A DNA stretch of 64,000 nt from IMG/VR virus record IMGVR_UViG_3300009181_000033, positions 1 to 64,000 of that record. The stretch is one strand, 5' to 3'. Below are positions 1-64,000 of the stretch, piece after piece. Position 1 is the first letter of the stretch. Each line of letters opens with the position of its first letter. The notes beneath the pieces were generated by a model that searched no databases, was not told where the DNA came from, and saw only the letters and a list, made by a program, of their open reading frames with translations. The position numbers and the translations under genes are program-made.

Positions 1-1
1 A

Positions 2-643
2 ATTGCTTGGCTTTTGGAACCTAATGACATATCAAATCATGCATACAACTATGTAGAAAATCACCAAAATGATTTTGTCGGAATAGTTTCTCATGACATA
101 AATTTTGTTCAAAAAATTGAAAATGGAATTTATTCACCATTCGGCGGAACATGGATATCACCAAATGATTGGACCATCAATACCAACAAAAAAATGGATG
201 TATCTATTATTGCTAGTAACAAAAATTTCACCGATGGCCACAAATTACGACACGAAGCTGCAAAATTATTAGACTTTCAGCATAGATTTGGGCGAGCTTA
301 TAAGTCAATAGACAACAAAATAGAGGCATTAAGAGATTATAGATTCTCAATAGTCATAGAGAATTCAAAATCCGAAGGTTATTTTTCAGAAAAATTGATA
401 GATTGTCTCATAACTTGCACAATTCCCATTTATTGGGGTAGTAAAAGTGCTACGCAAATTTTCAACAAAGATGGAATCATAGCGTTCGAAACTATTAGTG
501 AATTAAAAGAAATTTTGGAATCCATTAATTTTGAAGAACACTATGAAAAAGCTAAAGATGCAGTAATATCGAATGCTAAAAAATCTAGAAGGTTCGCCTC
601 AGTTGATGAAAATTTTATTTCAAGCGTCTTGGGATTAGGTTGA
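2..643 (+). CDS. GT10-like (alpha-1,3-fucosyltransferase family) glycosyltransferase, 5'-truncated by window edge
   Basis: Frame open from position 2; C-terminal motif K-x-ALRDYRFSIVIENS-x2-GYFSEKLIDC-x3-TIPIYWG is typical of GT10. Confidence 0.75.
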   Translation: MAWLLEPNDISNHAYNYVENHQNDFVGIVSHDINFVQKIENGIYSPFGGTWISPNDWTINTNKKMDVSIIASNKNFTDGHKLRHEAAKLLDFQHRFGRAYKSIDNKIEALRDYRFSIVIENSKSEGYFSEKLIDCLITCTIPIYWGSKSATQIFNKDGIIAFETISELKEILESINFEEHYEKAKDAVISNAKKSRRFASVDENFISSVLGLG

Positions 644-1572
644 CTATGAAAATCGACAAAGTTATTTTTTCAACTTCAGAAGAATATAGTGGATTTTGGA
701 ACATTCAATCAAAAATTTTTAAATCAACACTGGGAATCGATCCAGTGTGTCTTCTCTTTGGGAAGAAGAGCAATACTGACATGAATGAAGAATTTGGCAA
801 AGTGATAGAGATGGAATTCATAGAAGATCTTCCTAAGATCTTGCAAATCACTTGGTCAAAGTTTTATTATCCACAAACTGAGCCTGAAACAACGTGGTTG
901 ATGGGTGACATTGACATGATTCCGCTCACAAAGAGATATTTTCAAAATGATAATTTAAAAGGCATTGATGAAAATACGACATATGTTCACATGAACATAG
1001 GTGGCTGTGCACGCGGATTGGATCTATCGCCAGAAACTTGGTTAGAAAAAGGAAGCACTACGATGGGTGGTTGCGATTTACCAGCTCATTATCACGTTGC
1101 AAAAGGGCATATATTTGGAAGAGTGTATGGTAACGAAAGTTTTGAACAACAGGTTAGAAAAATATCGAATTCCCAAAAATACGGTGTAGGTGCCCGGTGT
1201 AATTGGGATTGGCAACAAGTGGAAGAAAAATATTTTTGGATAGCAGAAGAAAATTATTCATCAGAAAAATTATGGGAAAAATACAGTGATGGTGTAGTTG
1301 ACTTTGTTGGTTTTTATTACGATACCAGAAATAATGCGAACAGGGTAGACAGAGATTCATGGGATCATCAAACGAATGATTATGTTTATGATCTTCAAAA
1401 ACTTAGAAGCGGAGGCTTTGTTGATGTTCACTGCATGAGATCCCATGGAAAAGGATTTGAAACACAGTCATGGTGGGGAAAAAATAAAGGCTTTGATTTG
1501 ACTAGAAATTCCTTTAAAGATTTTGAAAAACAAAACATGAAACTGATTTTAGAATCAGGAATGTTGAAATGA
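640..1572 (+). CDS. Putative glycosyltransferase (GT-A-like)
   Basis: 310 aa ORF in the glycan operon; GDIDMIP DxD-like motif; overlapping stop/start with neighbours. Confidence 0.5.
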   Translation: MTMKIDKVIFSTSEEYSGFWNIQSKIFKSTLGIDPVCLLFGKKSNTDMNEEFGKVIEMEFIEDLPKILQITWSKFYYPQTEPETTWLMGDIDMIPLTKRYFQNDNLKGIDENTTYVHMNIGGCARGLDLSPETWLEKGSTTMGGCDLPAHYHVAKGHIFGRVYGNESFEQQVRKISNSQKYGVGARCNWDWQQVEEKYFWIAEENYSSEKLWEKYSDGVVDFVGFYYDTRNNANRVDRDSWDHQTNDYVYDLQKLRSGGFVDVHCMRSHGKGFETQSWWGKNKGFDLTRNSFKDFEKQNMKLILESGMLK

Positions 1573-2306
1573 CAAAGTCAGTTTCAGATGTATTGTTTGT
1601 CACCTATGGCGACAAAAATTTTCACAATAGCAAAATGCTATTGTGCAATGAGGCACACCATTTTGGGTTTAGAAAATTCTTGGTCGGTTCACCAGAAAAT
1701 CTACCAAAAGAATTTATTGAAAAACACAAAGCATTTTTTGATCGATCTAAAAGAGGAGCGGGTTACTGGTTATGGAAACCATTCATTGTCAATGAGGCAT
1801 TGAAATTAATAAATGAAAATGATCTATTAATTTATCTTGACGGTGGTTGCTCCATAAACCAATTCGGAAAAGAAAGATTCCATGAATGGATTGACATGAC
1901 AGAAGAAAATGAAATTTTGTCATTTCAGATGAGCCATCTTCCGGAAAAAGATTGGACCAAAATGAATTTGGTTCATAAGCTAGATTGTCAAAAAGAAGAA
2001 ATTTTAAATTCCGGACAAATAAATGCAACTGTTTTTCTCTTGAAGAAAACACCCAAGGTTTGCAAGCTCATAAGTGAATGGCTGGAAATTTGCTCACTGG
2101 AATGGACAATCGACGACTCCACCAGTGAAATACAAAATGACATTGGGTTTAAGGATCATCGTCATGATCAGAGCGTGTTCTCTCTCTTGAGAAAAAAATA
2201 CAATTGCTTCACAATTGAAGATGAAACTTATCCATCAAAAACCCATGATTGGTCAGATCCATCAGTGAAACATGTCCCAGTTTTAGCGACTAGAAGAAAA
2301 TTTTAA
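1569..2306 (+). CDS. Putative glycosyltransferase (nucleotide-diphospho-sugar transferase fold)
   Basis: RGAGYWLWKP, LIYLDGG and HRHDQSVFSLL motifs seen in phage/bacterial GT-like proteins. Confidence 0.6.
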   Translation: MTKSVSDVLFVTYGDKNFHNSKMLLCNEAHHFGFRKFLVGSPENLPKEFIEKHKAFFDRSKRGAGYWLWKPFIVNEALKLINENDLLIYLDGGCSINQFGKERFHEWIDMTEENEILSFQMSHLPEKDWTKMNLVHKLDCQKEEILNSGQINATVFLLKKTPKVCKLISEWLEICSLEWTIDDSTSEIQNDIGFKDHRHDQSVFSLLRKKYNCFTIEDETYPSKTHDWSDPSVKHVPVLATRRKF

Positions 2307-2308
2307 TC

Positions 2309-3697
2309 ATGCCTAAAATAATATCGATAACTGGCAGTTCAGGTGTGGGTAAAACTACAATATCGAACGTCATGTCTTTGGTGTTGGGTCAACACAACAG
2401 CTGTCAAATAAGCGGTGATGATTTACATCTTTGGGAAAGGGGTGACAAAAATTGGGAAAACGTGACCCACTTAAATCCCAAAGCAAACAATTTAGAATTG
2501 GGTAAATTGCACTTAAGCTTATTAAAGCAAGGGTTATCAATCAGTAGAAAAAAATATAATCATGATACTGGGTTATTCTCTGAGCCCATTGCGATAGACT
2601 CTCGAGATTGGATTATATACGAAGGATTGCATGCCTTATATGGAGACGCAAAAGATCTCGCGGACTTAAGAATTTATGTTGAAACTTCGGATGAGCTAAA
2701 AGCGGATTGGAAGATTAGACGAGACGTCAATAAAAGAGGTTACACCAAACAACAAGTCTTAAGAACTATCAGCGCAAGAAAACAAGACGAGACATCATAC
2801 ATTCAACCACAAAAAAAATATGCTAATGCCATTATCGTCTTTAACGAAAATAATGGAAAGATAGAGATGTCATACGTTTGCATCGATGAAGAATATGAAG
2901 TCATAATGAAAAAAGTCAAAGACTTTTATGACACCATGAATGGTTTTTTTGAACTATGTAAAAAACTCTCTTTAGAACCATCCTTGGTGCAAGGCAAAGG
3001 AGGAAACGTTTCGGCAAAATTTCAAGACTCGATAATCATTACCTCTTCTGGACAAAACATTGGTGATGTAAGTTGGGAAAGTGGATTTTGCGTGTGTAAA
3101 AAATCTAAACTCTCAGAAAAAGACGAAGATTCATTTTTACAAACATGCAGGGCCAGTAAGCTTTCCGGTTATAAACAGCCTTCTATGGAGCTAGGAATAC
3201 ACAAGAAAACATCGCACAAATATGTTGCTCATACACACCCTGTGCATTTAAACAGTATTCTTTGCAGCAGCGAATCCAAAGAAATATTGCAAACAATATT
3301 TCCAACATTAAAATATGACTATGTTAGATACTCTAACCCCGGACTCGATTTGTTCCTCAATTTCAATCCAGAGAACAACATAGTTTTCTTAGAGAATCAC
3401 GGATTAGTGGTTTCAGGAAATGATGAAAATGAAGTTTTTGAAATCACAGCAGATATCGATAGAAGGTGCAAAGAATGGATCTCAAAGAATTCGGAGCCGC
3501 ACACTGGATTAAAACAACGAACCCTTAATGACAATCATCTATTCCCAGATTCAGTTATTTTTCCTGAAGAAATGGCGTACATTGTCGAACAAATCTTTCA
3601 TAATATATATGCTGCCGGACTTTCACCCCGCTTTCTCAAGGAAGAGGATGTTCTTTATGTGAAAGAAATGAAGGCTGAAAAGGATAGAAAGAAATGA
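2309..3697 (+). CDS. Phosphoribulokinase/uridine-kinase-like P-loop kinase fused to a class II aldolase/epimerase domain
   Basis: N-terminal GSSGVGKTT Walker A, LNPKAN, YNHDTG, EGLH, WKIRRDVNKRG (PRK-like); C-terminal GKGGNVS, PSMELGIH, AHTHP, LENHGLVV (class II aldolase Zn-His motifs). Confidence 0.8.
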   Translation: MPKIISITGSSGVGKTTISNVMSLVLGQHNSCQISGDDLHLWERGDKNWENVTHLNPKANNLELGKLHLSLLKQGLSISRKKYNHDTGLFSEPIAIDSRDWIIYEGLHALYGDAKDLADLRIYVETSDELKADWKIRRDVNKRGYTKQQVLRTISARKQDETSYIQPQKKYANAIIVFNENNGKIEMSYVCIDEEYEVIMKKVKDFYDTMNGFFELCKKLSLEPSLVQGKGGNVSAKFQDSIIITSSGQNIGDVSWESGFCVCKKSKLSEKDEDSFLQTCRASKLSGYKQPSMELGIHKKTSHKYVAHTHPVHLNSILCSSESKEILQTIFPTLKYDYVRYSNPGLDLFLNFNPENNIVFLENHGLVVSGNDENEVFEITADIDRRCKEWISKNSEPHTGLKQRTLNDNHLFPDSVIFPEEMAYIVEQIFHNIYAAGLSPRFLKEEDVLYVKEMKAEKDRKK

Positions 3698-4527
3698 AAG
3701 TCATTGTGCCGATGGCAGGAACAGGTGATCGATTTATTGCAAAAGGATATATTGATCCTAAGCCACTTATAAAAGTAAATGGAAAAAGGATCATTGAGTA
3801 TATTGTAGAAATGTTTTCAAATGAAGATGAATTCATCTTCATTTGCAATGATGAACATTTAAAAAATACCGACATGAGAAATTTATTGCTCCAGTTGGTT
3901 CCAAATGCAAAGATAAGATCCATTCCTAAACACAAGCTTGGGCCTGTTCATACTGTGATGGCTGCAATTGACGAAATAAAAGAAGAAGAAGAAGTCTTAA
4001 TATCTTATTGTGACAATCCTTTTATTTGGAATGAGCAAGCATTTAGAAGTCATGTGTTAGAAAACAATTTGGATGGCTGTATATTGACCCATAGCGGATT
4101 TCATCCGCACACGCTAGCCAATACAAAAATGGCATTCGTTAAATCGACCACTGATGGATTGGTTGACGAGATAAAAGAAAAACAGTGCTATACATCAGAA
4201 CCAATGAAAGAACATGCTTCAACAGGAGCATATTACTTTAAAAATGGTTCATTAATAAAAAGATTTTTCAATGAACAATTGAAAAATGGGATTCACTATA
4301 ACGGAGAATACTATGTTACATTGACCTATAATCTTTTAATTAAAAATGGTTATAGGGTTGGATATTATGACACACCACTAGTAACCGTTTTTGGTACGCC
4401 AGAGGAAGTTCAAAATTTCGAAGCATGGTCTACCATATTAAAAGGCGATCAAGTAAAAAGTGAAGAACAATTGGTGCAGTGTTACAGGTATTGGAAAAAA
4501 TATCATGCAAAAAGTGATTTATATTGA
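3694..4527 (+). CDS. Sugar-phosphate nucleotidyltransferase
   Basis: PMAGTGDRF-x5-Y-x-DPKPLI N-terminal motif, YCD, NGEYYV, VFGTPEE. Confidence 0.85.
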   Translation: MKVIVPMAGTGDRFIAKGYIDPKPLIKVNGKRIIEYIVEMFSNEDEFIFICNDEHLKNTDMRNLLLQLVPNAKIRSIPKHKLGPVHTVMAAIDEIKEEEEVLISYCDNPFIWNEQAFRSHVLENNLDGCILTHSGFHPHTLANTKMAFVKSTTDGLVDEIKEKQCYTSEPMKEHASTGAYYFKNGSLIKRFFNEQLKNGIHYNGEYYVTLTYNLLIKNGYRVGYYDTPLVTVFGTPEEVQNFEAWSTILKGDQVKSEEQLVQCYRYWKKYHAKSDLY

Positions 4528-4807
4528 TATTGATGAGACCATCTGTGTTACACCTGATAATCCACGAATTTATCAAGAATCAAAGCCAATTCTTGAAAAT
4601 ATAAAAAAAGCAAATGACCTATTTGATGCAGGAAACAAAATAGTTTATTGGACAGCCCGAGGCAGCAGGAGCGGCATCAATTGGCATGAGCTCACAAAAC
4701 AACAATTGGATTCCTGGGGTGTGAAATACCATGAATTGCGGTGTGACAAGCCTTATTATGATGTTTTTATAGACGACAAATCTATTAATATTGAGGATAT
4801 CAAATGA
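4505..4807 (+). CDS. HAD-superfamily (capsule-biosynthesis type) phosphatase
   Basis: Start re-called at ATG 4505 (MQKVIYIDIDETI); DxD motif I, WTARG motif II, KP-x-YD-x-FIDDK motifs III/IV. Confidence 0.8.
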   Translation: MQKVIYIDIDETICVTPDNPRIYQESKPILENIKKANDLFDAGNKIVYWTARGSRSGINWHELTKQQLDSWGVKYHELRCDKPYYDVFIDDKSINIEDIK

Positions 4808-5286
4808 AATTAATTTCACATAGAGGCAATTTAAATGGCGTCAATCCCATTTTAGAAAACGAACCAACACAAATAGAAACGTGCATAAAGATAGGCTATG
4901 GTGTTGAAATAGATCTAAGAATCAAAAATGGAGTGCCTTGTCTTGGACATGATTATGCTCAATATCCGATTAGTAAGGAATGGATCACTTCAAAAAAAGA
5001 ACACCTGTGGATACATGTCAAAGAATACGATGCGCTAACTTGGCTCATGAATTCGGTGCCAGATTCAACATATTTTTGTCACCAGTCTGACGAATTTACA
5101 GTTGTCAACAATGGATATGTTTGGCTTCATGATTTAAAAAATACAACACATGAAAAGTGTGTTGTCCCGCTTATTGGAATCGAAGACATACAAAAATTTG
5201 ATTTTTCATTAAATCCAAAATTAGGTTTTGTTTGTACAGATTTTGTTTTAACACTAGAAAATCTAATGAAGATGTGGAGTAAATAA
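4804..5286 (+). CDS. Glycerophosphodiester phosphodiesterase-like protein
   Basis: ISHRG, EN, VEIDL, LGHD, WIHVK motifs of the GDPD-like TIM barrel. Confidence 0.7.
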   Translation: MKLISHRGNLNGVNPILENEPTQIETCIKIGYGVEIDLRIKNGVPCLGHDYAQYPISKEWITSKKEHLWIHVKEYDALTWLMNSVPDSTYFCHQSDEFTVVNNGYVWLHDLKNTTHEKCVVPLIGIEDIQKFDFSLNPKLGFVCTDFVLTLENLMKMWSK

Positions 5287-5287
5287 A

Positions 5288-6001
5288 ATGATTAGTTTGG
5301 TGACAGGAACTTTGAATAGAAAAAATCTATTATCACAATTAATAGAGAATACAGTCGAATCAAATAAAGATTTGGAATTAGTTTTGGTCGATGGCGGCTC
5401 AACAGATGGAACAATAGAGTTCATAGAAAAAACTAATCATCCACAAATCAAATTAATAAAAGTAGGAGAAAGATCATCATATCCTCACTTCATGAATCTT
5501 GGCATAGAGAATGCTTCCCATGATTTTATTTGTCAATGGAACGATGATGTCTTGCTGGTCAATGATTGGGATGAAGTTATCAAAGAGATAAGTGACGAAA
5601 AGGTTGATTCATGGCTTTTTTCTTGGCAATACATTCCAACACATCTAATAAAAAACAAAGAATATTGTGATTCACTGAAGTGGAACCTCTGCAATTTGAA
5701 AGATTCAAATCCAGATGGCGAAATAGTGATGAATTATGGAGTTTATAAAAAAGATCTTTTTAGAAAATACGGATTATATGATTCCAATTTTCATTTTTAT
5801 TATGCCGACGGAGAATTGTCACACAGATTTCATTCTCATGGAGCCAAGTTTAAAGATTGTGCACATATTAGGGTGGCATCAATAGAAGGTGTGCCAAAAG
5901 CTTCGGGGCCCGCACTGTATGAACATTCGAAATACTATAATCTTTGCAGGGAAAATCATTTGCAAGGAAGATTTCAATCCCATTTGGATTTTTTAAAATG
6001 A
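5288..6001 (+). CDS. Glycosyltransferase family 2
   Basis: VLVDGGSTDGT, NLGIENA, WNDD, YYADGEL. Confidence 0.85.
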   Translation: MISLVTGTLNRKNLLSQLIENTVESNKDLELVLVDGGSTDGTIEFIEKTNHPQIKLIKVGERSSYPHFMNLGIENASHDFICQWNDDVLLVNDWDEVIKEISDEKVDSWLFSWQYIPTHLIKNKEYCDSLKWNLCNLKDSNPDGEIVMNYGVYKKDLFRKYGLYDSNFHFYYADGELSHRFHSHGAKFKDCAHIRVASIEGVPKASGPALYEHSKYYNLCRENHLQGRFQSHLDFLK

Positions 6002-6669
6002 ATGTATTGAGTTATAGCCTCTTCGGTGAAGAACCGATGTATTGCACAGGTGCAATAAAAAATGCTCAACAAGCTCTCCAATTCTATCCTGGCTGGAAAT
6101 GTTTCTTTTGGCATGACGACTCAGTGCCAGAATCTACATTGTCAGAACTAAGTTCTATGCAAAATGTCGTGTTGATAAATGTTGGAAAGACGATTGTCCC
6201 CGGAAGATATTGGCGATTCAATCTGTTTAACGATCAAAATGTAGACGTTTTTTGTGTTAGGGACACAGATTCAAGACTTTCTGAGAGAGAAGTCTTAGCA
6301 GTAAATGATTGGCTACAAAGTGAAAAAATAATGCACGTGATGAGGGATCATCCGCACCACAATTACATCGTGATGGCAGGCATGTGGGGATTCAAAAACA
6401 AAAAATCGATAGGTTATTCCTATGAAAACAAATTAAATGTGTGGCTAGATTCAATAGAGACACCAAATAAAATTGATGACACCATGTTTTTGAACACTGT
6501 GTTTGGTGACATGTCGCCAAACATCCTGGTCCACGATGATTGGTTGAGATGCCAGTTTTCGAAAAAATTTCCAAAGAACAGACAAAATCAAAGGTTCATT
6601 GGAGAAATTTTTAACGAAAAAGACGAACCCATGTTTGAGCATTATCGTTTCATAGAATGCCATGTCTAA
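5998..6669 (+). CDS. Putative glycosyltransferase-like protein
   Basis: Start re-called at ATG 5998 (MNVLSYSLFG); WRF, RDTDSRLSERE, MRDHPHH, MAGMWG motifs common in viral glycan clusters. Confidence 0.6.
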   Translation: MNVLSYSLFGEEPMYCTGAIKNAQQALQFYPGWKCFFWHDDSVPESTLSELSSMQNVVLINVGKTIVPGRYWRFNLFNDQNVDVFCVRDTDSRLSEREVLAVNDWLQSEKIMHVMRDHPHHNYIVMAGMWGFKNKKSIGYSYENKLNVWLDSIETPNKIDDTMFLNTVFGDMSPNILVHDDWLRCQFSKKFPKNRQNQRFIGEIFNEKDEPMFEHYRFIECHV

Positions 6670-7450
6670 ATTAGCAAAAATAAACTATCTTGACCCAAGA
6701 TGGAATTATCCATATAAAGGATTTACATCTATAGTCAATCAAACTGTAGAGATTGCAAAAACATATCGCAATCATCACGTTGATGATGTGAGTTTTTGTA
6801 TTGATGATGAACAGATAAATTATTTTTTCGAATCAAAAGAAGAATCAAAAAAAACATCAATAGATGCATCTTCATGGTGGTTAGAGGAATTTCTGGCAGG
6901 CAGAATAAACAACTCCCCCAATTCGCACGATGTGGCATCTCATGCAGACATAGCGTTGAAAAAACATATTTTTGATTCAATGTTGGCATTGAAAAGAGAA
7001 TTTGAAATTTCTTTCAAAAAAGACCATGTTGATTTAAAAACAACAGAGTGCTTAGGAATTCAAATTAGAGGCACCGACAAATGCCAAGAGATACCAAGAA
7101 TAGACAAAGATGTTTTGATCAAAAAAATAAACTATTTTTTGGAAAACAGCAAAGAAAGCTATTCAAAAATCTTGTTGAGTACTGATGATCTTGAATATGC
7201 AGATGCCATATGGAAACACTTTGGTTCTAAAAATGTAGTGGAGCAAAAAAGTGTTCAAAGGAGCATCGGCGAAAAATCTGTGCATCATAATCAGTCATTT
7301 GACAAAAATGAAATAAATAAACAAGTTCTTTGGGACGTTTATGCATTGTCAAATTCCAAGTCCATGTTGTATACGTTTTCTAACGTAAGTCATTTAGCCC
7401 TCTGTTTGGGTTGCAACAACCACAAAGAAATATCTTGTCTTTCAATTTAA
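6662..7450 (+). CDS. GT23/NodZ-like (alpha-1,6-fucosyltransferase/O-FucT fold) glycosyltransferase
   Basis: GIQIRGTDK, ILLSTDD and DVYALS GDP-fucose-binding-type motifs. Confidence 0.65.
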   Translation: MSKLAKINYLDPRWNYPYKGFTSIVNQTVEIAKTYRNHHVDDVSFCIDDEQINYFFESKEESKKTSIDASSWWLEEFLAGRINNSPNSHDVASHADIALKKHIFDSMLALKREFEISFKKDHVDLKTTECLGIQIRGTDKCQEIPRIDKDVLIKKINYFLENSKESYSKILLSTDDLEYADAIWKHFGSKNVVEQKSVQRSIGEKSVHHNQSFDKNEINKQVLWDVYALSNSKSMLYTFSNVSHLALCLGCNNHKEISCLSI

Positions 7451-7484
7451 ACTAATAAACAAAAAACATTAATATCATATCGAT

Positions 7485-8450
7485 ATGAAAATTGCATTAA
7501 TAACGGGGACAACAGGGCAAGACGGTTCTTATCTTTCAGAACTATTGTTGTCTAAAAATTACAAGGTCATAGGCATCAAAAGACGCACGTCAGTTCTTAA
7601 CACTTCGAATGTTGATCATTTATATAGCAATCCAAATTTCAAATTGCTGTATGGCAACATGAATGACACCGGATCAATGTATAGATTGTTATCCGAACAC
7701 AAGCCGGATGAAATCTATAATTTAGCCGCGCAATCACACGTTAGGACTTCATTCGATGTTCCGGAGGAAACTGTTGACACTGTTGCAATGGGAACTATGC
7801 GTCTATTGGAAGCGGTAAAGAATGTTGTACCAAATGCCAAATTTTACCAAGCATCTTCTTCAGAGATGTATGGCGACAACATGGATCCAATGAAAAACGA
7901 ATTCACACCAATGACACCAGCCTCCCCTTACGCAGCAGCAAAATTATTTGGACACAACTTGGTGAGAAATTACAGGGAAGGCTATGGTCTTCACGCCTCT
8001 TCAGGAATCTTATTCAATCATGAATCACCCCGTCGTGGCGAAACATTCGTAACCAGAAAAATTACACGTGCTGTTGCTAGAATCAAATTAGGCAAACAGG
8101 ATAAAATTTTTCTTGGAAACCTAGATGCCAAGCGAGACTGGGGATTTGCCGGTGATTATGTTGAGGCAATGTGGCTCATGTTGCAACAGGACAAACCTGA
8201 TGATTACGTCATCGCCACAGGGGAATGTTATTCCGTTAGGGATCTTCTCGAGGTGGCCTTTGGATTGGCCGAACTTGACTATAAAAAATACGTTGAAATT
8301 GATCCAAGACTGTATCGACCACACGAGGTCCCATTTCTCCAAGGTGATTCTAGCAAGGCCCAGGGCACACTGGGTTGGAAACCAAAAACGTCATTCGATG
8401 AGCTAATAAAAATGATGTATCTTGCAGACATGCAAAAGGAACTAAAATGA
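7485..8450 (+). CDS. gmd: GDP-mannose 4,6-dehydratase
   Basis: [64 protein letters not shown]. Confidence 0.97.
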
Positions 8451-9382
8451 AAGCAACAATTTTTGGGGCATCTGGCCTGCTGGGAAGTGAGTTGTTGTTG
8501 ACTCGTGACCCATCAATTTCCGTTTATTGTCCTACCTCAGACGGTGTTGACCTAGAAAGTCTTATTCCAACTTCAATAAATAATGATGTTTGGTTTAACT
8601 GTGCGGCCAAGGTAGGCGGAGTACAGGCAAACATAGAGCAGGTTTCTGATTTTTATAACATAAATTCAAGAATCAACAACAATGTATTCGAAGGAGCGCA
8701 CCTTAAAAATGTAAAAAAACTCGTGTCAGTGATGAGCACATGTATTTATCCGGACTCACAATATGTCAAATATCCATTGACAGAAGATCAATTGCATAAT
8801 GGTCCACCTCATCTTTCCAATTTTGGTTATGCTTATGCAAAGAGAATGATAGACGTGCAATCAAGAGCATATAGACAACAGTACAGCTGTAATTACGTAA
8901 CGGTGATTCCAAATAACTTATATGGTCTCAAGGATAATTACGATGTAAACAACGGACATGTGATTCCATCGCTTATAAGAAAGTTTTATGAAGCCAAAAA
9001 GGATGGAACTGACGTAACAATATGGGGCACGGGAAACCCCATGAGGGAATTTACTTATGCTAAGGATGCTGCAAAAATTATGTGGTGGATTGCCTCGAAT
9101 TATGATGGCTTCACCCCAGTCAACATTGGGTGCACCGATGAAATTTCAATAGGCGATCTTGCAGGACTAATCGGCAAAATCATCGGTTTCAAAGGCAATA
9201 TAAAATTTGATAAAACCAAGCCAGATGGACAGCTTAGAAAACCAAGCAGCAATAAAAAATTGAGGGATCTTGGTTGTGATTTTTCATATACATCCCTTGA
9301 ACAAGGTTTGACAGAAACGATAGAATATTTGCATAAAAAATATCCAAATTTAAGAGGAATCAAACAGGAGGCAATAATTTAA
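8447..9382 (+). CDS. fcl: GDP-L-fucose synthase (GDP-4-keto-6-deoxymannose epimerase/reductase)
   Basis: [28 protein letters not shown]-x2-[31 protein letters not shown]. Confidence 0.93.
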
Positions 9383-9384
9383 AC

Positions 9385-9636
9385 ATGCAAACAAGAATAC
9401 AACCAATTATTTTTTTTAGGCAACAGGCAACTATCCTAAGGGTGGACAGCGTCCAAATTAGGTCTTTGGGTGAAGATGGAAATGCATTTATCTTTTGCTC
9501 ATTATTGAATGACGACGGCGAACCATTACATAACGTCCCTGTGGTGATATCTGGCAGCGATTATTCTGCATGGGGAAGTGACGACAATTATATTTTGCAA
9601 AAAGCGATAGAATCACTGGGTGTTGTTGTCGAGTAA
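9385..9636 (+). CDS. Small hypothetical protein
   Basis: 83 aa ORF closing the operon; no recognisable catalytic motif. Confidence 0.6.
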   Translation: MQTRIQPIIFFRQQATILRVDSVQIRSLGEDGNAFIFCSLLNDDGEPLHNVPVVISGSDYSAWGSDDNYILQKAIESLGVVVE

Positions 9637-9640
9637 TTAA

Positions 9641-9670
9641 TTGAACTTTCTATTTTTTTGATATTATGAT
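9641..9670 (+). promoter_or_regulatory. Sigma70-type promoter candidate upstream of the nuclease gene
   Basis: TTGAAC at 9641-9646; extended -10 TGaTATTAT at 9659-9667 (or TATGAT at 9665-9670). Confidence 0.45.
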
Positions 9671-9676
9671 TCCGGA

Positions 9677-10495
9677 ATGGAATCAATAGTTAGCAAATAT
9701 GAGACTCTCCCAACAGGAAAGTCTCATATTTCTTTTTCTGAAGTAAAAATGTGGAAAGATTGTTCATATAGACACAGTCTTTTTCATGTAAAAAAAATAG
9801 ATTTTTCAAAACCATCACCCATTTTAGAATATGGAACGGCGGTTCACGCTTCCTGCGAAGATTATCTCCTTACTAGATCGATGAAGCCAGAAATTTGTCA
9901 TGCAGCTTTAGATGCTGCATGGAAAAAACACGAAAAAACAGAAGAGTTCAGCGAACTAGCGTTACAAACGGCAAAGAACAATTCACTTATAGTGCTATCG
10001 GAAGTTCCTGGATTTCTGGATCGTGAATTCCCAGGCTGGGAAGTAGTTGATGCAGAGCATCAATTGTATGAACCCATTGGGAATCATCCGCATGCGTTTA
10101 AGGGATTTATTGATGGAGTGATAAAATGTAAAGGGAAAAAGGGTGAAGACATATATTGGATTTTGGATTGGAAAACCACACAGCGAGGGTGGTTTCGAGA
10201 AAAAAGATCAGACGAAATGACAAAAGCCCAGTTGGCCCTTTATAAAAACTATTGGTGTCAAAAAAATACACATGTGCTGCCCAAAAACGTGAAGTGTGGA
10301 TTTGTGCTTTTGAAGAAAACAGGAAAGGCTGGACAGCATTGTGAATTGTTCTCTGTTCCAATTGGTGATGTTCCAATAAAGAAATCCCTAAAGGTCATAG
10401 GCAATATGTTGACTTCTGTGAAAAAAGGAGTCTCGTTAAAAAACAGGGAATCTTGCACATATTGTGAATACAAAAATACCGAACACTGCACATAA
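9677..10495 (+). CDS. PD-(D/E)XK RecB/Cas4-like exonuclease with predicted Fe-S staple
   Basis: SFS-x5-DC, GTAVH, E..FKGFIDGV..LDWKT, QLALY; one N-terminal Cys plus C-terminal CTYC-x7-C. Confidence 0.85.
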   Translation: MESIVSKYETLPTGKSHISFSEVKMWKDCSYRHSLFHVKKIDFSKPSPILEYGTAVHASCEDYLLTRSMKPEICHAALDAAWKKHEKTEEFSELALQTAKNNSLIVLSEVPGFLDREFPGWEVVDAEHQLYEPIGNHPHAFKGFIDGVIKCKGKKGEDIYWILDWKTTQRGWFREKRSDEMTKAQLALYKNYWCQKNTHVLPKNVKCGFVLLKKTGKAGQHCELFSVPIGDVPIKKSLKVIGNMLTSVKKGVSLKNRESCTYCEYKNTEHCT

Positions 10496-10541
10496 ATTTT
10501 GTATTTTCTATACAACTTTTCATTTTGAGGTAATATAAGCG

Positions 10542-11795
10542 ATGATGAATAAAAAAACTATTCTTTTGTTGTCGGATCATCCACTTTCAACTTCAGGAGT
10601 AGGGACTCAAGCCAGATGGTTAATATCTGGTTTGGTTGATACTGGGAAATATAGTTTTAGGTGCTTTGGTGGTGCGATAAGGCATGACAATTATGACACC
10701 GTAGCTGTTAATCCTGATTTCATAATCAAGCCAACTAATGGCTTTGGTGATAAGACCCTACTAAGAAAAACACTCGCGCAATTGCGACCAGATGCACTGA
10801 TGTTATTTACCGATCCAAGATTTTTTATTTGGGCTTGGGAAATGGAAGAAGAGATACATCAAATTTGTCCAATAACCTATTGGCACCTTTGGGACAATGG
10901 ACCGTGGCCGGAGTTCAATAGGGCACTGTATGAATCAACCGATTTGTTGAATTGCATCAACTATCCAACATATCAAATGTTGAAAGAAAGATTCCCAGAA
11001 AAGACGAACTATATACCCCACGCTGTACCAGAAGAACTTTATCACCCATTGCCCAAAGAAGATTGCCAGAAATTCAAAGTGGCCCTCTTGGGCAATGAAA
11101 GGGCTGATCATTTCACAGCGCTTTTTGTCTCGAGAAATGCGAGAAGAAAAATGCCGAGTGACATACTGGTCTCATGGAAGATGTTTGTAGATGAGCTTAA
11201 GCAAAAATACGGACACTCCAAGGCGACACTCATATTACACGCCGATCCATTAGATCAAGAAGGTGCGAATCTTTATAGTGTAATAGACACACTGGGTATC
11301 AAGGAACATGTCGTCTTCTCGAAAGAGAGAGTGGGATTTGGGGAGATGAAATCCCTTTATAATCTTTGTGACACCATTGTCAACAGAAGCTGCAATGAAG
11401 GATTTGGTCTCCCAACACTTGAGGCAACTATGTGCGGAAAGCCAATCATTGTAATAAAGACAGGTGGCCTAACAAGACAAGTAGAAGATCCAGACACAGG
11501 AGAACAATACGGCATTGGAATGGATCCGGACGTAAGAACGCTTGTGGGCAATCAAATGGTTCCTTACATATACGAGGACTATGTCTCTCATGAGACATTA
11601 AAAAATTCATTTATGAAAATGTACGAAATGGGACCTGAAAAAAGGGAAGCCCTCGGCCTCAAGGCGATGAATAGGGCAAGAAAAGAGTATGGTTTGAAAA
11701 ATGTAATTTCTGAGTGGGATAGGACATTGACAAATACAATCGACAATTGGAAAGAGAATGGTCGCAACAAGAGATGGGGGGTTTCTGAGCTATGA
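10542..11795 (+). CDS. Glycosyltransferase family 4 (GT-B)
   Basis: SGVGTQAR, RNARRK, LYNLCD, NEGFGLPTLEA. Confidence 0.85.
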   Translation: MMNKKTILLLSDHPLSTSGVGTQARWLISGLVDTGKYSFRCFGGAIRHDNYDTVAVNPDFIIKPTNGFGDKTLLRKTLAQLRPDALMLFTDPRFFIWAWEMEEEIHQICPITYWHLWDNGPWPEFNRALYESTDLLNCINYPTYQMLKERFPEKTNYIPHAVPEELYHPLPKEDCQKFKVALLGNERADHFTALFVSRNARRKMPSDILVSWKMFVDELKQKYGHSKATLILHADPLDQEGANLYSVIDTLGIKEHVVFSKERVGFGEMKSLYNLCDTIVNRSCNEGFGLPTLEATMCGKPIIVIKTGGLTRQVEDPDTGEQYGIGMDPDVRTLVGNQMVPYIYEDYVSHETLKNSFMKMYEMGPEKREALGLKAMNRARKEYGLKNVISEWDRTLTNTIDNWKENGRNKRWGVSEL

Positions 11796-12997
11796 TTGAT
11801 CCTACAGATCTTTTTAATACATCAGTGAAAAAAAAGAAAGTTTTACTCAGAGCTCCGGTTTTGACGCAATCCGGTTATGGAGTGCATGCAAGACAGATTG
11901 CCAAGTGGCTATTGTCAAGAAATGATATAGATCTTTCAATTCAGGCATTGCCTTGGGGCGACACTCCTTGGTTAATAGACAGTGATATAGATGGTGGTTT
12001 GATCGGAAAAATAATGGAAAAGACGACCGATCCATCTAATCAAAAGTATGATGTTTCAGTGCAATTGCAGCTGCCTAATGAGTGGGATCACAAATTGGCG
12101 GTGCAAAATATTGGCGTAACTGCAGGTGTAGAAACAGACGTTTGCAATCCAGCATGGATACAGCACTGCAACAACATGTCTGCCGTGATTGTTCCATCAA
12201 CACATTCCGAAAAGTGTTTAAAAAATTCTGGGCATGTAAAGTCTGAAATGCATGTGATACCTGAGTCTTTTTCGGATGCAATCATCAAGGAAGAAAAGAC
12301 AAGCGTTGATTCAATGGAATTCTCCACAAATTTTAATTTTTTATTTGTGGGACAAATAACAGGAAATAACCCAGAGAATGATAGAAAAAATTTCTTCTAT
12401 ACCATCAAATGGTTTTGTGAAACATTTTCTGAGGACAAAGATGTAGGACTGGTCATAAAAACAAATGCCGGTAGAAACACAAAACTAGACCAAAAGGCAG
12501 TTCATCAAATGCTGAATGGTCTTTTGTCGGAAGTTAGAAAGAAAAACTTGCCTAAAATACACTTTATCCATGGTGACATGAGCGATAGTGAGATGGCTTC
12601 TTTATATAAACATCCACAAATAAAAGCACTTGTTAATTTAACAAGAGGAGAAGGGTATGGCCTTCCAATATTGGAGGCCGCGGCCTCAGGTCTTCCGATA
12701 TTGGCAACTGCTTGGTCAGGTCACATGGATTTTCTTTCTCACGGAAAATTTTTAGAGGTAGCTTACAAACTTGACAAAGTGCACCCTTCAAGAATTGACG
12801 AAAATATTTTTATGAAAAATGCCAAATGGGCATATGCCGATGAGGATGATTTCAAGAAAAAAGCCTTAAAATTCCGAAACAATTCCACAATTCCAACAGA
12901 GTGGGCAAAGGACCTTAAGGAAAAAATAAGAGAAAAGTACAATTTGAAAAATGTTATACAGGAATACAATGATAAATTAGGGAAATATTTTTCATGA
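11792..12997 (+). CDS. Glycosyltransferase family 4 (GT-B)
   Basis: SGYGVHAR, DRKN, TRGEGYGLPILEAAASGLP. Confidence 0.85.
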   Translation: MIDPTDLFNTSVKKKKVLLRAPVLTQSGYGVHARQIAKWLLSRNDIDLSIQALPWGDTPWLIDSDIDGGLIGKIMEKTTDPSNQKYDVSVQLQLPNEWDHKLAVQNIGVTAGVETDVCNPAWIQHCNNMSAVIVPSTHSEKCLKNSGHVKSEMHVIPESFSDAIIKEEKTSVDSMEFSTNFNFLFVGQITGNNPENDRKNFFYTIKWFCETFSEDKDVGLVIKTNAGRNTKLDQKAVHQMLNGLLSEVRKKNLPKIHFIHGDMSDSEMASLYKHPQIKALVNLTRGEGYGLPILEAAASGLPILATAWSGHMDFLSHGKFLEVAYKLDKVHPSRIDENIFMKNAKWAYADEDDFKKKALKFRNNSTIPTEWAKDLKEKIREKYNLKNVIQEYNDKLGKYFS

Positions 12998-13305
12998 TTT
13001 TTTTATGTCTAGCGATGTCTTCTTTGCTTTTAACGCTGCTCATAGTCAGCGTTAAAAAAAACTTCCAATTGATTAATCAATTGGAAGATGTTTCAAATCA
13101 AGTCGAAGAATCGCTAGACATTTTGGATTCTTACTACCAAAAAATAGACCTAAAGTCAAAAACTGAAATTTGGTCTGATGAACCAATTGTCAAGGACTTA
13201 ATTGAAGACATTAAGGGATGTAAAAATGCCGTCTTATTGGTTGCCAATAAGGTATATTCTCCCCTGGAACAGAATGATGAAAATGATGAAGGAAGCAAAA
13301 ATTGA
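12994..13305 (+). CDS. Membrane-anchored coiled-coil hypothetical protein
   Basis: N-terminal hydrophobic helix IFLCLAMSSLLLTLLIV followed by an acidic heptad-like segment. Confidence 0.6.
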   Translation: MIFLCLAMSSLLLTLLIVSVKKNFQLINQLEDVSNQVEESLDILDSYYQKIDLKSKTEIWSDEPIVKDLIEDIKGCKNAVLLVANKVYSPLEQNDENDEGSKN

Positions 13306-14117
13306 AACAGAGAAGAAGCACCAAAAAAGGAGCAAGCGACATTGCTGAAGTCGAATTAGAAATAGAGAATGCCAGCATTCTCGTTGACCTATCGATAATA
13401 GAAAAAATCAGTCCCTTAGGCGAAAAATCACCAAAGCCAAACCCCAAATTATATTTTAATTCGGACACACAAGACGCAATAGTCTCTTTTCAAACTGAAA
13501 AAAATAAAAAAATTAGAGACTCAATCTACGTCAATGACATACTCCCTGCATTCGAAAAATTGGTTGAAAATTTAATCAATATACACAAGTTCACTGGCAT
13601 TTTTGACTCTTATGAAGACTTAAAGAATGACTGCGTTAATTTTTTGTTTGAAACGATACACAAATTTGATGCCGCCCGAGGAACTAACGCATTTTCTTAC
13701 TTCAATGTCGTTGCCAAAAATTGGTTGATTATAAAAACCAAACAAAAGACCCAAAAGATAAAAAGAAACATTAGCGTCGATGATCCAAGCGGATTGACAG
13801 CTTATGAATCAATGGTTATTGATGAACACAATTCCGTCCCTTCACAGGACGTGGTTTTTGAACAGAGTTTTTTCACAGAAGAAACACTGAATTTGCTTCA
13901 TGAAATAAGGTCAAGAACACGCTCAGAGAACGAATTGATGTGCATAAATTCCATAATCACTATATTTGAAAATATAGAAGAAATCGATTTATTGAATAAA
14001 GGTGCCGTTTTGCTGTACATGAGGGAGTTATCAGGTTTGACGCCCAAGCAGTTAACAACAACGATGCAGTCAATAAAAAAACACTATAAAAAAATAAGGG
14101 TTGATTTAAAGAAGTGA
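13302..14117 (+). CDS. Phage sigma factor, T4 gp55-like (late transcription)
   Basis: Sigma region-2-like EDLKNDCVNFLFETIHKFDAARGTNAFSYFNVVAKN; lies directly upstream of the baseplate module. Confidence 0.7.
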   Translation: MKQRRSTKKGASDIAEVELEIENASILVDLSIIEKISPLGEKSPKPNPKLYFNSDTQDAIVSFQTEKNKKIRDSIYVNDILPAFEKLVENLINIHKFTGIFDSYEDLKNDCVNFLFETIHKFDAARGTNAFSYFNVVAKNWLIIKTKQKTQKIKRNISVDDPSGLTAYESMVIDEHNSVPSQDVVFEQSFFTEETLNLLHEIRSRTRSENELMCINSIITIFENIEEIDLLNKGAVLLYMRELSGLTPKQLTTTMQSIKKHYKKIRVDLKK

Positions 14118-14132
14118 ATCGATATTTTTAAC

Positions 14133-14498
14133 ATGACGACGCACAAAAAAACAGAAATCATTATTGAGCAAAAAATAAAAGATTTTTCAGACCTGCTGAG
14201 CCAAATAAGTGATGTTTCCGATAAAAAGAAAAAACTTTGGAAGGAAATATATGAAAATGCTGTAGCAGATAGGCAAAATGCTTATGTGCTCTTCACAACA
14301 CTTGTCGACATAGTGGAAGACAAAAGCACCGAGCATGCAATACACGGAAAGACCATCTCTACTTACATAGAGAGAATGAGTAAGGCGAATGATCAGCTAA
14401 TAAGACTAGCGGAGCTTATAGCAAAATCAGAAACCAAAGAAGAAAACATAGACGCAGAGGAAATGTTTAAGAAAATAGGCGAAAAGTGTAATGGCTGA
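14133..14498 (+). CDS. Helical hypothetical protein
   Basis: 121 aa, coiled-coil-like; coupled to the baseplate hub gene. Confidence 0.65.
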   Translation: MTTHKKTEIIIEQKIKDFSDLLSQISDVSDKKKKLWKEIYENAVADRQNAYVLFTTLVDIVEDKSTEHAIHGKTISTYIERMSKANDQLIRLAELIAKSETKEENIDAEEMFKKIGEKCNG

Positions 14499-15996
14499 TG
14501 TATTTGATCCAGTTTCTTTTGCGGAAGGCAACTCAGGCAAGAAAAATACTCTTGCAGCGACTATACCTACCACAAATAGCCAATTTTCTAAAATGATAGT
14601 TTTGGACGTGGTGTCTGATCCTGGAGTGGCAACCGATGAAAAGGTCGAATATTGGAAAAGTGTTCTAGGCGTCACCAACATTAAGTACGCAAAAGTTTTA
14701 CCAAGAAATACAATAATAGCCATATCGATAGGAAGAGGTCACGAACCAATGTTCGTTTTTCCATTTTTTCCATCACATCTCGCAATGCCCTCCAAGCCAG
14801 GCGAAACGGTTTGGGTTCTTTTAGAAGACCCTAATTCTCCCCTAACAGGAATGGTCTACTGGGTGTCAAAAGTTAATATGCCACACTATGTTGACGATGT
14901 CAATATTCAACACAACCCAAGAATTTCTGAAATTTCATTTTTTCCTGGATTGATAGAAACGGCAAAAGAAGAAATAAAGACATACTATGAACTAAGGAAT
15001 GGCCCAATAAGAACTGACGAGAATGACATAAGAGGAACTTCAGTCGACGACTGTTATCTTGTCTTGAAAAGCAGGCCCAAAGAAGACATATTCGAAGATT
15101 TATTAATGAAATCAGACTCTGGAAAAATGTCAAATTGGGAATCCGTTCCTAGGTTTAAAAAGAGACCTGGAGATGTTGCAATAGAAGGTTCGAATAATTC
15201 ATTAATAGTGCTCGGAACTGATAGAGCTGGACCCATTTCAGGGTACGAACAATTTACAGTCGGTGAAGGCAATGAAAAAAATGATTACGGGCCAGTGCCA
15301 ATACCTTCTGCTTCCGATTTAGCAGGGTTTGCTGGATCTATAGATTTAGTGGCGGGAAGAGGCCAAACACAAGCAACAGGTGGGAAAACGGTTGATACAA
15401 CGAGCATCATCGATGCCGGCCCAAATAAATCAGGCACTTCATTTAAAAAAGAAATTGGCAAATCAGAAAATGAACTCGAGTCTCAAGAGGGAGATCCGGA
15501 TTTAAAAAACGACAGCAGTAGAGTTAGAATCTCCCAGAGAACTATGACAGATACAAATTTTAACCTGTCATCATTCAATTCAAAAGAATTTACAATAAGT
15601 GACACATCGACAGGTGATGCCGCTGTTGTAATAAAAACAGACAAGATGAGAATTGTGGCAAGGTCAGATGTAGAAATTTTAGTTACCAATTTTTCACCAA
15701 TGAACGATGCACGAGATCCGACAAAGCCACCAACAAAAAATGAAAAAGATACGACGGATGATTGGGCAGCCATAGTAATAAGAGCCAATGGCGACATAAT
15801 TTTTAGGCCATCAAAATTAGGGTACATTAAATTAGGCAGCGACAAAGCAAATAAAGCCATCATGTGTGCCGACCTGCCAGCCGAGCAAAATCAAGGCACC
15901 ATTACTTCTTCCCCTATATTTTCAACAGGGAATGATTTGGTTTGCACTAGCCAAAGTGGCCAAGGGACATTTGCAAAAAAAGTTTTAGTTGATTAG
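14491..15996 (+). CDS. Baseplate hub/central spike-like protein (gp5/VgrG-like)
   Basis: N-terminal OB-fold-like PFFPSHLAMPSKPGETVWV..YWV; RPGDVAIEG-x3-SLIVLGTDR; beta-helix-like C-terminus; gene order. Confidence 0.6.
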   Translation: MADVFDPVSFAEGNSGKKNTLAATIPTTNSQFSKMIVLDVVSDPGVATDEKVEYWKSVLGVTNIKYAKVLPRNTIIAISIGRGHEPMFVFPFFPSHLAMPSKPGETVWVLLEDPNSPLTGMVYWVSKVNMPHYVDDVNIQHNPRISEISFFPGLIETAKEEIKTYYELRNGPIRTDENDIRGTSVDDCYLVLKSRPKEDIFEDLLMKSDSGKMSNWESVPRFKKRPGDVAIEGSNNSLIVLGTDRAGPISGYEQFTVGEGNEKNDYGPVPIPSASDLAGFAGSIDLVAGRGQTQATGGKTVDTTSIIDAGPNKSGTSFKKEIGKSENELESQEGDPDLKNDSSRVRISQRTMTDTNFNLSSFNSKEFTISDTSTGDAAVVIKTDKMRIVARSDVEILVTNFSPMNDARDPTKPPTKNEKDTTDDWAAIVIRANGDIIFRPSKLGYIKLGSDKANKAIMCADLPAEQNQGTITSSPIFSTGNDLVCTSQSGQGTFAKKVLVD

Positions 15997-16004
15997 GAGA
16001 AATT

Positions 16005-17834
16005 ATGCCTGGGGCTCAAGAGAATTTTGGCACACTAAAAAAAGACGAAAATGGAGAATTGCAAGTCACTGATGAGGCAAGGACAAAATATATAAAAATC
16101 TGGAAGGAATTGGCCGCACAAGGGAGCGAAACATCGCAACCCTTGAATTTCATTCCAGAATTAGAAAATAGGGAAAAATTCGGAGATTGGCATAAAAAAT
16201 GGATCGATGGTCCATACAAAGACATGCTCATTGCCTTAAATCTAGAACCTCAATTTTTGTTGCCTGTTTTTGATCCCACGGGCGTGGCAGCAAAATTAGG
16301 AATGGAAGTTCCTGATTTGGACATGTTAACCATCGTAGGCTCATTTGCAATGCCGCCAGTGGCCACCCCTGCAATGTTGAATATAGGTCCGACTGATATA
16401 CCTAGTTTTTTACCTAAACTGTTAGGACTAGTTGTTCCTTCACCGCTCCCAGTTCCAAATGTAAAATTTCCTGAAATTCCAAGTATTTACGTTGGTCCCC
16501 TTGAGCTCCCCGGCGCGCTTAACTTTCCTAGCAATTGGTCTTTTAGGTTTACGACGATGACTAATTTGCCGACTATGTTTTCTGGATTATTGGGAGACTT
16601 GGTCGATCTTGGGTTTTGGGCATCTTTTACTCCTTTTAAATTGGTGGATCTGACAACAAAGGCCGTATCTGCCGTTTTTCCAAAACCACAAACAAGCAAT
16701 CCATCAACATTTAATGTTAATGTGGCCACGTTGTCTAAAATGTCAGGAGAGGCCGTCGCGCCAGCAATTACAAGTGTTATGGTTGGAGGCGCAGGTCTAA
16801 ATCAACAAATGGGGAAGCAATTGGAATACATCAGCGGGTCACAAGCAACTACACCAACAGACACAAAGGCATTGTTAAATAACCTCACAAGGGTAAAAGA
16901 CCAACCGGGTCTGAAGGTGTATTTCAAGCACAGGGAAATTTCGTATGCAGATCAATACACGGTAGACTTGTTAGCGGCAGTCACAGCGCACATGCAATCA
17001 GACACCAGCTACAGAAAAAGTCCTAATGAGACGCCCATAACGTTGGAGGTTGGCAACATCACTGGATGGGATAGAACAAACAATTGGTCAGATACACACG
17101 GAGGTTCTTCATTTGACTTTGCCTATCCAATGAGGGACGAATCAGGAAACTGGATGTCAGGAATGAATTTAGATCATCCTGTCACAAAAGAACTTAGTCT
17201 CGGAGAAAAAGGAGAGACTCCATATAAATGTGTAAATGGCTCTGCCGAAGATCCCTGGAGATTGTCAAATGGTGCACTGGCACATGATTTTCCAGCTCTT
17301 TATGAAATAGCTAGATATATTTTTTGGGATTGGCAAACAAAACTAGTTGAAGAAGACAGGATCGCCTCTTGGCCACCCAAGGGAAGTCTCACTCCTCCAC
17401 TTAAAACAATTTTGATAGGTAGAAAAATTTATAAGAAATTTTTGGATTGGGTCGGCGTGAATAAAAAATCACTGAAGCAACCAGATTACAACAATTTCAA
17501 TCGGAAATATCGAAATTCGGCAACTTACATGTTCCAACCATATGGCCAAGGTTCCCCAAATGAATTCGAACCAGATCCAGCCGATCCAACAAAACGTAGA
17601 CGAGTTGGTTTCGGAGAATCAGGCCACGAGGACCACTTACACTTCACCATTGTTCGAACATCAACGATCTTATCTGGCGAATCAGGGTACGATGCGAACA
17701 AAATTATATACAAAGTTGCAGGAGGAACCACCGACCACATAAAAAAAACGACTGAGGCCAATTATTTCAGGTGGCAAGTTGTGGAAAAAGATGATCCATT
17801 AAACAAGGGTGCAAAAATAAAATGCAGGTACTGA
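16005..17834 (+). CDS. Virion protein with C-terminal MepA/M74-like murein endopeptidase domain
   Basis: Pro-rich N-half; C-half has YADQYTVDLL, LEVGNIT, THGGSSFDFAYP and HEDHLHF, resembling LAS metallopeptidase motifs. Confidence 0.5.
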   Translation: MPGAQENFGTLKKDENGELQVTDEARTKYIKIWKELAAQGSETSQPLNFIPELENREKFGDWHKKWIDGPYKDMLIALNLEPQFLLPVFDPTGVAAKLGMEVPDLDMLTIVGSFAMPPVATPAMLNIGPTDIPSFLPKLLGLVVPSPLPVPNVKFPEIPSIYVGPLELPGALNFPSNWSFRFTTMTNLPTMFSGLLGDLVDLGFWASFTPFKLVDLTTKAVSAVFPKPQTSNPSTFNVNVATLSKMSGEAVAPAITSVMVGGAGLNQQMGKQLEYISGSQATTPTDTKALLNNLTRVKDQPGLKVYFKHREISYADQYTVDLLAAVTAHMQSDTSYRKSPNETPITLEVGNITGWDRTNNWSDTHGGSSFDFAYPMRDESGNWMSGMNLDHPVTKELSLGEKGETPYKCVNGSAEDPWRLSNGALAHDFPALYEIARYIFWDWQTKLVEEDRIASWPPKGSLTPPLKTILIGRKIYKKFLDWVGVNKKSLKQPDYNNFNRKYRNSATYMFQPYGQGSPNEFEPDPADPTKRRRVGFGESGHEDHLHFTIVRTSTILSGESGYDANKIIYKVAGGTTDHIKKTTEANYFRWQVVEKDDPLNKGAKIKCRY

Positions 17835-17848
17835 CTCTATGATTGGCC

Positions 17849-17855
17849 ATAATTA
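17849..17855 (+). promoter_or_regulatory. Putative late promoter motif ATAATTA
   Basis: 4 nt upstream of ATG 17860; the same motif sits at a similar spacing before 7 other genes. Confidence 0.55.
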
Positions 17856-17859
17856 AAAC

Positions 17860-18327
17860 ATGGCTTCCTACAGTTTTAAGAGCGCAGGAAAAACTCAAGA
17901 ACAATCTGTGATTGAGCAAATAACGAAAACGCAATTTCCATTCGGGATAAAAACTCCGGTGACAATTGGCGACAATGGTTCCATCTTTGCCATGAACTAT
18001 AAGCTGGAAAATCAACTTGCCGATAATCTTAAAAATCTATTGTTGACAAACCATGGTGAAAGATTGGGCTTTTATTATTTTGGTGCGAACCTGAAGCCAA
18101 TAACCACTGAGCTGTCGTCCCAAGAAAACTTTGACAATGAAGCAATTGCAAGAATAAAGAAGGCAGTTGATGTTTGGATGCCATATATTGATTTGGAAGA
18201 TTTCTCTTCCTCAGTCGATAGGAATGAAAATAAAAATACGGCAATCATAAAGATAACGATTTCTTATAACATACCTTCTATTCAAGTGAAAAATAAAAGA
18301 CTACAGGTAGTCTTGTATGCAATTTAA
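17860..18327 (+). CDS. Baseplate wedge protein, gp25/GPW-like
   Basis: NLKNLLLTNHGERLG-x3-FGANL, I-x2-AV-x-WMPYIDL, IKITISYNI. Confidence 0.88.
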   Translation: MASYSFKSAGKTQEQSVIEQITKTQFPFGIKTPVTIGDNGSIFAMNYKLENQLADNLKNLLLTNHGERLGFYYFGANLKPITTELSSQENFDNEAIARIKKAVDVWMPYIDLEDFSSSVDRNENKNTAIIKITISYNIPSIQVKNKRLQVVLYAI

Positions 18328-18346
18328 CCTCAAAGGATAATGTGAA

Positions 18347-20212
18347 ATGGCTGACAAAGACAATGCGGCGGTACTAAAATCCATCAGAACAAGAAATTAC
18401 CTTGCAAGGGATTTCAATAGCTTTAGAGGGGCCTTGCTAGAATATGCCAGGGAATATTACCCCGATAAAATTCAGGATTTTTCAGAATCATCAATCGGTG
18501 GATTGTTTTTGGACATGGCTGCATACATTGGCGATAACATGTCTTTTTATTTGGATCACCTATACGGTGAAATGAATGCCGACACGGTGGTGGAAACAAA
18601 GAACGCAGAAGCCATCATTAAAAATGCTGGTGTGAAAATTAACGGTGCATCTTCTTCTATGGTTTACATCGATTTTTACATTGAAGTACCAGTTGATTTA
18701 ACTCTAAAATTGGATGTTACCCTCTTGCCAACGATAAAGAGAGGCTCAGTCTTCAGCTCGGATGGAGGAATTAATTTTGTCTTGACCGAGGATGTTGATT
18801 TTTGGGAACCAGAGGATGACATCACGACAGATGCAACAATAAAATTAGCGAGAGGAATAGAGCCTGTCAATGGGAGGAGAGTTGGAGGAAGGGTTGTTTC
18901 ACAAATTCTAAAGAAGAGCGGTCTTTGTGCATCTGGCAGCGAAACGACAGAGGTTTTTTCAATTGGTGATTTCGTTCCATTTAGAAAGATAACATTATCA
19001 CCCAAGGATGTTTCGAAAATAATATCCATCACAGACAGCTATGACAATGTCTACTATGAAGTAGAAAATTTAACACACGATGTTGTATATAAAAATGTTT
19101 TAAACACCGCTGAAAAAGACGAATACGTCAAAGATTCTTTGAAATTGGTGCCTGCACCATATCGATTCACAAAGAGCATGTCTTTAAGTGACAGAAGAAC
19201 GACACTGACGTTTGGCGGTGGAAGCGCCGACACCCTTGACGACGATATAATCCCAGACCCTTCAGAATTTGCCTTGCCTTTGCCTTACTCGCAGACATTT
19301 TCAAGATTAGCAATTAATCCTGAAAAAATGTTGCAAACATCCACGTTAGGCATAGTTTCCATAAACACATCTTTGACAATAACATATCGTCACGGCGGTG
19401 GACTCTCCCATAATGTGCCACCAAATTCAATAAGAAACATAAGAAATGTTTCGATGTCATTCCCCGAAAATCCACAGCTCGGCCTGCAAGTCAAAATAAA
19501 GAATTCTCTGGAGCTTTTAAATCCCAAAGAAGCAACAGGTGGAGAAGATGCCCCAACAGTTGCCGAGATGCTCGAGCTAATTCCAATAGTAAAAAATTCA
19601 CAAGAGAGAATAGTGACAAAAGAAGATCTTCTCGCTAGAATATATTCGATGCCAAGCAACCTAGGAAGAGTATTCAGAGCTGCGGTCTCAAAAAACCCAA
19701 GCAATCCGCTGGCTGCACAAGTACATATAATTTCAAGAAGCTCTGATCTTCAATTGATTCCATCGTCAGATGCGTTGAAGAACAACTTAAAAAGGTACCT
19801 AAATTCCTACAGAATGATATCTGATTCAATGGACGTCATGGACGCCGCAATTATAAATCTCGAGGTTTATTTCTCTGTCGTTGTCGATCCGTCAATCAAT
19901 AAGTCGCTCCTCCTCCAAAACATAATATCCGATCTTCAAGATAGATTGAATATAAAAAATTTCCATATTAACCAACCACTCATAATATCTGATTTGACGG
20001 CAGTCATTTTTTCCAAGAGAGGCGTTATTTCTGTTGATGAAATAAAAGTCAGGAACATGTATGGCACTATAAAAAATCTTGAATATTCACCTTTGCCATT
20101 TGATGTTCAACTAAATACAAAAAATCAAATTATATACCCTCCAACTGGCGCCATATTTGAAGTAAAATATCCCGATATAAATATCATTGGAAAAGCGGTG
20201 ACAAATGTATAA
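18347..20212 (+). CDS. Baseplate wedge protein, T4 gp6/baseplate-J-like
   Basis: YLARDFNSFR-x2-L-x-YA-x-YYP-x4-DFSESS-x-GGLFLDMAAYIGD-x-SFYLD; ATGGED, QERIVTKEDL. Confidence 0.9.
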   Translation: MADKDNAAVLKSIRTRNYLARDFNSFRGALLEYAREYYPDKIQDFSESSIGGLFLDMAAYIGDNMSFYLDHLYGEMNADTVVETKNAEAIIKNAGVKINGASSSMVYIDFYIEVPVDLTLKLDVTLLPTIKRGSVFSSDGGINFVLTEDVDFWEPEDDITTDATIKLARGIEPVNGRRVGGRVVSQILKKSGLCASGSETTEVFSIGDFVPFRKITLSPKDVSKIISITDSYDNVYYEVENLTHDVVYKNVLNTAEKDEYVKDSLKLVPAPYRFTKSMSLSDRRTTLTFGGGSADTLDDDIIPDPSEFALPLPYSQTFSRLAINPEKMLQTSTLGIVSINTSLTITYRHGGGLSHNVPPNSIRNIRNVSMSFPENPQLGLQVKIKNSLELLNPKEATGGEDAPTVAEMLELIPIVKNSQERIVTKEDLLARIYSMPSNLGRVFRAAVSKNPSNPLAAQVHIISRSSDLQLIPSSDALKNNLKRYLNSYRMISDSMDVMDAAIINLEVYFSVVVDPSINKSLLLQNIISDLQDRLNIKNFHINQPLIISDLTAVIFSKRGVISVDEIKVRNMYGTIKNLEYSPLPFDVQLNTKNQIIYPPTGAIFEVKYPDINIIGKAVTNV

Positions 20213-21704
20213 AAAAATATCGGCAGACAAAGACACCTACATAACCAATAAATTTGTCAATTCAAAGCAAGCGATATCTTCAAATTTAGGCGCGGCCGGA
20301 ACTTTAGATCTCTACAAAATACATGGTGCGAATATTGTCAATGGCATGCCTCAAAACGAGGTGTCAAGAATCTTGATGCACTTTGACCTAGAAGGGCTAA
20401 AAAAAGATGTAAAAGAAAATAATTTAGACATTAATGATAAAAGTTTCTTTTGCAAACTTTATCTCAGAGATGTTTATGGCGGACAACCAACGCCTTCTAA
20501 TTTTACTATTGATGTTTTCCCCCTGTCTGCTTCGTTTGATGAAGGATTCGGCAAAGACGTCGTAAAATATTCAGATAGAGGATTGTCAAATTGGTTGACT
20601 GCTTCTTACGAAAAGCCCTGGGCTCTAACAGGTTCATCAAAGGGCGGTGGATCAACTGAAATTTGCGATTTTATCACTGGTTCTACCGTCTTGGCTACCA
20701 CAACTTCTTCTTGCTATTTCAAGACTGGCACAGAGGATCTAATTGTTGACGTTACAAAAATAGTGTCATCGACCATCTCAGGTGAGTTGCCCGACAGTGG
20801 ATTTAGATTATCATTTACGTCTGCTGCTGAGGAGGATAAAAAAACTTACTTTGTGAAGAGATTCGCAAGTCGACACGCATACGATGAAACAAAGCACCCG
20901 AAGCTAGCATATGGATATGATGACTCTGTTTTTGATGATACACTAAATCTATCCCTTGATAAATCTTGTAGCATAAGTCTATATAACTTTTCTCAAGGTG
21001 AAATGGCAAACATTATTTCATCTAGCACACAAATAACAGGGGAAAATTGTGTCTTGTTGAAACTCTCGACCAACAATCCATCCGGATCCTCCGGGGATTA
21101 TGCCCTATACTTTACAGGTTCGCAGAGTTCCCGTGGAGATGCATACTTGTCCGGAAGCTATTATGCAGAATTCATTGTCAACAATGACGAAACCATCCGA
21201 AAAAAATTCATAGAGTCAAGCTCTGTAAAATTTGAGGCTTCCTGGTTGTCGCTTGATTCAAAGTTGACGTATTCAAGCGGAGACCTGATTTTCTTCAACT
21301 CAAATTCATCCCAAATGTCACACAATGACAAAAAATACATTGTCAGCGTCCTTGGCCTGCAGGATTCTTATTCTGACAAAGAAGTGGCCACCTTGAGGGT
21401 AAACATATTCGATTCAACAAATCCTCTCGTGAAAATTGCAAAAATGCCAATAGAGTCACCAAATGTTGTTTTGAGAAATTCACATTACAGCATTAGAGAT
21501 GCAATTACAAATGAAATTGTTGTCCCTAAGGATGAAATAAATAACTCAACAAAATTAAGTAGTGACAATAAAGGAATGTTTTTTAAACTTTATTTATCTG
21601 CCCTTCCCATAGGAAGAACATACGTTGTAGACGTGCACACAGAGGCTTATGGAGTAAAAAAAGTCCACCAAAATGCATCTCAAATATTTAAGGTTGTAAA
21701 ATAA
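20205..21704 (+). CDS. Baseplate/tail structural protein
   Basis: 499 aa, coupled to the gp6-like gene; beta-rich, TGS/SGS-rich. Confidence 0.65.
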   Translation: MYKKISADKDTYITNKFVNSKQAISSNLGAAGTLDLYKIHGANIVNGMPQNEVSRILMHFDLEGLKKDVKENNLDINDKSFFCKLYLRDVYGGQPTPSNFTIDVFPLSASFDEGFGKDVVKYSDRGLSNWLTASYEKPWALTGSSKGGGSTEICDFITGSTVLATTTSSCYFKTGTEDLIVDVTKIVSSTISGELPDSGFRLSFTSAAEEDKKTYFVKRFASRHAYDETKHPKLAYGYDDSVFDDTLNLSLDKSCSISLYNFSQGEMANIISSSTQITGENCVLLKLSTNNPSGSSGDYALYFTGSQSSRGDAYLSGSYYAEFIVNNDETIRKKFIESSSVKFEASWLSLDSKLTYSSGDLIFFNSNSSQMSHNDKKYIVSVLGLQDSYSDKEVATLRVNIFDSTNPLVKIAKMPIESPNVVLRNSHYSIRDAITNEIVVPKDEINNSTKLSSDNKGMFFKLYLSALPIGRTYVVDVHTEAYGVKKVHQNASQIFKVVK

Positions 21705-21722
21705 GAAACGATAGGGACAAAA

Positions 21723-24700
21723 ATGGCAAGCAATTTTGGACAGGGCTATTCATCGCTATACATCAAGGAGGAACTGGAACAAAGCCTGCCGGTTCAATTA
21801 AATTACAAGGAAACCATCGTCGAAGGCGAGACAAACATAGTCGATGAAAACTCATTCAGGTATGATCCGCTCAATTATCCACTAAAAAGCACACAACAGC
21901 TGAATGTCGACTGGTCCAAATTTGAAAACCACACTTTCTTTTCCTCTGCAGAAGTTAAGGTCAATGAAGCTTTTAACACGATAATAAATGGATTTCCTTT
22001 TGATGGAACAAAAAAGGAAATGGAGGCATTTTGCGATAAACTGACCGGATTTGAAAAATATGTGTACGACAATTTTCCAACTTGGTCGGGTGCATTGCAC
22101 TTCAAAAGTAGCCAAAAAAATTATATCTCGGTGGAAGACAAGTCTGGTTTTTTGTATCCTGAAATTTCTAGAAATTCCTCGGGCACAACGATCATAAATC
22201 CAAGCGATATTGAAAAATCATTCACAATAGAAGCACAAATCTTTCTTCCAACCGTGACAAATGGTCCGCAGGTGATCATGCAGAAGAATGCGTCTTCCAC
22301 CGAAGGCTTTACCTTGTTTTTAGAAAGTTCAATTTCCACAACAACAGTCAATGCTACGTTTTGTGTCTCTTCAGGATCAGTCAGAAACAAAGTAACAACA
22401 GCCTTAGACAAAGGAAAATTTAATCACATTTGTGTTACTCTAAATAAACAAGATCAAGCGGAAGACTTTTTGCAATTTTATGTCGACGAAGACTTGAAGG
22501 CAATGAGCGATTCCAATATTAGTTTTTATAAACTAAACATCGATAACCAACCGCTCCTGATCGGTTCAGGCTCTGCGTTTTATAGCGAAAATACACTCGT
22601 AACACCCACTGCGACACTAAGTGGAACAATTGACGAATTAAGAATTTTTCATTCCACAAGGACCCCACAACAACAAACACTGTACGCGACAAGGGGAATT
22701 TATCAATCTCCCGATCTTAAATTATACTATAGATTCAATGAGCCACCGCCACCACTGTCCTTGTATTCTGATAGTGATGCAATCAATTCAATGATTTTGG
22801 ACAGCTCAGGCAATTCCCTGCACGCATCCATTGTTAATTTCACCGGCAGCCTTAGAATCAATGCAGAGACAGACGAGCTGAACCCCATAAAAAATGAAAG
22901 GCTGGATTTTAAAAAGGTTCTTTTTCCTGCTTCACTTGATGTTAGAGAATACAATGAAAAGCTGCTCGAAGAAGCAAAACTGTATGATCTAAATAATCCA
23001 AATGGAATAATAAAACTAATTCCACCACACTATCTTCTCGAAGGTGCTGCCGAAGAGGGGTTTAGCGACATAGAAGGAAATGCAGGAAACGCATATGGTG
23101 GCTCTGGCATGCCTGGTCAAGGTGAAAAGGGATCAACGCAAGTCATACTTTCATTCCTCTACATATGGTCAAAATTCTTTGACGAGATTAAGCTGTTTTT
23201 GGACGCATTCGGAACGATAAAAAACATAAATTACGAAACCGACATGTATGATACCGTGCCGGATAATTTTTTGCAAGACATGATAAAAAACAGTGGATTT
23301 TATCTTCCTACGTTTTTTAACCATTCTTCGATAAAACAATACGTCGACGGGGAAGATATTGATGCAAATAACGCAATCTTGGATGTTTCCCTAAAAAAAC
23401 TGCAAGCGAATATCATGAGGAGAGTTCTGATGGCCCTGCCCGACATCTCCAGGTCAAAAGGTACACTACACAGCATAAAATCATTCCTCAGGTCCGTCGG
23501 CATAGATCCCGATAACAGTCTAAAAATAAGGGAGTATGGTGGATCAACCACAAAAACACTAACAAATTCAAGGGAATCTCGTAACGAATTTGGTGCGCTC
23601 ATAAACTTTACAACCTCGTCGTTGGTGACCACGCCCTTCCTGACAGGATCCAGAATAGAACCCGGTTATCCAGAGCCCGCGGGTGCGTTTGTATACTCAA
23701 ACGACCAGAGAGTCGGCACGACAAATTCAAGCGATGGACTTTTGACGTCAGGCTCTTGGACAACGTCAGCGGTGTTTAAAGTACCTAAAAATGCAAATGC
23801 TGGAAGCATATCATTGTTGAGGATGTTTTCGACAGGATCTAATTCCTATTCAAAACCAGGCCTTATTTTTAACCTCATAGCAACACAAAAAGAAGACAAG
23901 GTGCCTTCAAAGATAAAGCTCTATGGAAGACCATCCCACCAAAACACCGCTCCCACGCTGAGCATGTACCTAAACCTGCCGGATGATGGAATATTTGATG
24001 GAAATAAATGGAACATATCTTTTGGTAGAAAAAGATCTGACGAAATTACTGGAGCATTACACACTTCTTCTTCTTATTACCTGAGAGCATCCAAAACCGG
24101 AGAAGGTGAGGATTCAATTTATTATTTGACTTCTTCGTTTTTTGGATACAACCAGTACGACATACTTCAACTTAAGTCTAGCAATTACAATGCATCAGGC
24201 ACATTTTTTGCCATGGGGAATCAAAAAGATTCTTCATTGCCGACATTTTCATTGTTCGGTCACCTAAATGGCACAAGTATAGACCCAGAAGCAAGAACTT
24301 TAAATTTCAATGGTCTTATTTCTAATTTCCGATTTTGGTCAAAATCAATGGACGAAAATGAATGGAAGGAACAGGTAAAAAATTATAAGTCGCTAGGAAC
24401 TAATGATCCATATGCAAATTATAACTATACAAAAACCCCTTCAGGTTCATTCAACCAAATAAGAATCGACTCCTTAGCAAAACAACCAGAGGCATATTCC
24501 GCCACAGACGGAAAAATTACCTTCCTCGATTTCAGTCAGAGAAACATGCACCTGACGGGCTCAGGATTTGGTTCAAAATCCAAGGTTTTGGTGGGGGATA
24601 GCTTTAGTTATTCCACATTGTCGCCTTCTTTCGATGAAGCCTCAACAAACGAAAAAATAAGGATTAGGAGTTACAGTGATCCAAGGCTATTGGACGAGAA

Positions 24701-25184
24701 CCCATGGGCGGTCGCGACGCCGTCTTACCTCAAAAACGGACTGTTCGCCACTGAAGAGCCACAGGACGACACAAGACTGTCAATAGAGTTTTCCTTGGTC
24801 GATGCACTCGATAGAGACATTGTCAATATGTTTTCAACGCTTGAGATATTGGGAGATGCCATCGGAGCACCAGAGTTAGCATTTTCTGTTGACTATCCGG
24901 ATTTAGAAAAACTGAGGGATGTCTATTTCAATAGATTGTCTGAAAAAATGAACTTTAAAAAATTCTTGGAGTTTTATCGATGGTTTGACATGTCAATATC
25001 GACGTTCGTCCACCAGCTAATACCAAGCAGGACGAAGTTCTATGGCACAAATTATGTCATAGAATCACACATGCTGGAGAGACACAAGTACCAGTATAAG
25101 TACGAAGAAAATTATCTAGGTGACGCAAAAACTCAGTACGATAATCAGGTGACAAACTACATAAACAGCATGAGAAAGATTTGA
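21723..25184 (+). CDS. Large baseplate/tail protein with LamG (concanavalin-like) domains
   Basis: SFTIEAQI..FNHICVT..LLIGSG..LSGTIDELRIF..LKLYYRFNE LamG signature; second LamG-like segment (FNGLISNFRFW). Confidence 0.75.
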   Translation: MASNFGQGYSSLYIKEELEQSLPVQLNYKETIVEGETNIVDENSFRYDPLNYPLKSTQQLNVDWSKFENHTFFSSAEVKVNEAFNTIINGFPFDGTKKEMEAFCDKLTGFEKYVYDNFPTWSGALHFKSSQKNYISVEDKSGFLYPEISRNSSGTTIINPSDIEKSFTIEAQIFLPTVTNGPQVIMQKNASSTEGFTLFLESSISTTTVNATFCVSSGSVRNKVTTALDKGKFNHICVTLNKQDQAEDFLQFYVDEDLKAMSDSNISFYKLNIDNQPLLIGSGSAFYSENTLVTPTATLSGTIDELRIFHSTRTPQQQTLYATRGIYQSPDLKLYYRFNEPPPPLSLYSDSDAINSMILDSSGNSLHASIVNFTGSLRINAETDELNPIKNERLDFKKVLFPASLDVREYNEKLLEEAKLYDLNNPNGIIKLIPPHYLLEGAAEEGFSDIEGNAGNAYGGSGMPGQGEKGSTQVILSFLYIWSKFFDEIKLFLDAFGTIKNINYETDMYDTVPDNFLQDMIKNSGFYLPTFFNHSSIKQYVDGEDIDANNAILDVSLKKLQANIMRRVLMALPDISRSKGTLHSIKSFLRSVGIDPDNSLKIREYGGSTTKTLTNSRESRNEFGALINFTTSSLVTTPFLTGSRIEPGYPEPAGAFVYSNDQRVGTTNSSDGLLTSGSWTTSAVFKVPKNANAGSISLLRMFSTGSNSYSKPGLIFNLIATQKEDKVPSKIKLYGRPSHQNTAPTLSMYLNLPDDGIFDGNKWNISFGRKRSDEITGALHTSSSYYLRASKTGEGEDSIYYLTSSFFGYNQYDILQLKSSNYNASGTFFAMGNQKDSSLPTFSLFGHLNGTSIDPEARTLNFNGLISNFRFWSKSMDENEWKEQVKNYKSLGTNDPYANYNYTKTPSGSFNQIRIDSLAKQPEAYSATDGKITFLDFSQRNMHLTGSGFGSKSKVLVGDSFSYSTLSPSFDEASTNEKIRIRSYSDPRLLDENPWAVATPSYLKNGLFATEEPQDDTRLSIEFSLVDALDRDIVNMFSTLEILGDAIGAPELAFSVDYPDLEKLRDVYFNRLSEKMNFKKFLEFYRWFDMSISTFVHQLIPSRTKFYGTNYVIESHMLERHKYQYKYEENYLGDAKTQYDNQVTNYINSMRKI

Positions 25185-25188
25185 AGAA

Positions 25189-26313
25189 ATGGCAGACCTA
25201 GACAAAGACGATCCTAATCAGGTTTACAGCGCACTCAAGAGCGATGGTGTCGTCTCTGCACAGCTGACAGCAAAAAATGCAAATAGCGTTCCCTATCTGC
25301 AGATAAACATCGACGAAAATTATTTTTCTTTTGATAAGCAAATTTCTCTTAAAAACAGAAGGTATTTCGTCGACTCCTTTCCTGGAAGTCAACTGTCAGG
25401 CAGCAACGTTGCCAATGGGTTGTTGGCGACGGAGAGAACCACGAAAGCTCGCCCAGTCGCCAGGGACATAAATAGGGAATACCTTTCTGGTTCAAATTCA
25501 TCCGAGGCATACAAAGCCGGTGTCGAAATTTCCTCGATTAACGATTTCTTGTCCGGTCTTGTTAAAATTTCTGCAGGAACTGCTGGTCACGTCATTCAGC
25601 CCTTGTGTTTCGGAATAGCCGAAAACGCAGTGCAAACGACTCTTAGTGAAATAATGAATTCCGACAAGGAAGAAATGGACTTGGTAGCTCGCGGCGCTTT
25701 CCACGAAATTGATCTTTTCAACCCGCTGCACTTTATCGACCTCCAGGATGGCGATAAACCAATTGATCAATTGATCACCTTCCCGATTGTCACATCCGAC
25801 AACAACCAGATTGAAAATTACATATTAAATGGAATCATAGAGCCATTCCCCATAAGGCCTGTCATCTCAAGCTTTACAATTAATTTTCCTTTTGAACCAC
25901 AGGGCGTAAAGGGGTCCTACGGAAATGGCAATTCAAACATCTGGATGGCAAATGACGAGGTCTTGAGCGTTGATTATTACAATCCAACCAAGGAAAATGT
26001 CGGTTATTTTTTGGACGAAGGAGAGCCAATCACACTAACAGGGGACTCAGGGTCTGCGACAGTAGGCATGACAATTGGATATTTTAATTCAAACCTCAAC
26101 AAGGTGGAACCGTTCGTCGACATCGTGCTGCCCCGAGGTGAAGAAAAAAGCAGTACATATTCGAGCGATCTTTCCGAAGTTGTCGATAGGATGCTGAGAC
26201 AGACAGAAGTGTACGTGAATAACAAACAGAGATCATCCACCTCTGGAATTGTGTATGATAATGCTACAAAATTAGGCACAGATTCCATAGCTTTCGGAGG
26301 AATGACTTACTAA
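25189..26313 (+). CDS. Tail-associated structural protein
   Basis: 374 aa ORF within the co-oriented tail module. Confidence 0.6.
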   Translation: MADLDKDDPNQVYSALKSDGVVSAQLTAKNANSVPYLQINIDENYFSFDKQISLKNRRYFVDSFPGSQLSGSNVANGLLATERTTKARPVARDINREYLSGSNSSEAYKAGVEISSINDFLSGLVKISAGTAGHVIQPLCFGIAENAVQTTLSEIMNSDKEEMDLVARGAFHEIDLFNPLHFIDLQDGDKPIDQLITFPIVTSDNNQIENYILNGIIEPFPIRPVISSFTINFPFEPQGVKGSYGNGNSNIWMANDEVLSVDYYNPTKENVGYFLDEGEPITLTGDSGSATVGMTIGYFNSNLNKVEPFVDIVLPRGEEKSSTYSSDLSEVVDRMLRQTEVYVNNKQRSSTSGIVYDNATKLGTDSIAFGGMTY

Positions 26314-28301
26314 TGCCCAAGAGAAAAATTTTGCCAAGAAAAGACTCCTCAAAGTACGATTCTTTGAGCTTTGGCACCTTTCCCGACAACGAAAATCTAT
26401 TTAACGATCAAAGGACGATGATCTTCACTTCTAGCATCTTGGACATGCCAACAGGTTTGCCCAAAGATTATTCGACAACATTTAGGGGCTCAGAAACATA
26501 TGGAGACCTTGTTTCTTCCAGTAGCATCTACATAACAGGGAACATAAAGTCGCCTATTTTTGATCATTTCATGAGAATTGATCCAAACTACAGTTCATCT
26601 AGTGAGCCCTTCAAGGAGGTTTCACAGTTCGAACAAGGAAAGTTCAGTGATCCATTTTATGCGACAGGGTCGGCAGGTTTTGTGGGCGATGGTAGTTTTT
26701 CAACGCCCTTGAAAGACAAGGTAAAAATCAACCTTTCTTTTCCAATCAGTCAAAAAACAACAATGCTGGCAAAGACCTCAAGCATTTATTATCTAAATAC
26801 GAAACAAAGCAGGTGGGAAATTCCACAAAATGCCACGGCGGATCACGTTGGTCCATGGGAAAAAATTTGCTATGGTGCAAACGCATGGTATTACACCTCA
26901 CCCTCCGCTCCCCGCGGTTCATTTTTTCCTGAGGACCAAATTGGATTTAATCAATATGGCCACAGCATAACTTCAGGCAGCTTAAACAAATTTAGGGGTG
27001 CTGATACCCAATTTTCTGATTGGGTAACTAGATCGACGCAGTCAGATTATCTTTTAGGGGAAACTTTTTATTCGACCCCAACTGCGAATCAATTGTATGA
27101 ATTGATGACAAAAAATAATGAAAAAACGTTAACATTGAATCAAGACTATAATGCAAATGATGAGCAGCTTTTTGAATTACCAATAAATCAGCCCTTTTTA
27201 ATAGAAAAAATTGTTTATGAAATACCAATGATGTTGGGGCAGGATTGGTTTAATGACAGCACGGTCGTGGCCAACCCCATTACTTCATCTTATGTCAATG
27301 GATCATATACCATACAGGGAGGAATATGGCCGGGTGGTATGCCTGGTGGATTAAACTCTAATTTTTATGACATGGGTGGACCAGGCATCACGGTTGCTTT
27401 ATTTTCTCAAGTCAACCAAGGAATAAAAAAAATAAGGGATTTAATAGCAAATGACGTCATTACTCACAGCAACGACGTCGATTACAACATAAATACACGA
27501 ACCCCGGCCATCCTCGCGCGCAATTTTCTTGATGGAATGGGCGGAATAGAAAAGGTGGGTGGTGTTGTAGCTTATACAAATAATTCTTTTACCGGCAGTG
27601 TTTTTATAAACAGCAAAGCCAAAATTTCAAATGGAATTACTAATCGCGCTCTCTTTGTCGGAGCCAGTTTCGATTGGGTCAATCCTTTTTACATTCAACA
27701 AGTAAACAATAAAAACCCTGGATTGACACCTGGGAGCACAGGTGAAGATCACCTAAGGTTTTTTAGAGAGATAGAAAAACTTTTGATTAAAGAGTCTAAT
27801 GTGTGCAGAGCATTTTACGACCCTGTTGGAAGATCAGGATCCGGATTTTCACCATCAGGAGGCTCTATTTTTGGAGGAGAATATGCACTTCCGCAAAATA
27901 GTGTTTTTTCAAGCGGATATTTGACTAACCCCGTCAGTGAAATGGCAGACGAAGATTTTGAAAAATTGATTACAGGCTATAAAAGTCAAATATATTACTT
28001 TTTAGGACTACAAGACTTACAATTTTGGATGCCAACATTTGAAAGAACCGAAAGAATTTCCCCCTACCTCGTTCAGCCCGGCCAAAAACTCCTAATTTCA
28101 ATTTCAAAAACAAGACCGGCTTATAAGGGTGCAAATGTACAAACAACTCCAACGGATATATTGGTTGGTAGAGTTAAGCTTATGGCTGAAGAATACGAAT
28201 ATGTGTCAAGAGCTGGTCATGATGTTCAATTAAATACCGGTTCAATCAACATAACAATCTATGGTTCTTATGTCAAGAATGGGAGTTCTTATATACCATG
28301 A
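26313..28301 (+). CDS. Tail-associated structural protein
   Basis: 662 aa ORF, translationally coupled, G/S/T-rich. Confidence 0.6.
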   Translation: MPKRKILPRKDSSKYDSLSFGTFPDNENLFNDQRTMIFTSSILDMPTGLPKDYSTTFRGSETYGDLVSSSSIYITGNIKSPIFDHFMRIDPNYSSSSEPFKEVSQFEQGKFSDPFYATGSAGFVGDGSFSTPLKDKVKINLSFPISQKTTMLAKTSSIYYLNTKQSRWEIPQNATADHVGPWEKICYGANAWYYTSPSAPRGSFFPEDQIGFNQYGHSITSGSLNKFRGADTQFSDWVTRSTQSDYLLGETFYSTPTANQLYELMTKNNEKTLTLNQDYNANDEQLFELPINQPFLIEKIVYEIPMMLGQDWFNDSTVVANPITSSYVNGSYTIQGGIWPGGMPGGLNSNFYDMGGPGITVALFSQVNQGIKKIRDLIANDVITHSNDVDYNINTRTPAILARNFLDGMGGIEKVGGVVAYTNNSFTGSVFINSKAKISNGITNRALFVGASFDWVNPFYIQQVNNKNPGLTPGSTGEDHLRFFREIEKLLIKESNVCRAFYDPVGRSGSGFSPSGGSIFGGEYALPQNSVFSSGYLTNPVSEMADEDFEKLITGYKSQIYYFLGLQDLQFWMPTFERTERISPYLVQPGQKLLISISKTRPAYKGANVQTTPTDILVGRVKLMAEEYEYVSRAGHDVQLNTGSINITIYGSYVKNGSSYIP

Positions 28302-31012
28302 GCTACGAGAAGATATACACTGACGTTGTAAAAGATGTTATAGGAAACGAACCTGTCATAGATCAATTCGATCTTTTTTACATAGACTCTTTCTATGGAA
28401 CCATGCAGGACGATTACGTCACCGGCACCATGGTCAAGGAAATAAAGGATCAAAATCAAGTAAGCAAAGGTACACGTGCTTTTGTGACTGGCACAAGGGG
28501 GAAAGCATTTAGTTCATACTACGCTGAATTGGAACAGGACGATTCACAAATAAATTACGTTTCCACGGATGCCGAGAGGTCAGGCACGAGAGGCCTGAGC
28601 AGACTTTCCCAAAGGCTCCGGAGACCCGAAACGCAATCTTCTTTTTCTTATAGACTTTTACAGTCATATGACGAGTCAGAGAGGTTTTTTGATAGCTGCC
28701 TCCCCTCATTTGCAAATGCACTAAAGGTTAACAAAGCGGTTCTTTGGACCTACACCGGTTCGATCAAAGGCGCCGACAACATTGAAACCACAACACCCCA
28801 GCATGACGTTGGTTTAATTTTTAGCCCATTTGGCAGCGTTGAAACCGGGTCGATTGGATATGTCACGTTCAACGACGTCCCAATTTTCAAAGAAAACAAC
28901 GATGGATTTGAGGAAGACCCATCGTGCGACAACGTCTGGACGTGGTCATACCCATATGAAAATAAATATTTTCCCGAAAATAGGTTCAAGGACTCAAAGG
29001 AAGCTTTGGGGATCAATAAATTGGATTACGCAATTAATGCCAATAAATCGGCAATAACAAAATTGCCAAACTCTTTGGGGATCAATAAATTCTTCCCAAT
29101 CCTGCCTGGCAAACCATGCAAATACATGCCCGATAAAGATTTTGCATATCCTGCAGAAGGGCCAATTGGTTTCGCAGGAGGGACCATGGGCGGTAGCACT
29201 AATTTATTAACAATAAATATTAATTCTGAAACAAATGAACTAAGCGATAAATTGAAAATTTCAATTTTTAGTCCCCTGGGTCCGCCTGGATATTCCAATC
29301 TCATCCCAGCCGATGTTGACTTTGAAACTAAAAAAATTACACGTGACTATCTGAAAGAGCTTCCATTTTCCGGAACGCTCAGCGACATTGACATAGAAAG
29401 ACTCCCTATTTCTGCTTCTTTGACAGGAACAATGTCAAATGATGACACCATAAAGTTTCTTTATGGATTTGGGGATCTAAACACAGTTTCATATGCCCAT
29501 TTTTCTCCCAAAGAAGATCAAATTATTTTTGATGGGAAATTGAATAACCACAATCACTTTTTTATGCCGAAATATAATTCCGGCGGGACTTCAGATGCTG
29601 CCAGGTGGAGAAAAAGCTTGCCATTGTCGTTGCAATACCCGATTGATCCATATGCAATATATAAACCAAAAGTTGTGCTAAATGACACATCAGCTGAAAT
29701 TGTTGATGGTTATGATTTTGGAAATGCCACAGACGGAGGAATAAGTGGCAGCTTGTGGTGGGGGATAAATAGTTCAAGCTATGAAATAGAGTACGATGAA
29801 ACGACAATGGGCACAGTGGGATACTACTATGTCTCGGAATCGTTTAATGACGATGGAAGCAGGAAAAATTACGTCAGATGGGTGGTGTCTAGCTCCATTG
29901 ACAACAATTTCTATTCCAGCACAGAAAAAAACCAAATAACATGGGGCTCTTCAACAGGCAGGAGCATAGTCACAAAATACGGAACAATAAGCGAAAAAAA
30001 CAAGCAATTTTTGGACAATTTGCCCATAAACAAATCATCAAAAATGTTTGTCAACATTAAATCAAGTGTTCCATGGACGTTTTCATACGACAGGGCGATA
30101 CATGCAGATCCCACAGATAGATTCTATAGCTATTGGGGCAATTACCCTGGTCATTCAGGTGCAAGGGATGACGTGATAATTGAACAAATTTATGGATCTC
30201 ACGCTTCAGGAACACAAGGCGGAACAACCCTCAGCCCATTCACCGGTTCGCTAACAACGCTTTACCCACCGGGATTCTACAACTTAGCCTTTGTTTACGA
30301 AAAAAACTCCTACGTTTCCGGCACAATCGATAGGGCATTCGTAAATAATTTGAGATTTTATAGACTAAAAAAAGAGGAAGAAGTCATGGGGAGCTTAAAC
30401 CCATATAGTCTCGAAACATTAACTCCCCTGGGCAGAGTCGGTGGAAATAATTATCCTGAGTTTAATGCTTATAAAATTGACTCGAGGCCCAACTTAATGA
30501 CAGGGACCATTGTTTCGAAAAATTATGCCACTACTGCTTCTGTTGGAATAGGAATAAGTGTTGGAGAAAAAACCGGGGAATACTATGGATCACATGTCTA
30601 TGGAATAGGGCCAGTCATAAGGGGCTGGAAATATGGCCTCTACAGCGGACTTCCAATGCACTCGAAGGGCGTATTTAGGAGGGATAAGTATGGGAATTTT
30701 AGGGACATGTTGGAACAGAGGCCATACACGAAATATGTTTTCGACGTCTCAGAAAATGACCCGTTCATTAATCCAGGTCGACCCAATTCCGGAATTGGCA
30801 AGGGAGATTCCGGGGAAAATACTAGGTTTTTAGGATCTGGCCCTGGACCTGTCGAGATTAGTTTTGTGAAGGCGAGACTAGAAGTCGACCCTAGGGGTGT
30901 CGGAAAAATAAGGTACGATAAGGTTGATCCACAGGAAACTAGCTCACAGAACCTGAGCACGTATTCCACTTCATCCCAACCTTATTTTGATGGTGAAACT
31001 AGATTTAGATAA
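28298..31012 (+). CDS. Tail-associated structural protein
   Basis: 904 aa ORF, coupled, last gene of the + strand block. Confidence 0.6.
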   Translation: MSYEKIYTDVVKDVIGNEPVIDQFDLFYIDSFYGTMQDDYVTGTMVKEIKDQNQVSKGTRAFVTGTRGKAFSSYYAELEQDDSQINYVSTDAERSGTRGLSRLSQRLRRPETQSSFSYRLLQSYDESERFFDSCLPSFANALKVNKAVLWTYTGSIKGADNIETTTPQHDVGLIFSPFGSVETGSIGYVTFNDVPIFKENNDGFEEDPSCDNVWTWSYPYENKYFPENRFKDSKEALGINKLDYAINANKSAITKLPNSLGINKFFPILPGKPCKYMPDKDFAYPAEGPIGFAGGTMGGSTNLLTININSETNELSDKLKISIFSPLGPPGYSNLIPADVDFETKKITRDYLKELPFSGTLSDIDIERLPISASLTGTMSNDDTIKFLYGFGDLNTVSYAHFSPKEDQIIFDGKLNNHNHFFMPKYNSGGTSDAARWRKSLPLSLQYPIDPYAIYKPKVVLNDTSAEIVDGYDFGNATDGGISGSLWWGINSSSYEIEYDETTMGTVGYYYVSESFNDDGSRKNYVRWVVSSSIDNNFYSSTEKNQITWGSSTGRSIVTKYGTISEKNKQFLDNLPINKSSKMFVNIKSSVPWTFSYDRAIHADPTDRFYSYWGNYPGHSGARDDVIIEQIYGSHASGTQGGTTLSPFTGSLTTLYPPGFYNLAFVYEKNSYVSGTIDRAFVNNLRFYRLKKEEEVMGSLNPYSLETLTPLGRVGGNNYPEFNAYKIDSRPNLMTGTIVSKNYATTASVGIGISVGEKTGEYYGSHVYGIGPVIRGWKYGLYSGLPMHSKGVFRRDKYGNFRDMLEQRPYTKYVFDVSENDPFINPGRPNSGIGKGDSGENTRFLGSGPGPVEISFVKARLEVDPRGVGKIRYDKVDPQETSSQNLSTYSTSSQPYFDGETRFR

Positions 31013-31023
31013 AGTCGGGTCGC

Positions 31024-31599
31024 TCAATTGAGGAGATTTGGGGAGGGAGGGAAGTTGTTTTCAAAATCCTTTTCTTCCTCGCTCATTTTTCTTTTTTCGA
31101 ACATCTCCTTTAAATCGAATTTGGCATCATAGTCACTTGTGATGAGTTGGGTTTTTATTGGGACGCCTCTCTTTTGACCCACTGACCCAGACATCCAATT
31201 GAAAATTTCTCCATTGACCCACCCTGAATAAATTTCCACGTATCCGGTCTTTTGGACGGCAGTCTGTATGGGTAATACTTTTGCGAATCTTATTTTGTCC
31301 AATTTTTCGTGCTGTATGCTTGCAAATTTTGCTGGATCGACTTCGTGCTCATCCGAGTAAATGTACTCGGAACCCATCCATTCCACTTCCATCATCTCTT
31401 GTGGCATCAGGGTTATTTTTCGATAATATTCCGCTGAGTCGAACTCTAAGATATCATCTTTTAAATAAAAGGCTGATTCCGCCGAATCAAATAGGGTAAA
31501 CGACCATTCTTTCTTGTTCCTTTTGAGGCTAACTCTTATTTTTTTCACGTCGATCTCTGTTGGCGATAATACAATAAATCTACGCGACCGAATCCGCAT
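31024..31599 (-). CDS. Hypothetical protein
   Basis: 191 aa ORF downstream of tilS. Confidence 0.55.
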   Translation of the reverse strand: MRIRSRRFIVLSPTEIDVKKIRVSLKRNKKEWSFTLFDSAESAFYLKDDILEFDSAEYYRKITLMPQEMMEVEWMGSEYIYSDEHEVDPAKFASIQHEKLDKIRFAKVLPIQTAVQKTGYVEIYSGWVNGEIFNWMSGSVGQKRGVPIKTQLITSDYDAKFDLKEMFEKRKMSEEEKDFENNFPPSPNLLN

Positions 31600-32185
31600 T
31601 CAAGTACATTTTTTTAATTACTTTTCGCAATCCAGGGTTGACCTTTAGAGCTTCTGGAACAATTTTATGCCTAATCAAATTTCTCATGTGGGCAACGTCA
31701 AGATTCGACTCGTCCTCTGACCATTCCAATTTATTCCTCTCGGCCCAGGATAAAAATTCTGATTTTGGAGTGATCAAAAATGGTCGAATTACGTTCTTGT
31801 TCTTGTAAGGAATGACCCTGGGAATTCCGTGAATGGAATTAAACAACCAAGTTTCTACTGCGTCATCGAGGTGGTGGCCTGTGATCACAGGTTTGTTAAA
31901 AGAAAACAAGAAAGAATACCTTTCTTTTCTCCAATATTCTTCGGCGGATTCGCCCCTGCCTTTGTCTCGCAAGACTTTTCCCACCCTACAATCCAACCCT
32001 CTAGCCAATGCAAAATTGCGAACAAAAATTTCGGCATCGTGTGATGTCTTGGTTCCATGATTGAAAAAAGCCAACGTGACATTCTTTTTTCCCCTCAAGA
32101 GAAAATCAACAATGGCAACCGAATCTACGCCTCCTGAAAAAGCAACCACACAATTGTGAGGAAGTTCCCCAATAAATCTAATCAC
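31580..32185 (-). CDS. tilS: tRNA(Ile)-lysidine synthetase, minimal N-terminal catalytic domain
   Basis: PP-loop AFSGGVDS, NHG, RKERY, GHHLDDAVET, IRPFL, DESN, RNLIRH. Confidence 0.85.
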   Translation of the reverse strand: MIRFIGELPHNCVVAFSGGVDSVAIVDFLLRGKKNVTLAFFNHGTKTSHDAEIFVRNFALARGLDCRVGKVLRDKGRGESAEEYWRKERYSFLFSFNKPVITGHHLDDAVETWLFNSIHGIPRVIPYKNKNVIRPFLITPKSEFLSWAERNKLEWSEDESNLDVAHMRNLIRHKIVPEALKVNPGLRKVIKKMYLNADSVA

Positions 32186-32216
32186 TGGTTACCCCTGGAT
32201 GCAATTGGAGAATTTG

Positions 32217-32298
32217 TCCTATCCGTGGGAGTTGCACCCACACGCCTTTTGGGCACCGCATTTTGAGTGCGGCATGTCTGCTGTTCCATCAGGATAGG
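32217..32298 (-). tRNA. tRNA-Leu(CAA)
   Basis: Acceptor CCTATCC/GGATAGG; anticodon arm CCGCA-CTCAAAA-TGCGG; long variable arm; T-arm GTGGG-TGCAACT-CCCAC; no encoded CCA. Confidence 0.9.
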
Positions 32299-32316
32299 TT
32301 GCTTGACCATTTTTAC

Positions 32317-32346
32317 AATATAACCAATGATCGCTTATTTTTTCAC
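32317..32346 (-). promoter_or_regulatory. Early/middle promoter candidate GTGAAA-N18-TATATT
   Basis: Ends 19 nt upstream of tRNA-Leu; matches four other GTGHAM-N18-TA sites. Confidence 0.55.
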
Positions 32347-32348
32347 CT

Positions 32349-32741
32349 CTAAATCAATTTAAGATTACCTGTGATTTCATCAATTCTCTCTGGATCATCC
32401 GGACCTATTGCGGCACACAAAATTTCTTCATCAAAATCATTTTTGTTTTTTGGAGAATTTGTCATTGAATATGATGACAATCCGGCCATTTCTGCCTTGA
32501 ACAATATGTTTTTAAGAGCCTCTTCTGAAGAGACCCCGAGAATAATTCTCATTGATTTACCTTGCATCCAGTCTGATTCCTGGGGTGTCAGGTTGACCTT
32601 AAGAGTGTCACCTCTTTCAGAAACATTATTGTCAACTAAAAATTCGCAGGATATTTTTGCTGCCATTGCGACCATGGCAGCCCTTTTTAACTTTAGATCT
32701 CTTCTGATAAGTATGACCTGTTTTGGATCGTTCACGGACAT
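32349..32741 (-). CDS. Pth2-family peptidyl-tRNA hydrolase homologue (possibly inactive)
   Basis: KQVILIRRDLKL N-terminus, IILGVSSEEAL, C-terminal AAIGP-x4-RIDEITGNLKL; GK-x2-AQ-x2-HA and DAG-x-T motifs not seen. Confidence 0.75.
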   Translation of the reverse strand: MSVNDPKQVILIRRDLKLKRAAMVAMAAKISCEFLVDNNVSERGDTLKVNLTPQESDWMQGKSMRIILGVSSEEALKNILFKAEMAGLSSYSMTNSPKNKNDFDEEILCAAIGPDDPERIDEITGNLKLI

Positions 32742-32770
32742 TCTCCCGTATCAGGATTCTATAACACATT

Positions 32771-33226
32771 TTATATTTGTTCCAAATCCAATCTCAAATG
32801 TTCCCTAATTTCCATCAATAATTTACCCAACCAGTTTTGACCGGAACCACGACAGACTCCCCAAAATTTATCATTCCAAGTATTTTCATTTATTAATTTG
32901 GCGCTACCGGTTTTTATCAGTTGGTCGGCCAAAAATGGACTTTCAAACTTTTGTTTCAAAAAATCTTTCATTAGGGTTATTTTGATTTCTTCCCAATCCT
33001 CCCTGAGCTGTAAACATCGACCGAGTTTTTTAGCCTCCTTGGGTCCGGGAGCTTTCCTTATTAACTCCCTTGCATTTTCATCCATCGTTTTTGAGGCCTG
33101 GTATGCGTGCTCAACAGTCGGATATGGCCTCTTGTCTATGTAAATTGTGCTAGGGTGATAATTTGACAAAAAACCATGCCCTGCTCCCAAAGTAAAACTT
33201 TTTATTTCATTATTTGATTGAGTCAT
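32771..33226 (-). CDS. NADAR/YbiA-family hydrolase
   Basis: FLSNY, YPTVEHAYQASK, EAKKLGR, DWEEIK, ENTWNDKFWG, GQNWLGKLLMEIR. Confidence 0.92.
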   Translation of the reverse strand: MTQSNNEIKSFTLGAGHGFLSNYHPSTIYIDKRPYPTVEHAYQASKTMDENARELIRKAPGPKEAKKLGRCLQLREDWEEIKITLMKDFLKQKFESPFLADQLIKTGSAKLINENTWNDKFWGVCRGSGQNWLGKLLMEIREHLRLDLEQI

Positions 33227-33230
33227 TTAG

Positions 33231-33255
33231 GGCCCCAAGGGGAATCGAACCCCTG
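33231..33255 (-). pseudogene. 3' fragment of a tRNA-Glu-like gene (T-arm plus acceptor 3' strand)
   Basis: CAGGGG-TTCGATT-CCCCT-TGGGGCC; no intact 5' half upstream. Confidence 0.6.
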
Positions 33256-33332
33256 AAATAAATATCTAAACTTAGATCTCTTTCCAAAGATGGAGCAACG
33301 GGCAAACATTAAATGCTTGCCAATCGATTATT

Positions 33333-33620
33333 TCACTTCTTGATGGTGGGCGTAACAACAGCTGTTGTTGTGGGTATTGTAGAAGAATTTGTGGTGGTCG
33401 CTGGAACAACGGCGGTCGAAGTTGGACATGGCACGACTGGCGATGTGGTCGCAGAAGAAGCCGAAGTTGTTGGTGCAGCAGTTGGTGCCACACCGACGTC
33501 AGCTGCAACAGCGGCACTGGTTACACCACCAGCACCACCGGCTGATGAATCAGTCGACTTTGAAGAACAACCCACTAAACCAAAAAGACTAGTCACAATA
33601 ACGACAGATAGTGTTTTCAT
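33333..33620 (-). CDS. Low-complexity Thr/Ala/Pro-rich lipoprotein
   Basis: Signal MKTLSVVIVTSLFG with lipobox LVGC; SD GGAG upstream. Confidence 0.75.
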   Translation of the reverse strand: MKTLSVVIVTSLFGLVGCSSKSTDSSAGGAGGVTSAAVAADVGVAPTAAPTTSASSATTSPVVPCPTSTAVVPATTTNSSTIPTTTAVVTPTIKK

Positions 33621-33735
33621 TTTTACTCCTGGTTCCTATTTTTGAACCTGCACATTATTTATTGCATTTCAATAACCGTGTATAAAATTGTTTTAATACA
33701 CGAATTGTTTGTAGGCAGATAAAAAATCATTTCGC

Positions 33736-33742
33736 ATACTTA
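33736..33742 (+). promoter_or_regulatory. Putative late promoter motif ATACTTA
   Basis: 8 nt upstream of the fibre ATG at 33751. Confidence 0.45.
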
Positions 33743-33750
33743 GAGTTAAA

Positions 33751-36700
33751 ATGGCTAGTAGAAAAGACGTTCAAAGGAATAAAAAAGTCTATCCTTTCTC
33801 AAGGGTAGCACCGAGATATGCTGCAGCTAGCGACACTGAAGAAGTGAACAAGCTGGATTGGAAGCGATCCGTTAGGCTGGCTTCAGCTGTTTTGGAAAAC
33901 ATTAGCGATCTCACGTTGATTCCCATGACAATAGATGGGATCACCTTGAACGCCGGTGATAGAGTGTTGCTTAAGTCACAAACAACGGCTTCCGAAAACG
34001 GAATCTATGTATACGGGCCTACAGGACTCACGAGAACAATAGACGCAGACGTCAATACATTGTCTTCCGGGGCAGCTTGTTTCGTCGAAACGGGAACCAC
34101 GAATTCCGCAACAATGTGGTATTTGGCCACAAATGACCCGATAACCGTCGGAACCACGCCGCTCTCGTGGATGAGATTCTTTCCAGACAGCTCTGGCGGC
34201 GGCGGGTCTTTTTGGTCTTCCACATATTTAAACGGTATTTTTACCACCGGTTCGGTTGCCATCAGGGGGACAGAGTCAATAATCTCAAAAGCATCAGACA
34301 AAGGATCGGATGTTTTCTTTTATGTTAGCGGCTCTGTAAATTCGAAGGACGTCAGCATTGGTACTTCCCTCTTCGGTGGAGATGTTTTTATAAGTGGTTC
34401 GACGTACGTCGACGCTGGTTTGTTGGAGGTGACTGGAACAATTTCACTAAGTGGATCTCTGCAGCATGGAATAAATGTGAGTGCGAATGGCGCAAATTCT
34501 CATGCTGGCGGCATCTCAACCACTGCATCCGGAAATGGATCGCACGCAGAAGGATACCTGACAATAGCATTGGGTTCTGGTGCACATGCAGAAGGTGCAC
34601 TTTGTTTGGCATCTGCTGATTATTCCCATGCCGAAGGTTCGAGAACCACGGGTTCATTTAACTATGCACATGCTGAAGGTGAATTAACAACTGCTTCTGG
34701 ATATGCTTCCCACACTGAAGGATATGCAACTACGGCTATAGGTACGGCGTCTCATGCACAAGGACTTTACACAATAGCATCTGGCAGCTATCAAGCTGTG
34801 GCCGGAAGATACAATGTCAGAAACAACACGTCATCCCTTCTTGTTGTGGGAAATGGAACGGGGGATTCAAATGCCCTAAGAAGCGATGTATTGAGAATAG
34901 AACAGGGATCTGCAGGAAATGGGAGAGTGGAAGTCACTGGTTCAATTTATGCAACGACTGGTTTCTCTGGTTCCTTAACAAAATTGACAGACGGAAGTTC
35001 TTATCTCATAGCCGGTTCTAATATTACACTCTCCACGGGATCTAATGGTGCGGTAACGATTGCATCTGCAGGCGCCAGCACACCTGGTTCTAATAATCAG
35101 GTTTTAACTTCTGATGGCACAGGTAACGCAGTAGCTGAGACTAATTTAACGTTTGATGGCACTCGATTATACGTGACAGGTGCCTTTACTCAGGGTAGTA
35201 ATACCTACGCATCCGGTCCTAATGCACATGCGCAAGGTAGCAGTACATTTGCAACAAATACGAACTCTCATGCTGAAGGACTTGGCTCCGTTGCATCAGG
35301 TTTTCAATCTCATGCTGAAGGTTACTACACAGTGGCGAGTAATTATCAAGCTCATACTGAAGGCTATGGAACGTTGGCTTCTGGGAATGCGTCTCATGCC
35401 GAAGGGTATCAAACGGCTGCTTCAGGAGATAATTCTCACGCAGAAGGTTTTAAAACGTTGGCTTCTGGGTATGCGTCTCATGCCGAAGGCTATGGAGCGT
35501 TGGCTTCTGGATATGTTTCTCACACAGAAGGTTTGTATACGACAGGATCTAACTCTTATTCTCACGCTGAAGGCATGAGGACGACAGCGTCAGGACAAGG
35601 CTCTCATTCCGAAGGATATTTAACAATAGCATTGGGTTCTGGTGCTCATGCAGAAGGCACCCTGAGTTTTGCTTCAGGAAATTACTCCCACGCCGAAGGT
35701 GCTAGAACAACAGGGTCTTTTGATTATGCGCATGCTGAAGGTGAATTAACAACTGCTTCTGGATATGCTTCACACGCAGAAGGATACTTCACAAGCGCAT
35801 CAAATTATTATTCACACGCCGAAGGATTTGGAACTCTAGCCGGATATGCAGCCCACTCTGAAGGTTATTTTACAACAGGCAGTGGAGGATGGTCTCATGC
35901 TGAAGGCAATGCAACAATAGCCTCTGGAAACTGGTCTCATGCTGAAGGCGACAGTACACTTTCGACTGGCAATTATTCACATTCTGAAGGAGAAGGAGGG
36001 ACAACAGCTTCAGGCACTAGTTCTCACGCTGAAGGTTATAACACTACAGCTTCAGGTCGTCGCTCTCACGCTGAAGGCGATAGCACTACGGCTTCGAATC
36101 TAGGGGCACATGCTGAAGGACTAAGTACGACTGCATTGGGTCAATACTCCCACGCGGAAGGTGGAACTACGATTGCATCTGGCTCTCGCTCCCATGCAGA
36201 AGGTGTCAACACTCTTGCACTAGGTGTTGGATCACACACTGAAGGTCGTTTTACGACAGGCAGTGCTGCTTATTCCCACGCTCAAGGATTGAGGACAGAA
36301 GCTAGCGGAACTTACTCTTTTGCGGGTGGATTGTGGACGATAGCCTCAGGCTCTGGACAAACTGTCTTCGGTCAGTATAATCAAAGAGGAAATGACTTCT
36401 CACTCTTTGTGATAGGTAATGGAACTGATGATGCTACAAGAAGCGACATTTTGAGAGTCACTCCGTCTCGGGTAGAGATAACCGGATCTCTGAGCACCAA
36501 TTCGCTTTATGCGAATTATGTGGGATCATCACTCGCAGACACGGATGGTGCTTCTTATCTCATTGTATCCGCTGATTATTGCATTGGATTTAATAACGTA
36601 AATTCATCAACAAACACCAACATTAATTACATAACCCTTCCAGATGCTAGCGTTTCTGCGATGATTGGTAGAATTGTTGTTGTTAAAATCACGGCGGCTG

Positions 36701-36876
36701 CAGCTTCATGTGCACTTAAGAAGGTGAGGTGTACAGGCTCTGGAACCATTGATGGATCAGCAGTTGCAACACTTCAAAAAGATGTAATGACTAGTGTAAC
36801 GTTCATGTGCATAGCAATAGGCACTTGGGCAATCATATCAACATACGGCGGAACCGTCACTCTCGGCGCGACATGA
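33751..36876 (+). CDS. Fibre protein with YadA-head-like 14-aa repeats
   Basis: N-terminal DWKRSVR..IDG..GDRVLLKSQ..ENGIY module; about 34 SHAEG-type repeats in two blocks; LLVVGNG necks. Confidence 0.85.
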   Translation: MASRKDVQRNKKVYPFSRVAPRYAAASDTEEVNKLDWKRSVRLASAVLENISDLTLIPMTIDGITLNAGDRVLLKSQTTASENGIYVYGPTGLTRTIDADVNTLSSGAACFVETGTTNSATMWYLATNDPITVGTTPLSWMRFFPDSSGGGGSFWSSTYLNGIFTTGSVAIRGTESIISKASDKGSDVFFYVSGSVNSKDVSIGTSLFGGDVFISGSTYVDAGLLEVTGTISLSGSLQHGINVSANGANSHAGGISTTASGNGSHAEGYLTIALGSGAHAEGALCLASADYSHAEGSRTTGSFNYAHAEGELTTASGYASHTEGYATTAIGTASHAQGLYTIASGSYQAVAGRYNVRNNTSSLLVVGNGTGDSNALRSDVLRIEQGSAGNGRVEVTGSIYATTGFSGSLTKLTDGSSYLIAGSNITLSTGSNGAVTIASAGASTPGSNNQVLTSDGTGNAVAETNLTFDGTRLYVTGAFTQGSNTYASGPNAHAQGSSTFATNTNSHAEGLGSVASGFQSHAEGYYTVASNYQAHTEGYGTLASGNASHAEGYQTAASGDNSHAEGFKTLASGYASHAEGYGALASGYVSHTEGLYTTGSNSYSHAEGMRTTASGQGSHSEGYLTIALGSGAHAEGTLSFASGNYSHAEGARTTGSFDYAHAEGELTTASGYASHAEGYFTSASNYYSHAEGFGTLAGYAAHSEGYFTTGSGGWSHAEGNATIASGNWSHAEGDSTLSTGNYSHSEGEGGTTASGTSSHAEGYNTTASGRRSHAEGDSTTASNLGAHAEGLSTTALGQYSHAEGGTTIASGSRSHAEGVNTLALGVGSHTEGRFTTGSAAYSHAQGLRTEASGTYSFAGGLWTIASGSGQTVFGQYNQRGNDFSLFVIGNGTDDATRSDILRVTPSRVEITGSLSTNSLYANYVGSSLADTDGASYLIVSADYCIGFNNVNSSTNTNINYITLPDASVSAMIGRIVVVKITAAAASCALKKVRCTGSGTIDGSAVATLQKDVMTSVTFMCIAIGTWAIISTYGGTVTLGAT
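35180..36370 (+). repeat. Tandem 42-bp (14-aa) repeat block, about 27 units
   Basis: Recurring (A/S)SG-x2-SHAEG-x2-T pattern in the translation. Confidence 0.9.
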
Positions 36877-36894
36877 TAAAACCCCACGTGTATT

Positions 36895-37338
36895 TTAGCT
36901 AACAAATTGTTGGCTTGTGCGGGTCCACGTCATGTCATCCTCCAGCAAATAACTTCCGAGGTATTTGTGTGGTGGCTTGCCCCATTCCTCAGGAGATAAC
37001 ATGGACAAGTAATTATCAGTGTCTAGTGGTCCACGATGATAAAGATGATACACGTGACCAGTCCTTTTGATGAAAGAACATGAAGCCATGTGAATCGTCA
37101 TGTTGTCCTTCGTAGATTCGATGATTTCCCTTGCTTCATTCTGAAGGTGTTCAATTTGCCTTAAAATCAATTTTAGCTTTGCTCTTGCCACCATGCCAAG
37201 TGTTTCCGCCGCCACTGCAATTGCTGTCGATTGATCGACAGGCGTGATTTGCGCAGACAATCGACTCAGGGGATACTCAGAATCTTTATTTTGAATTTGA
37301 ATCGACATGTCAACCTCCATTATTATTCCATTTTTCAA
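36895..37338 (-). CDS. DUF2452-like protein
   Basis: GHVYHLY..YLSMLSPEEWG-x-PPH-x-YLGSY-x-L-x2-DMTW. Confidence 0.7.
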   Translation of the reverse strand: MKNGIIMEVDMSIQIQNKDSEYPLSRLSAQITPVDQSTAIAVAAETLGMVARAKLKLILRQIEHLQNEAREIIESTKDNMTIHMASCSFIKRTGHVYHLYHRGPLDTDNYLSMLSPEEWGKPPHKYLGSYLLEDDMTWTRTSQQFVS

Positions 37339-38650
37339 AGGCGCTCAGAACCTTCGTATCGACGTCGGAAGGATCACGGAACCTACAGAACACTGGGAAT
37401 CTTACCTTGCCATCCGCCGTAAGGCCGTCAGTGGTCAGTGGATCAGGCTGGCCTTCCACTTCAGCAATCTTGCCGATCCATGAATCAGGATCAACATTAA
37501 TCTCGGCCTTAAGCTTGTCCGTGAACCCGCCGCCGCACCGTGTCACCACACCATTCGGCATGAGAATCTCGAAACCTCCCCACATTCCTTCACGCTTGGA
37601 ACCACGGCGACCCTCGTAATGTCCGACAATGACGCCTTCATGAGTGGCAACCGGCTTGAGCTTAACCACTGAATCAGATCGCTTAAATACATAGGGAGAC
37701 TCAAGGCGCTTCACCATGATGCCTTCGTATCCGCCTTCCATCGACTTGGAATAGAAGTCCATCAGGTCCGCTTCTCCATCAACAGACTTGCCTGGAACCT
37801 GTACGACGTGTGTCGAACCGACTTCCTTGACAAGATCAGTAACGAGACCGATTCGATCTTCGAGAGTAGATTCATTTGTCTGGTCGCGCCAATCTTCAAA
37901 GTGCATGGCATCAAAGACGTGAAAAATCATGCCACTGTCATCTTTGCCTTTCTTGTGTGACATGACAACAGATGCTGACTCATTCCAATCCTGACCCATG
38001 CATTCCCCATCGAGAACAAAGTCATCCCAGGAAGCAGCCTCAAGGGCAGACTTAATTGTTGGCAGTGTCTCAAGCACACTTCCACTTCGCGTAAACATGG
38101 TCACTTCACCATTATGTTTCACAGCAATACATCGAAGACCATCGAGCTTAGGCTCGACACGAACTGGATAGTCGATGGGATCATCGATGACAATTCCCTT
38201 ATCAACCTCGAAGTGGGAGGTTAGCGATTCGGCCAGCTGCACCGAGAACTTGGCTACGGCTCCTGGCCAGGTTTTATCAACAATCGAAGAAGATGCACCA
38301 ACCCTGAGATTACGAAGCAAGATACGAAGGCACCATTTCTGCTGCGGACCAGTCATATCAATAAACAACCTCACGACTAGGTCTTTTGCCGCATTGCCGG
38401 TAACTTTTCTTGAGGACAATTTTTCGTAGATTTCCTCAAGAAAATGCTCAACAACGAGATCATCAGCACCAATTCCTTCTGCTTTGGGCATCTTGAATTT
38501 ATTCACGTAGAAATTGGTGTATGGATCACCGACTGCAACGAAGATGCGCTTGAGGAGATCGTTCTTGCTGCTACGCTCGAGAAGGTCTTCCTTGAAGAGG
38601 CGGGAGTTGTCAGACTCTAGGGCTTCGAGAATGTCGATGACGCTGTTCAT
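37310..38650 (-). CDS. lig: ATP-dependent DNA ligase
   Basis: Motif I VEPKLDGLR, LDGEC, FHVFD, EGIMVK, KRS-x3-KLK, C-terminal OB fold (GGGFTD, RFPVF). Confidence 0.95.
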   Translation of the reverse strand: MNSVIDILEALESDNSRLFKEDLLERSSKNDLLKRIFVAVGDPYTNFYVNKFKMPKAEGIGADDLVVEHFLEEIYEKLSSRKVTGNAAKDLVVRLFIDMTGPQQKWCLRILLRNLRVGASSSIVDKTWPGAVAKFSVQLAESLTSHFEVDKGIVIDDPIDYPVRVEPKLDGLRCIAVKHNGEVTMFTRSGSVLETLPTIKSALEAASWDDFVLDGECMGQDWNESASVVMSHKKGKDDSGMIFHVFDAMHFEDWRDQTNESTLEDRIGLVTDLVKEVGSTHVVQVPGKSVDGEADLMDFYSKSMEGGYEGIMVKRLESPYVFKRSDSVVKLKPVATHEGVIVGHYEGRRGSKREGMWGGFEILMPNGVVTRCGGGFTDKLKAEINVDPDSWIGKIAEVEGQPDPLTTDGLTADGKVRFPVFCRFRDPSDVDTKVLSAFEKWNNNGG

Positions 38651-38656
38651 ATTCCT

Positions 38657-38686
38657 ATATTACCTCGCAAAAAGTTGACTTTGCAC
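38657..38686 (-). promoter_or_regulatory. Early/middle promoter candidate GTGCAA-N18-TAATAT
   Basis: Ends 6 nt upstream of the ligase start codon. Confidence 0.6.
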
Positions 38687-38700
38687 CTCCGCATGGAATA

Positions 38701-39447
38701 TTACTCGATACGCTTCACAAGGGCTCCATAAGCTGAATTTTCTGGCATAAAAACACTGTATCGCTTGATCCTCGGCCGGCGCCTTGTCCCGTCGTTCACA
38801 AGGGCTTCATAAGTACCAGGTTCCACTTTGTCGGTAAGAGCAGCTCGAGGGATGAGGCGACCCCTGCCATGGACCCTAAGGTTTCTTCTAAATTCATAGG
38901 TGTTCTCCTTGAGAAGCTTCGACAGGAAATCAGAAATGGCCTGTTTCTTATTCCTCAGGTCTCTCTCGATCCTCTGTTCATTGTTTAGTGTCATGATCTT
39001 AATGGGCTTTGAAGAAATTTGCCTGATGTCATCCACTAGATCCCGCACCAAAGCGAGGCATTCCATCCGATTTTCGAAAGCTTCCCAAGCTGCAGAATAC
39101 ATGGAACCCAGTGTCATGGTAATGCCTAACTTGTTGGGAACCCACACATTTCCTTCATCGTCTTGGATTTCACACTCGCCAGTCCAGCTCATTGTGCAAT
39201 CAGCGACATGATTTTGCCATGCATTCGGCTTGTTGTCCTTGATCCTGAAGCGCAGCGAAATTTCCTTTTTCTCGGGAGCATCACTGAGAAAAACATCATT
39301 GAGATTATTAAGGCAAGAATTCTCCAGATACTGTACTGCGTCCGAAGACATGATCTTCTGGATGATGAGACGGCTGATGACGTTGGTTTCACTGGGAGTG
39401 TTCATGATCATTCTCCAATTTTTGATTTTTATCGGGAGTGTAGTCAA
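38701..39447 (-). CDS. Hypothetical protein
   Basis: 248 aa ORF, co-oriented with the early block. Confidence 0.6.
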   Translation of the reverse strand: MTTLPIKIKNWRMIMNTPSETNVISRLIIQKIMSSDAVQYLENSCLNNLNDVFLSDAPEKKEISLRFRIKDNKPNAWQNHVADCTMSWTGECEIQDDEGNVWVPNKLGITMTLGSMYSAAWEAFENRMECLALVRDLVDDIRQISSKPIKIMTLNNEQRIERDLRNKKQAISDFLSKLLKENTYEFRRNLRVHGRGRLIPRAALTDKVEPGTYEALVNDGTRRRPRIKRYSVFMPENSAYGALVKRIE

Positions 39448-39916
39448 AAGTAAAGCAAGGGTAATAGTCTGCGCCGTAATCAGTGCCGATTGTCAACCAG
39501 GTGTGGCCGGTATTAACATCTTTGAGAACCCATCCTGAAAATGCATCAATCCTTGCTCTGTCATCATCAATTTCATTACCTTCATCATCGTATCTCATGT
39601 GGACTCGGGTGGACTTTCCACCGTGCTGAAGGGCTACTTTTGCAATTGAATTTTTAAAAAATATCTTGCCCACTTCTAGCGTTTTAAAACACTCAAAATA
39701 TGATCGATATCCATCGCTAGGGTTTTCAACTGCTTCCAAGACCATTTTGGAGCCGTTTGCTCCAATACAAAAACAATTGTTGTCTACGCCGTAAAAATCA
39801 TATACCCCATTGATTAGGCTGTTAAATAATTTGTGATCAAATCTATTATCAATATCTTCTTCATCAAAATAACAACCGACCATGTGCCCTGTTCTTCCTC
39901 TAAGACAAGGTAACAA
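39389..39916 (-). CDS. Hypothetical protein
   Basis: 175 aa ORF; true start is probably the internal Met (MVGCYF). Confidence 0.6.
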   Translation of the reverse strand: MLPCLRGRTGHMVGCYFDEEDIDNRFDHKLFNSLINGVYDFYGVDNNCFCIGANGSKMVLEAVENPSDGYRSYFECFKTLEVGKIFFKNSIAKVALQHGGKSTRVHMRYDDEGNEIDDDRARIDAFSGWVLKDVNTGHTWLTIGTDYGADYYPCFTFDYTPDKNQKLENDHEHSQ

Positions 39917-39955
39917 AAAAATTCGGGACGTTGCACCAACGTCCCGAATAAAAAA
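39915..39955. terminator. Bidirectional intrinsic terminator
   Basis: 13-bp stem ATTCGGGACGTTG/CAACGTCCCGAAT with A-runs on both sides. Confidence 0.85.
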
Positions 39956-39977
39956 TCACACCAAATTCAAAAATGAA

Positions 39978-40538
39978 TTATGTCGTGCACTTTTTTCTTG
40001 GCCTGTCGACACAAGCCTGCTCTTCTGATTGAACCGATTTGACTTTTTTTGCACTAGACAGTGTCTTTTTGTACTGAAGGAAGGTTTTTAACTCCCTCTT
40101 GGCGGCGTCCGAATGGATTGCCGCATTGCCTGCCACGTAACATCGGAACGTAGCGTCAGCCCTTGGTGTCTGTGCCCAACAGCGATTGAGCACGCGCAAG
40201 GACAATGTAAGTTGTAGCTTCCGACTGGAGCAGATTTCGGAACGGGTGTGACCTTCCCAGTTCCTACCTCTCATCACCTGTCCGAGACCAACAGAACGAC
40301 CTCCATCGCCATTGGTGCTACACTTCTCTACAGACTCCTTTAGCCCGGATTCATTGACGATTGCCGCCGCCAAAAGGGCGACTGCGACCTCACTATCCAT
40401 TCGGAGCCCCTTTTCACTGTGTGACTCTGTTTCGACCACTGCAAAAATGTCCTCCGTGATCGCACCAATGCGATCAGCGTTAACGGAGGGCACGGTAGCA
40501 TGCAAGGCCAAAGCGAGTGCAGTTACTAACTGTGTCAT
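39978..40538 (-). CDS. Secreted/membrane lysozyme-like (SLT-type) protein
   Basis: Hydrophobic N-terminus; ALLAAAIVNESG catalytic-Glu-like motif followed by GDGGRSVGLGQV. Confidence 0.55.
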   Translation of the reverse strand: MTQLVTALALALHATVPSVNADRIGAITEDIFAVVETESHSEKGLRMDSEVAVALLAAAIVNESGLKESVEKCSTNGDGGRSVGLGQVMRGRNWEGHTRSEICSSRKLQLTLSLRVLNRCWAQTPRADATFRCYVAGNAAIHSDAAKRELKTFLQYKKTLSSAKKVKSVQSEEQACVDRPRKKCTT

Positions 40539-40596
40539 TTTAGTTTCTCCTTAATCACTCTCAGAATTCAACTGCGAATTCACAGAAAAAATTCAA

Positions 40597-40638
40597 AAAG
40601 TGTTCGGTAATTATACGGAACACTTTCAAAATGGACAA
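40597..40638 (-). promoter_or_regulatory. Sigma70-like promoter whose -10 box sits inside an inverted repeat
   Basis: Minus strand TTGTCC-N17-TATAAT; AAAGTGTTC/GAACACTTT arms (40597-40626) flank the -10. Confidence 0.55.
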
Positions 40639-40659
40639 TATTTGTCTTATAATAAATCA

Positions 40660-40708
40660 AAAATAAATCATCACATAAAATATCGATGATTATGTGATGA
40701 TTTATTTT
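40660..40708. repeat. Perfect 19-bp inverted repeat with 11-nt spacer
   Basis: AAAATAAATCATCACATAA (40660-40678) / TTATGTGATGATTTATTTT (40690-40708). Confidence 0.9.
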
Positions 40709-40744
40709 ATGCCAATTGTGGCGCACCTAAGCACGCAATTTGAG

Positions 40745-41107
40745 CTACTTATGTTTCTTCTTTTTTTTGTCTTGTTGGGTAATAATTTCTACTTCAATTG
40801 AAGGTGGGTCGAAGTCTTCGATATCTTCTTGCCTGCCTGTTGTTTCTTCAATGATGGGTGGTGGCTCGAGCAAAACAATGCCCTCAGTGGGTGATGAAAC
40901 AGAAAATTCAATTTCTGATTTTTTGCCAATTGTAAGATTAAACATTTCTAGGTCAGGAGTAGTAACTCCCATGGAAGAACATCTCTCCGACAAAGTTTCA
41001 TAGGCAGTTATTCCTGAATCTGTTAAAAAATCCTTTAAGGTTTTCTTTTTTCTTCTTAAGATGTCCATCAAGCCTAATTTGGACAAACTTCGTTGTTGTA
41101 ACCTCAT
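40745..41107 (-). CDS. Hypothetical protein
   Basis: 120 aa; last gene of the sigma operon; basic C-terminus. Confidence 0.65.
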   Translation of the reverse strand: MRLQQRSLSKLGLMDILRRKKKTLKDFLTDSGITAYETLSERCSSMGVTTPDLEMFNLTIGKKSEIEFSVSSPTEGIVLLEPPPIIEETTGRQEDIEDFDPPSIEVEIITQQDKKKKKHK

Positions 41108-41118
41108 TTCTAATCCTT

Positions 41119-41406
41119 TCAGTGGTTCGATTTTACATCGATTGTCTGCAAAATTTCACAGATGCCTTGTTGAAATTGCGGGGAACGAATAATTTGATCC
41201 AATCTCTGCTCTGAGACATTAACATCCCACTCCTTCAAAATAGGAACGGCAAATTTTCGCATTACACGTAAAACATAATTGCGTGCTGAAGAGTGATTCA
41301 TTTTAAAACCAATTGACGACATTGTATCTGCAATGTCTCTATAATTGATGCCGTCATTCTCCACCACAGTAGCATACGAAGGCTTCTTCGAACTATTCTT
41401 CATCAT
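41119..41406 (-). CDS. Stand-alone sigma region-4-like HTH protein
   Basis: DGINYRDIADTM....NHSSARNYVLRVMRKF aligns by eye with the sigma4.2 pattern EGLSYEEIAE....TVKSRLHRARKKL. Confidence 0.6.
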   Translation of the reverse strand: MMKNSSKKPSYATVVENDGINYRDIADTMSSIGFKMNHSSARNYVLRVMRKFAVPILKEWDVNVSEQRLDQIIRSPQFQQGICEILQTIDVKSNH

Positions 41407-41671
41407 TTACCTTTCGCAATTTTCCCATTGCCATGGGAGAAAATCTAGATTGCTGCAAAACAGCCAGCCTTTTAGCTAAATCAAAATCAGTATCATATTC
41501 ATTTTTAAGGACAATATCCTTATTTTGTTTTTCGTTCCTCTTCGACAAGAGGAATTTGCATTCCTTTATGTCATTAGACAAACTTCGGACTAAAAATAAT
41601 GTGCTGAGTGAAATAATAGCTGAGGAAAAGAACAGCATTAATTCAAGTACAAAATTTATTCCAATGCGCAT
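41393..41671 (-). CDS. Small membrane protein
   Basis: Hydrophobic N-terminal helix [22 protein letters not shown]. Confidence 0.6.
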
Positions 41672-42468
41672 CCTGCCTCTAATGCAACTAATTCTTCTGG
41701 TGAAATAAAATAATCTGAACGATTATCTGGTTCGTCAAACAAACCGAACCGCAATCTTAAAATTGCCGCCTCCTTTTCCGAGAGTGTCATCAATACACTT
41801 TTGACAATTCCCATCAATTCCTTTGAAGAAACGTTAAAGAACGGATCGTTACTTTCCTCTGTGTCCTCAAGTCTTTCCTCAAGAGTTGCAGCATCAGGAT
41901 CATTGGACACAGATTGATTCAAAGAGACAATATTCTTCCCAGAAGAAAGAGTTGCCTTCACAACAGTTTCAGACGCATCTACGATATCTGCCAAATCCCC
42001 ATCAGAAGGATCACACCCCATTTGCTCACGAAATTCTTCGGTTGCTTGCAGCAATTTCTTTTGAAGCGTTGCAGCATGGGCAGGCAATCTAATCATGCGT
42101 TTTCGCTTCAGCACATGTTGACTAATGGCTTGTTTGATCCACCAAGTTGCATAAGTTGAAAAACGAAAACCTTTTTTGTGATCGAATCTTTCGATTGCCT
42201 TTAGTAGGCCTAAATTACCTTCCTGAATGAGGTCCTCAAGAGGAATATTATGGCCTTTGTGCTTTTTTGCAATGGAGATTACAAGGCGAAGATTACTTTC
42301 GATAAGCTTTTTTCTAGCCTTTTCACCTACAGTACCACCTGTTGCATATTGCTGAAAAAGATCGATGACCTCCGGGTGTTTAAGCTGTGTAAATGATTTC
42401 ATGTCATTCAAATAGGAATGAATGATATCACTGTTTGAAAACGAGCCAATCTTAAAAGTTTCTGCCAT
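41656..42468 (-). CDS. RpoD/SigA-like group 1/2 sigma factor lacking region 4.2
   Basis: Region 1.2 IHSYLNDM; region 2 [28 protein letters not shown]-x2[17 protein letters not shown]; region 3 IRLP; region 4.1 [15 protein letters not shown], then ends with no TRERIRQIE helix. Confidence 0.92.
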
Positions 42469-42501
42469 TTTTATTTATCTCAAATAATCCGAGTCTTGGA
42501 C

Positions 42502-42843
42502 TCAATTAATTCCAGCTTGGATGTGATCAATGCCAGTGCCTTGATCATATGAGTCAATGAAGTCTTCTGGGTTTAATTTGATGTACTTTTCATGGGCCAA
42601 CTTCCTTGAATCCCTAATTCCATTTTCTCTCTGGATATAAGCCAATTCAATTTCCCAGGGGTAAGGGTCCATTCCTGCCTTGATTGCCTGGTCCCTTGTT
42701 AAATTCAAATAACCATACCTCTCCCATAGATCATCATCTGAAGCATATGCCAAGGAATCCATGTCTACGACATATGGCATATCGATATGGGGTCGAGAAA
42801 TGCTCTGCTGGTTGTTCTGCTTCTTGTTCTTCTTCATGTTCAA
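42502..42843 (-). CDS. Hypothetical protein
   Basis: 113 aa; strong SD AAGGAGG upstream. Confidence 0.65.
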   Translation of the reverse strand: MNMKKNKKQNNQQSISRPHIDMPYVVDMDSLAYASDDDLWERYGYLNLTRDQAIKAGMDPYPWEIELAYIQRENGIRDSRKLAHEKYIKLNPEDFIDSYDQGTGIDHIQAGIN

Positions 42844-42935
42844 TTCTCCTCCTTGTTAATTGACTTCTTAGCGTAAAAAATAACTGCGCAAGCTGTTGCA
42901 ACAATAGTTGCCGTAATTAAAAGTTTTTTTAGCAC
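42840..42935 (-). CDS. 31-aa single-helix membrane peptide (not in ORF track)
   Basis: GTG start; MLKKLLITATIVATACAVIFYAKKSINKEEN*; just downstream of a GTGTAC-N18 promoter. Confidence 0.55.
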   Translation of the reverse strand: MLKKLLITATIVATACAVIFYAKKSINKEEN

Positions 42936-42941
42936 ATGCAC

Positions 42942-42971
42942 ACCATAATCATCACACTTTCAAAAGTACAC
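42942..42971 (-). promoter_or_regulatory. Early/middle promoter candidate GTGTAC-N18-TATGGT
   Basis: Ends 6 nt upstream of GTG 42935. Confidence 0.55.
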
Positions 42972-42983
42972 GCCAGTCCAATA

Positions 42984-43208
42984 TCATTTTTCATATAGAA
43001 TATCTAGTGCTTCTTCAATTTTTGAAGACAACTGTGATAACATGCTGACCGAATCGACAAAGTCGAGAAAAATTGGTCTGGAGTTAGGTCCATGGTGGAA
43101 TTTAAATCTTCCGTGATTTGATACCATCACGTGTAGACTATTGTCAGGAGACACGTATCCTTGGATCCAAGTCTCGGTTTTTTCGCGGAGAGAAATGACT
43201 TTGCCCAT
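42984..43208 (-). CDS. Hypothetical protein
   Basis: 74 aa; SD GGAG upstream. Confidence 0.6.
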   Translation of the reverse strand: MGKVISLREKTETWIQGYVSPDNSLHVMVSNHGRFKFHHGPNSRPIFLDFVDSVSMLSQLSSKIEEALDILYEK

Positions 43209-43209
43209 G

Positions 43210-43575
43210 TTAGCTCCTTAAATCTAAGATCCCCCATTCATTGGGGTCAATCGTGTAAACGACTTTCGTGACACCCACACCCCTCAGTCTACGCTCACAG
43301 CCAGGACATGGCTTGGCTAGTGCCCAGTCACCTGTTCCTTTTGCGACCCTTGCCACCCAAACCACAGAACCATGTGTAAGCTTTCTTACTAGTCTTGTTT
43401 CTGCATGATGTCTTGGTGCACAGTCAGGCGCTGCAATATTCCTGGATGAAACAAGAACTCCATCATTCCGAAGACCCATCGCACCCAACCAAAAAGTGCG
43501 ATTGTCATCAGATCGATTTCTACCTTGCAAGGCAGCATCAGCTGCCAATTGCAGCATTTTCTTATCTGAAGCCAT
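43210..43575 (-). CDS. Single-domain cytidine/deoxycytidylate deaminase-family protein
   Basis: HAE-x(25-30)-PCPGC zinc-binding signature. Confidence 0.85.
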   Translation of the reverse strand: MASDKKMLQLAADAALQGRNRSDDNRTFWLGAMGLRNDGVLVSSRNIAAPDCAPRHHAETRLVRKLTHGSVVWVARVAKGTGDWALAKPCPGCERRLRGVGVTKVVYTIDPNEWGILDLRS

Positions 43576-43586
43576 GTGCTATTCTT

Positions 43587-43616
43587 GTTATATCACCGTC
43601 TTGCAAAATCTTGCAC
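43587..43616 (-). promoter_or_regulatory. Early/middle promoter candidate GTGCAA-N18-TATAAC
   Basis: Ends 11 nt upstream of the deaminase ATG; TG extended -10 present. Confidence 0.6.
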
Positions 43617-43649
43617 CGAAATAAAATTTTATTTTCTAAGACGAATTTG

Positions 43650-43710
43650 ATGGAGCCACCCGGGTCGAACTGAGATCGAGTGATTCAAAATCACGAACCT
43701 TAATGTCCCA
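43650..43710 (-). pseudogene. Degenerate tRNA-Gln(TTG) pseudogene
   Basis: Anticodon arm GTGA-TTTTGAA-TCAC; T-loop TTCGACC with mismatched stem; 3' GGCTCCA; D-arm largely deleted. Confidence 0.55.
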
Positions 43711-43769
43711 ATGATATCACTGCACATTGCGATGACAGCGCCTTAGTTTGCATAAATTAAATTTATGAA

Positions 43770-43776
43770 ATATTTA
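43770..43776 (+). promoter_or_regulatory. Putative late promoter motif ATATTTA
   Basis: 5 nt upstream of the endolysin ATG at 43782. Confidence 0.55.
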
Positions 43777-43781
43777 GCTTT

Positions 43782-44564
43782 ATGAATGAATCACTTATTA
43801 CTTCAATTGAAGGACTGAAATTTGTTTCAAAGTGGGAAGGTAAAATTTCACGTCCTTATTTGGATGTTGCAAAAAAATGGACAATTGGCGTGGGCCATTT
43901 GATCAAACCAACCGATTCTTTTAGTCTCATATCAAATGATCAAGTGAAAAGTCTTCTGATCAGCAAAGACAAAAATCATCCAGTTGCAAAAATAGCCTTG
44001 CCAGATGAAGAAATATTAAATATACTGTCTAAAGACGTATCTGAATGTGAAGTATCTATAAAGAAAAATATCAAAGTAGCACTAAATCAAAATCAATTTG
44101 ATGCCCTTGTTAGCTTTGGCTTCAATTGCGGCGTGGGAGTATACAGCAAATCAGGTGTCGCCACTGCATTAAATGCAGGGAAATATGAAGAGGTGTCAAC
44201 AAGACTTCTGGATTGGGACAAAGCAAGGGTTGACGGCGTGTTGCAGCCTGTTTTAAGAACTAGAAGAGAAAGCGAAGGCCAATTATTTTCAAAACCTGTC
44301 ATTGAATCACAAAATCAAATAGAACAATCAGCGACTGTCACGCAACCCAATGATCCAATAGTACCTTGGACAAAGAACGAATTAAAAATAGCACAACAAC
44401 AGCTAAAAAAAATAGGCCTATACTCCTTGGGAATTGATGGTATATGGGGAAATGGCACCAAGGCTGGCATAACAGCTTTTGCAAACAGTGTTGGGACAAA
44501 GCTATCCGTTGACTCTTCGACAGGAGTACCGCTCTCTCTCCTCAATGAATTAAAGAAAAGATAA
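43782..44564 (+). CDS. Endolysin: GH24 lysozyme with C-terminal peptidoglycan-binding domain
   Basis: WEG-x5-PYLD-x4-WTIGVGH catalytic E/D/T; LNQNQFDALVSF-x-FN-x-G; RRESE; C-terminal QQQLKKIG-x5-IDGIWG-x-GT. Confidence 0.9.
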   Translation: MNESLITSIEGLKFVSKWEGKISRPYLDVAKKWTIGVGHLIKPTDSFSLISNDQVKSLLISKDKNHPVAKIALPDEEILNILSKDVSECEVSIKKNIKVALNQNQFDALVSFGFNCGVGVYSKSGVATALNAGKYEEVSTRLLDWDKARVDGVLQPVLRTRRESEGQLFSKPVIESQNQIEQSATVTQPNDPIVPWTKNELKIAQQQLKKIGLYSLGIDGIWGNGTKAGITAFANSVGTKLSVDSSTGVPLSLLNELKKR

Positions 44565-44578
44565 TTCAATTGTGAATA

Positions 44579-44585
44579 ATAATTA
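44579..44585 (+). promoter_or_regulatory. Putative late promoter motif ATAATTA
   Basis: 5 nt upstream of GTG 44591. Confidence 0.5.
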
Positions 44586-44590
44586 AAATT

Positions 44591-45385
44591 GTGAAAAAAT
44601 TATTTTCTAAACTAGCCTCAATAATCAAACCACAGTCTCCATTGGTCCCCAAGGCAATTGATGCCACTGTGCCTACAATTAACATCATAGATGAATCAAC
44701 CCTTTTGGAAGAAAAGGATTTCTTATCCATGGTCGAAGCATGTAAAATCCAATTGGATCAACATGCAGCCCCCATGTGGCTTAGGGGGACGTGGAATATC
44801 GTGGTAAACCAACCAGGAGATGTTGGTTATCCCATTGTGATTGTTGACGATCCAGATCAAGCAGGAATTTTAGGATATCACACAAAATCACCCTGTGGCA
44901 AGGTATGGGGCAGGGTGTTTGTTAAGCCTGTTATTGACAGAAAAGGATCGATGTTAAAGGGACCACTAAGCGTCTCTGCAGTGCTTTCACATGAAATACT
45001 TGAAGCTTATTGCGATCCTGATGTCAACATGTGGGCTGACAGAGGAGACGGACTCTTAGTGGCTTATGAAATATGTGACCCTGTTGAAAATGATGTTTAT
45101 GAAATTACAACTAACTCAGGCATAGACGTTTCAGTTTCCAACTTTGTTTTGCCAACATGGTTCGATGCCAATGCACCTCAGGGTGCCAAATTGGATTTTT
45201 TGGCAAAAACTGCAAAACCATTCCAAATGTCACCCGGTGGATATACCGTAACAATGCAATCGAAAACTGGCGAAATAAAGAATGTATATGGTTCTTTAGA
45301 CTCAGAATATTTACACGGAATTAGGCAATTGCCTCATCCTGCGTCTAGATCGACCAGAAAAATATCTACAATCAAATCAACCTGA
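44591..45385 (+). CDS. Zincin-like protein (HExxE variant)
   Basis: ILGYHT, LSHEILEAYCDP, AYEICDPVE, VSNFVLP-x-WF. Confidence 0.55.
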   Translation: MKKLFSKLASIIKPQSPLVPKAIDATVPTINIIDESTLLEEKDFLSMVEACKIQLDQHAAPMWLRGTWNIVVNQPGDVGYPIVIVDDPDQAGILGYHTKSPCGKVWGRVFVKPVIDRKGSMLKGPLSVSAVLSHEILEAYCDPDVNMWADRGDGLLVAYEICDPVENDVYEITTNSGIDVSVSNFVLPTWFDANAPQGAKLDFLAKTAKPFQMSPGGYTVTMQSKTGEIKNVYGSLDSEYLHGIRQLPHPASRSTRKISTIKST

Positions 45386-45577
45386 TGATTTATTAGGGCT
45401 ATTGTAGTTGTCTGCAGCCCATCCATTTCCCCTTAAGACAAAGCTAGTTTTAGAAATCAATCTTTTATGTGTTGAAACTTTGCAGCGTGGACATGTTGCA
45501 ACAGGATTCTCATTAATTGATTGCTCAATTTCAAATTCATTACTGCAAACTAAACAAGCATAATCATAAGTAGGCAT
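45377..45577 (-). CDS. FmdB-family zinc-ribbon protein
   Basis: MPTYDYACLVC..F..QSI..CPRC..RLIS-x2-SF-x-LRG-x-GW. Confidence 0.85.
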   Translation of the reverse strand: MPTYDYACLVCSNEFEIEQSINENPVATCPRCKVSTHKRLISKTSFVLRGNGWAADNYNSPNKSSG

Positions 45578-45588
45578 TTTCTTCTCTC

Positions 45589-46341
45589 TCACAATGTGAT
45601 ATAAAGTGGTAACAAAACTATGTTTTGATTTTCTTTGACGGTGCCTGGTTGTCTATCAATTGTTAGCGGCCCTTGATGTGAAACCAAGTGAGCTAAATTA
45701 GCATCCTTGATTAAATCTGAAAATCTCATTTCTACATCGTCAACCCAACAAGCCTGAGAAACCAGCTGGCAAATCTGTGAATAATCAACATGATGTGCGT
45801 CATGAGCTGTGGCATTTGGCTGAATTACTCTCGTATTAGCACCTGCTTCCACAGTTGCCGGCGGAAAACCTTTTATGCCACGAAAAAAAGAGCCACCAAA
45901 ATGCCAGCCGTAATTACAAGCAGCATGCTTCTTTGCCTCCAATTGCTTGTCTAAAACCCAATGTTTTCCACATGTAGCCACCAATCCTTGATTAGAAAAG
46001 AGTTGTTTGTCAACTGCAGAGCTGTGTTTGATCATGGAAGCTGTCGATGAAGATATTTGTATTGGGCAAGGCACAGCTTTTCTTGTCGATGCAGAATACA
46101 TCATATCAACGACCATAGGTGTTGGTAATGAGGCATCTAGAAGATCTGCCAATTTTTGAGCTAAATTGGCAGATGTATTTACTCTTATGCCATCAACCAT
46201 CAGGCCGTCTTCCATGACACGCAATGTCAGCTTTTTTCCTTTGATGTTTCTGGTTATGTCAATCCATTTTGCGTCAAAAAAACCATTTTGAACTTGTTGA
46301 TAGATATAATCTTCTCTATCTTGTATTTTTTCAGGTATCAT
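45589..46341 (-). CDS. Hypothetical protein, possible cell-wall enzyme
   Basis: LPTP-x2-VD, GKHWV, NYGWH, VIQP-x4-HD-x2-HVDYSQ motifs suggest a catalytic His/Asp set; family not firmly recognised. Confidence 0.5.
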   Translation of the reverse strand: MIPEKIQDREDYIYQQVQNGFFDAKWIDITRNIKGKKLTLRVMEDGLMVDGIRVNTSANLAQKLADLLDASLPTPMVVDMMYSASTRKAVPCPIQISSSTASMIKHSSAVDKQLFSNQGLVATCGKHWVLDKQLEAKKHAACNYGWHFGGSFFRGIKGFPPATVEAGANTRVIQPNATAHDAHHVDYSQICQLVSQACWVDDVEMRFSDLIKDANLAHLVSHQGPLTIDRQPGTVKENQNIVLLPLYITL

Positions 46342-46398
46342 TATAACATCAATATTTTATTGAAAAGCATCACCTATCCGATTCAGTGATGACAAATA

Positions 46399-46641
46399 TC
46401 ACTTTCGAAAATCTAATTGTTGATTAGCTTCGGCGACCAACAGTGCTTCTATGTATTCAAGATGTGAATCAGCACCAGGAATTTCTGCCCTTCGTCGAGT
46501 CAAATTCTCTCTCGTTTTTAAAATTTCTTCCCGGGTATTATCACAATAAGCCCTCTGACCAGGTTGAAGTAATGCAATGGATTCCATGAGAGACTTAAGC
46601 GGAGTTTCCGCTTTCATATCTAAATTGTTTACTCTTGACAT
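46399..46641 (-). CDS. Hypothetical protein
   Basis: 80 aa helical ORF. Confidence 0.55.
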   Translation of the reverse strand: MSRVNNLDMKAETPLKSLMESIALLQPGQRAYCDNTREEILKTRENLTRRRAEIPGADSHLEYIEALLVAEANQQLDFRK

Positions 46642-46814
46642 ATGTTTATTTTGGTATAATAAATCAACACTCGCAAATGGAAAATATTTCCTACCATTTT
46701 ATTGCTAGGGAAACATCATAAACTCCATCATGTTCTACATTGCATGTTTCGCAATCCACACAGATGAATATTAATTCAGATTCGAACTAGCGACTAGGTG
46801 TTTCAATTAATTTG

Positions 46815-46886
46815 CTGGTAGGCGTGGAGTCGAACCACGATCGTACAGATTAACAGTCTGTTGACTTGCCATTAGTCGACCTACCA
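46815..46886 (-). tRNA. tRNA-Asn(GTT)
   Basis: Acceptor TGGTAGG/CCTACCA; D-arm GACT/AGTC; anticodon ACAGA-CTGTTAA-TCTGT; T-arm CGTGG-TTCGACT-CCACG. Confidence 0.93.
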
Positions 46887-46900
46887 ATTTTAGCTCTTTC

Positions 46901-46926
46901 TGCTCTGCCAGCTGAACTAACCCAGA
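46901..46926 (-). pseudogene. 5' fragment (nt 1-26) of a deleted tRNA gene
   Basis: TCTGGGT-TA-GTTC-AGCTGGCA-GAGC-A: intact acceptor 5' strand and D-arm, then the sequence breaks off 14 nt before tRNA-Asn. Confidence 0.7.
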
Positions 46927-46985
46927 ATGATACCTTAAATATATTTTGTTTCTTGCATTAATACACACTAATTTTAAAAACTAAA

Positions 46986-47168
46986 TTAATCTCTTGGTGA
47001 AAAGCCGATTTGTTTCTTTCCGCTTTTTGATGATTCTGAAAATTCATCTATTGCATGAACCACAGCAACTATTGCTGCACCGAGTTTTAGAGCTGCAATT
47101 GTCTTTGGCGACCTAAGGATATTCCACGCCTTGTTTCTGTTGATATTAAAAAGGTCAGTTAAAAACAT
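46986..47168 (-). CDS. Small hypothetical protein
   Basis: 60 aa with hydrophobic core AALKLGAAIVAVV. Confidence 0.5.
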   Translation of the reverse strand: MFLTDLFNINRNKAWNILRSPKTIAALKLGAAIVAVVHAIDEFSESSKSGKKQIGFSPRD

Positions 47169-47186
47169 ATCGATAAACTTATTGTG

Positions 47187-47483
47187 TCACTTTCCAAAAG
47201 TATAAATCTTATTTTCAGTCTTGGGTGTGGCCTCCTCTGCTGCATCTGCAGGTGTCGCACCCTTTGTTTTGAAACCAATATACTCCTCGGCGTCATCTGG
47301 GCGCCCTGGATCATTGCTGCCTTTATCTCCGGGAGACTTATACCAATATCCGTGAATGTCAGCACCTCTCTCTAGATCATAGGGATAAAACCCTTTGACT
47401 TCGGTGGGGTCTGCCGTAACGGCCGGACTCTCTGAGATGACTTTTTGGATTATCTTACGTAGTTGCCCAATGCTCATTTTCAT
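47187..47483 (-). CDS. Putative internal head protein (QLRxII leader family)
   Basis: N-terminus MKMSIGQLRKIIQKVISE. Confidence 0.6.
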   Translation of the reverse strand: MKMSIGQLRKIIQKVISESPAVTADPTEVKGFYPYDLERGADIHGYWYKSPGDKGSNDPGRPDDAEEYIGFKTKGATPADAAEEATPKTENKIYTFGK

Positions 47484-47491
47484 TGAAGCAC

Positions 47492-47800
47492 CTAAATGTC
47501 AAGAGTCTTTGGATAACCTTCTTCACCGGGTTTTGCAGGAGGTTTACCACGATCCCTCTTGGCCTTTATGTTTGCCCAGAGACCCTTTGAACCGCTTCTC
47601 TTCTTTTTTGCTTCACCCAAAGCAAAACCATTTTCTTCTTCCTCGACATCCTTGAGTCCCATTCCTCCACGGCCGACCGTGTCCATCTCTTCATCAGACA
47701 CAGATTCTCCTGTTCCTGGATACCAACGACCCGGAGGCCATGCTTCTTCTTCCAGGGCTTCTCTGATGATTCTTCTTAATTGTGACAAGGTAATCTTCAT
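47492..47800 (-). CDS. Putative internal head protein (QLRxII leader family)
   Basis: N-terminus MKITLSQLRRIIREALEE; basic C-terminal GLWANIKAKRDRG segment. Confidence 0.65.
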   Translation of the reverse strand: MKITLSQLRRIIREALEEEAWPPGRWYPGTGESVSDEEMDTVGRGGMGLKDVEEEENGFALGEAKKKRSGSKGLWANIKAKRDRGKPPAKPGEEGYPKTLDI

Positions 47801-47807
47801 ATAGATT

Positions 47808-47830
47808 ATATATGCCCAAGGGGCATATAT
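47808..47830. terminator. Hairpin between the zinc-ribbon gene and the leader-family gene
   Basis: ATATATGCCC-AAG-GGGCATATAT, 10-bp stem; no clear U-tract. Confidence 0.45.
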
Positions 47831-47857
47831 GGCTGCAGTGACGGTGATAAAAATTGT

Positions 47858-48208
47858 CTATAGTTTGCCTTTGTGGTTAGTAGCAGATGACTGAGTCACA
47901 GTCTTATAAGAAACACCAGGTGTTGTAGACAAATGAGTGCCGAGCTGACAAGACTTGCCTTTATTCATACCACTGTTGTTGCGCCAAAAATCTGCGTAAC
48001 GATTGCGATCAGCTGTCGAGTTAAATGACAGAACGGTAATTCCAGCCTGCTTTCCATCGCCGGCTTGAAGGCCGAGATATTTAACGGTCGGCTCATTTGA
48101 GCAATCAGGGCAATGATTGATCTTGCCACCAGCTACAAACTTGGCAGGAGAACGGGAATCGAACACATAACCACAAGCAATACATTCTCGATTCATAAGA
48201 ACCATCAT
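47858..48208 (-). CDS. Zinc-ribbon protein
   Basis: CIAC and CPDC pairs. Confidence 0.65.
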   Translation of the reverse strand: MMVLMNRECIACGYVFDSRSPAKFVAGGKINHCPDCSNEPTVKYLGLQAGDGKQAGITVLSFNSTADRNRYADFWRNNSGMNKGKSCQLGTHLSTTPGVSYKTVTQSSATNHKGKL

Positions 48209-48267
48209 ACAGGGGCGAACGACAAATTTGCTCCCCCAATTATTTTTAATTCAAACTAGAATGATTT

Positions 48268-48507
48268 TTAGATTTTAAAAGCATGCCAATCCATGCAAGG
48301 AAGATCAAACGATTTTAAATAATTTTGAACATCTTCCATTAGTTCTTTTTGGGTATTGCCCATGGGGAAAACAGGATCCTCAGAACACATAGCTGGATTT
48401 CCATGTGTGTCATAGTAAACTTCATAAATGGCATATTCTTCTTCTTGTTGGCCATCTACATCTGGATCACAAAGCTTCCTAAGAACCCTGTAGTTCCACG
48501 TATTCAT
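48268..48507 (-). CDS. Hypothetical phage protein
   Basis: TWNYRV..YAIYEVYYD..G-x-P pattern; coupled start. Confidence 0.65.
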   Translation of the reverse strand: MNTWNYRVLRKLCDPDVDGQQEEEYAIYEVYYDTHGNPAMCSEDPVFPMGNTQKELMEDVQNYLKSFDLPCMDWHAFKI

Positions 48508-48956
48508 TTTATTCCTTCCATTTTGGAAATAACGATGGACAGACCGTCCATCCAGGATTTATCATTTGGATGTAAACCATGTTTTGATTTGTTGTGTTTG
48601 CAAAATTTTAAAGAACGAAGAATGTGCTCAAATTCATCTTGCGAAAGAGCTAAATTGTATTTGGGTAATTCGCCCGGGTCTAGGATTGTTGAGTCTTTTT
48701 TATCATCTTCATGCTGCAAAAAGAAATTTGAAGTGCACGTGCAGGGTCTTATTGGAGAACAAAGAATTTCACATTTTTTACACCACCAAATACTGCCACC
48801 GCCTTCATTTATTGATTCAATTAAGGAATATTCATCTACATCAGAAGATGAAACTACCATCCCCGGATTTTTAATTAGTCTTATCAGGAGATTGTGTCCT
48901 TCTGTCGTGGCCCTCATCTCAGCCATTTTTAATTGTGTTAATATTGTTTGACTCAT
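48504..48956 (-). CDS. Hypothetical Cys-rich protein
   Basis: 150 aa; CKKC-x3-C-x5-C-x-C cluster. Confidence 0.6.
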   Translation of the reverse strand: MSQTILTQLKMAEMRATTEGHNLLIRLIKNPGMVVSSSDVDEYSLIESINEGGGSIWWCKKCEILCSPIRPCTCTSNFFLQHEDDKKDSTILDPGELPKYNLALSQDEFEHILRSLKFCKHNKSKHGLHPNDKSWMDGLSIVISKMEGIK

Positions 48957-49192
48957 TCATCATACTCTATTTTAGAAAAATGCAAATCATTGTACCAGCC
49001 AACCTTGCCTCGAGGAGTTAGAATCTTTGTGTAGGCACTACGTTCTAAAATTAGAACCGTTTCATTTTCAAAAATGACATCTACTACAAAATCTTTTTCT
49101 ATATCGTCAAATGAAATATGCCAGACATTTAAAAATGAAGACCCTATTGGTCTTACAATCAATAGTTCACCTAAGACACACTGCTCTTTCAC
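48953..49192 (-). CDS. KOW/SH3-like small protein (start re-called at GTG 49192)
   Basis: MKEQCVLGELLIV..KILTPRGKVGW; the upstream 11 codons in the ORF track derive from the IS607 right end and its flank. Confidence 0.6.
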   Translation of the reverse strand: MKEQCVLGELLIVRPIGSSFLNVWHISFDDIEKDFVVDVIFENETVLILERSAYTKILTPRGKVGWYNDLHFSKIEYDE

Positions 49193-49197
49193 AACAT

Positions 49198-49340
49198 GAT
49201 TTGAAAATGTTGGACATTTTCTCATACGTATTTTAGCTCCGAAGAGTTATTGACGTACATCTTCTGAAATCCTTGTAGAAAGTCCACGAAGTTTTCAGTT
49301 TGGGCAAACCATCTGCCCATGTGTCGTTTGGCTATGTTAG
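49198..49340 (-). ncRNA. Predicted TnpB omegaRNA (reRNA) scaffold overlapping the tnpB 3' end
   Basis: Hairpins TGGGCA/TGCCCA (49301-49319), CTGAAA/TTTCAG, CTC-TTCG-GAG (49237-49246), and terminal GAAAATGT/ACATTTTC (49203-49221) immediately before the right end. Confidence 0.55.
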
Positions 49341-50442
49341 TAGCCGAATTTAGGTCTCTATCAACTATCAAACCTGGTTCTAGTTCAACCTCTCTTATTG
49401 ATAGTTCTGAACTTAGTGTCTTGATCCCGGTCAAACAGTTGATTTGAGATGTGTAACTTTCATCGACTAGATGAAAATCTATTCCCGCATTCCTCGCTTT
49501 GTAATCAAGGAATGTTTTGAACCTAGACAACGTGCCTTGGTTCTGTGTGGACTTGTTAAGTCTTTTAGTTGAACGCTTGCCTTTTGGAAGCTTTTTAGTC
49601 TGAATATCACCAACAATCATTGTTCCAACTTTTTCTTTCAAACACGTGTCAACAATCACCTTGCTGACTTTATGCTGAAAATCTTTGTTCTTGTTGGAAT
49701 TTTTCCTAGCTAGTTTTTTATGAACTGAAGTTAACTTCTTCCAACGATTTGAACCTTTCTTCTTTTTGTCGCGAAGACTTTGAACATGTTCTTTTTGTCT
49801 TTCAGCCTTCTTGAACCTGTTGTTCTGAACTGCAAAAGGCTTCGTGGAATTTGAGAAACAGGTGGCAATTGAACTTACTCCTAAATCTATCGATAGAAAT
49901 TTTTCCCTGTCAAGATCATCATTCGTTGGCTTTTCAGAATAAGTGAAGATCAAAAAGCACTTCCCTTCTTCCTCTTTAACAACCATTGTTTTGATTGTGA
50001 CGTTTGTCACACCACACTTACGAACATAGTCTGGTAGATCTATGTTTAATTTGTGCCCATCGATCAATGAGATCTGAACGCCTTGTTCAAGGAGTTTAAA
50101 CCCGCCACTTCCGTTGTTCCAATGAAATTGGAACGTACAAAAATTCTTGTAGGACTTAAACTTATAGGGAAATTGTGCAGTTGAATCTTTCTTCTTCAAG
50201 GCATAGAATGATTTGATTGAATCAAATAGTGTTCTACTTGTGGTTTGCGCTGGGTGTGACAAGATCGTTAGTTGATTATCATTCCTGAAATTCTTATATC
50301 GCTGATTGAGTTGCTTAAAATCTTCACCTTTCTTAGCAAATTCAAGCAAATGATTGTAGAGCAACCTGTGCTCGTTTGAAAGAGTTCGAATGACAATAAC
50401 TTGTTGTCGTGAAGGAAAGATTCTAACCTTTAGAGATTTCAT
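49222..50442 (-). CDS. tnpB: TnpB RNA-guided nuclease (IS607-associated)
   Basis: KVRIFP N-terminus; RuvC-I SIDLG, RuvC-II IVGDI, RuvC-III DRDLNSATNI; YKA-x2-AG, ESYTSQ. Confidence 0.9.
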   Translation of the reverse strand: MKSLKVRIFPSRQQVIVIRTLSNEHRLLYNHLLEFAKKGEDFKQLNQRYKNFRNDNQLTILSHPAQTTSRTLFDSIKSFYALKKKDSTAQFPYKFKSYKNFCTFQFHWNNGSGGFKLLEQGVQISLIDGHKLNIDLPDYVRKCGVTNVTIKTMVVKEEEGKCFLIFTYSEKPTNDDLDREKFLSIDLGVSSIATCFSNSTKPFAVQNNRFKKAERQKEHVQSLRDKKKKGSNRWKKLTSVHKKLARKNSNKNKDFQHKVSKVIVDTCLKEKVGTMIVGDIQTKKLPKGKRSTKRLNKSTQNQGTLSRFKTFLDYKARNAGIDFHLVDESYTSQINCLTGIKTLSSELSIREVELEPGLIVDRDLNSATNIAKRHMGRWFAQTENFVDFLQGFQKMYVNNSSELKYV

Positions 50443-51052
50443 CTTTAATCTCCTCTAGGTTTTTCACAGATGCGCTGATCTTCTTCTTGTAATTTCTTGA
50501 ACCATACAATTTCATGCTGAAGTGATGAACAATTGAGATGAGATCTTCTGCAAACTCTTGTTCTTTTGTCTTGTCGGATTCAGAATCATCAACAACAACA
50601 ATCTTAAAGTTATTCATGACAGACAACTCTTCAAAAAGTTCAAACCCAAACCTAAGAAGACGATCCCTGTAATGAACCACCAGAGTTTCTATTTCGTCAT
50701 TCTTAATCAATGACAAAAGTTCTATTAGACCTTTGCGTTTATAATTTAATGCAGAGCCAAATTCAGAAATGACCTTATCAATCTTCATTCCATTAGCAAT
50801 GCAGAAATCCTTAATTCTTCTTTCTTGTTCCTTTAGAGAATTTGCCTGTTGTTGTGTTGATTCTCTACAATAAATCACGTTCAGTCGAGTCTTTGATGTT
50901 ACTCCAATAACTTGACGATAATGTTCATCTGTGTAACGTCTATGACCAGACTTTAATACGACAGGTTTCAAAGCACCCTCCTTTTCCCATCGGTAAAGAG
51001 TCTTACTCGTCAACCCGCACATCTTTGCAAATTTCGTAACTGAGTACATCAT
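50423..51052 (-). CDS. tnpA: IS607 TnpA (MerR-HTH + serine recombinase)
   Basis: KTLYRWEKEG-x-L-x5-SGHRRY HTH; IYCRES nucleophile; EFGSALNYKRKGL, RDRLLRFGFE, EDLISIVHHFS-x-KLYG-x-R. Confidence 0.93.
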   Translation of the reverse strand: MMYSVTKFAKMCGLTSKTLYRWEKEGALKPVVLKSGHRRYTDEHYRQVIGVTSKTRLNVIYCRESTQQQANSLKEQERRIKDFCIANGMKIDKVISEFGSALNYKRKGLIELLSLIKNDEIETLVVHYRDRLLRFGFELFEELSVMNNFKIVVVDDSESDKTKEQEFAEDLISIVHHFSMKLYGSRNYKKKISASVKNLEEIKDEISKG

Positions 51053-51065
51053 CTAACAATAGATA

Positions 51066-51113
51066 TTAGACAGGGTCAAAAATGTCTAAACTTTTTTCAA
51101 AATGTCTAAACTT
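51066..51113. repeat. IS607 left-end repeats
   Basis: AAAATGTCTAAACTT at 51079-51093 and 51099-51113 (20-bp period), plus an inverted TTAGACA near 51066. Confidence 0.8.
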
Positions 51114-51293
51114 GTTTAAATGGATTGGAGTATAATCATACCACCATTGCGTCGTACCATCAGTGAACAAAACATAACAACTGCTCTCACCCGATTCTGT
51201 GTTTCTCGATATATCAAGTATGATTCCTAAAGAACATTCTTTTTCAGAGAACACCCAATCATCGTAGAGACAAATCAAGTCACCTACTTTCAT
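51066..51293 (-). CDS. KOW/SH3-like small protein whose C-terminus is supplied by the IS607 left end
   Basis: MKVGDLICL..LGIILD..YVLFTDGTTQWW; residues after YTPI come from IS sequence. Confidence 0.6.
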   Translation of the reverse strand: MKVGDLICLYDDWVFSEKECSLGIILDISRNTESGESSCYVLFTDGTTQWWYDYTPIHLNKFRHFEKSLDIFDPV

Positions 51294-51490
51294 AGAATCT
51301 CTACTTCTCCTAGATAGCACCAACCAATTCCTTGTCGAATTAGGACTTTAATTAGGCGTTGGGTTTCAACAAATTCTTCAGGAAGATCAACAGCTCTACA
51401 CAAATAAGTGGTGCCGGTCCTAGTATAGGTGAGCAGACAATTTTTATTAATGGGCCTTCTTGTTGAATCACAAAATTTTTGTTTTTCCAT
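51290..51490 (-). CDS. Small hypothetical protein
   Basis: 66 aa; coupled to the next gene. Confidence 0.55.
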   Translation of the reverse strand: MEKQKFCDSTRRPINKNCLLTYTRTGTTYLCRAVDLPEEFVETQRLIKVLIRQGIGWCYLGEVEIL

Positions 51491-51790
51491 GTTCTATAAG
51501 GTAAACAATATTACATCTATGTTTAAATAGATCAATATTTTGATCACCGTTTGAAAATTATGCCTAGGACTTGATTTCAAAGATGTTTTATGATTTCATC
51601 TATTTTTCTCGAACGCTCCAAATTTCTTTTTGAAGTTTATCAAGTTCGCCTCGTCAAACCCAGAAATCCCTAACCGTGTGGCTCAAATCTAAGATCATCA
51701 CTTAGGTTTTCACGTCTTCATCATTGAATCGTTCGTAGACCAGGTCGCATAGAAAAACAATATTGCTATAAGACAAATTTGGACAACTTA

Positions 51791-52081
51791 TTAGGCGCTT
51801 GATTTTTTCTTTTTTCTTTTTTCTTTTTTGTCGCCTGCTAGCAAAATTTCTTCGGTTGTCAATTGAACCGAATCCCCATTGTTTTCAGGCGACATCCAAG
51901 GAAAAATTTCGTGTTCATTTGTCTTCAATTGTTCAATTGAACTCAACAAACATATTTCTTGAACCTCGGATATTCTCTTTTTTACTTCATTTGTCAAATT
52001 GTTGTATGCGATCCTTTCGGCCTCAAAAGGGTTGTCAGCATCAACCAGCATTTCTGTTAAAAATGAAATTCGATACAACAT
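51791..52081 (-). CDS. Hypothetical protein (start re-called at ATG 52081)
   Basis: ATAATTA 5 nt upstream (52087-52093); basic C-terminus. Confidence 0.55.
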   Translation of the reverse strand: MLYRISFLTEMLVDADNPFEAERIAYNNLTNEVKKRISEVQEICLLSSIEQLKTNEHEIFPWMSPENNGDSVQLTTEEILLAGDKKEKRKKKKSSA

Positions 52082-52284
52082 GTTTTTAATTATTAATGTT
52101 GCCACGTTTTTATTTTTCTATATCGAATTAAATTAAAAAACGGTGTTATATCTAAATGCTAACTCTTGGAAGAAAAATAGGTTCAAATTTTTGCATGTTG
52201 TTAATTAACATTGTGGGCCCATTGCTCCCGGGAAACATAACATCAACATCATTCAGGTCATAAAAGTAGACTAGAAGTGGCAAC

Positions 52285-52980
52285 ATGGCACGAGACAATC
52301 AAAGATATAGAAAAACTTATTCTTTCTATCGACCAACGCCACAAATGTCGGCGACTGTAAATGACAATTATGTTAATGAAAAAATTAATTCTCTAGACTG
52401 GAAACACTCTGTCAGAGTGGCGACAAAAGAAAACATCGACACAGGTGCTTCTTTTTTAAGCATAGACGGAATAAATTTGGTCGTTGGGGATAAAGTCCTC
52501 GTAAAAGATCAGAACACGCCGGCAGAAAACGGAATTTATGTTTATTCCGCAGGCGGTCTCCTCGTAAGGTCAGCTGATGCAAATGAACTTACACTTTCTC
52601 CCGGTGCCACCGTTTATGTAGAAGAAGGGACAAATCAAAAATCATATTGGTCTTTAACAAGCCTTGAGCCAATAACAATTGATTCAACTGCACAAACGTG
52701 GGAAAACATCATCAGCATACCCATTTTCAAAAAAGGGAAACTCAGTGGTGAACTAGTCACATCTGAGTACGGAGGCACTCTTGACTTTTCATCTATCGGC
52801 TCCCTTAGATCTACGGCAGGAGCATATGAATCAATGGATGTCTTTTCAAACGGAATCTTGTTGGATCAGGATGATGACTATACCGTTCCCACAGTGTCAT
52901 CAATAACTTTCGGTCCAACTTTTCGTGTAATAAACACCGACAAAATTACGATAACGATTAGAAACGCAGCCTCCCCCTAA
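52285..52980 (+). CDS. Fibre adaptor-like protein (two modules shared with neighbouring fibres)
   Basis: N-half matches the 33751 N-terminus; C-half matches the 53163 C-terminus. Confidence 0.75.
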   Translation: MARDNQRYRKTYSFYRPTPQMSATVNDNYVNEKINSLDWKHSVRVATKENIDTGASFLSIDGINLVVGDKVLVKDQNTPAENGIYVYSAGGLLVRSADANELTLSPGATVYVEEGTNQKSYWSLTSLEPITIDSTAQTWENIISIPIFKKGKLSGELVTSEYGGTLDFSSIGSLRSTAGAYESMDVFSNGILLDQDDDYTVPTVSSITFGPTFRVINTDKITITIRNAASP

Positions 52981-53162
52981 ACCACTCACCATCATCTTCT
53001 CTTTGAACACACTTTTTGTGTATTTCTAGAAATGCTAGAAAAATATTTTTATTCATGGTTGAATATATTCAATAATGAATATTTATTGACGTTGAGACGT
53101 GTCGTGCACTAACGCACTTCATGCTTGACAACCTCAAAGTAATTACAAAGGAAGGTTTTTAT

Positions 53163-55457
53163 ATGGCTCAAACACATATACAACAGCATCAGATTAGCGG
53201 CTCGCTTTCAATGGACATCTCAGATAATGTCGAGCGCAATAATTTGGTTAAAGCAGGTCGCACAATTATTGACGACCTCAATTCACTTCGCTCACAGGTG
53301 AAAGGAATTCTCGGTTCAGCCGCATGGACCGACGAACAATCCATCTCCCTGCAGAACCTTAAGGCTCAGTTGACGGGAACCTTGGTTGCCAACTCAGCTT
53401 CTTTTGCCAGTGCCGTTTATGTGAGCGGTGCAGGTTCATTGGTGGTTGATGGCGCAGCTACATTTAACGAGGCAGCTGACTTCAACAATGGCATTACCGC
53501 TGATGTACTAAAGATCGATGGAGACGTCTCACAAAGACTCTACATCGTTGGTACCTCTGGTGAACTCAAAGACGAGTCAAAGCTCGTCTTCAATGGCTCA
53601 GCACTCACCGTGGACGGAGACCTCAACATCTCCGGAAGCTCAGTGTTTGCCAACCCAGCCGACTTTAACAATGGAATCACCACTGATGAACTAAAGGTTG
53701 ACGGCGACGTCTCACAACGTCTCTACATCGTTGGTGCCTCTGGTGAGCTCAAGGACGAAGAGAAGCTCGTCTTCAACGGTTCAGAACTCACAGTTGACGG
53801 CGGACTTAATGTCTCCGGAAGCATTGTGATGGGTGGGACTATCACGCTCAACGAAGCAGCCGACTTCAACAAAGGAATCACCGCTGATGAACTAAAAATC
53901 GACGGTGACACAGCCCAACGTCTCTACATCGTTGGTGCTTCTGGTGAGCTCAGGGACGAAGAGAAACTAACGTTTGATGGTTCAGAGTTAAATGTAACAG
54001 GGGATCTAGAGATCAGCGGAGCTGCTGACCTCAATGGTGCCTTGGATGTTGCTGGTCAAGTTGACCTCGCTGCCTCAGAGGTTGCCACCAACGTTCGTGG
54101 TACACTTTCAGTGGCGGAAGCCGCTGACCTCAATGGCACCCTAGACGTCGCTGGTCAAGTTGACCTCGCTGCCTCAGAGGTTGCCACCACAATCCGTGGC
54201 ACACTAAATGTTGCTGAGGAAACAACCCTCGCTTCTGCCAAGGTTTCTGACCTCACTCAGACTTATATTGTCTTCGCTGGTCTCGATGGCGCTCTTGAAG
54301 ACAGTGAGGCTCTCTCCTTCGCCTCAAACCAACTAACAGTTGGTGCTTCTGGCGCAGCTGGTTCTGTCACCATCAAGAATGCCTCTGGTGATCCAATCTT
54401 GCAAGCTGGCTCCGGTGAGCTAGTGATGCGTGACAACAATGGCGATGCAGTCTTGTACGTCAACTCGGTATCCAAGACCTTTGATCTGAAGAATGTTGAT
54501 GGAGACTCTACATTCCATGTTGCAGCAGCGTCAGGTAATACAGAGGTTGCCGGTACATTAGATTCAGCTGGTGACTTTGCGGTCGCCTCTGACAAATTCA
54601 CTGTCGCAGCAGCATCAGGTAACACCGCAGTTGCTGGTACATTAGATGTCACCGGGAACGCAATCTTTGCAGGAAACGTTCAGGTCGACGGAGATCTTCG
54701 CGTCAAGGGTTCGATGACCTACATCGACACCGTCAACATTCGCGTCGAGGATGCATTCATCTATCTCGCCACCGGCTCACTTGGATCCACCGATTCAGGT
54801 GTTGTCCTTCACGGTGGTGCTGGTGCTGATATGGACCTTGCCATCGCCCAAAAGGGCGGCTCTGGTGAGTTCATATTCGGCAAGGGCAATCGTGCCCCTG
54901 ACGGAGAAGGTGCTCTTGACGGAATGGTTCTCGTTCCTGCCAAGCTCAGTGAGGTAAAGTTCGGCTCAGCCGAAAATGCCCTCAGCGGCTCAATGTCAAT
55001 CGCCGGAAACGATATCAAGCTCGCCGCCTCGGCCGCTGCAATCGTATTCGACGATGCTTACCGTGCTTCTTCAACATACGCTGCTCCCATTAAGCTCGCC
55101 GCCTCGGCGTCCGAGTGGTCAGCGTTCCAGACACAGTATCCCGGCAAATCACTTCTCGGTGCCCTTGGTGCCGGCGGTGGTGTCGGTGTCAACTTCCGCA
55201 AGAAGATAATCATGGGGAACAATGCTAACTTCAGCGGCAATACACTTGACATCGCTGCAGCCGGCGTCGGTTCTCTTCGCAGCACCGCTCAGGCAGACTC
55301 CGACTATGGTCTCGATGTCTACCTCAACGGTGTCCTCTTGGCTCTCGGCGCTAGCGCCGACTACACAGTGCCAAGCGTATCACAAATCAGCTTCAACTAT
55401 GCTTTGAACAGCGATGACGTTCTCACAATCGTCGCCAAGAACATCGCATCTGCCTGA
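53163..55457 (+). CDS. Long beta-repeat fibre protein
   Basis: Start re-called at MAQTHI with SD AAGGAAGG; internal 61/67/55-aa and 33-aa repeats; VEDAFIYL..G trimer-fibre motif; C-terminal DVYLNGVLL..DYTV module. Confidence 0.8.
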   Translation: MAQTHIQQHQISGSLSMDISDNVERNNLVKAGRTIIDDLNSLRSQVKGILGSAAWTDEQSISLQNLKAQLTGTLVANSASFASAVYVSGAGSLVVDGAATFNEAADFNNGITADVLKIDGDVSQRLYIVGTSGELKDESKLVFNGSALTVDGDLNISGSSVFANPADFNNGITTDELKVDGDVSQRLYIVGASGELKDEEKLVFNGSELTVDGGLNVSGSIVMGGTITLNEAADFNKGITADELKIDGDTAQRLYIVGASGELRDEEKLTFDGSELNVTGDLEISGAADLNGALDVAGQVDLAASEVATNVRGTLSVAEAADLNGTLDVAGQVDLAASEVATTIRGTLNVAEETTLASAKVSDLTQTYIVFAGLDGALEDSEALSFASNQLTVGASGAAGSVTIKNASGDPILQAGSGELVMRDNNGDAVLYVNSVSKTFDLKNVDGDSTFHVAAASGNTEVAGTLDSAGDFAVASDKFTVAAASGNTAVAGTLDVTGNAIFAGNVQVDGDLRVKGSMTYIDTVNIRVEDAFIYLATGSLGSTDSGVVLHGGAGADMDLAIAQKGGSGEFIFGKGNRAPDGEGALDGMVLVPAKLSEVKFGSAENALSGSMSIAGNDIKLAASAAAIVFDDAYRASSTYAAPIKLAASASEWSAFQTQYPGKSLLGALGAGGGVGVNFRKKIIMGNNANFSGNTLDIAAAGVGSLRSTAQADSDYGLDVYLNGVLLALGASADYTVPSVSQISFNYALNSDDVLTIVAKNIASA
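53475..54218 (+). repeat. Internal tandem repeats of the fibre gene
   Basis: Three ADFN-x-GIT..QRLYIVG-x-SGEL units starting at 53475, 53658 and 53859; two near-identical 99-bp units starting at 54021 and 54120. Confidence 0.9.
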
Positions 55458-55477
55458 GGTTAATCTGTTAACAAAAT

Positions 55478-55509
55478 GAATGCGGGCGGGAAATTTCCCG
55501 CCCGCATTC
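55478..55509. terminator. Perfect 32-bp GC-rich palindrome, probable terminator of the fibre gene
   Basis: GAATGCGGGCGGGAAA/TTTCCCGCCCGCATTC, 21 nt after the stop. Confidence 0.75.
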
Positions 55510-55533
55510 TCTATTTGGAATATAATTAATAAC

Positions 55534-56127
55534 ATGAGCAGCCAAGTAAATCAAACAATAGAAGCATTATTAAATCACTCCAACAACAAGTTGGAAACTT
55601 CAAAAACATCAAATGTCTTTTCACAAGGTGCCGTTCAGGCTTCAAAGGAAATAGTCGCTTCCTTTGCTGAACACATTATCAAGCGTCGTGACGAATACGC
55701 CAATTTAGTCAAGCAAGAAAAAATGACGGCCGAGGCGGCCAACTTTGCGTTAACTCAGCTTAGGAGCGTCTCACTCTTTCTAGAGGAAAAGTTCAGAGAT
55801 TGCGAGAAGATAAGCTACGTAAAACAAGGCGAGCTCATAAGCATTAACTCCCAGGTCAACGAACTCCAAACTCTCCTCAGGGAAACAAACCAACAACATG
55901 TGCAAGTCACACCAGAGCCAATTCCTGTGGAAGCGGCACCTGTTTCTATTGAGCAGAAGGAAGAAAATTCTGTCGTAGAGCCCGTGATTGTTAAAAAAAG
56001 ACCAGATGAAATGGACACAAGAATTGGTAAAGCTGCCAAAGATATTAAAAACAGAAGAAAAGAAGCACAGGCCTTATCTTCACAAGTTCAAACAGAAATA
56101 AAGCGTCCAGGGCGACCCAAAAAATAA
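55534..56127 (+). CDS. Helical hypothetical protein with C-terminal AT-hook-like motif
   Basis: Start re-called at MSSQV (ATAATTA 5 nt upstream, 55522-55528); ends KRPGRPKK. Confidence 0.65.
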   Translation: MSSQVNQTIEALLNHSNNKLETSKTSNVFSQGAVQASKEIVASFAEHIIKRRDEYANLVKQEKMTAEAANFALTQLRSVSLFLEEKFRDCEKISYVKQGELISINSQVNELQTLLRETNQQHVQVTPEPIPVEAAPVSIEQKEENSVVEPVIVKKRPDEMDTRIGKAAKDIKNRRKEAQALSSQVQTEIKRPGRPKK

Positions 56128-56136
56128 TCAAATGGT

Positions 56137-56320
56137 CTAAGCCTTGTCTTCTCCATTTTCTCTCAAATAAATTTCATAACGTTTTTCATCGGAACACAAA
56201 ACATCGCCTACTATTAACCCAGGAAATTCCTCTGTCAAGTATTTGCAAAAGAATTCCTACTCTTAAATCATTTGGGGAAGAACTGGCATTCCATTCAACC
56301 AAGTTACCTTGTTTAGAATT
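56137..56320 (-). pseudogene. Frameshifted KOW-like gene remnant
   Basis: KQGNLVEW..RVGILLQIL in one frame continues as LIVGDVLCSDEKRYEIYLRE in another; no intact start. Confidence 0.45.
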
Positions 56321-56321
56321 C

Positions 56322-56540
56322 TCACGCGAGTGGCCTTAACCCTTCCAGGCGCACCCAACCCACCATTCCATCCACTAGCACCCTGTAATATGGAACATCC
56401 GTATTGGAAAAACCGAAATCTAAACAAACTGCAATCGATTTCTCGCTAAATGTTCCCACAAAAATTCGATGATGCCCAATGATATTCTTATAGATCTGTC
56501 TATCACCAAATGCAGACATCAACAAATCGCCAGGCTTCAT
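56322..56540 (-). CDS. KOW/SH3-like small protein
   Basis: MKPGDLL..RVLVDGMVGWV. Confidence 0.65.
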   Translation of the reverse strand: MKPGDLLMSAFGDRQIYKNIIGHHRIFVGTFSEKSIAVCLDFGFSNTDVPYYRVLVDGMVGWVRLEGLRPLA

Positions 56541-56546
56541 GAGTCC

Positions 56547-56576
56547 ACATTACCACAGCCGAAACAACATTTACAC
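56547..56576 (-). promoter_or_regulatory. Early/middle promoter candidate GTGTAA-N18-TAATGT
   Basis: Ends 6 nt upstream of ATG 56540. Confidence 0.55.
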
Positions 56577-56843
56577 CTCACGTAATAATGCATAACTAAC
56601 GTAACCAATTCCCTGTGGAAACATCACTTTTGCCCACTTGAAATCGGCTCGCGTCTGAACTGAAATGACCTCGAGAAGCACGCCAGGAGTTCGTAACGGA
56701 ACTAATATCTTCTCTCGAGGTATATCCACACCACGTGAAACAGAAGGTGAAGAGATATCGGTATACACGTTAGAGTACTTCACACCAGCATCATCTGTGG
56801 CGTTATAAGAACTATGAACGTGTACGAGATCACCGATGTTCAT
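56571..56843 (-). CDS. KOW/SH3-like small protein
   Basis: MNIGDLVHV..GVLLEV..KVMFPQGIGYV. Confidence 0.65.
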   Translation of the reverse strand: MNIGDLVHVHSSYNATDDAGVKYSNVYTDISSPSVSRGVDIPREKILVPLRTPGVLLEVISVQTRADFKWAKVMFPQGIGYVSYALLREV

Positions 56844-57391
56844 CTACGATTATAACTAGAACGGTATGGGGTATCACCGATAAGTTCAGTAACAACGGTA
56901 TTCTCTACCCTCAAACCGGTTCCGTTGAAATCAATTCGGTTCACATGAACCCCAAGTTCATCCGCCAATTTTTGAATTGGAACCTCTCCGTGAGAATCCC
57001 TCAGTTTCAAGAATGCATCATGAACATCCTGAGGATCTGGTGAATCCCATGAGGTTGGCATATCTCTATCAACATCACGGATGTAATCATCGAAACCCTT
57101 GGATTCTCTATTGAGTTGGTAAGGGGCCTTCCACTGTTTCTTTGGTTTCCCCGCGGATAAACCCTTCAGTTCACCACGAAGTTCCTCAAACTTATCGTTT
57201 GGAAGGGTGGTGTAACCCATCTCATCAACCTCAACGTGATCGAGGTATTGAGGAGGAACACTATCCATATCCAGAATCTCACCGGAATCACGGTTAACAA
57301 CACCGCCATCCTTCAATGGAGCTCCGGTTACTCTCTTCACCTCTTCACGGATAATCCTACGTAACTGTGATACTGTTATTTTCATGATCAA
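56840..57391 (-). CDS. Putative internal head protein (QLRxII leader family)
   Basis: MKITVSQLRRIIREEVKR. Confidence 0.65.
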   Translation of the reverse strand: MIMKITVSQLRRIIREEVKRVTGAPLKDGGVVNRDSGEILDMDSVPPQYLDHVEVDEMGYTTLPNDKFEELRGELKGLSAGKPKKQWKAPYQLNRESKGFDDYIRDVDRDMPTSWDSPDPQDVHDAFLKLRDSHGEVPIQKLADELGVHVNRIDFNGTGLRVENTVVTELIGDTPYRSSYNRR

Positions 57392-57687
57392 CCCTTATAG
57401 AACTGCCCGAGGTGAAGATCTTCCTCAACCTGCATGATGAGTTCCTCAATTTTTTCACCGAGAACTTCGCAAGCCGAATCGCACTGTGCTTCCCAAACAG
57501 GTTTACCACCGCTGGCATCCATGCTTGGATCCATGGGATCAAACTGGGATTTCCAACCATCACAAACCGCATCTAACATGGTTTGTAACTCGGCTGAACC
57601 GGTACCATACCCCAGTTCCTCCTTGAGGGTTGCTCTCTTAACTTCTTCTGCAATAATCCTACGTAGTTGTGTTGCGGTTAGTTTCAT
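57388..57687 (-). CDS. Putative internal head protein (QLRxII leader family)
   Basis: MKLTATQLRRIIAEEVKRATLKEE; ATAATTA 6 nt upstream (57694-57700). Confidence 0.65.
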   Translation of the reverse strand: MKLTATQLRRIIAEEVKRATLKEELGYGTGSAELQTMLDAVCDGWKSQFDPMDPSMDASGGKPVWEAQCDSACEVLGEKIEELIMQVEEDLHLGQFYKG

Positions 57688-57741
57688 AAACTTTAATTAT
57701 TCCTCACTTCTCATTTTTCAAGTTTATCACGGAGTTTCGTG

Positions 57742-58188
57742 TCAATTTTCCTCGCCCGGCCACTTCAGCGCGGCCTTGCACAGATCATAAACACTACAAT
57801 CATCATCACCCTGTTCAAAGGCATGGGATTTCAAACAATCCGCTTCAAGAATCACTTGGATAACACTCCTCATCTCCCTCAGTTTTTCTCGAAGCACGGA
57901 ACAATGGTAGTATCCAGCTTCCCCACAATGGCAAGGTTTCTCAGCCAACTCATCATCGGCTAGAATCCCATCCTTATTCCTCTCCCACCATTCCTTGGCC
58001 TGAAGAATCATGTTTTCGTTGATCTTATCTGTTCCATGAACTTCATTGAGAAATCCTACCTCCTCAAACTCCATCACCGGATCCTCAAATCCAAACAACT
58101 CACCTAGCTTGAAACTAACCTCTTCCTCACCAATCCTACAACAGATGAGATCGTTATTGTTGAACAGGAACCCGTATGAATCACTCAT
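57742..58188 (-). CDS. Hypothetical protein
   Basis: 148 aa; CHC-x6-HC cluster; coupled start. Confidence 0.6.
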   Translation of the reverse strand: MSDSYGFLFNNNDLICCRIGEEEVSFKLGELFGFEDPVMEFEEVGFLNEVHGTDKINENMILQAKEWWERNKDGILADDELAEKPCHCGEAGYYHCSVLREKLREMRSVIQVILEADCLKSHAFEQGDDDCSVYDLCKAALKWPGEEN

Positions 58189-58367
58189 GATACTTTCCTA
58201 AGAATTGAAGATGAATATCTAAAAATCTTTCCCCTGCTCTCATCGTTCATCATCAACACATTGTATAAATGCGTTCCACTATTAAGTTCTATGATCACGG
58301 CAAGTGGAGGTACGGAAAAACCAGGATGAAGAACCTGAACAAGATCACCTGGGGTTAAATCACTCAT
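58185..58367 (-). CDS. KOW-like small protein
   Basis: TPGDLVQV..AVIIE..YNVLM. Confidence 0.6.
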   Translation of the reverse strand: MSDLTPGDLVQVLHPGFSVPPLAVIIELNSGTHLYNVLMMNDESRGKIFRYSSSILRKVS

Positions 58368-58663
58368 ATTTCCTTCCTACCCATCAAGGAACTCCAAGGA
58401 TCCAATGTAACCCTACCTGGTTTCTTATTCTCATCCATGATGTGTTGTGATAGTGATGCTCCAATTCTCACATTCAACTCATGGCATTCCTCCCTACATT
58501 CCTGTAGGTTTCCTTCGAACTGTTCCAATGTTTGAAACCCCGGAACCTGAAGAACAACATAATAGAAATCCTCCATTTCACCACTGGAATTCTTAAACTG
58601 CCCGGCCGGAATCACGGTGAAAGGTTTCCAATCACTCAACATTCTTCTCCATCTCCTTTTCAA
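58364..58663 (-). CDS. Hypothetical protein
   Basis: 99 aa ORF in the coupled early array. Confidence 0.5.
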   Translation of the reverse strand: MKRRWRRMLSDWKPFTVIPAGQFKNSSGEMEDFYYVVLQVPGFQTLEQFEGNLQECREECHELNVRIGASLSQHIMDENKKPGRVTLDPWSSLMGRKEI

Positions 58664-58889
58664 TATTTACCCATTGAAGCACTAAACTTTTCAATCCCTC
58701 CCAGGGGTAAAGAATGTGATGGTTGCTGTTCTCGGTGGAGAACTTCACAAAGTAATTCACCTTGGAGTTTCCATCATCACCGATCTCAACCGATCCAACT
58801 ATCATCTCCATGGTAACATTGGTGCTCGTGGCGGTTGGGCCTGATACAGGAATCACCTTGTTGTTCTCTAGATCGATTTTATCACTCAT
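58632..58889 (-). CDS. Hypothetical protein
   Basis: 85 aa ORF in the coupled early array. Confidence 0.55.
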   Translation of the reverse strand: MSDKIDLENNKVIPVSGPTATSTNVTMEMIVGSVEIGDDGNSKVNYFVKFSTENSNHHILYPWEGLKSLVLQWVNIEKEMEKNVE

Positions 58890-59094
58890 TATTCATTTCC
58901 TCCGTTTTATTCAAACACTCCACCGAACAATAACTCCTACCACCAACACTATACCCCAATGCAAGGTTGAACCTCACCTCACAATCCGGATTGAAACAAG
59001 GAAAATCCTTTGCGTTTGGAATCTCCGATGTTTTCATTCCCTTGAACTCATCGGTTAACCACCATGATACCTTACCACAGTATTCCTCACACAT
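58882..59094 (-). CDS. Small zinc-finger protein
   Basis: CFNPDC..YCSVEC. Confidence 0.6.
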   Translation of the reverse strand: MCEEYCGKVSWWLTDEFKGMKTSEIPNAKDFPCFNPDCEVRFNLALGYSVGGRSYCSVECLNKTEEMNNE

Positions 59095-59558
59095 CAGCGA
59101 ACATCTTTCCTATGTGAAAACCAATCTGCTTGGCGGGTTGAATTGTTACAATAACCGCCAGTACCATTTTCCCTGCGAGTTTTACAAACCGAATCTTTAC
59201 AATTCAAACACATCTCTCCCGTTCCAGTATCAACAGTAGGATGACAGGAACATCGAGCATAATACTCACTCATCAGTGAACCTCCTCGGTTCTCCTTTAT
59301 CTTCCACGTTGTTTTTGAGGATAAGAGAGATTTGATCTCATCCAACACCAGATCGCCGTATTCCGATTGTTTGATTTCAAATACCATTGTGTTTCCGATG
59401 TGGGTTGGTTGGTAAACATCCAGGGATTTGAGGTGATTCTTTTTGAGGAACAACCCAACCTTCCTGTGAACCTCCCACAGTTCTGCATAACTTCCTTTTT
59501 GATCTGGAGATTCAATGGTTATCTTCAAAGTTCCTCCCCATACTCTCCCACCTATCAA
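59094..59558 (-). CDS. Hypothetical protein, possibly two fused genes
   Basis: Internal SD GGAGG before MSEYYARCSCHP..CLNC..C. Confidence 0.45.
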   Translation of the reverse strand: MIGGRVWGGTLKITIESPDQKGSYAELWEVHRKVGLFLKKNHLKSLDVYQPTHIGNTMVFEIKQSEYGDLVLDEIKSLLSSKTTWKIKENRGGSLMSEYYARCSCHPTVDTGTGEMCLNCKDSVCKTRRENGTGGYCNNSTRQADWFSHRKDVR

Positions 59559-59715
59559 TCATAACAATCCGATCCTTTACCAGATCATAGAAGAATTGGT
59601 ACTGGAATTCCGAGGTGAAATCTACCTCAAAATCCAGGTAATCCTCCGGGTTTGGATTCTCCACCCCGTTATGGGTTCTTGGTGGATCCAGAACAACTCT
59701 AATGGTTCTCAGCAT
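59512..59715 (-). CDS. Small hypothetical protein
   Basis: 67 aa, coupled array. Confidence 0.55.
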   Translation of the reverse strand: MLRTIRVVLDPPRTHNGVENPNPEDYLDFEVDFTSEFQYQFFYDLVKDRIVMIDRWESMGRNFEDNH

Positions 59716-59897
59716 GGTTCTTCACCCCAGTTAAAGTTCACTTCATCGAGCACAGAATCATATTTCGATTGCAATTCCCCAAGTTTCTCTCTCAAGAACT
59801 TGATGCAAACCCTTGGATTTGTGTGGGAATCCATGTTATCAAGTGGATCAAGTTCACCTTCACACTCCAAACAATATCTCACCACCTTCTTCTTCAT
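59709..59897 (-). CDS. Small zinc-binding/coiled protein
   Basis: CLEC..H-x4-C. Confidence 0.55.
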   Translation of the reverse strand: MKKKVVRYCLECEGELDPLDNMDSHTNPRVCIKFLREKLGELQSKYDSVLDEVNFNWGEEPC

Positions 59898-59908
59898 GGT
59901 TCCATCCT

Positions 59909-60121
59909 TCAGTATTCCTTAATGATTTTCTTGGTGGTTTTGAAACCATCCCAATCCACAACAACCTTCTCAATGATGACTGGATCATCTGGATCATAAT
60001 AGGGAGATTCCCGAATCCATGTTTCGGAAAACTTCTCCACATCACCCTTCTCTCCACTTTGTGCAAGGATCTTTCCTGATTTGGTGGAGGAAATGAAGTA
60101 GTGATGCCCTCTGTTCTTCAT
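59909..60121 (-). CDS. Small hypothetical protein
   Basis: 70 aa, coupled array. Confidence 0.55.
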   Translation of the reverse strand: MKNRGHHYFISSTKSGKILAQSGEKGDVEKFSETWIRESPYYDPDDPVIIEKVVVDWDGFKTTKKIIKEY

Positions 60122-60136
60122 GGTTCTACCTTACCA

Positions 60137-60418
60137 TCATCCTGCGGAACTTTGCACAACTTCCAGATATTCGGCTGGAATCCAGCCGGTATTTCCGTTG
60201 TTCACCATGATCTTATGGGAACGAGGAATTCCATTCATATCGAAGTGATCCTCAAGAACCACACCGGTGTTTTCACGGGTGAATCCTGAGTTATTTGCCC
60301 GAAACTCGCACTTGGGGTCCACGTACAGGTACGAGTGTTTCACGTACTTATCCTTGAAGAGAACTACGGAATCACCAATCTTCTTGATTGAAGTTGAGAG
60401 GGTGAACTTATTCCTCAT
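60137..60418 (-). CDS. SH3-like small protein
   Basis: KIGDSVV..TGVVLE..KIMVNNGNTGWIPAEYLEVV. Confidence 0.7.
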   Translation of the reverse strand: MRNKFTLSTSIKKIGDSVVLFKDKYVKHSYLYVDPKCEFRANNSGFTRENTGVVLEDHFDMNGIPRSHKIMVNNGNTGWIPAEYLEVVQSSAG

Positions 60419-60450
60419 GATTCAATTCTATCACCTCTCGGTTTCACTTT

Positions 60451-60693
60451 TCACCATCCCCAACCGGTATAAATCCCATCAGAAACAAATGGATAATTTG
60501 GATTTCTTCCCCTAGGAACTTCGTGTTCAAAGATTCCGTAGGAGGAATGAACCACGAGAATCCTTGAGATTCCATCCGAAGGAATTCCTGGAAGTTCACC
60601 TAGGATTGTGTAGATGCAGTTTCGCATTCTTGAAAGAATCACATCACCAGCCTGCAATTCCCATTCCAGGGCAATTCCACCAATTGATCTCAT
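60451..60693 (-). CDS. Small protein, paralog of 62432..62701
   Basis: ALEWELQAGDVIL..IYTILGELPGIP vs ALESELQVGDVIL..IYTIVGELPGIP. Confidence 0.7.
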   Translation of the reverse strand: MRSIGGIALEWELQAGDVILSRMRNCIYTILGELPGIPSDGISRILVVHSSYGIFEHEVPRGRNPNYPFVSDGIYTGWGW

Positions 60694-60830
60694 TACCCCA
60701 CCAGGTGTTTATCTGATTTCCACTCCGAAATGAGGAGCCAAAGGAAATTCCAAAATGATTCTCTGATGTACAGATAACCACCATGGTAACAACACCAACA
60801 CCTACCTTCACTAATTTCACCGGGTTTCAT
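60693..60830 (-). CDS. 45-aa protein, paralog of 62704..62886 (not in ORF track)
   Basis: MKPGEISEGRCWCCYHGGYLYIRESFWNFLWLLISEWKSDKHLVG*. Confidence 0.7.
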   Translation of the reverse strand: MKPGEISEGRCWCCYHGGYLYIRESFWNFLWLLISEWKSDKHLVG

Positions 60831-61083
60831 TGATCACCTTCACCCAACCTTCAAAGATCCATCCAGGCCCCTGAGGGAAAAGTGCATACAAGAATGTTCG
60901 ATCATCAAGCAGGTTTCCTGGTTTAACCGTTTGCTTCTTTAGGATGATTCCGGTTGTACCTTTCGGGATTTGAAATGATGGCCCTAACATTCCTACGTTG
61001 GCTCGCCAAGGAATTTTGGCACTTGAGTAAATGGTACCAACCTCATTGGCATGGAACACGATCATATCACCGGGTTGTTTCAT
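60817..61083 (-). CDS. KOW/SH3-like small protein
   Basis: MKQPGDMIV..TGIILK..YALFPQGPGWI. Confidence 0.65.
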   Translation of the reverse strand: MKQPGDMIVFHANEVGTIYSSAKIPWRANVGMLGPSFQIPKGTTGIILKKQTVKPGNLLDDRTFLYALFPQGPGWIFEGWVKVINETR

Positions 61084-61113
61084 GGTTCCAACGTACCTCT
61101 GTTCAGCGAAACA

Positions 61114-61611
61114 TCATGCTTCAATCTTTCTCATTCCCCAAATCTTCTGAGGATCGTACTCCAGAGAATATCGAATGGTTCCTCCTTCGGATTTCTCTGG
61201 AGTTTGCGATTCGATATCCCGGATTAGTTGTGCGTGATACTCAGGATCCAACTCGATTTCCCATAAGATATCTTCAGCATCCTCCACCACCACAGGAATG
61301 CCTCTTCTTGGTTCCACGTTTGGCTCAGAATAATCTTCTTCAGCCTCATCGGTTTCTACCCCAACGAATTGAATGAATTTCTGGAACCATTCCAGGATCT
61401 CGGAATCACCGCCAACAGATAGAAACGAAGAATCCCATTCGTTCGAGCGGTGGTGCCAGAAATCGATTGCCTCAGATTCACTAATGGTAACCCCTAGTTC
61501 CCTTTTGAGCACATCCTGGATCCGGTGAACATCCTCTAGATCATGGTACATCCCAGAGGTACCATTTCGGCACTGAAAGGTTTTTGTTACAATATCTTGA
61601 TTGATTTTCAC
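61114..61611 (-). CDS. Hypothetical protein
   Basis: 165 aa, acidic. Confidence 0.6.
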   Translation of the reverse strand: MKINQDIVTKTFQCRNGTSGMYHDLEDVHRIQDVLKRELGVTISESEAIDFWHHRSNEWDSSFLSVGGDSEILEWFQKFIQFVGVETDEAEEDYSEPNVEPRRGIPVVVEDAEDILWEIELDPEYHAQLIRDIESQTPEKSEGGTIRYSLEYDPQKIWGMRKIEA

Positions 61612-61913
61612 CGTTTCTCCTCCAACTTCTCATAATCCTTGATGATTTCCTCCCAATGATCCACCAAAAGTTCACCCAATTTTTCACCAACCAAACCAAG
61701 GTTAACCTTCTTTAGTTCCTCCAGGTTTGGTGAATATGAACCACCTAGAGGGAAATCCTTGAAGTGATGATGTTCATCTGAATCAATTCCTCGCCTGATT
61801 AATTCAGATAGCAGGTTGGCAAACCACACCTCGGTGTTAAAATTCCTTCCCTCTACATCAACATATAGATTGGAATCACCACCAAATTCTTTACAGGGAT
61901 TATCTATGCTCAT
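61608..61913 (-). CDS. Hypothetical protein
   Basis: 101 aa, ATGA-coupled. Confidence 0.6.
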   Translation of the reverse strand: MSIDNPCKEFGGDSNLYVDVEGRNFNTEVWFANLLSELIRRGIDSDEHHHFKDFPLGGSYSPNLEELKKVNLGLVGEKLGELLVDHWEEIIKDYEKLEEKR

Positions 61914-62237
61914 CCTTCTTCTCCTTCAACTTTCACCATTTCATTGATGTAATATGGAATTGCACCTTGTGGAAGAGGTTCAACGGGGAATAAACTCTTT
62001 GCAACCTGATTGTAGTTAATCCTACCTCCGGGCCTCCCCAATGTATCGAGGAAGGGATTGTAAAAATCACCCCATAAAACCCTCCACCTGATTATTGGAG
62101 TTTTTTCTCACAATGGTTCCGGTGGAACTGGAGTAAAGGAAACGAACCATATCTCCAATTTTCCAATCAACCTCATCGAGTAGTTTTCCATCGAGGGTGA
62201 GGAGGGAGGAGATGAATACCGTGTTTATTTCACTCAT
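61910..62237 (-). pseudogene. KOW-domain gene with a single-base insertion (about 62080-62082); C-terminus resembles a capsid-protein peptide
   Basis: ATGA overlaps at both ends; 328 nt = 109 codons + 1; removing one G gives KIGDMVRF..QVEVLWGD..INYNQVAKSLFPVEPLPQGAIPYY. Confidence 0.7.
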
Positions 62238-62419
62238 GATTCTTTCTCCAGTTCCCCTGGGGCGATGATTTGTTCCGGACGGAAATAAATCTGTTTCCCA
62301 TCGGGTAGCAGGGTGAGGTAGGATTGAATCCCATAGGAATTCCACCTTATATCCAGGATTATCCCGGTTCTTGTTGGCTCACCAAAAAAGTTTGTAAAAC
62401 ACAGATCACCAACATCCAT
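62234..62419 (-). CDS. KOW-like small protein
   Basis: MDVGDLCF..TGIILD..YLTLLPDG. Confidence 0.65.
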   Translation of the reverse strand: MDVGDLCFTNFFGEPTRTGIILDIRWNSYGIQSYLTLLPDGKQIYFRPEQIIAPGELEKES

Positions 62420-62431
62420 AACCCTATCCTA

Positions 62432-62701
62432 TCATGGTTCCTCAGGGTTTTGCACCGTTCCTAGAACAATATAGGTTCCATCGGTTACGTAAGAATAGTT
62501 CTCACACCTTCTCATGGGAACTTCGTGTTTAAAAACCGTTCCAGGCCGGGAAGAATGAATCAATAGGATCTTTGAAACACCATCACCAGGAATTCCAGGA
62601 AGTTCACCAACGATTGTATAAATTGTGTTTCTGGATTGGGATAGGATAACATCACCAACCTGTAATTCACTCTCCAGGGCAACGGAACCGATCTCCCTCA
62701 C
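62432..62701 (-). CDS. Small protein, paralog of 60451..60693
   Basis: Shares LQ-x-GDVIL, IYTI-x-GELPGIP and HEVP motifs. Confidence 0.7.
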   Translation of the reverse strand: MREIGSVALESELQVGDVILSQSRNTIYTIVGELPGIPGDGVSKILLIHSSRPGTVFKHEVPMRRCENYSYVTDGTYIVLGTVQNPEEP

Positions 62702-62703
62702 CG

Positions 62704-62886
62704 TTACCCCACAAGGTGTTTATCGTGGCGGAATTCTGTTAGGATCTCCCACAGGAGGGCCGGAAGTGAATCATGGATGTGAAGGTAACCTGGTATACCA
62801 TCATACATGCAACACCAGGCCGGGCCAGGTGAAATAACTCCGGGCTTTTCTCTCCAAATCCTGAATGATTTCATTAGGTTAAACAT
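62704..62886 (-). CDS. Small protein, paralog of 60693..60830
   Basis: KPG-x-IS-x-G-x2-WCC..GYL-x-I..LW..DKHLVG*. Confidence 0.7.
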   Translation of the reverse strand: MFNLMKSFRIWREKPGVISPGPAWCCMYDGIPGYLHIHDSLPALLWEILTEFRHDKHLVG

Positions 62887-63099
62887 TCAACTACGAATTT
62901 CTAGTTCAGCTTCGAGTTCGGTGATTTGCCTTTTTAATTCAGCAATTTGTAATCTAATCTGAGCGGTGGAAAGATTACTAAAATCTTTTGGTTTAGGTAA
63001 ACCAATCATTCTACTTTTTTCTTTCTTATCTTCGGTTAGTTGGGCTCGCTTAATTTCTTCTGTAATAATCTGCTTAAGTTGTGCTGCGGTGATTTTCAT
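62887..63099 (-). CDS. Putative internal head protein (QLRxII leader family)
   Basis: MKITAAQLKQIITEEIKRAQLTE; ATATTTA 5 nt upstream (63105-63111). Confidence 0.65.
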   Translation of the reverse strand: MKITAAQLKQIITEEIKRAQLTEDKKEKSRMIGLPKPKDFSNLSTAQIRLQIAELKRQITELEAELEIRS

Positions 63100-63244
63100 G
63101 GTGATAAATATATCTCCTAATTAAAAATGTCAGTGAAGTTGAAAATATCATATACTGATGATTAGCAACGCGAGGTGTATCATAGGGATATTTATTTATT
63201 GTGAGTTAGAGAAAAGATACGGCCTTGTGCCGTATCATGAATCG

Positions 63245-63649
63245 TCATATTCTATCATGCTGAGTTTCAATGTATTTTTTCACACTTTCTTCGTTGGTTT
63301 CTCCAACAGATCCGTAGAAGGTTCCTCTACTCCACAAACCTGATCCCCAAAATTTTCTACCTTTTAGTTTTGGAAACTTAGTGAAGATATACACAGCTGA
63401 TATTGATTTCAACGTTTTTGCTATTTCTATCGGAGCTGTTTGATGATCCGCCTGAACAAAAATGTGAACATGATCTGGCATCACTTCAATGGTATGTAAT
63501 AGCCAACCATATTCTCCACAAGTTTCTGCAATGATATGTTTTGTCTCGACAGCAATATCATCTTTTAACACTGCATGTCGATATTTTGGGCACCAAACGA
63601 TGTGATAACCGAGTGAATGAACGCAATTATTTTCTGATATTTTTTGCAT
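63245..63649 (-). CDS. tnpA: IS200-type Y1 HUH transposase TnpA
   Basis: YHIVWCPKYR, EVMPDHVHIFV (HUH), LKSISA, LWSRG-x-F, VKKYIETQ (catalytic Tyr); start re-called at MQKISEN. Confidence 0.93.
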   Translation of the reverse strand: MQKISENNCVHSLGYHIVWCPKYRHAVLKDDIAVETKHIIAETCGEYGWLLHTIEVMPDHVHIFVQADHQTAPIEIAKTLKSISAVYIFTKFPKLKGRKFWGSGLWSRGTFYGSVGETNEESVKKYIETQHDRI

Positions 63650-63668
63650 ATTGGTTATACTTATAAAC

Positions 63669-64000
63669 GTGAACAGGACGATCAAGGTAAAATTACAACT
63701 TTCTGATGCAGATGTTCTCTCGCTTAGAGAAACTCAGAAGATTGTTTCGTCCTGCTTCAACGATCACGTAGCTTGGTCATTTAAGAAGAAGTCTTGGTCG
63801 AAGTTAACTGCCCATAAAGATCTCTATTTCTCACAGAGAGAAAAATTCCCTCAACTTCCGTCTGCAATGTTGCAATCCACAAGAGATACAGCTCTTGAAT
63901 CTGTAAAAGCGTTAAAATTCAAGTTTCAGCCTAAGAAATCTGAAAACAGCGGGATTAGGTACGATAAGAGATTGTTCTCACTAAGAGGAGAACAACTTAC
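63669..64000 (+). CDS. tnpB: TnpB (IS605 OrfB) N-terminus, partial; not in ORF track
   Basis: GTG start; MNRTIKVKLQ..CFNDHVAW..LHKDLY-like..FPQLPSAMLQS..ALESVK..IRYDKRLFSL; open to the window end. Confidence 0.8.
   Translation, partial: MNRTIKVKLQLSDADVLSLRETQKIVSSCFNDHVAWSFKKKSWSKLTAHKDLYFSQREKFPQLPSAMLQSTRDTALESVKALKFKFQPKKSENSGIRYDKRLFSLRGEQL

What the first reader, a model, noticed from the sequence alone, without database searches (positions are those of the whole stretch)
48953..62701. Expansion of about 12 KOW/SH3-barrel microproteins
Seen: the pattern (K/Q)-x-GD-(L/M/V)-hydrophobic..G-(I/V)-(I/L/V)..(Y/K)-x-(V/L)-(L/M/F)..G-x-GW recurs in ORFs at 48953, 51066, 56137 (pseudo), 56322, 56571, 58185, 60137, 60451, 60817, 61910, 62234 and 62432. 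60137 has an SH3-like GWIPAEYLEVV end. Their sequences are highly divergent. Inference: a diversified small-barrel toolkit (NusG/ribosomal KOW mimics, nucleic-acid binders or anti-defence binders) undergoing birth and death.
Basis: partly seen in the sequence, partly recalled or inferred. Interest (0 to 1): 0.6.

Follow-up and report, generated by a model that had tools for sequence, protein, structure and literature searches.

The report
Expanded SH3-like microprotein family, jumbo phage
A 298-kb freshwater jumbo phage carries about 35-40 tiny genes, nine or ten of them in this window, for one uncatalogued family of SH3-like beta-barrel proteins arranged as swappable cassettes; they are most likely a varied set of binders for host or rival proteins, but that function is untested.

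Summary

**Window members**
- Seven ORFs are significant members by an independent profile: 48953, 51066, 51290 (new), 56322, 56571, 60137 and 60817.
- Two short ORFs are probable members: 62234 and 58185.
- One motif-bearing gene, 61910-62237, is frameshifted.
- Not supported: 60451 and 62432, which form a separate two-copy family, and the 'pseudo' at 56137.

**Whole genome**
- The genome is an IMG/VR record of 297,894 bp with terminal repeats. It holds 25-28 members at E<0.01 and about 40 at E<1.
- Nearly all lie on the minus strand between 48.9 and 81.1 kb. A back-to-back core array of 17 genes sits at 66.0-70.6 kb, just beyond the window.

**Fold and family**
- Models of two members give an SH3-like barrel.
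- The nearest named family is the bacterial SH3 domain SH3_3 (profile-profile 94.8%).
- Pfam KOW finds nothing. Pfam, PHROGs and NCBIfam do not hold the family.

**Elsewhere and dynamics**
- Similar arrays occur on at least 47 IMG/VR loci.
- The barrel core is conserved and the RT and n-Src loops are hypervariable.
- Orthologs are under purifying selection, and near-identical strains differ in cassette order and content.

Function is unknown. My best guess is a diversified set of intracellular protein binders.

The parts
48953..49225 (-). Family member, 90 aa. The C-terminal half carries the family motifs (ends ...GKVGWY...). Its start overlaps the stop of the IS607 TnpB gene.
   Evidence: External profile E 5e-5; out-of-window profile E 1.6e-3.
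51066..51293 (-). Family member, 75 aa counted from the MKVGDL start. The longest ORF runs up to 51323.
   Evidence: E 3e-7 and 1.8e-7. The start at 51293 overlaps the stop of the upstream ORF.
51290..51490 (-). It has only the C-terminal half motifs (...GIGW...).
   Evidence: External profile E 2.3e-4; profile positions 58-80 matched.
56322..56540 (-). Family member, 72 aa, starting MKPGDLL.
   Evidence: E 4e-8 and 2.6e-5.
56571..56843 (-). Family member, 90 aa, starting MNIGDLV.
   Evidence: E 5e-12. The ESM Atlas's own model (pTM 0.68) has SH3_3 proteins and the family's viral clusters as neighbours. dN/dS against the ortholog in L009 is 0.22.
58185..58367 (-). Probable short member, 60 aa, with a short RT loop and no GW motif.
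   Evidence: Profile E 0.19. Its alignment of 25 metagenomic homologs against the family gives hhalign 69%, E 4e-5. dN/dS is 0.42.
60137..60418 (-). Family member, 93 aa, with an N-terminal extension and the GWIPAEYLEVV end.
   Evidence: E 6e-14. It has a 73%-identical metagenomic relative, P0028.
60817..61083 (-). Family member, 88 aa, starting MKQPGDMI. This is the member that was modelled.
   Evidence: E 2e-13. AF2 pLDDT 83.4, pTM 0.74. Fold matches. It sits in a different place in variant strains.
62234..62419 (-). Probable short member, 61 aa, starting MDVGDL.
   Evidence: Profile E 0.22. Its alignment of 11 homologs against the family gives hhalign 89%, E 2e-6 over 49 columns.
61910..62237 (-). 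Two pieces in different frames match consecutive parts of the intact 105-aa paralog at 66028-66345. It shares only the KxGDMVRF strand with the family.
   Evidence: BLASTP E 6e-6 and 2e-8 to residues 1-51 and 66-104 of the paralog; three-frame reading; hhalign 65% over 12 columns only. An assembly error was not excluded.
60451..60693 (-). It is one of two copies of a separate small family; fold unresolved.
   Evidence: 62% identical to 62432-62701; hhalign to the family 0.3%; AF2 pLDDT 49. It is conserved in metagenomes at 68-99% identity, with dN/dS 0.10-0.19.
62432..62701 (-). Second copy of the 60451 family; not shown to belong to the SH3-like family.
   Evidence: DNA 72% identical over 218 nt.
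60817..60830 (-). A 14-nt dual-coding junction. The tail ...NETR-stop of 60817-61083 is read from the same bases as the MKPGE start of the next ORF (60693-60830).
   Evidence: Coordinates. The general rule and codon bias are: GGT is 81% of the motif's Gly codons against 32% elsewhere, and 100 of 175 genes have an upstream ORF ending there. A strain-level breakpoint lies at 60828.
49222..51052 (-). IS607-type element (MerR-HTH serine recombinase plus TnpB) lying between two family members.
   Evidence: Pfam Resolvase 8e-20, MerR_1 1e-9, OrfB_IS605 1e-16, Cas12f1-like_TNB 3e-11.

Best explanation
**What is shown**
- The window holds the first part of a large expansion of one family of stand-alone microproteins of 55-105 aa with an SH3-like beta-barrel fold. 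They are remote relatives of the bacterial SH3 domain SH3_3.
- The genome is a 298-kb freshwater jumbo myophage. It has about 35-40 members, nearly all on the minus strand at 48.9-81.1 kb.
- Many members are back to back, with start and stop codons overlapping by 4 or 14 nt.
- The barrel core is conserved: MKPGDLV strand 1, xIGIVLE strand 2, WxKVL strand 3, GxGW strand 4 and LExV strand 5.
- The RT loop between strands 1 and 2 and the n-Src loop between strands 2 and 3 vary freely in sequence and length.
- Orthologs are under purifying selection.
- Near-identical strains differ in cassette order and content, with breakpoints at the conserved gene starts.

**What is inferred**
- The proteins are made inside the infected cell; they have no signal peptides.
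- Each uses its own RT and n-Src loop surface, the usual ligand-binding face of SH3 domains, to bind a different host or rival-element protein.
- Together they would form a repertoire for host takeover or counter-defence. It would be kept diverse by recombination at the shared gene junctions.
For: **Family and expansion**
- Two independent profiles find the members, and reversed or shuffled controls are clean.

**Fold**
- The AF2 model has pLDDT 83 and an SH3 strand order, including a turn of helix before the last strand.
- Foldseek's best matches are Abl, Pex13 and RasGAP SH3 domains.
- All 50 best VIA matches are SH3-like barrels, Z 6-7.9.
- Atlas neighbours are SH3_3 proteins and unnamed viral clusters.

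**Link to SH3_3**
- The family profile hits SH3_3-repeat cell-wall hydrolases.
- hhalign gives 94.8%, E 5e-8.

**Conserved core, variable loops**
- Column information is 2-4 bits in the strands and 0.2-0.6 bits in profile positions 13-44 and 52-61, with insertions of up to 24 residues.

**Real genes**
- dN/dS is 0.1-0.4.
- Conserved homologs occur in many metagenomes.

**Cassette turnover**
- The shared junction shows an 81% GGT codon bias.

**Protein rather than nucleic-acid ligands**
- Median pI is 5.5, and 23 of 35 members are acidic.

**Precedents**
- Phage G carries about 35 copies of a zinc ribbon (PMC7824862).
- From my own knowledge, the acidic SH3-fold antirepressor CarS binds a repressor by mimicking DNA.
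Against: - No target, expression time or location is known, and no RNA run holds the region.
- The promoter scan shows no enrichment: 32 sites against 36 expected.
- The closest named relatives, SH3b domains, bind cell wall rather than cytoplasmic proteins.
- Only two members have a confident or moderately confident structure model. For the rest the fold rests on homology.
- Structural Z scores are under 8, and the tool warns that this level may reflect only a common arrangement.
- The SH3_3 domains used for hhalign came from proteins the family profile had itself picked, which biases that test towards a match.
- Charge is a weak predictor of ligand type.
- Structural genes at 52.3-55.5 kb sit inside the region, so a virion role is not excluded.
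Confidence: 0.45

Rival explanations
1. The proteins are nucleic-acid-binding small barrels, like KOW, Tudor or Sso7d. They would act on transcription or translation as NusG/Spt5 or ribosomal-protein mimics, or coat phage DNA.
For: - NusG and Spt5 KOW domains are among the best fold matches (Z 7.1, rmsd 1.3 over 51 residues; Z 6.4-6.6).
- The first strand, xPGDxVxV, resembles the start of KOW motifs (my own knowledge).
- The profile search of PDB sequences lists eL21 among weak hits.
Against: - Pfam KOW finds nothing in any frame of the genome at E<=1, while all 14 control genomes match.
- No member hit KOW in Pfam at E<=1.
- Most members are acidic; only 5 of 35 have pI above 8.
- About 40 divergent copies are hard to reconcile with one conserved nucleic-acid partner.
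Confidence: 0.12
2. The proteins are virion-associated or assembly proteins: packaged internal proteins, decoration modules or adaptor modules.
For: - Structural or fibre-like genes (52285-55457, plus strand) lie inside the region, and baseplate genes lie upstream in the window.
- Jumbo phages package many small proteins (my own knowledge).
Against: - The members are on the opposite strand from the structural genes.
- They sit among IS elements and unknown small ORFs.
- Cassette content differs between near-identical strains, which is unusual for structural parts.
- No PHROG structural family is hit.
Confidence: 0.12
3. The proteins are clients, adaptors or regulators of the membrane-anchored AAA ATPase encoded directly upstream of the core array. 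The shared MKPGD N-terminus would be the recognition tag.
For: - The gene at 70560-71558 (PF00004 AAA, 8e-13) overlaps the start of the first gene of the 17-gene array.
- Homologs lie near arrays in 11 of the loci examined.
- The N-terminal heptapeptide is the most conserved part of the family.
Against: - Most array loci examined show no such ATPase within the stretch held.
- The loci are related phages, so this may be plain synteny.
- The N-terminus is modelled as part of the barrel, with pLDDT 95.
- Its DNA conservation is partly explained by the dual-coding junction.
Confidence: 0.08
4. The proteins are free cell-wall-binding SH3b modules that help lysis or adsorption.
For: - The nearest named family is SH3_3, whose known members are mostly wall-binding domains of hydrolases.
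- SH3b domains of autolysins and endolysins are top fold matches.
Against: - The members have no signal peptide or membrane segment; they start MKPGD.
- They have no fused or adjacent lytic enzyme.
- There are about 40 divergent copies.
- Pfam SH3_3 itself does not detect them.
Confidence: 0.05
5. The pattern is a chance motif in non-coding or spurious ORFs.
For: - The ORFs are very short.
- Pairwise BLAST finds almost no similarity between them.
Against: - See the motif and profile statistics with controls.
- The fold model is confident.
- dN/dS is below 0.5.
- There are 207 related clusters in public proteins and arrays on many other phage contigs.
Confidence: 0.01

Closest known systems
Bacterial SH3 domain (SH3_3, Pfam PF08239; SH3b)
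   Same: - Five-stranded SH3-like barrel.
- Shared sequence pattern from strand 2 to strand 5 (hydrophobic strand, W-x-K-V, G-x-G-W, L-x-x-V).
- hhalign 94.8%, E 5e-8 over 37 columns.
- The family profile pulls out SH3_3-repeat hydrolases.
- Atlas structural neighbours carry SH3_3.
   Different: - The members are stand-alone proteins with no signal peptide and no enzyme partner.
- Their first strand, MKPGDLV, is their own.
- The RT loop ranges from almost absent to about 45 residues.
- The Pfam SH3_3 model does not detect any of 25 members at E<=1.
KOW motif domains (NusG, Spt5, ribosomal L24; Pfam PF00467)
   Same: - SH3-like barrel of the same size.
- NusG KOW matches at Z 7.1, rmsd 1.3 over 51 residues.
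- A G-D-x-V-x-V style first strand (my own knowledge).
   Different: - No sequence-level match: Pfam KOW finds nothing in the genome at E<=1.
- Most members are acidic.
- They are not attached to NGN or ribosomal contexts.
Small stand-alone SH3-like phage proteins: YorP of the Bacillus SPbeta prophage (PDB 2HEQ) and DUF4314 proteins
   Same: - Single-domain phage proteins of 60-90 aa with the same barrel.
- YorP matches at Z 6.0.
- DUF4314 proteins of Microbacterium phage Hendrix and Salinivibrio phage CW02 are among the best BFVD matches.
   Different: - No sequence similarity was found.
- Pfam lists neither family for any member.
- Expansion to tens of copies is not, to my knowledge, described for them.
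Lineage-specific expansion of a small domain in a jumbo phage: about 35 zinc-ribbon proteins in Bacillus phage G
   Same: Tens of copies of one small domain in one large phage genome, with function proposed but not tested (PMC7824862, read).
   Different: - The fold is different: zinc ribbon against SH3-like barrel.
- Here similar arrays recur on many unrelated-looking environmental contigs.
- Here the cassettes share a dual-coding junction.
Eukaryotic-type SH3 domains (Abl, spectrin, Pex13)
   Same: - Best Foldseek matches, probability 0.95-0.99 and TM by target about 0.6.
- Best, though non-significant, PDB sequence-profile hits (E 0.3-1).
- The end of 60137, GWIPAEYL, resembles the G-x-x-P-x-x-Y motif of SH3 domains.
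   Different: - E-values are not significant.
- There is no ALYDY motif and no evidence of proline-peptide binding.

Membership tests
SH3-like small beta-barrel fold | Five antiparallel strands forming a closed barrel, with a long RT loop after strand 1 and a turn of helix before strand 5. | tested here: met
   - AF2 model of 60817-61083: strands at 7-10, 44-53, 62-69, 72-77 and 81-83, a hairpin (16-19, 36-39) in the RT loop, and a helical turn at 78-80. pLDDT 83.4.
- All 50 best VIA matches are SH3-like barrels.
- The Atlas model of 56571-56843 has SH3_3 and NifZ neighbours.
- Only two members were modelled; the rest are covered by homology.
Bacterial SH3 domain SH3_3 (PF08239) | A score above Pfam's gathering threshold for PF08239. 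| tested here: not met
   None of 25 members matches SH3_3 at E<=1. Only sub-threshold hits to other SH3 models appear (SH3_1, SH3_2, SH3_9, SH3_YKFC_2nd, SH3_CYT4; E 0.07-0.1).
Bacterial SH3 domain SH3_3 (PF08239) | Remote homology by profile-profile comparison. | tested here: met
   - hhalign of A1 against nine Pfam-delimited SH3_3 domains: 94.8%, E 5e-8, 37 columns.
- Caveat: those domains came from proteins the family profile had found.
Bacterial SH3 domain SH3_3 (PF08239) | Typical context: secreted or wall-associated, fused to or beside a cell-wall hydrolase. | tested here: not met
   The members are stand-alone ORFs that start MKPGD with no signal peptide. No neighbouring gene examined hit a lytic-enzyme family in Pfam.
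KOW motif (PF00467) | A match to the Pfam KOW model. | tested here: not met
   No match in six frames of the whole genome at E<=1, while all 14 control genomes match. There is none among 25 members.
KOW motif (PF00467) | Binding to ribosome, RNA polymerase or nucleic acid. | not testable with these tools
   Only indirect evidence: median pI 5.5, with 5 of 35 members basic.
The MKPGD SH3-like microprotein family defined here | A significant score against a profile built from members of other genomes. | tested here: met
   - Seven window ORFs score between E 6e-14 and 2e-4.
- 58185 and 62234 are marginal (E about 0.2) but supported by hhalign.
- 60451, 62432 and 56137 are not met.

The most novel reading that the evidence does not exclude
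The arrays may be a recombination-ready cassette library.
- Each SH3-like binder gene is joined to the next by a conserved 14-nt dual-coding overlap. The upstream gene ends xAT GAA RCC NGG TGA. The same bases, in another frame, read ATG AAR CCN GGT GAY for the downstream start.
- This overlap would both couple translation and serve as the crossover site. Co-infecting phages could then swap, reorder and replace cassettes.
- The result would be a population-level system for diversifying counter-defence or takeover binders. It would be comparable in logic to polymorphic toxin cassettes, but built on a scaffold of about 70 aa.
Probability: 0.2. Interest if true: 0.85.

Novelty: new variant of a known kind. 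Interest (0 to 1): 0.62.

Why it matters
Large phages carry long stretches of tiny genes of unknown function.

**What this case offers**
- About 40 of those genes in one genome, and hundreds on other environmental phage contigs, reduce to one scaffold with a recognisable fold.
- They share a conserved core, variable ligand-facing loops and a shared junction where strains swap cassettes.

**What it makes possible**
- It gives a concrete, testable model for part of phage 'dark matter': a library of small binders.
- It names a family that Pfam, PHROGs and NCBIfam lack.
- If the members bind host defence or takeover targets, they would be a ready source of small natural inhibitors.
- It would also be a new example of how phages diversify such tools.

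**If the proteins turn out to be structural or to bind nucleic acid**
- The expansion and the dual-coding junction would still be unusual genome architecture.

Tried and rejected
**Searches that found nothing**
- No DNA match of the region in GenBank phages.
- No tblastn match for two members in GenBank phages.
- Pfam, PHROGs and NCBIfam give no family above threshold.
With 60817-61083 it found nothing.
- The host search through the IS607 TnpB in genome contigs found nothing. The host remains unknown.
- Literature searches found no description of such an SH3-like expansion in phages. The only parallel is the zinc-ribbon expansion in phage G.
- No RNA run holds the region, so expression was not tested.

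**Tests that failed or were inconclusive**
- The AF2 model of 60451-60693 with 15 homologs has pLDDT 49, so it was not used for fold search.
- hhalign of that family to the SH3-like family gives 0.3%.
- The 'pseudo at 56137' has no profile hit in any frame.

**Ideas rejected**
- I first took a conserved stretch upstream of several members (GTGCAAAC...GTGGTAAG) for a promoter. It is the coding 3' tail of the preceding gene plus duplicated junction DNA.
- The promoter scan shows no enrichment: 32 sites against 36 expected.
- Single pattern hits in bacterial genomes are mostly chance occurrences of MKPGDLV in long proteins such as FecR-like or AbrB-like ones.
- Arrays on bins named Microbacteriaceae, Micrococcales or Bdellovibrionota sit on short contigs. 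I take them as probable phage contigs, not host evidence.

**Not used or not needed**
- Complex prediction was not used, because no specific pair is claimed to bind.
- Read laying was given 5,701 letters.
- No alternative genetic code was used.

Full report
**Context**

The window is the first 64 kb of an IMG/VR virus record of 297,894 bp with direct terminal repeats, rated complete.
- It encodes a baseplate wedge protein, fibre-like structural proteins, glycosyltransferases and an ATP-dependent DNA ligase. That makes it a jumbo myophage.
- It has no DNA match among GenBank phages.
- Near-identical or related sequence is held by freshwater and lake metagenomes from 16 studies.
- The finding lies in a minus-strand region of small ORFs. 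Almost none of them has a Pfam or PHROG match.

**Is the pattern real?**

I called all ORFs of the genome and counted the N-terminal motif x-x-G-D-[LMVI]-[VILMC] in the first 40 residues.
- It occurs in 24 of 207 small genes. Shuffled proteins give a mean of 0.9 and a maximum of 5.
- Of the 24, 23 lie between 48 and 82 kb, all on the minus strand (hypergeometric 5e-14).
- Pairwise BLAST sees almost nothing between the ORFs, so I used profiles kept independent of the ORFs under test.
- A profile built from 16 members outside the window finds window ORFs 51066, 60817, 56322, 56571, 60137 and 48953, with E from 2e-7 to 2e-3. Iteration converges on 25 members.
- A second profile used 110 metagenomic proteins less than 40% identical to any ORF of this genome. 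It gives 60137 6e-14, 60817 2e-13, 56571 5e-12, 56322 4e-8, 51066 3e-7, 48953 5e-5, and 51290-51490 2e-4.
- Reversed and shuffled ORFs give no hit at E<0.01 and 1-2 at E<1. The real ORFs give 25-28 and 40-41. So most marginal hits are probably real too.

- 62234-62419 and 58185-58367 score about E 0.2. Each is conserved in metagenomes (11 and 25 homologs). As alignments they match the family profile at 89% and 69%. I count them as probable short members.
- The ORF at '61910' is the 3' piece of a gene at 61910-62237 that is split by a frameshift. Its two pieces match residues 1-51 and 66-104 of the intact paralog at 66028-66345. That paralog family shares only the KPGDMVR strand with the main family. 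I could not check the frameshift against reads.
- 60451-60693 and 62432-62701 are 62% identical to each other and conserved elsewhere. They show no profile similarity to the family (0.3%), and their model is unreliable (pLDDT 49). Their membership is not shown.
- The 'pseudo' at 56137 gives no hit in a six-frame stop-to-stop scan.

**Extent of the expansion**

The expansion continues well beyond the window.
- From 66,028 to 70,563 there are 17 members or motif-bearing genes back to back, interrupted only by two unrelated small genes (69474-69994). Most start MKPGD[LM]V.
- More members lie at 74.0-74.4, 78.3-79.6 and 80.3-81.1 kb. A few lie at 106.9-107.4 and 145.3-145.7 kb.
- Members are 13-35% identical to the first one. 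Apart from the 60451/62432 pair they share no DNA similarity.

**Fold**

- An AF2 model of 60817-61083, using the 25 paralogs as its alignment, has pLDDT 83.4 and pTM 0.74. Its strand order is that of an SH3 domain, with a hairpin in the RT loop and a helical turn before the last strand.
- Foldseek against the PDB gives no E below 1e-3. Its best matches are Abl, Pex13 and RasGAP SH3 domains (probability 0.95-0.99), then PetP, Tudor and PWWP.
- The Foldseek-independent VIA search lists only SH3-like barrels among its 50 best, Z 6.0-7.9. They include the Hpy99I N-domain, SH3b domains of autolysins and endolysins, NusG and Spt5 KOW, NdhS, PsaE, Tudor domains and YorP. The tool warns that Z under 8 can reflect a common arrangement only, so the uniformity of the list is what counts.
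- In the ESM Atlas the nearest models are unnamed viral clusters of 78-88 aa (TM 0.72-0.80) and bacterial SH3_3 proteins.
- The Atlas's own single-sequence model of a second member, 56571-56843 (pTM 0.68), has the same viral clusters plus SH3_3 and NifZ as neighbours.

**Relation to known families**

- The family profile searched against 1.84 billion representative proteins finds 207 clusters at E<=1e-3. Most are stand-alone proteins of 70-100 aa aligned from residue 1.
- About fifteen long hits are cell-wall hydrolases with repeated SH3_3 domains.
- Nine Pfam-delimited SH3_3 domains from those proteins match the family profile at 94.8%, E 5e-8, over strands 2-5. This test is biased by how the domains were chosen.
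- The Pfam SH3_3 model itself detects no member.
- Pfam KOW finds nothing in the genome at E<=1, while all 14 control genomes match.
- The family is therefore a new, remote branch of the SH3-like barrels. It is closest to bacterial SH3b and is KOW-like only in fold. PHROGs and NCBIfam do not hold it.

**Anatomy**

Aligned to the external profile, information is high in these places:
- M-K-P-G-D-L-V;
- a mid-loop L-Y and F;
- E-I-G-I-V-L-E;
- W-x-K-V-L-x-P;
- G-I-G-W-I;
- L-E-V-V.

It is 0.2-0.6 bits in profile positions 13-44 (RT loop) and 52-61 (n-Src loop), where insertions of up to 24 residues occur. Short members have almost no RT loop. In SH3 domains those two loops flank the ligand site (established knowledge). 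Members have no signal peptide and are mostly acidic: median pI 5.5, with 23 of 35 below 6.5.

**Elsewhere**

- A scan of IMG/VR for the DNA of the MKPGDLVR start found 64 loci. Of these, 55 hold profile hits and 47 hold two or more.
- Arrays reach 15 members in 12 kb (L046), 13 in 8.6 kb (L051) and 12 in 8 kb (L043). Contigs run up to 284 kb.
- In species genomes, arrays appear only on short MAG contigs, which are probably phage DNA.
- Many further small ORFs in these loci show the same x-G-x-L-V ... G-h-V pattern below the profile's reach.

**Dynamics**

- Orthologs in related contigs give dN/dS of 0.22 (56571), 0.42 (58185) and 0.10-0.19 (the 60451 family), similar to neighbouring genes. 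For 60817-61083 there were no amino-acid changes and dS was only 0.03, so that pair gives no usable ratio.
- Many members have orthologs at 58-100% identity in other samples, while paralogs within the genome are no more than 35% identical. The copies are therefore old, not a recent burst.
- Content still turns over. In two lake runs of another study, contigs that are 100% identical on one side replace 60829-61150 (gene 60817-61083) with 286 other letters. Other contigs place that gene directly after position 60440.
- Contig L009 is an assembled form of this variant. Its order is the 3' end of 60451-60693, then 60817-61083, then a different 57-aa member, then four unrelated genes, and it rejoins the window at 59105. 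Gene 56322-56540 is replaced there by another member-like ORF.
- The breakpoints lie at the conserved gene starts.

**The junction**

- Many cassettes overlap the next by 14 nt. The upstream gene ends (N/D/S/H)-E-(T/A)-(R/G)-stop, read from xAT GAA RCC NGG TGA. The same bases in another frame encode M-K-P-G-D.
- The Gly codon of the motif is GGT in 211 of 262 genes (81%), against 32% of Gly codons elsewhere in the same genes.
- In 100 of 175 genes with the motif at the N-terminus, an upstream open frame ends at that embedded TGA.
- In the window this junction is at 60817-60830. Beyond it there are junctions at 68015-68028 and 69474-69487.
- I infer that the junction couples translation and offers a shared crossover site. 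Neither role is shown.

**Function**

Nothing here shows what the proteins do.
- My preferred reading is a set of intracellular protein binders that differ in their loop surfaces and are used in takeover or counter-defence. It rests on the scaffold-plus-variable-loop anatomy, the acidic charge, the setting among small unknown genes and IS elements, and the strain-level turnover.
- Rivals are nucleic-acid binders of the KOW or Tudor type, virion or assembly proteins, partners of the AAA ATPase encoded directly upstream of the core array, and free wall-binding SH3b modules.
- Each rival is weighed in its own section of this report.

**Novelty**

The fold is known, and so are expansions of small domains in jumbo phages (PMC7824862). 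The new points are:
- a family that is not catalogued;
- its scale, about 40 copies here;
- its recurrence as arrays across many environmental phage contigs;
- the dual-coding junction with cassette shuffling.

**Limits**

- Only two members have usable models, and structural scores are moderate.
- The host is unknown, and no expression data exist.
- dN/dS rests on few short pairs.
- The joints come from metagenome contigs laid at 80% likeness, though L009 confirms them independently.

Noticed in passing
window 47187-47483, 47492-47800, 56840-57391, 57388-57687, 62887-63099 (all minus strand); also genome 86721-86912 and 87075-87473: A second paralog family in the same region. These unrelated small proteins share the N-terminus MK(I/L)T-x-SQLRRII-x-EE. 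No Pfam match was found for the two tested. A homolog occurs in the related contig L006.
   Followed up: partly
window 51791-52105 (minus); genome 69743-69994 and 72223-72489; DNA repeat 69492-69731 ~ 71948-72187: A third small paralog family with the motif LYR-x-TF-x-TE-x-LV...AE-x-IGY. Beside it lies a 240-nt duplicated segment at 84% identity.
   Followed up: no
window 63245-63685 (minus) and 63651-64000+ (plus); genome 74597-75688; repeat 63210-63242 ~ 75727-75760: An IS200/IS605 element: Y1 transposase (Pfam 1e-36) with a TnpB-like ORF that runs off the window. Another TnpB-like ORF lies at 74.6-75.7 kb. A 34-nt stretch at 94% identity lies beside both and is possibly an element end. With the IS607 at 49222-51052, three IS elements sit inside the array region.
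   Followed up: partly
L003:6560-7558 (genome 70560-71558, minus): A membrane-anchored classical AAA ATPase (PF00004, 8e-13) whose stop overlaps the start of the first gene of the 17-gene core array. Homologs lie near arrays in 11 of the loci examined.
   Followed up: partly
window 60693-60830 and 62704-62886 (minus): Two paralogous small ORFs of 45 and 60 aa. They end ...DKHLVG, and one starts MKPGE. Each lies directly upstream of one copy of the 60451/62432 family, so the duplicated unit is a two-gene cassette.
   Followed up: no
window 53121-55457 (plus); genome 121.7-122.5 kb: A 778-aa fibre-like structural protein with internal DNA repeats at 77-86% identity. The repeats are shared with a second locus at about 122 kb. 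It shares a C-terminal region with the 231-aa protein at 52285-52980.
   Followed up: no
window 55478-55509: A perfect 14-bp G+C-rich palindrome, terminator-like on both strands. It lies at the junction of 53121-55457 and 55480-56127 and overlaps the start of the latter.
   Followed up: no
genome 152.3-156.8 kb; L009:5207-9637: The phage encodes a PrkA / SpoVR / DUF444 gene trio. In the related contig L009 the trio lies directly beside the small-gene array, whereas here it is about 95 kb away. That implies a large rearrangement between relatives. PrkA is 85% identical, while flanking small genes are 93-100% identical.
   Followed up: partly
window 56300-62000 and relatives L006-L010: Ribosome-binding sites upstream of many genes read GAGGTGA, a strong Shine-Dalgarno sequence. 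This argues against hosts that make little use of such sites, an inference from general knowledge. The host was not identified.
   Followed up: no
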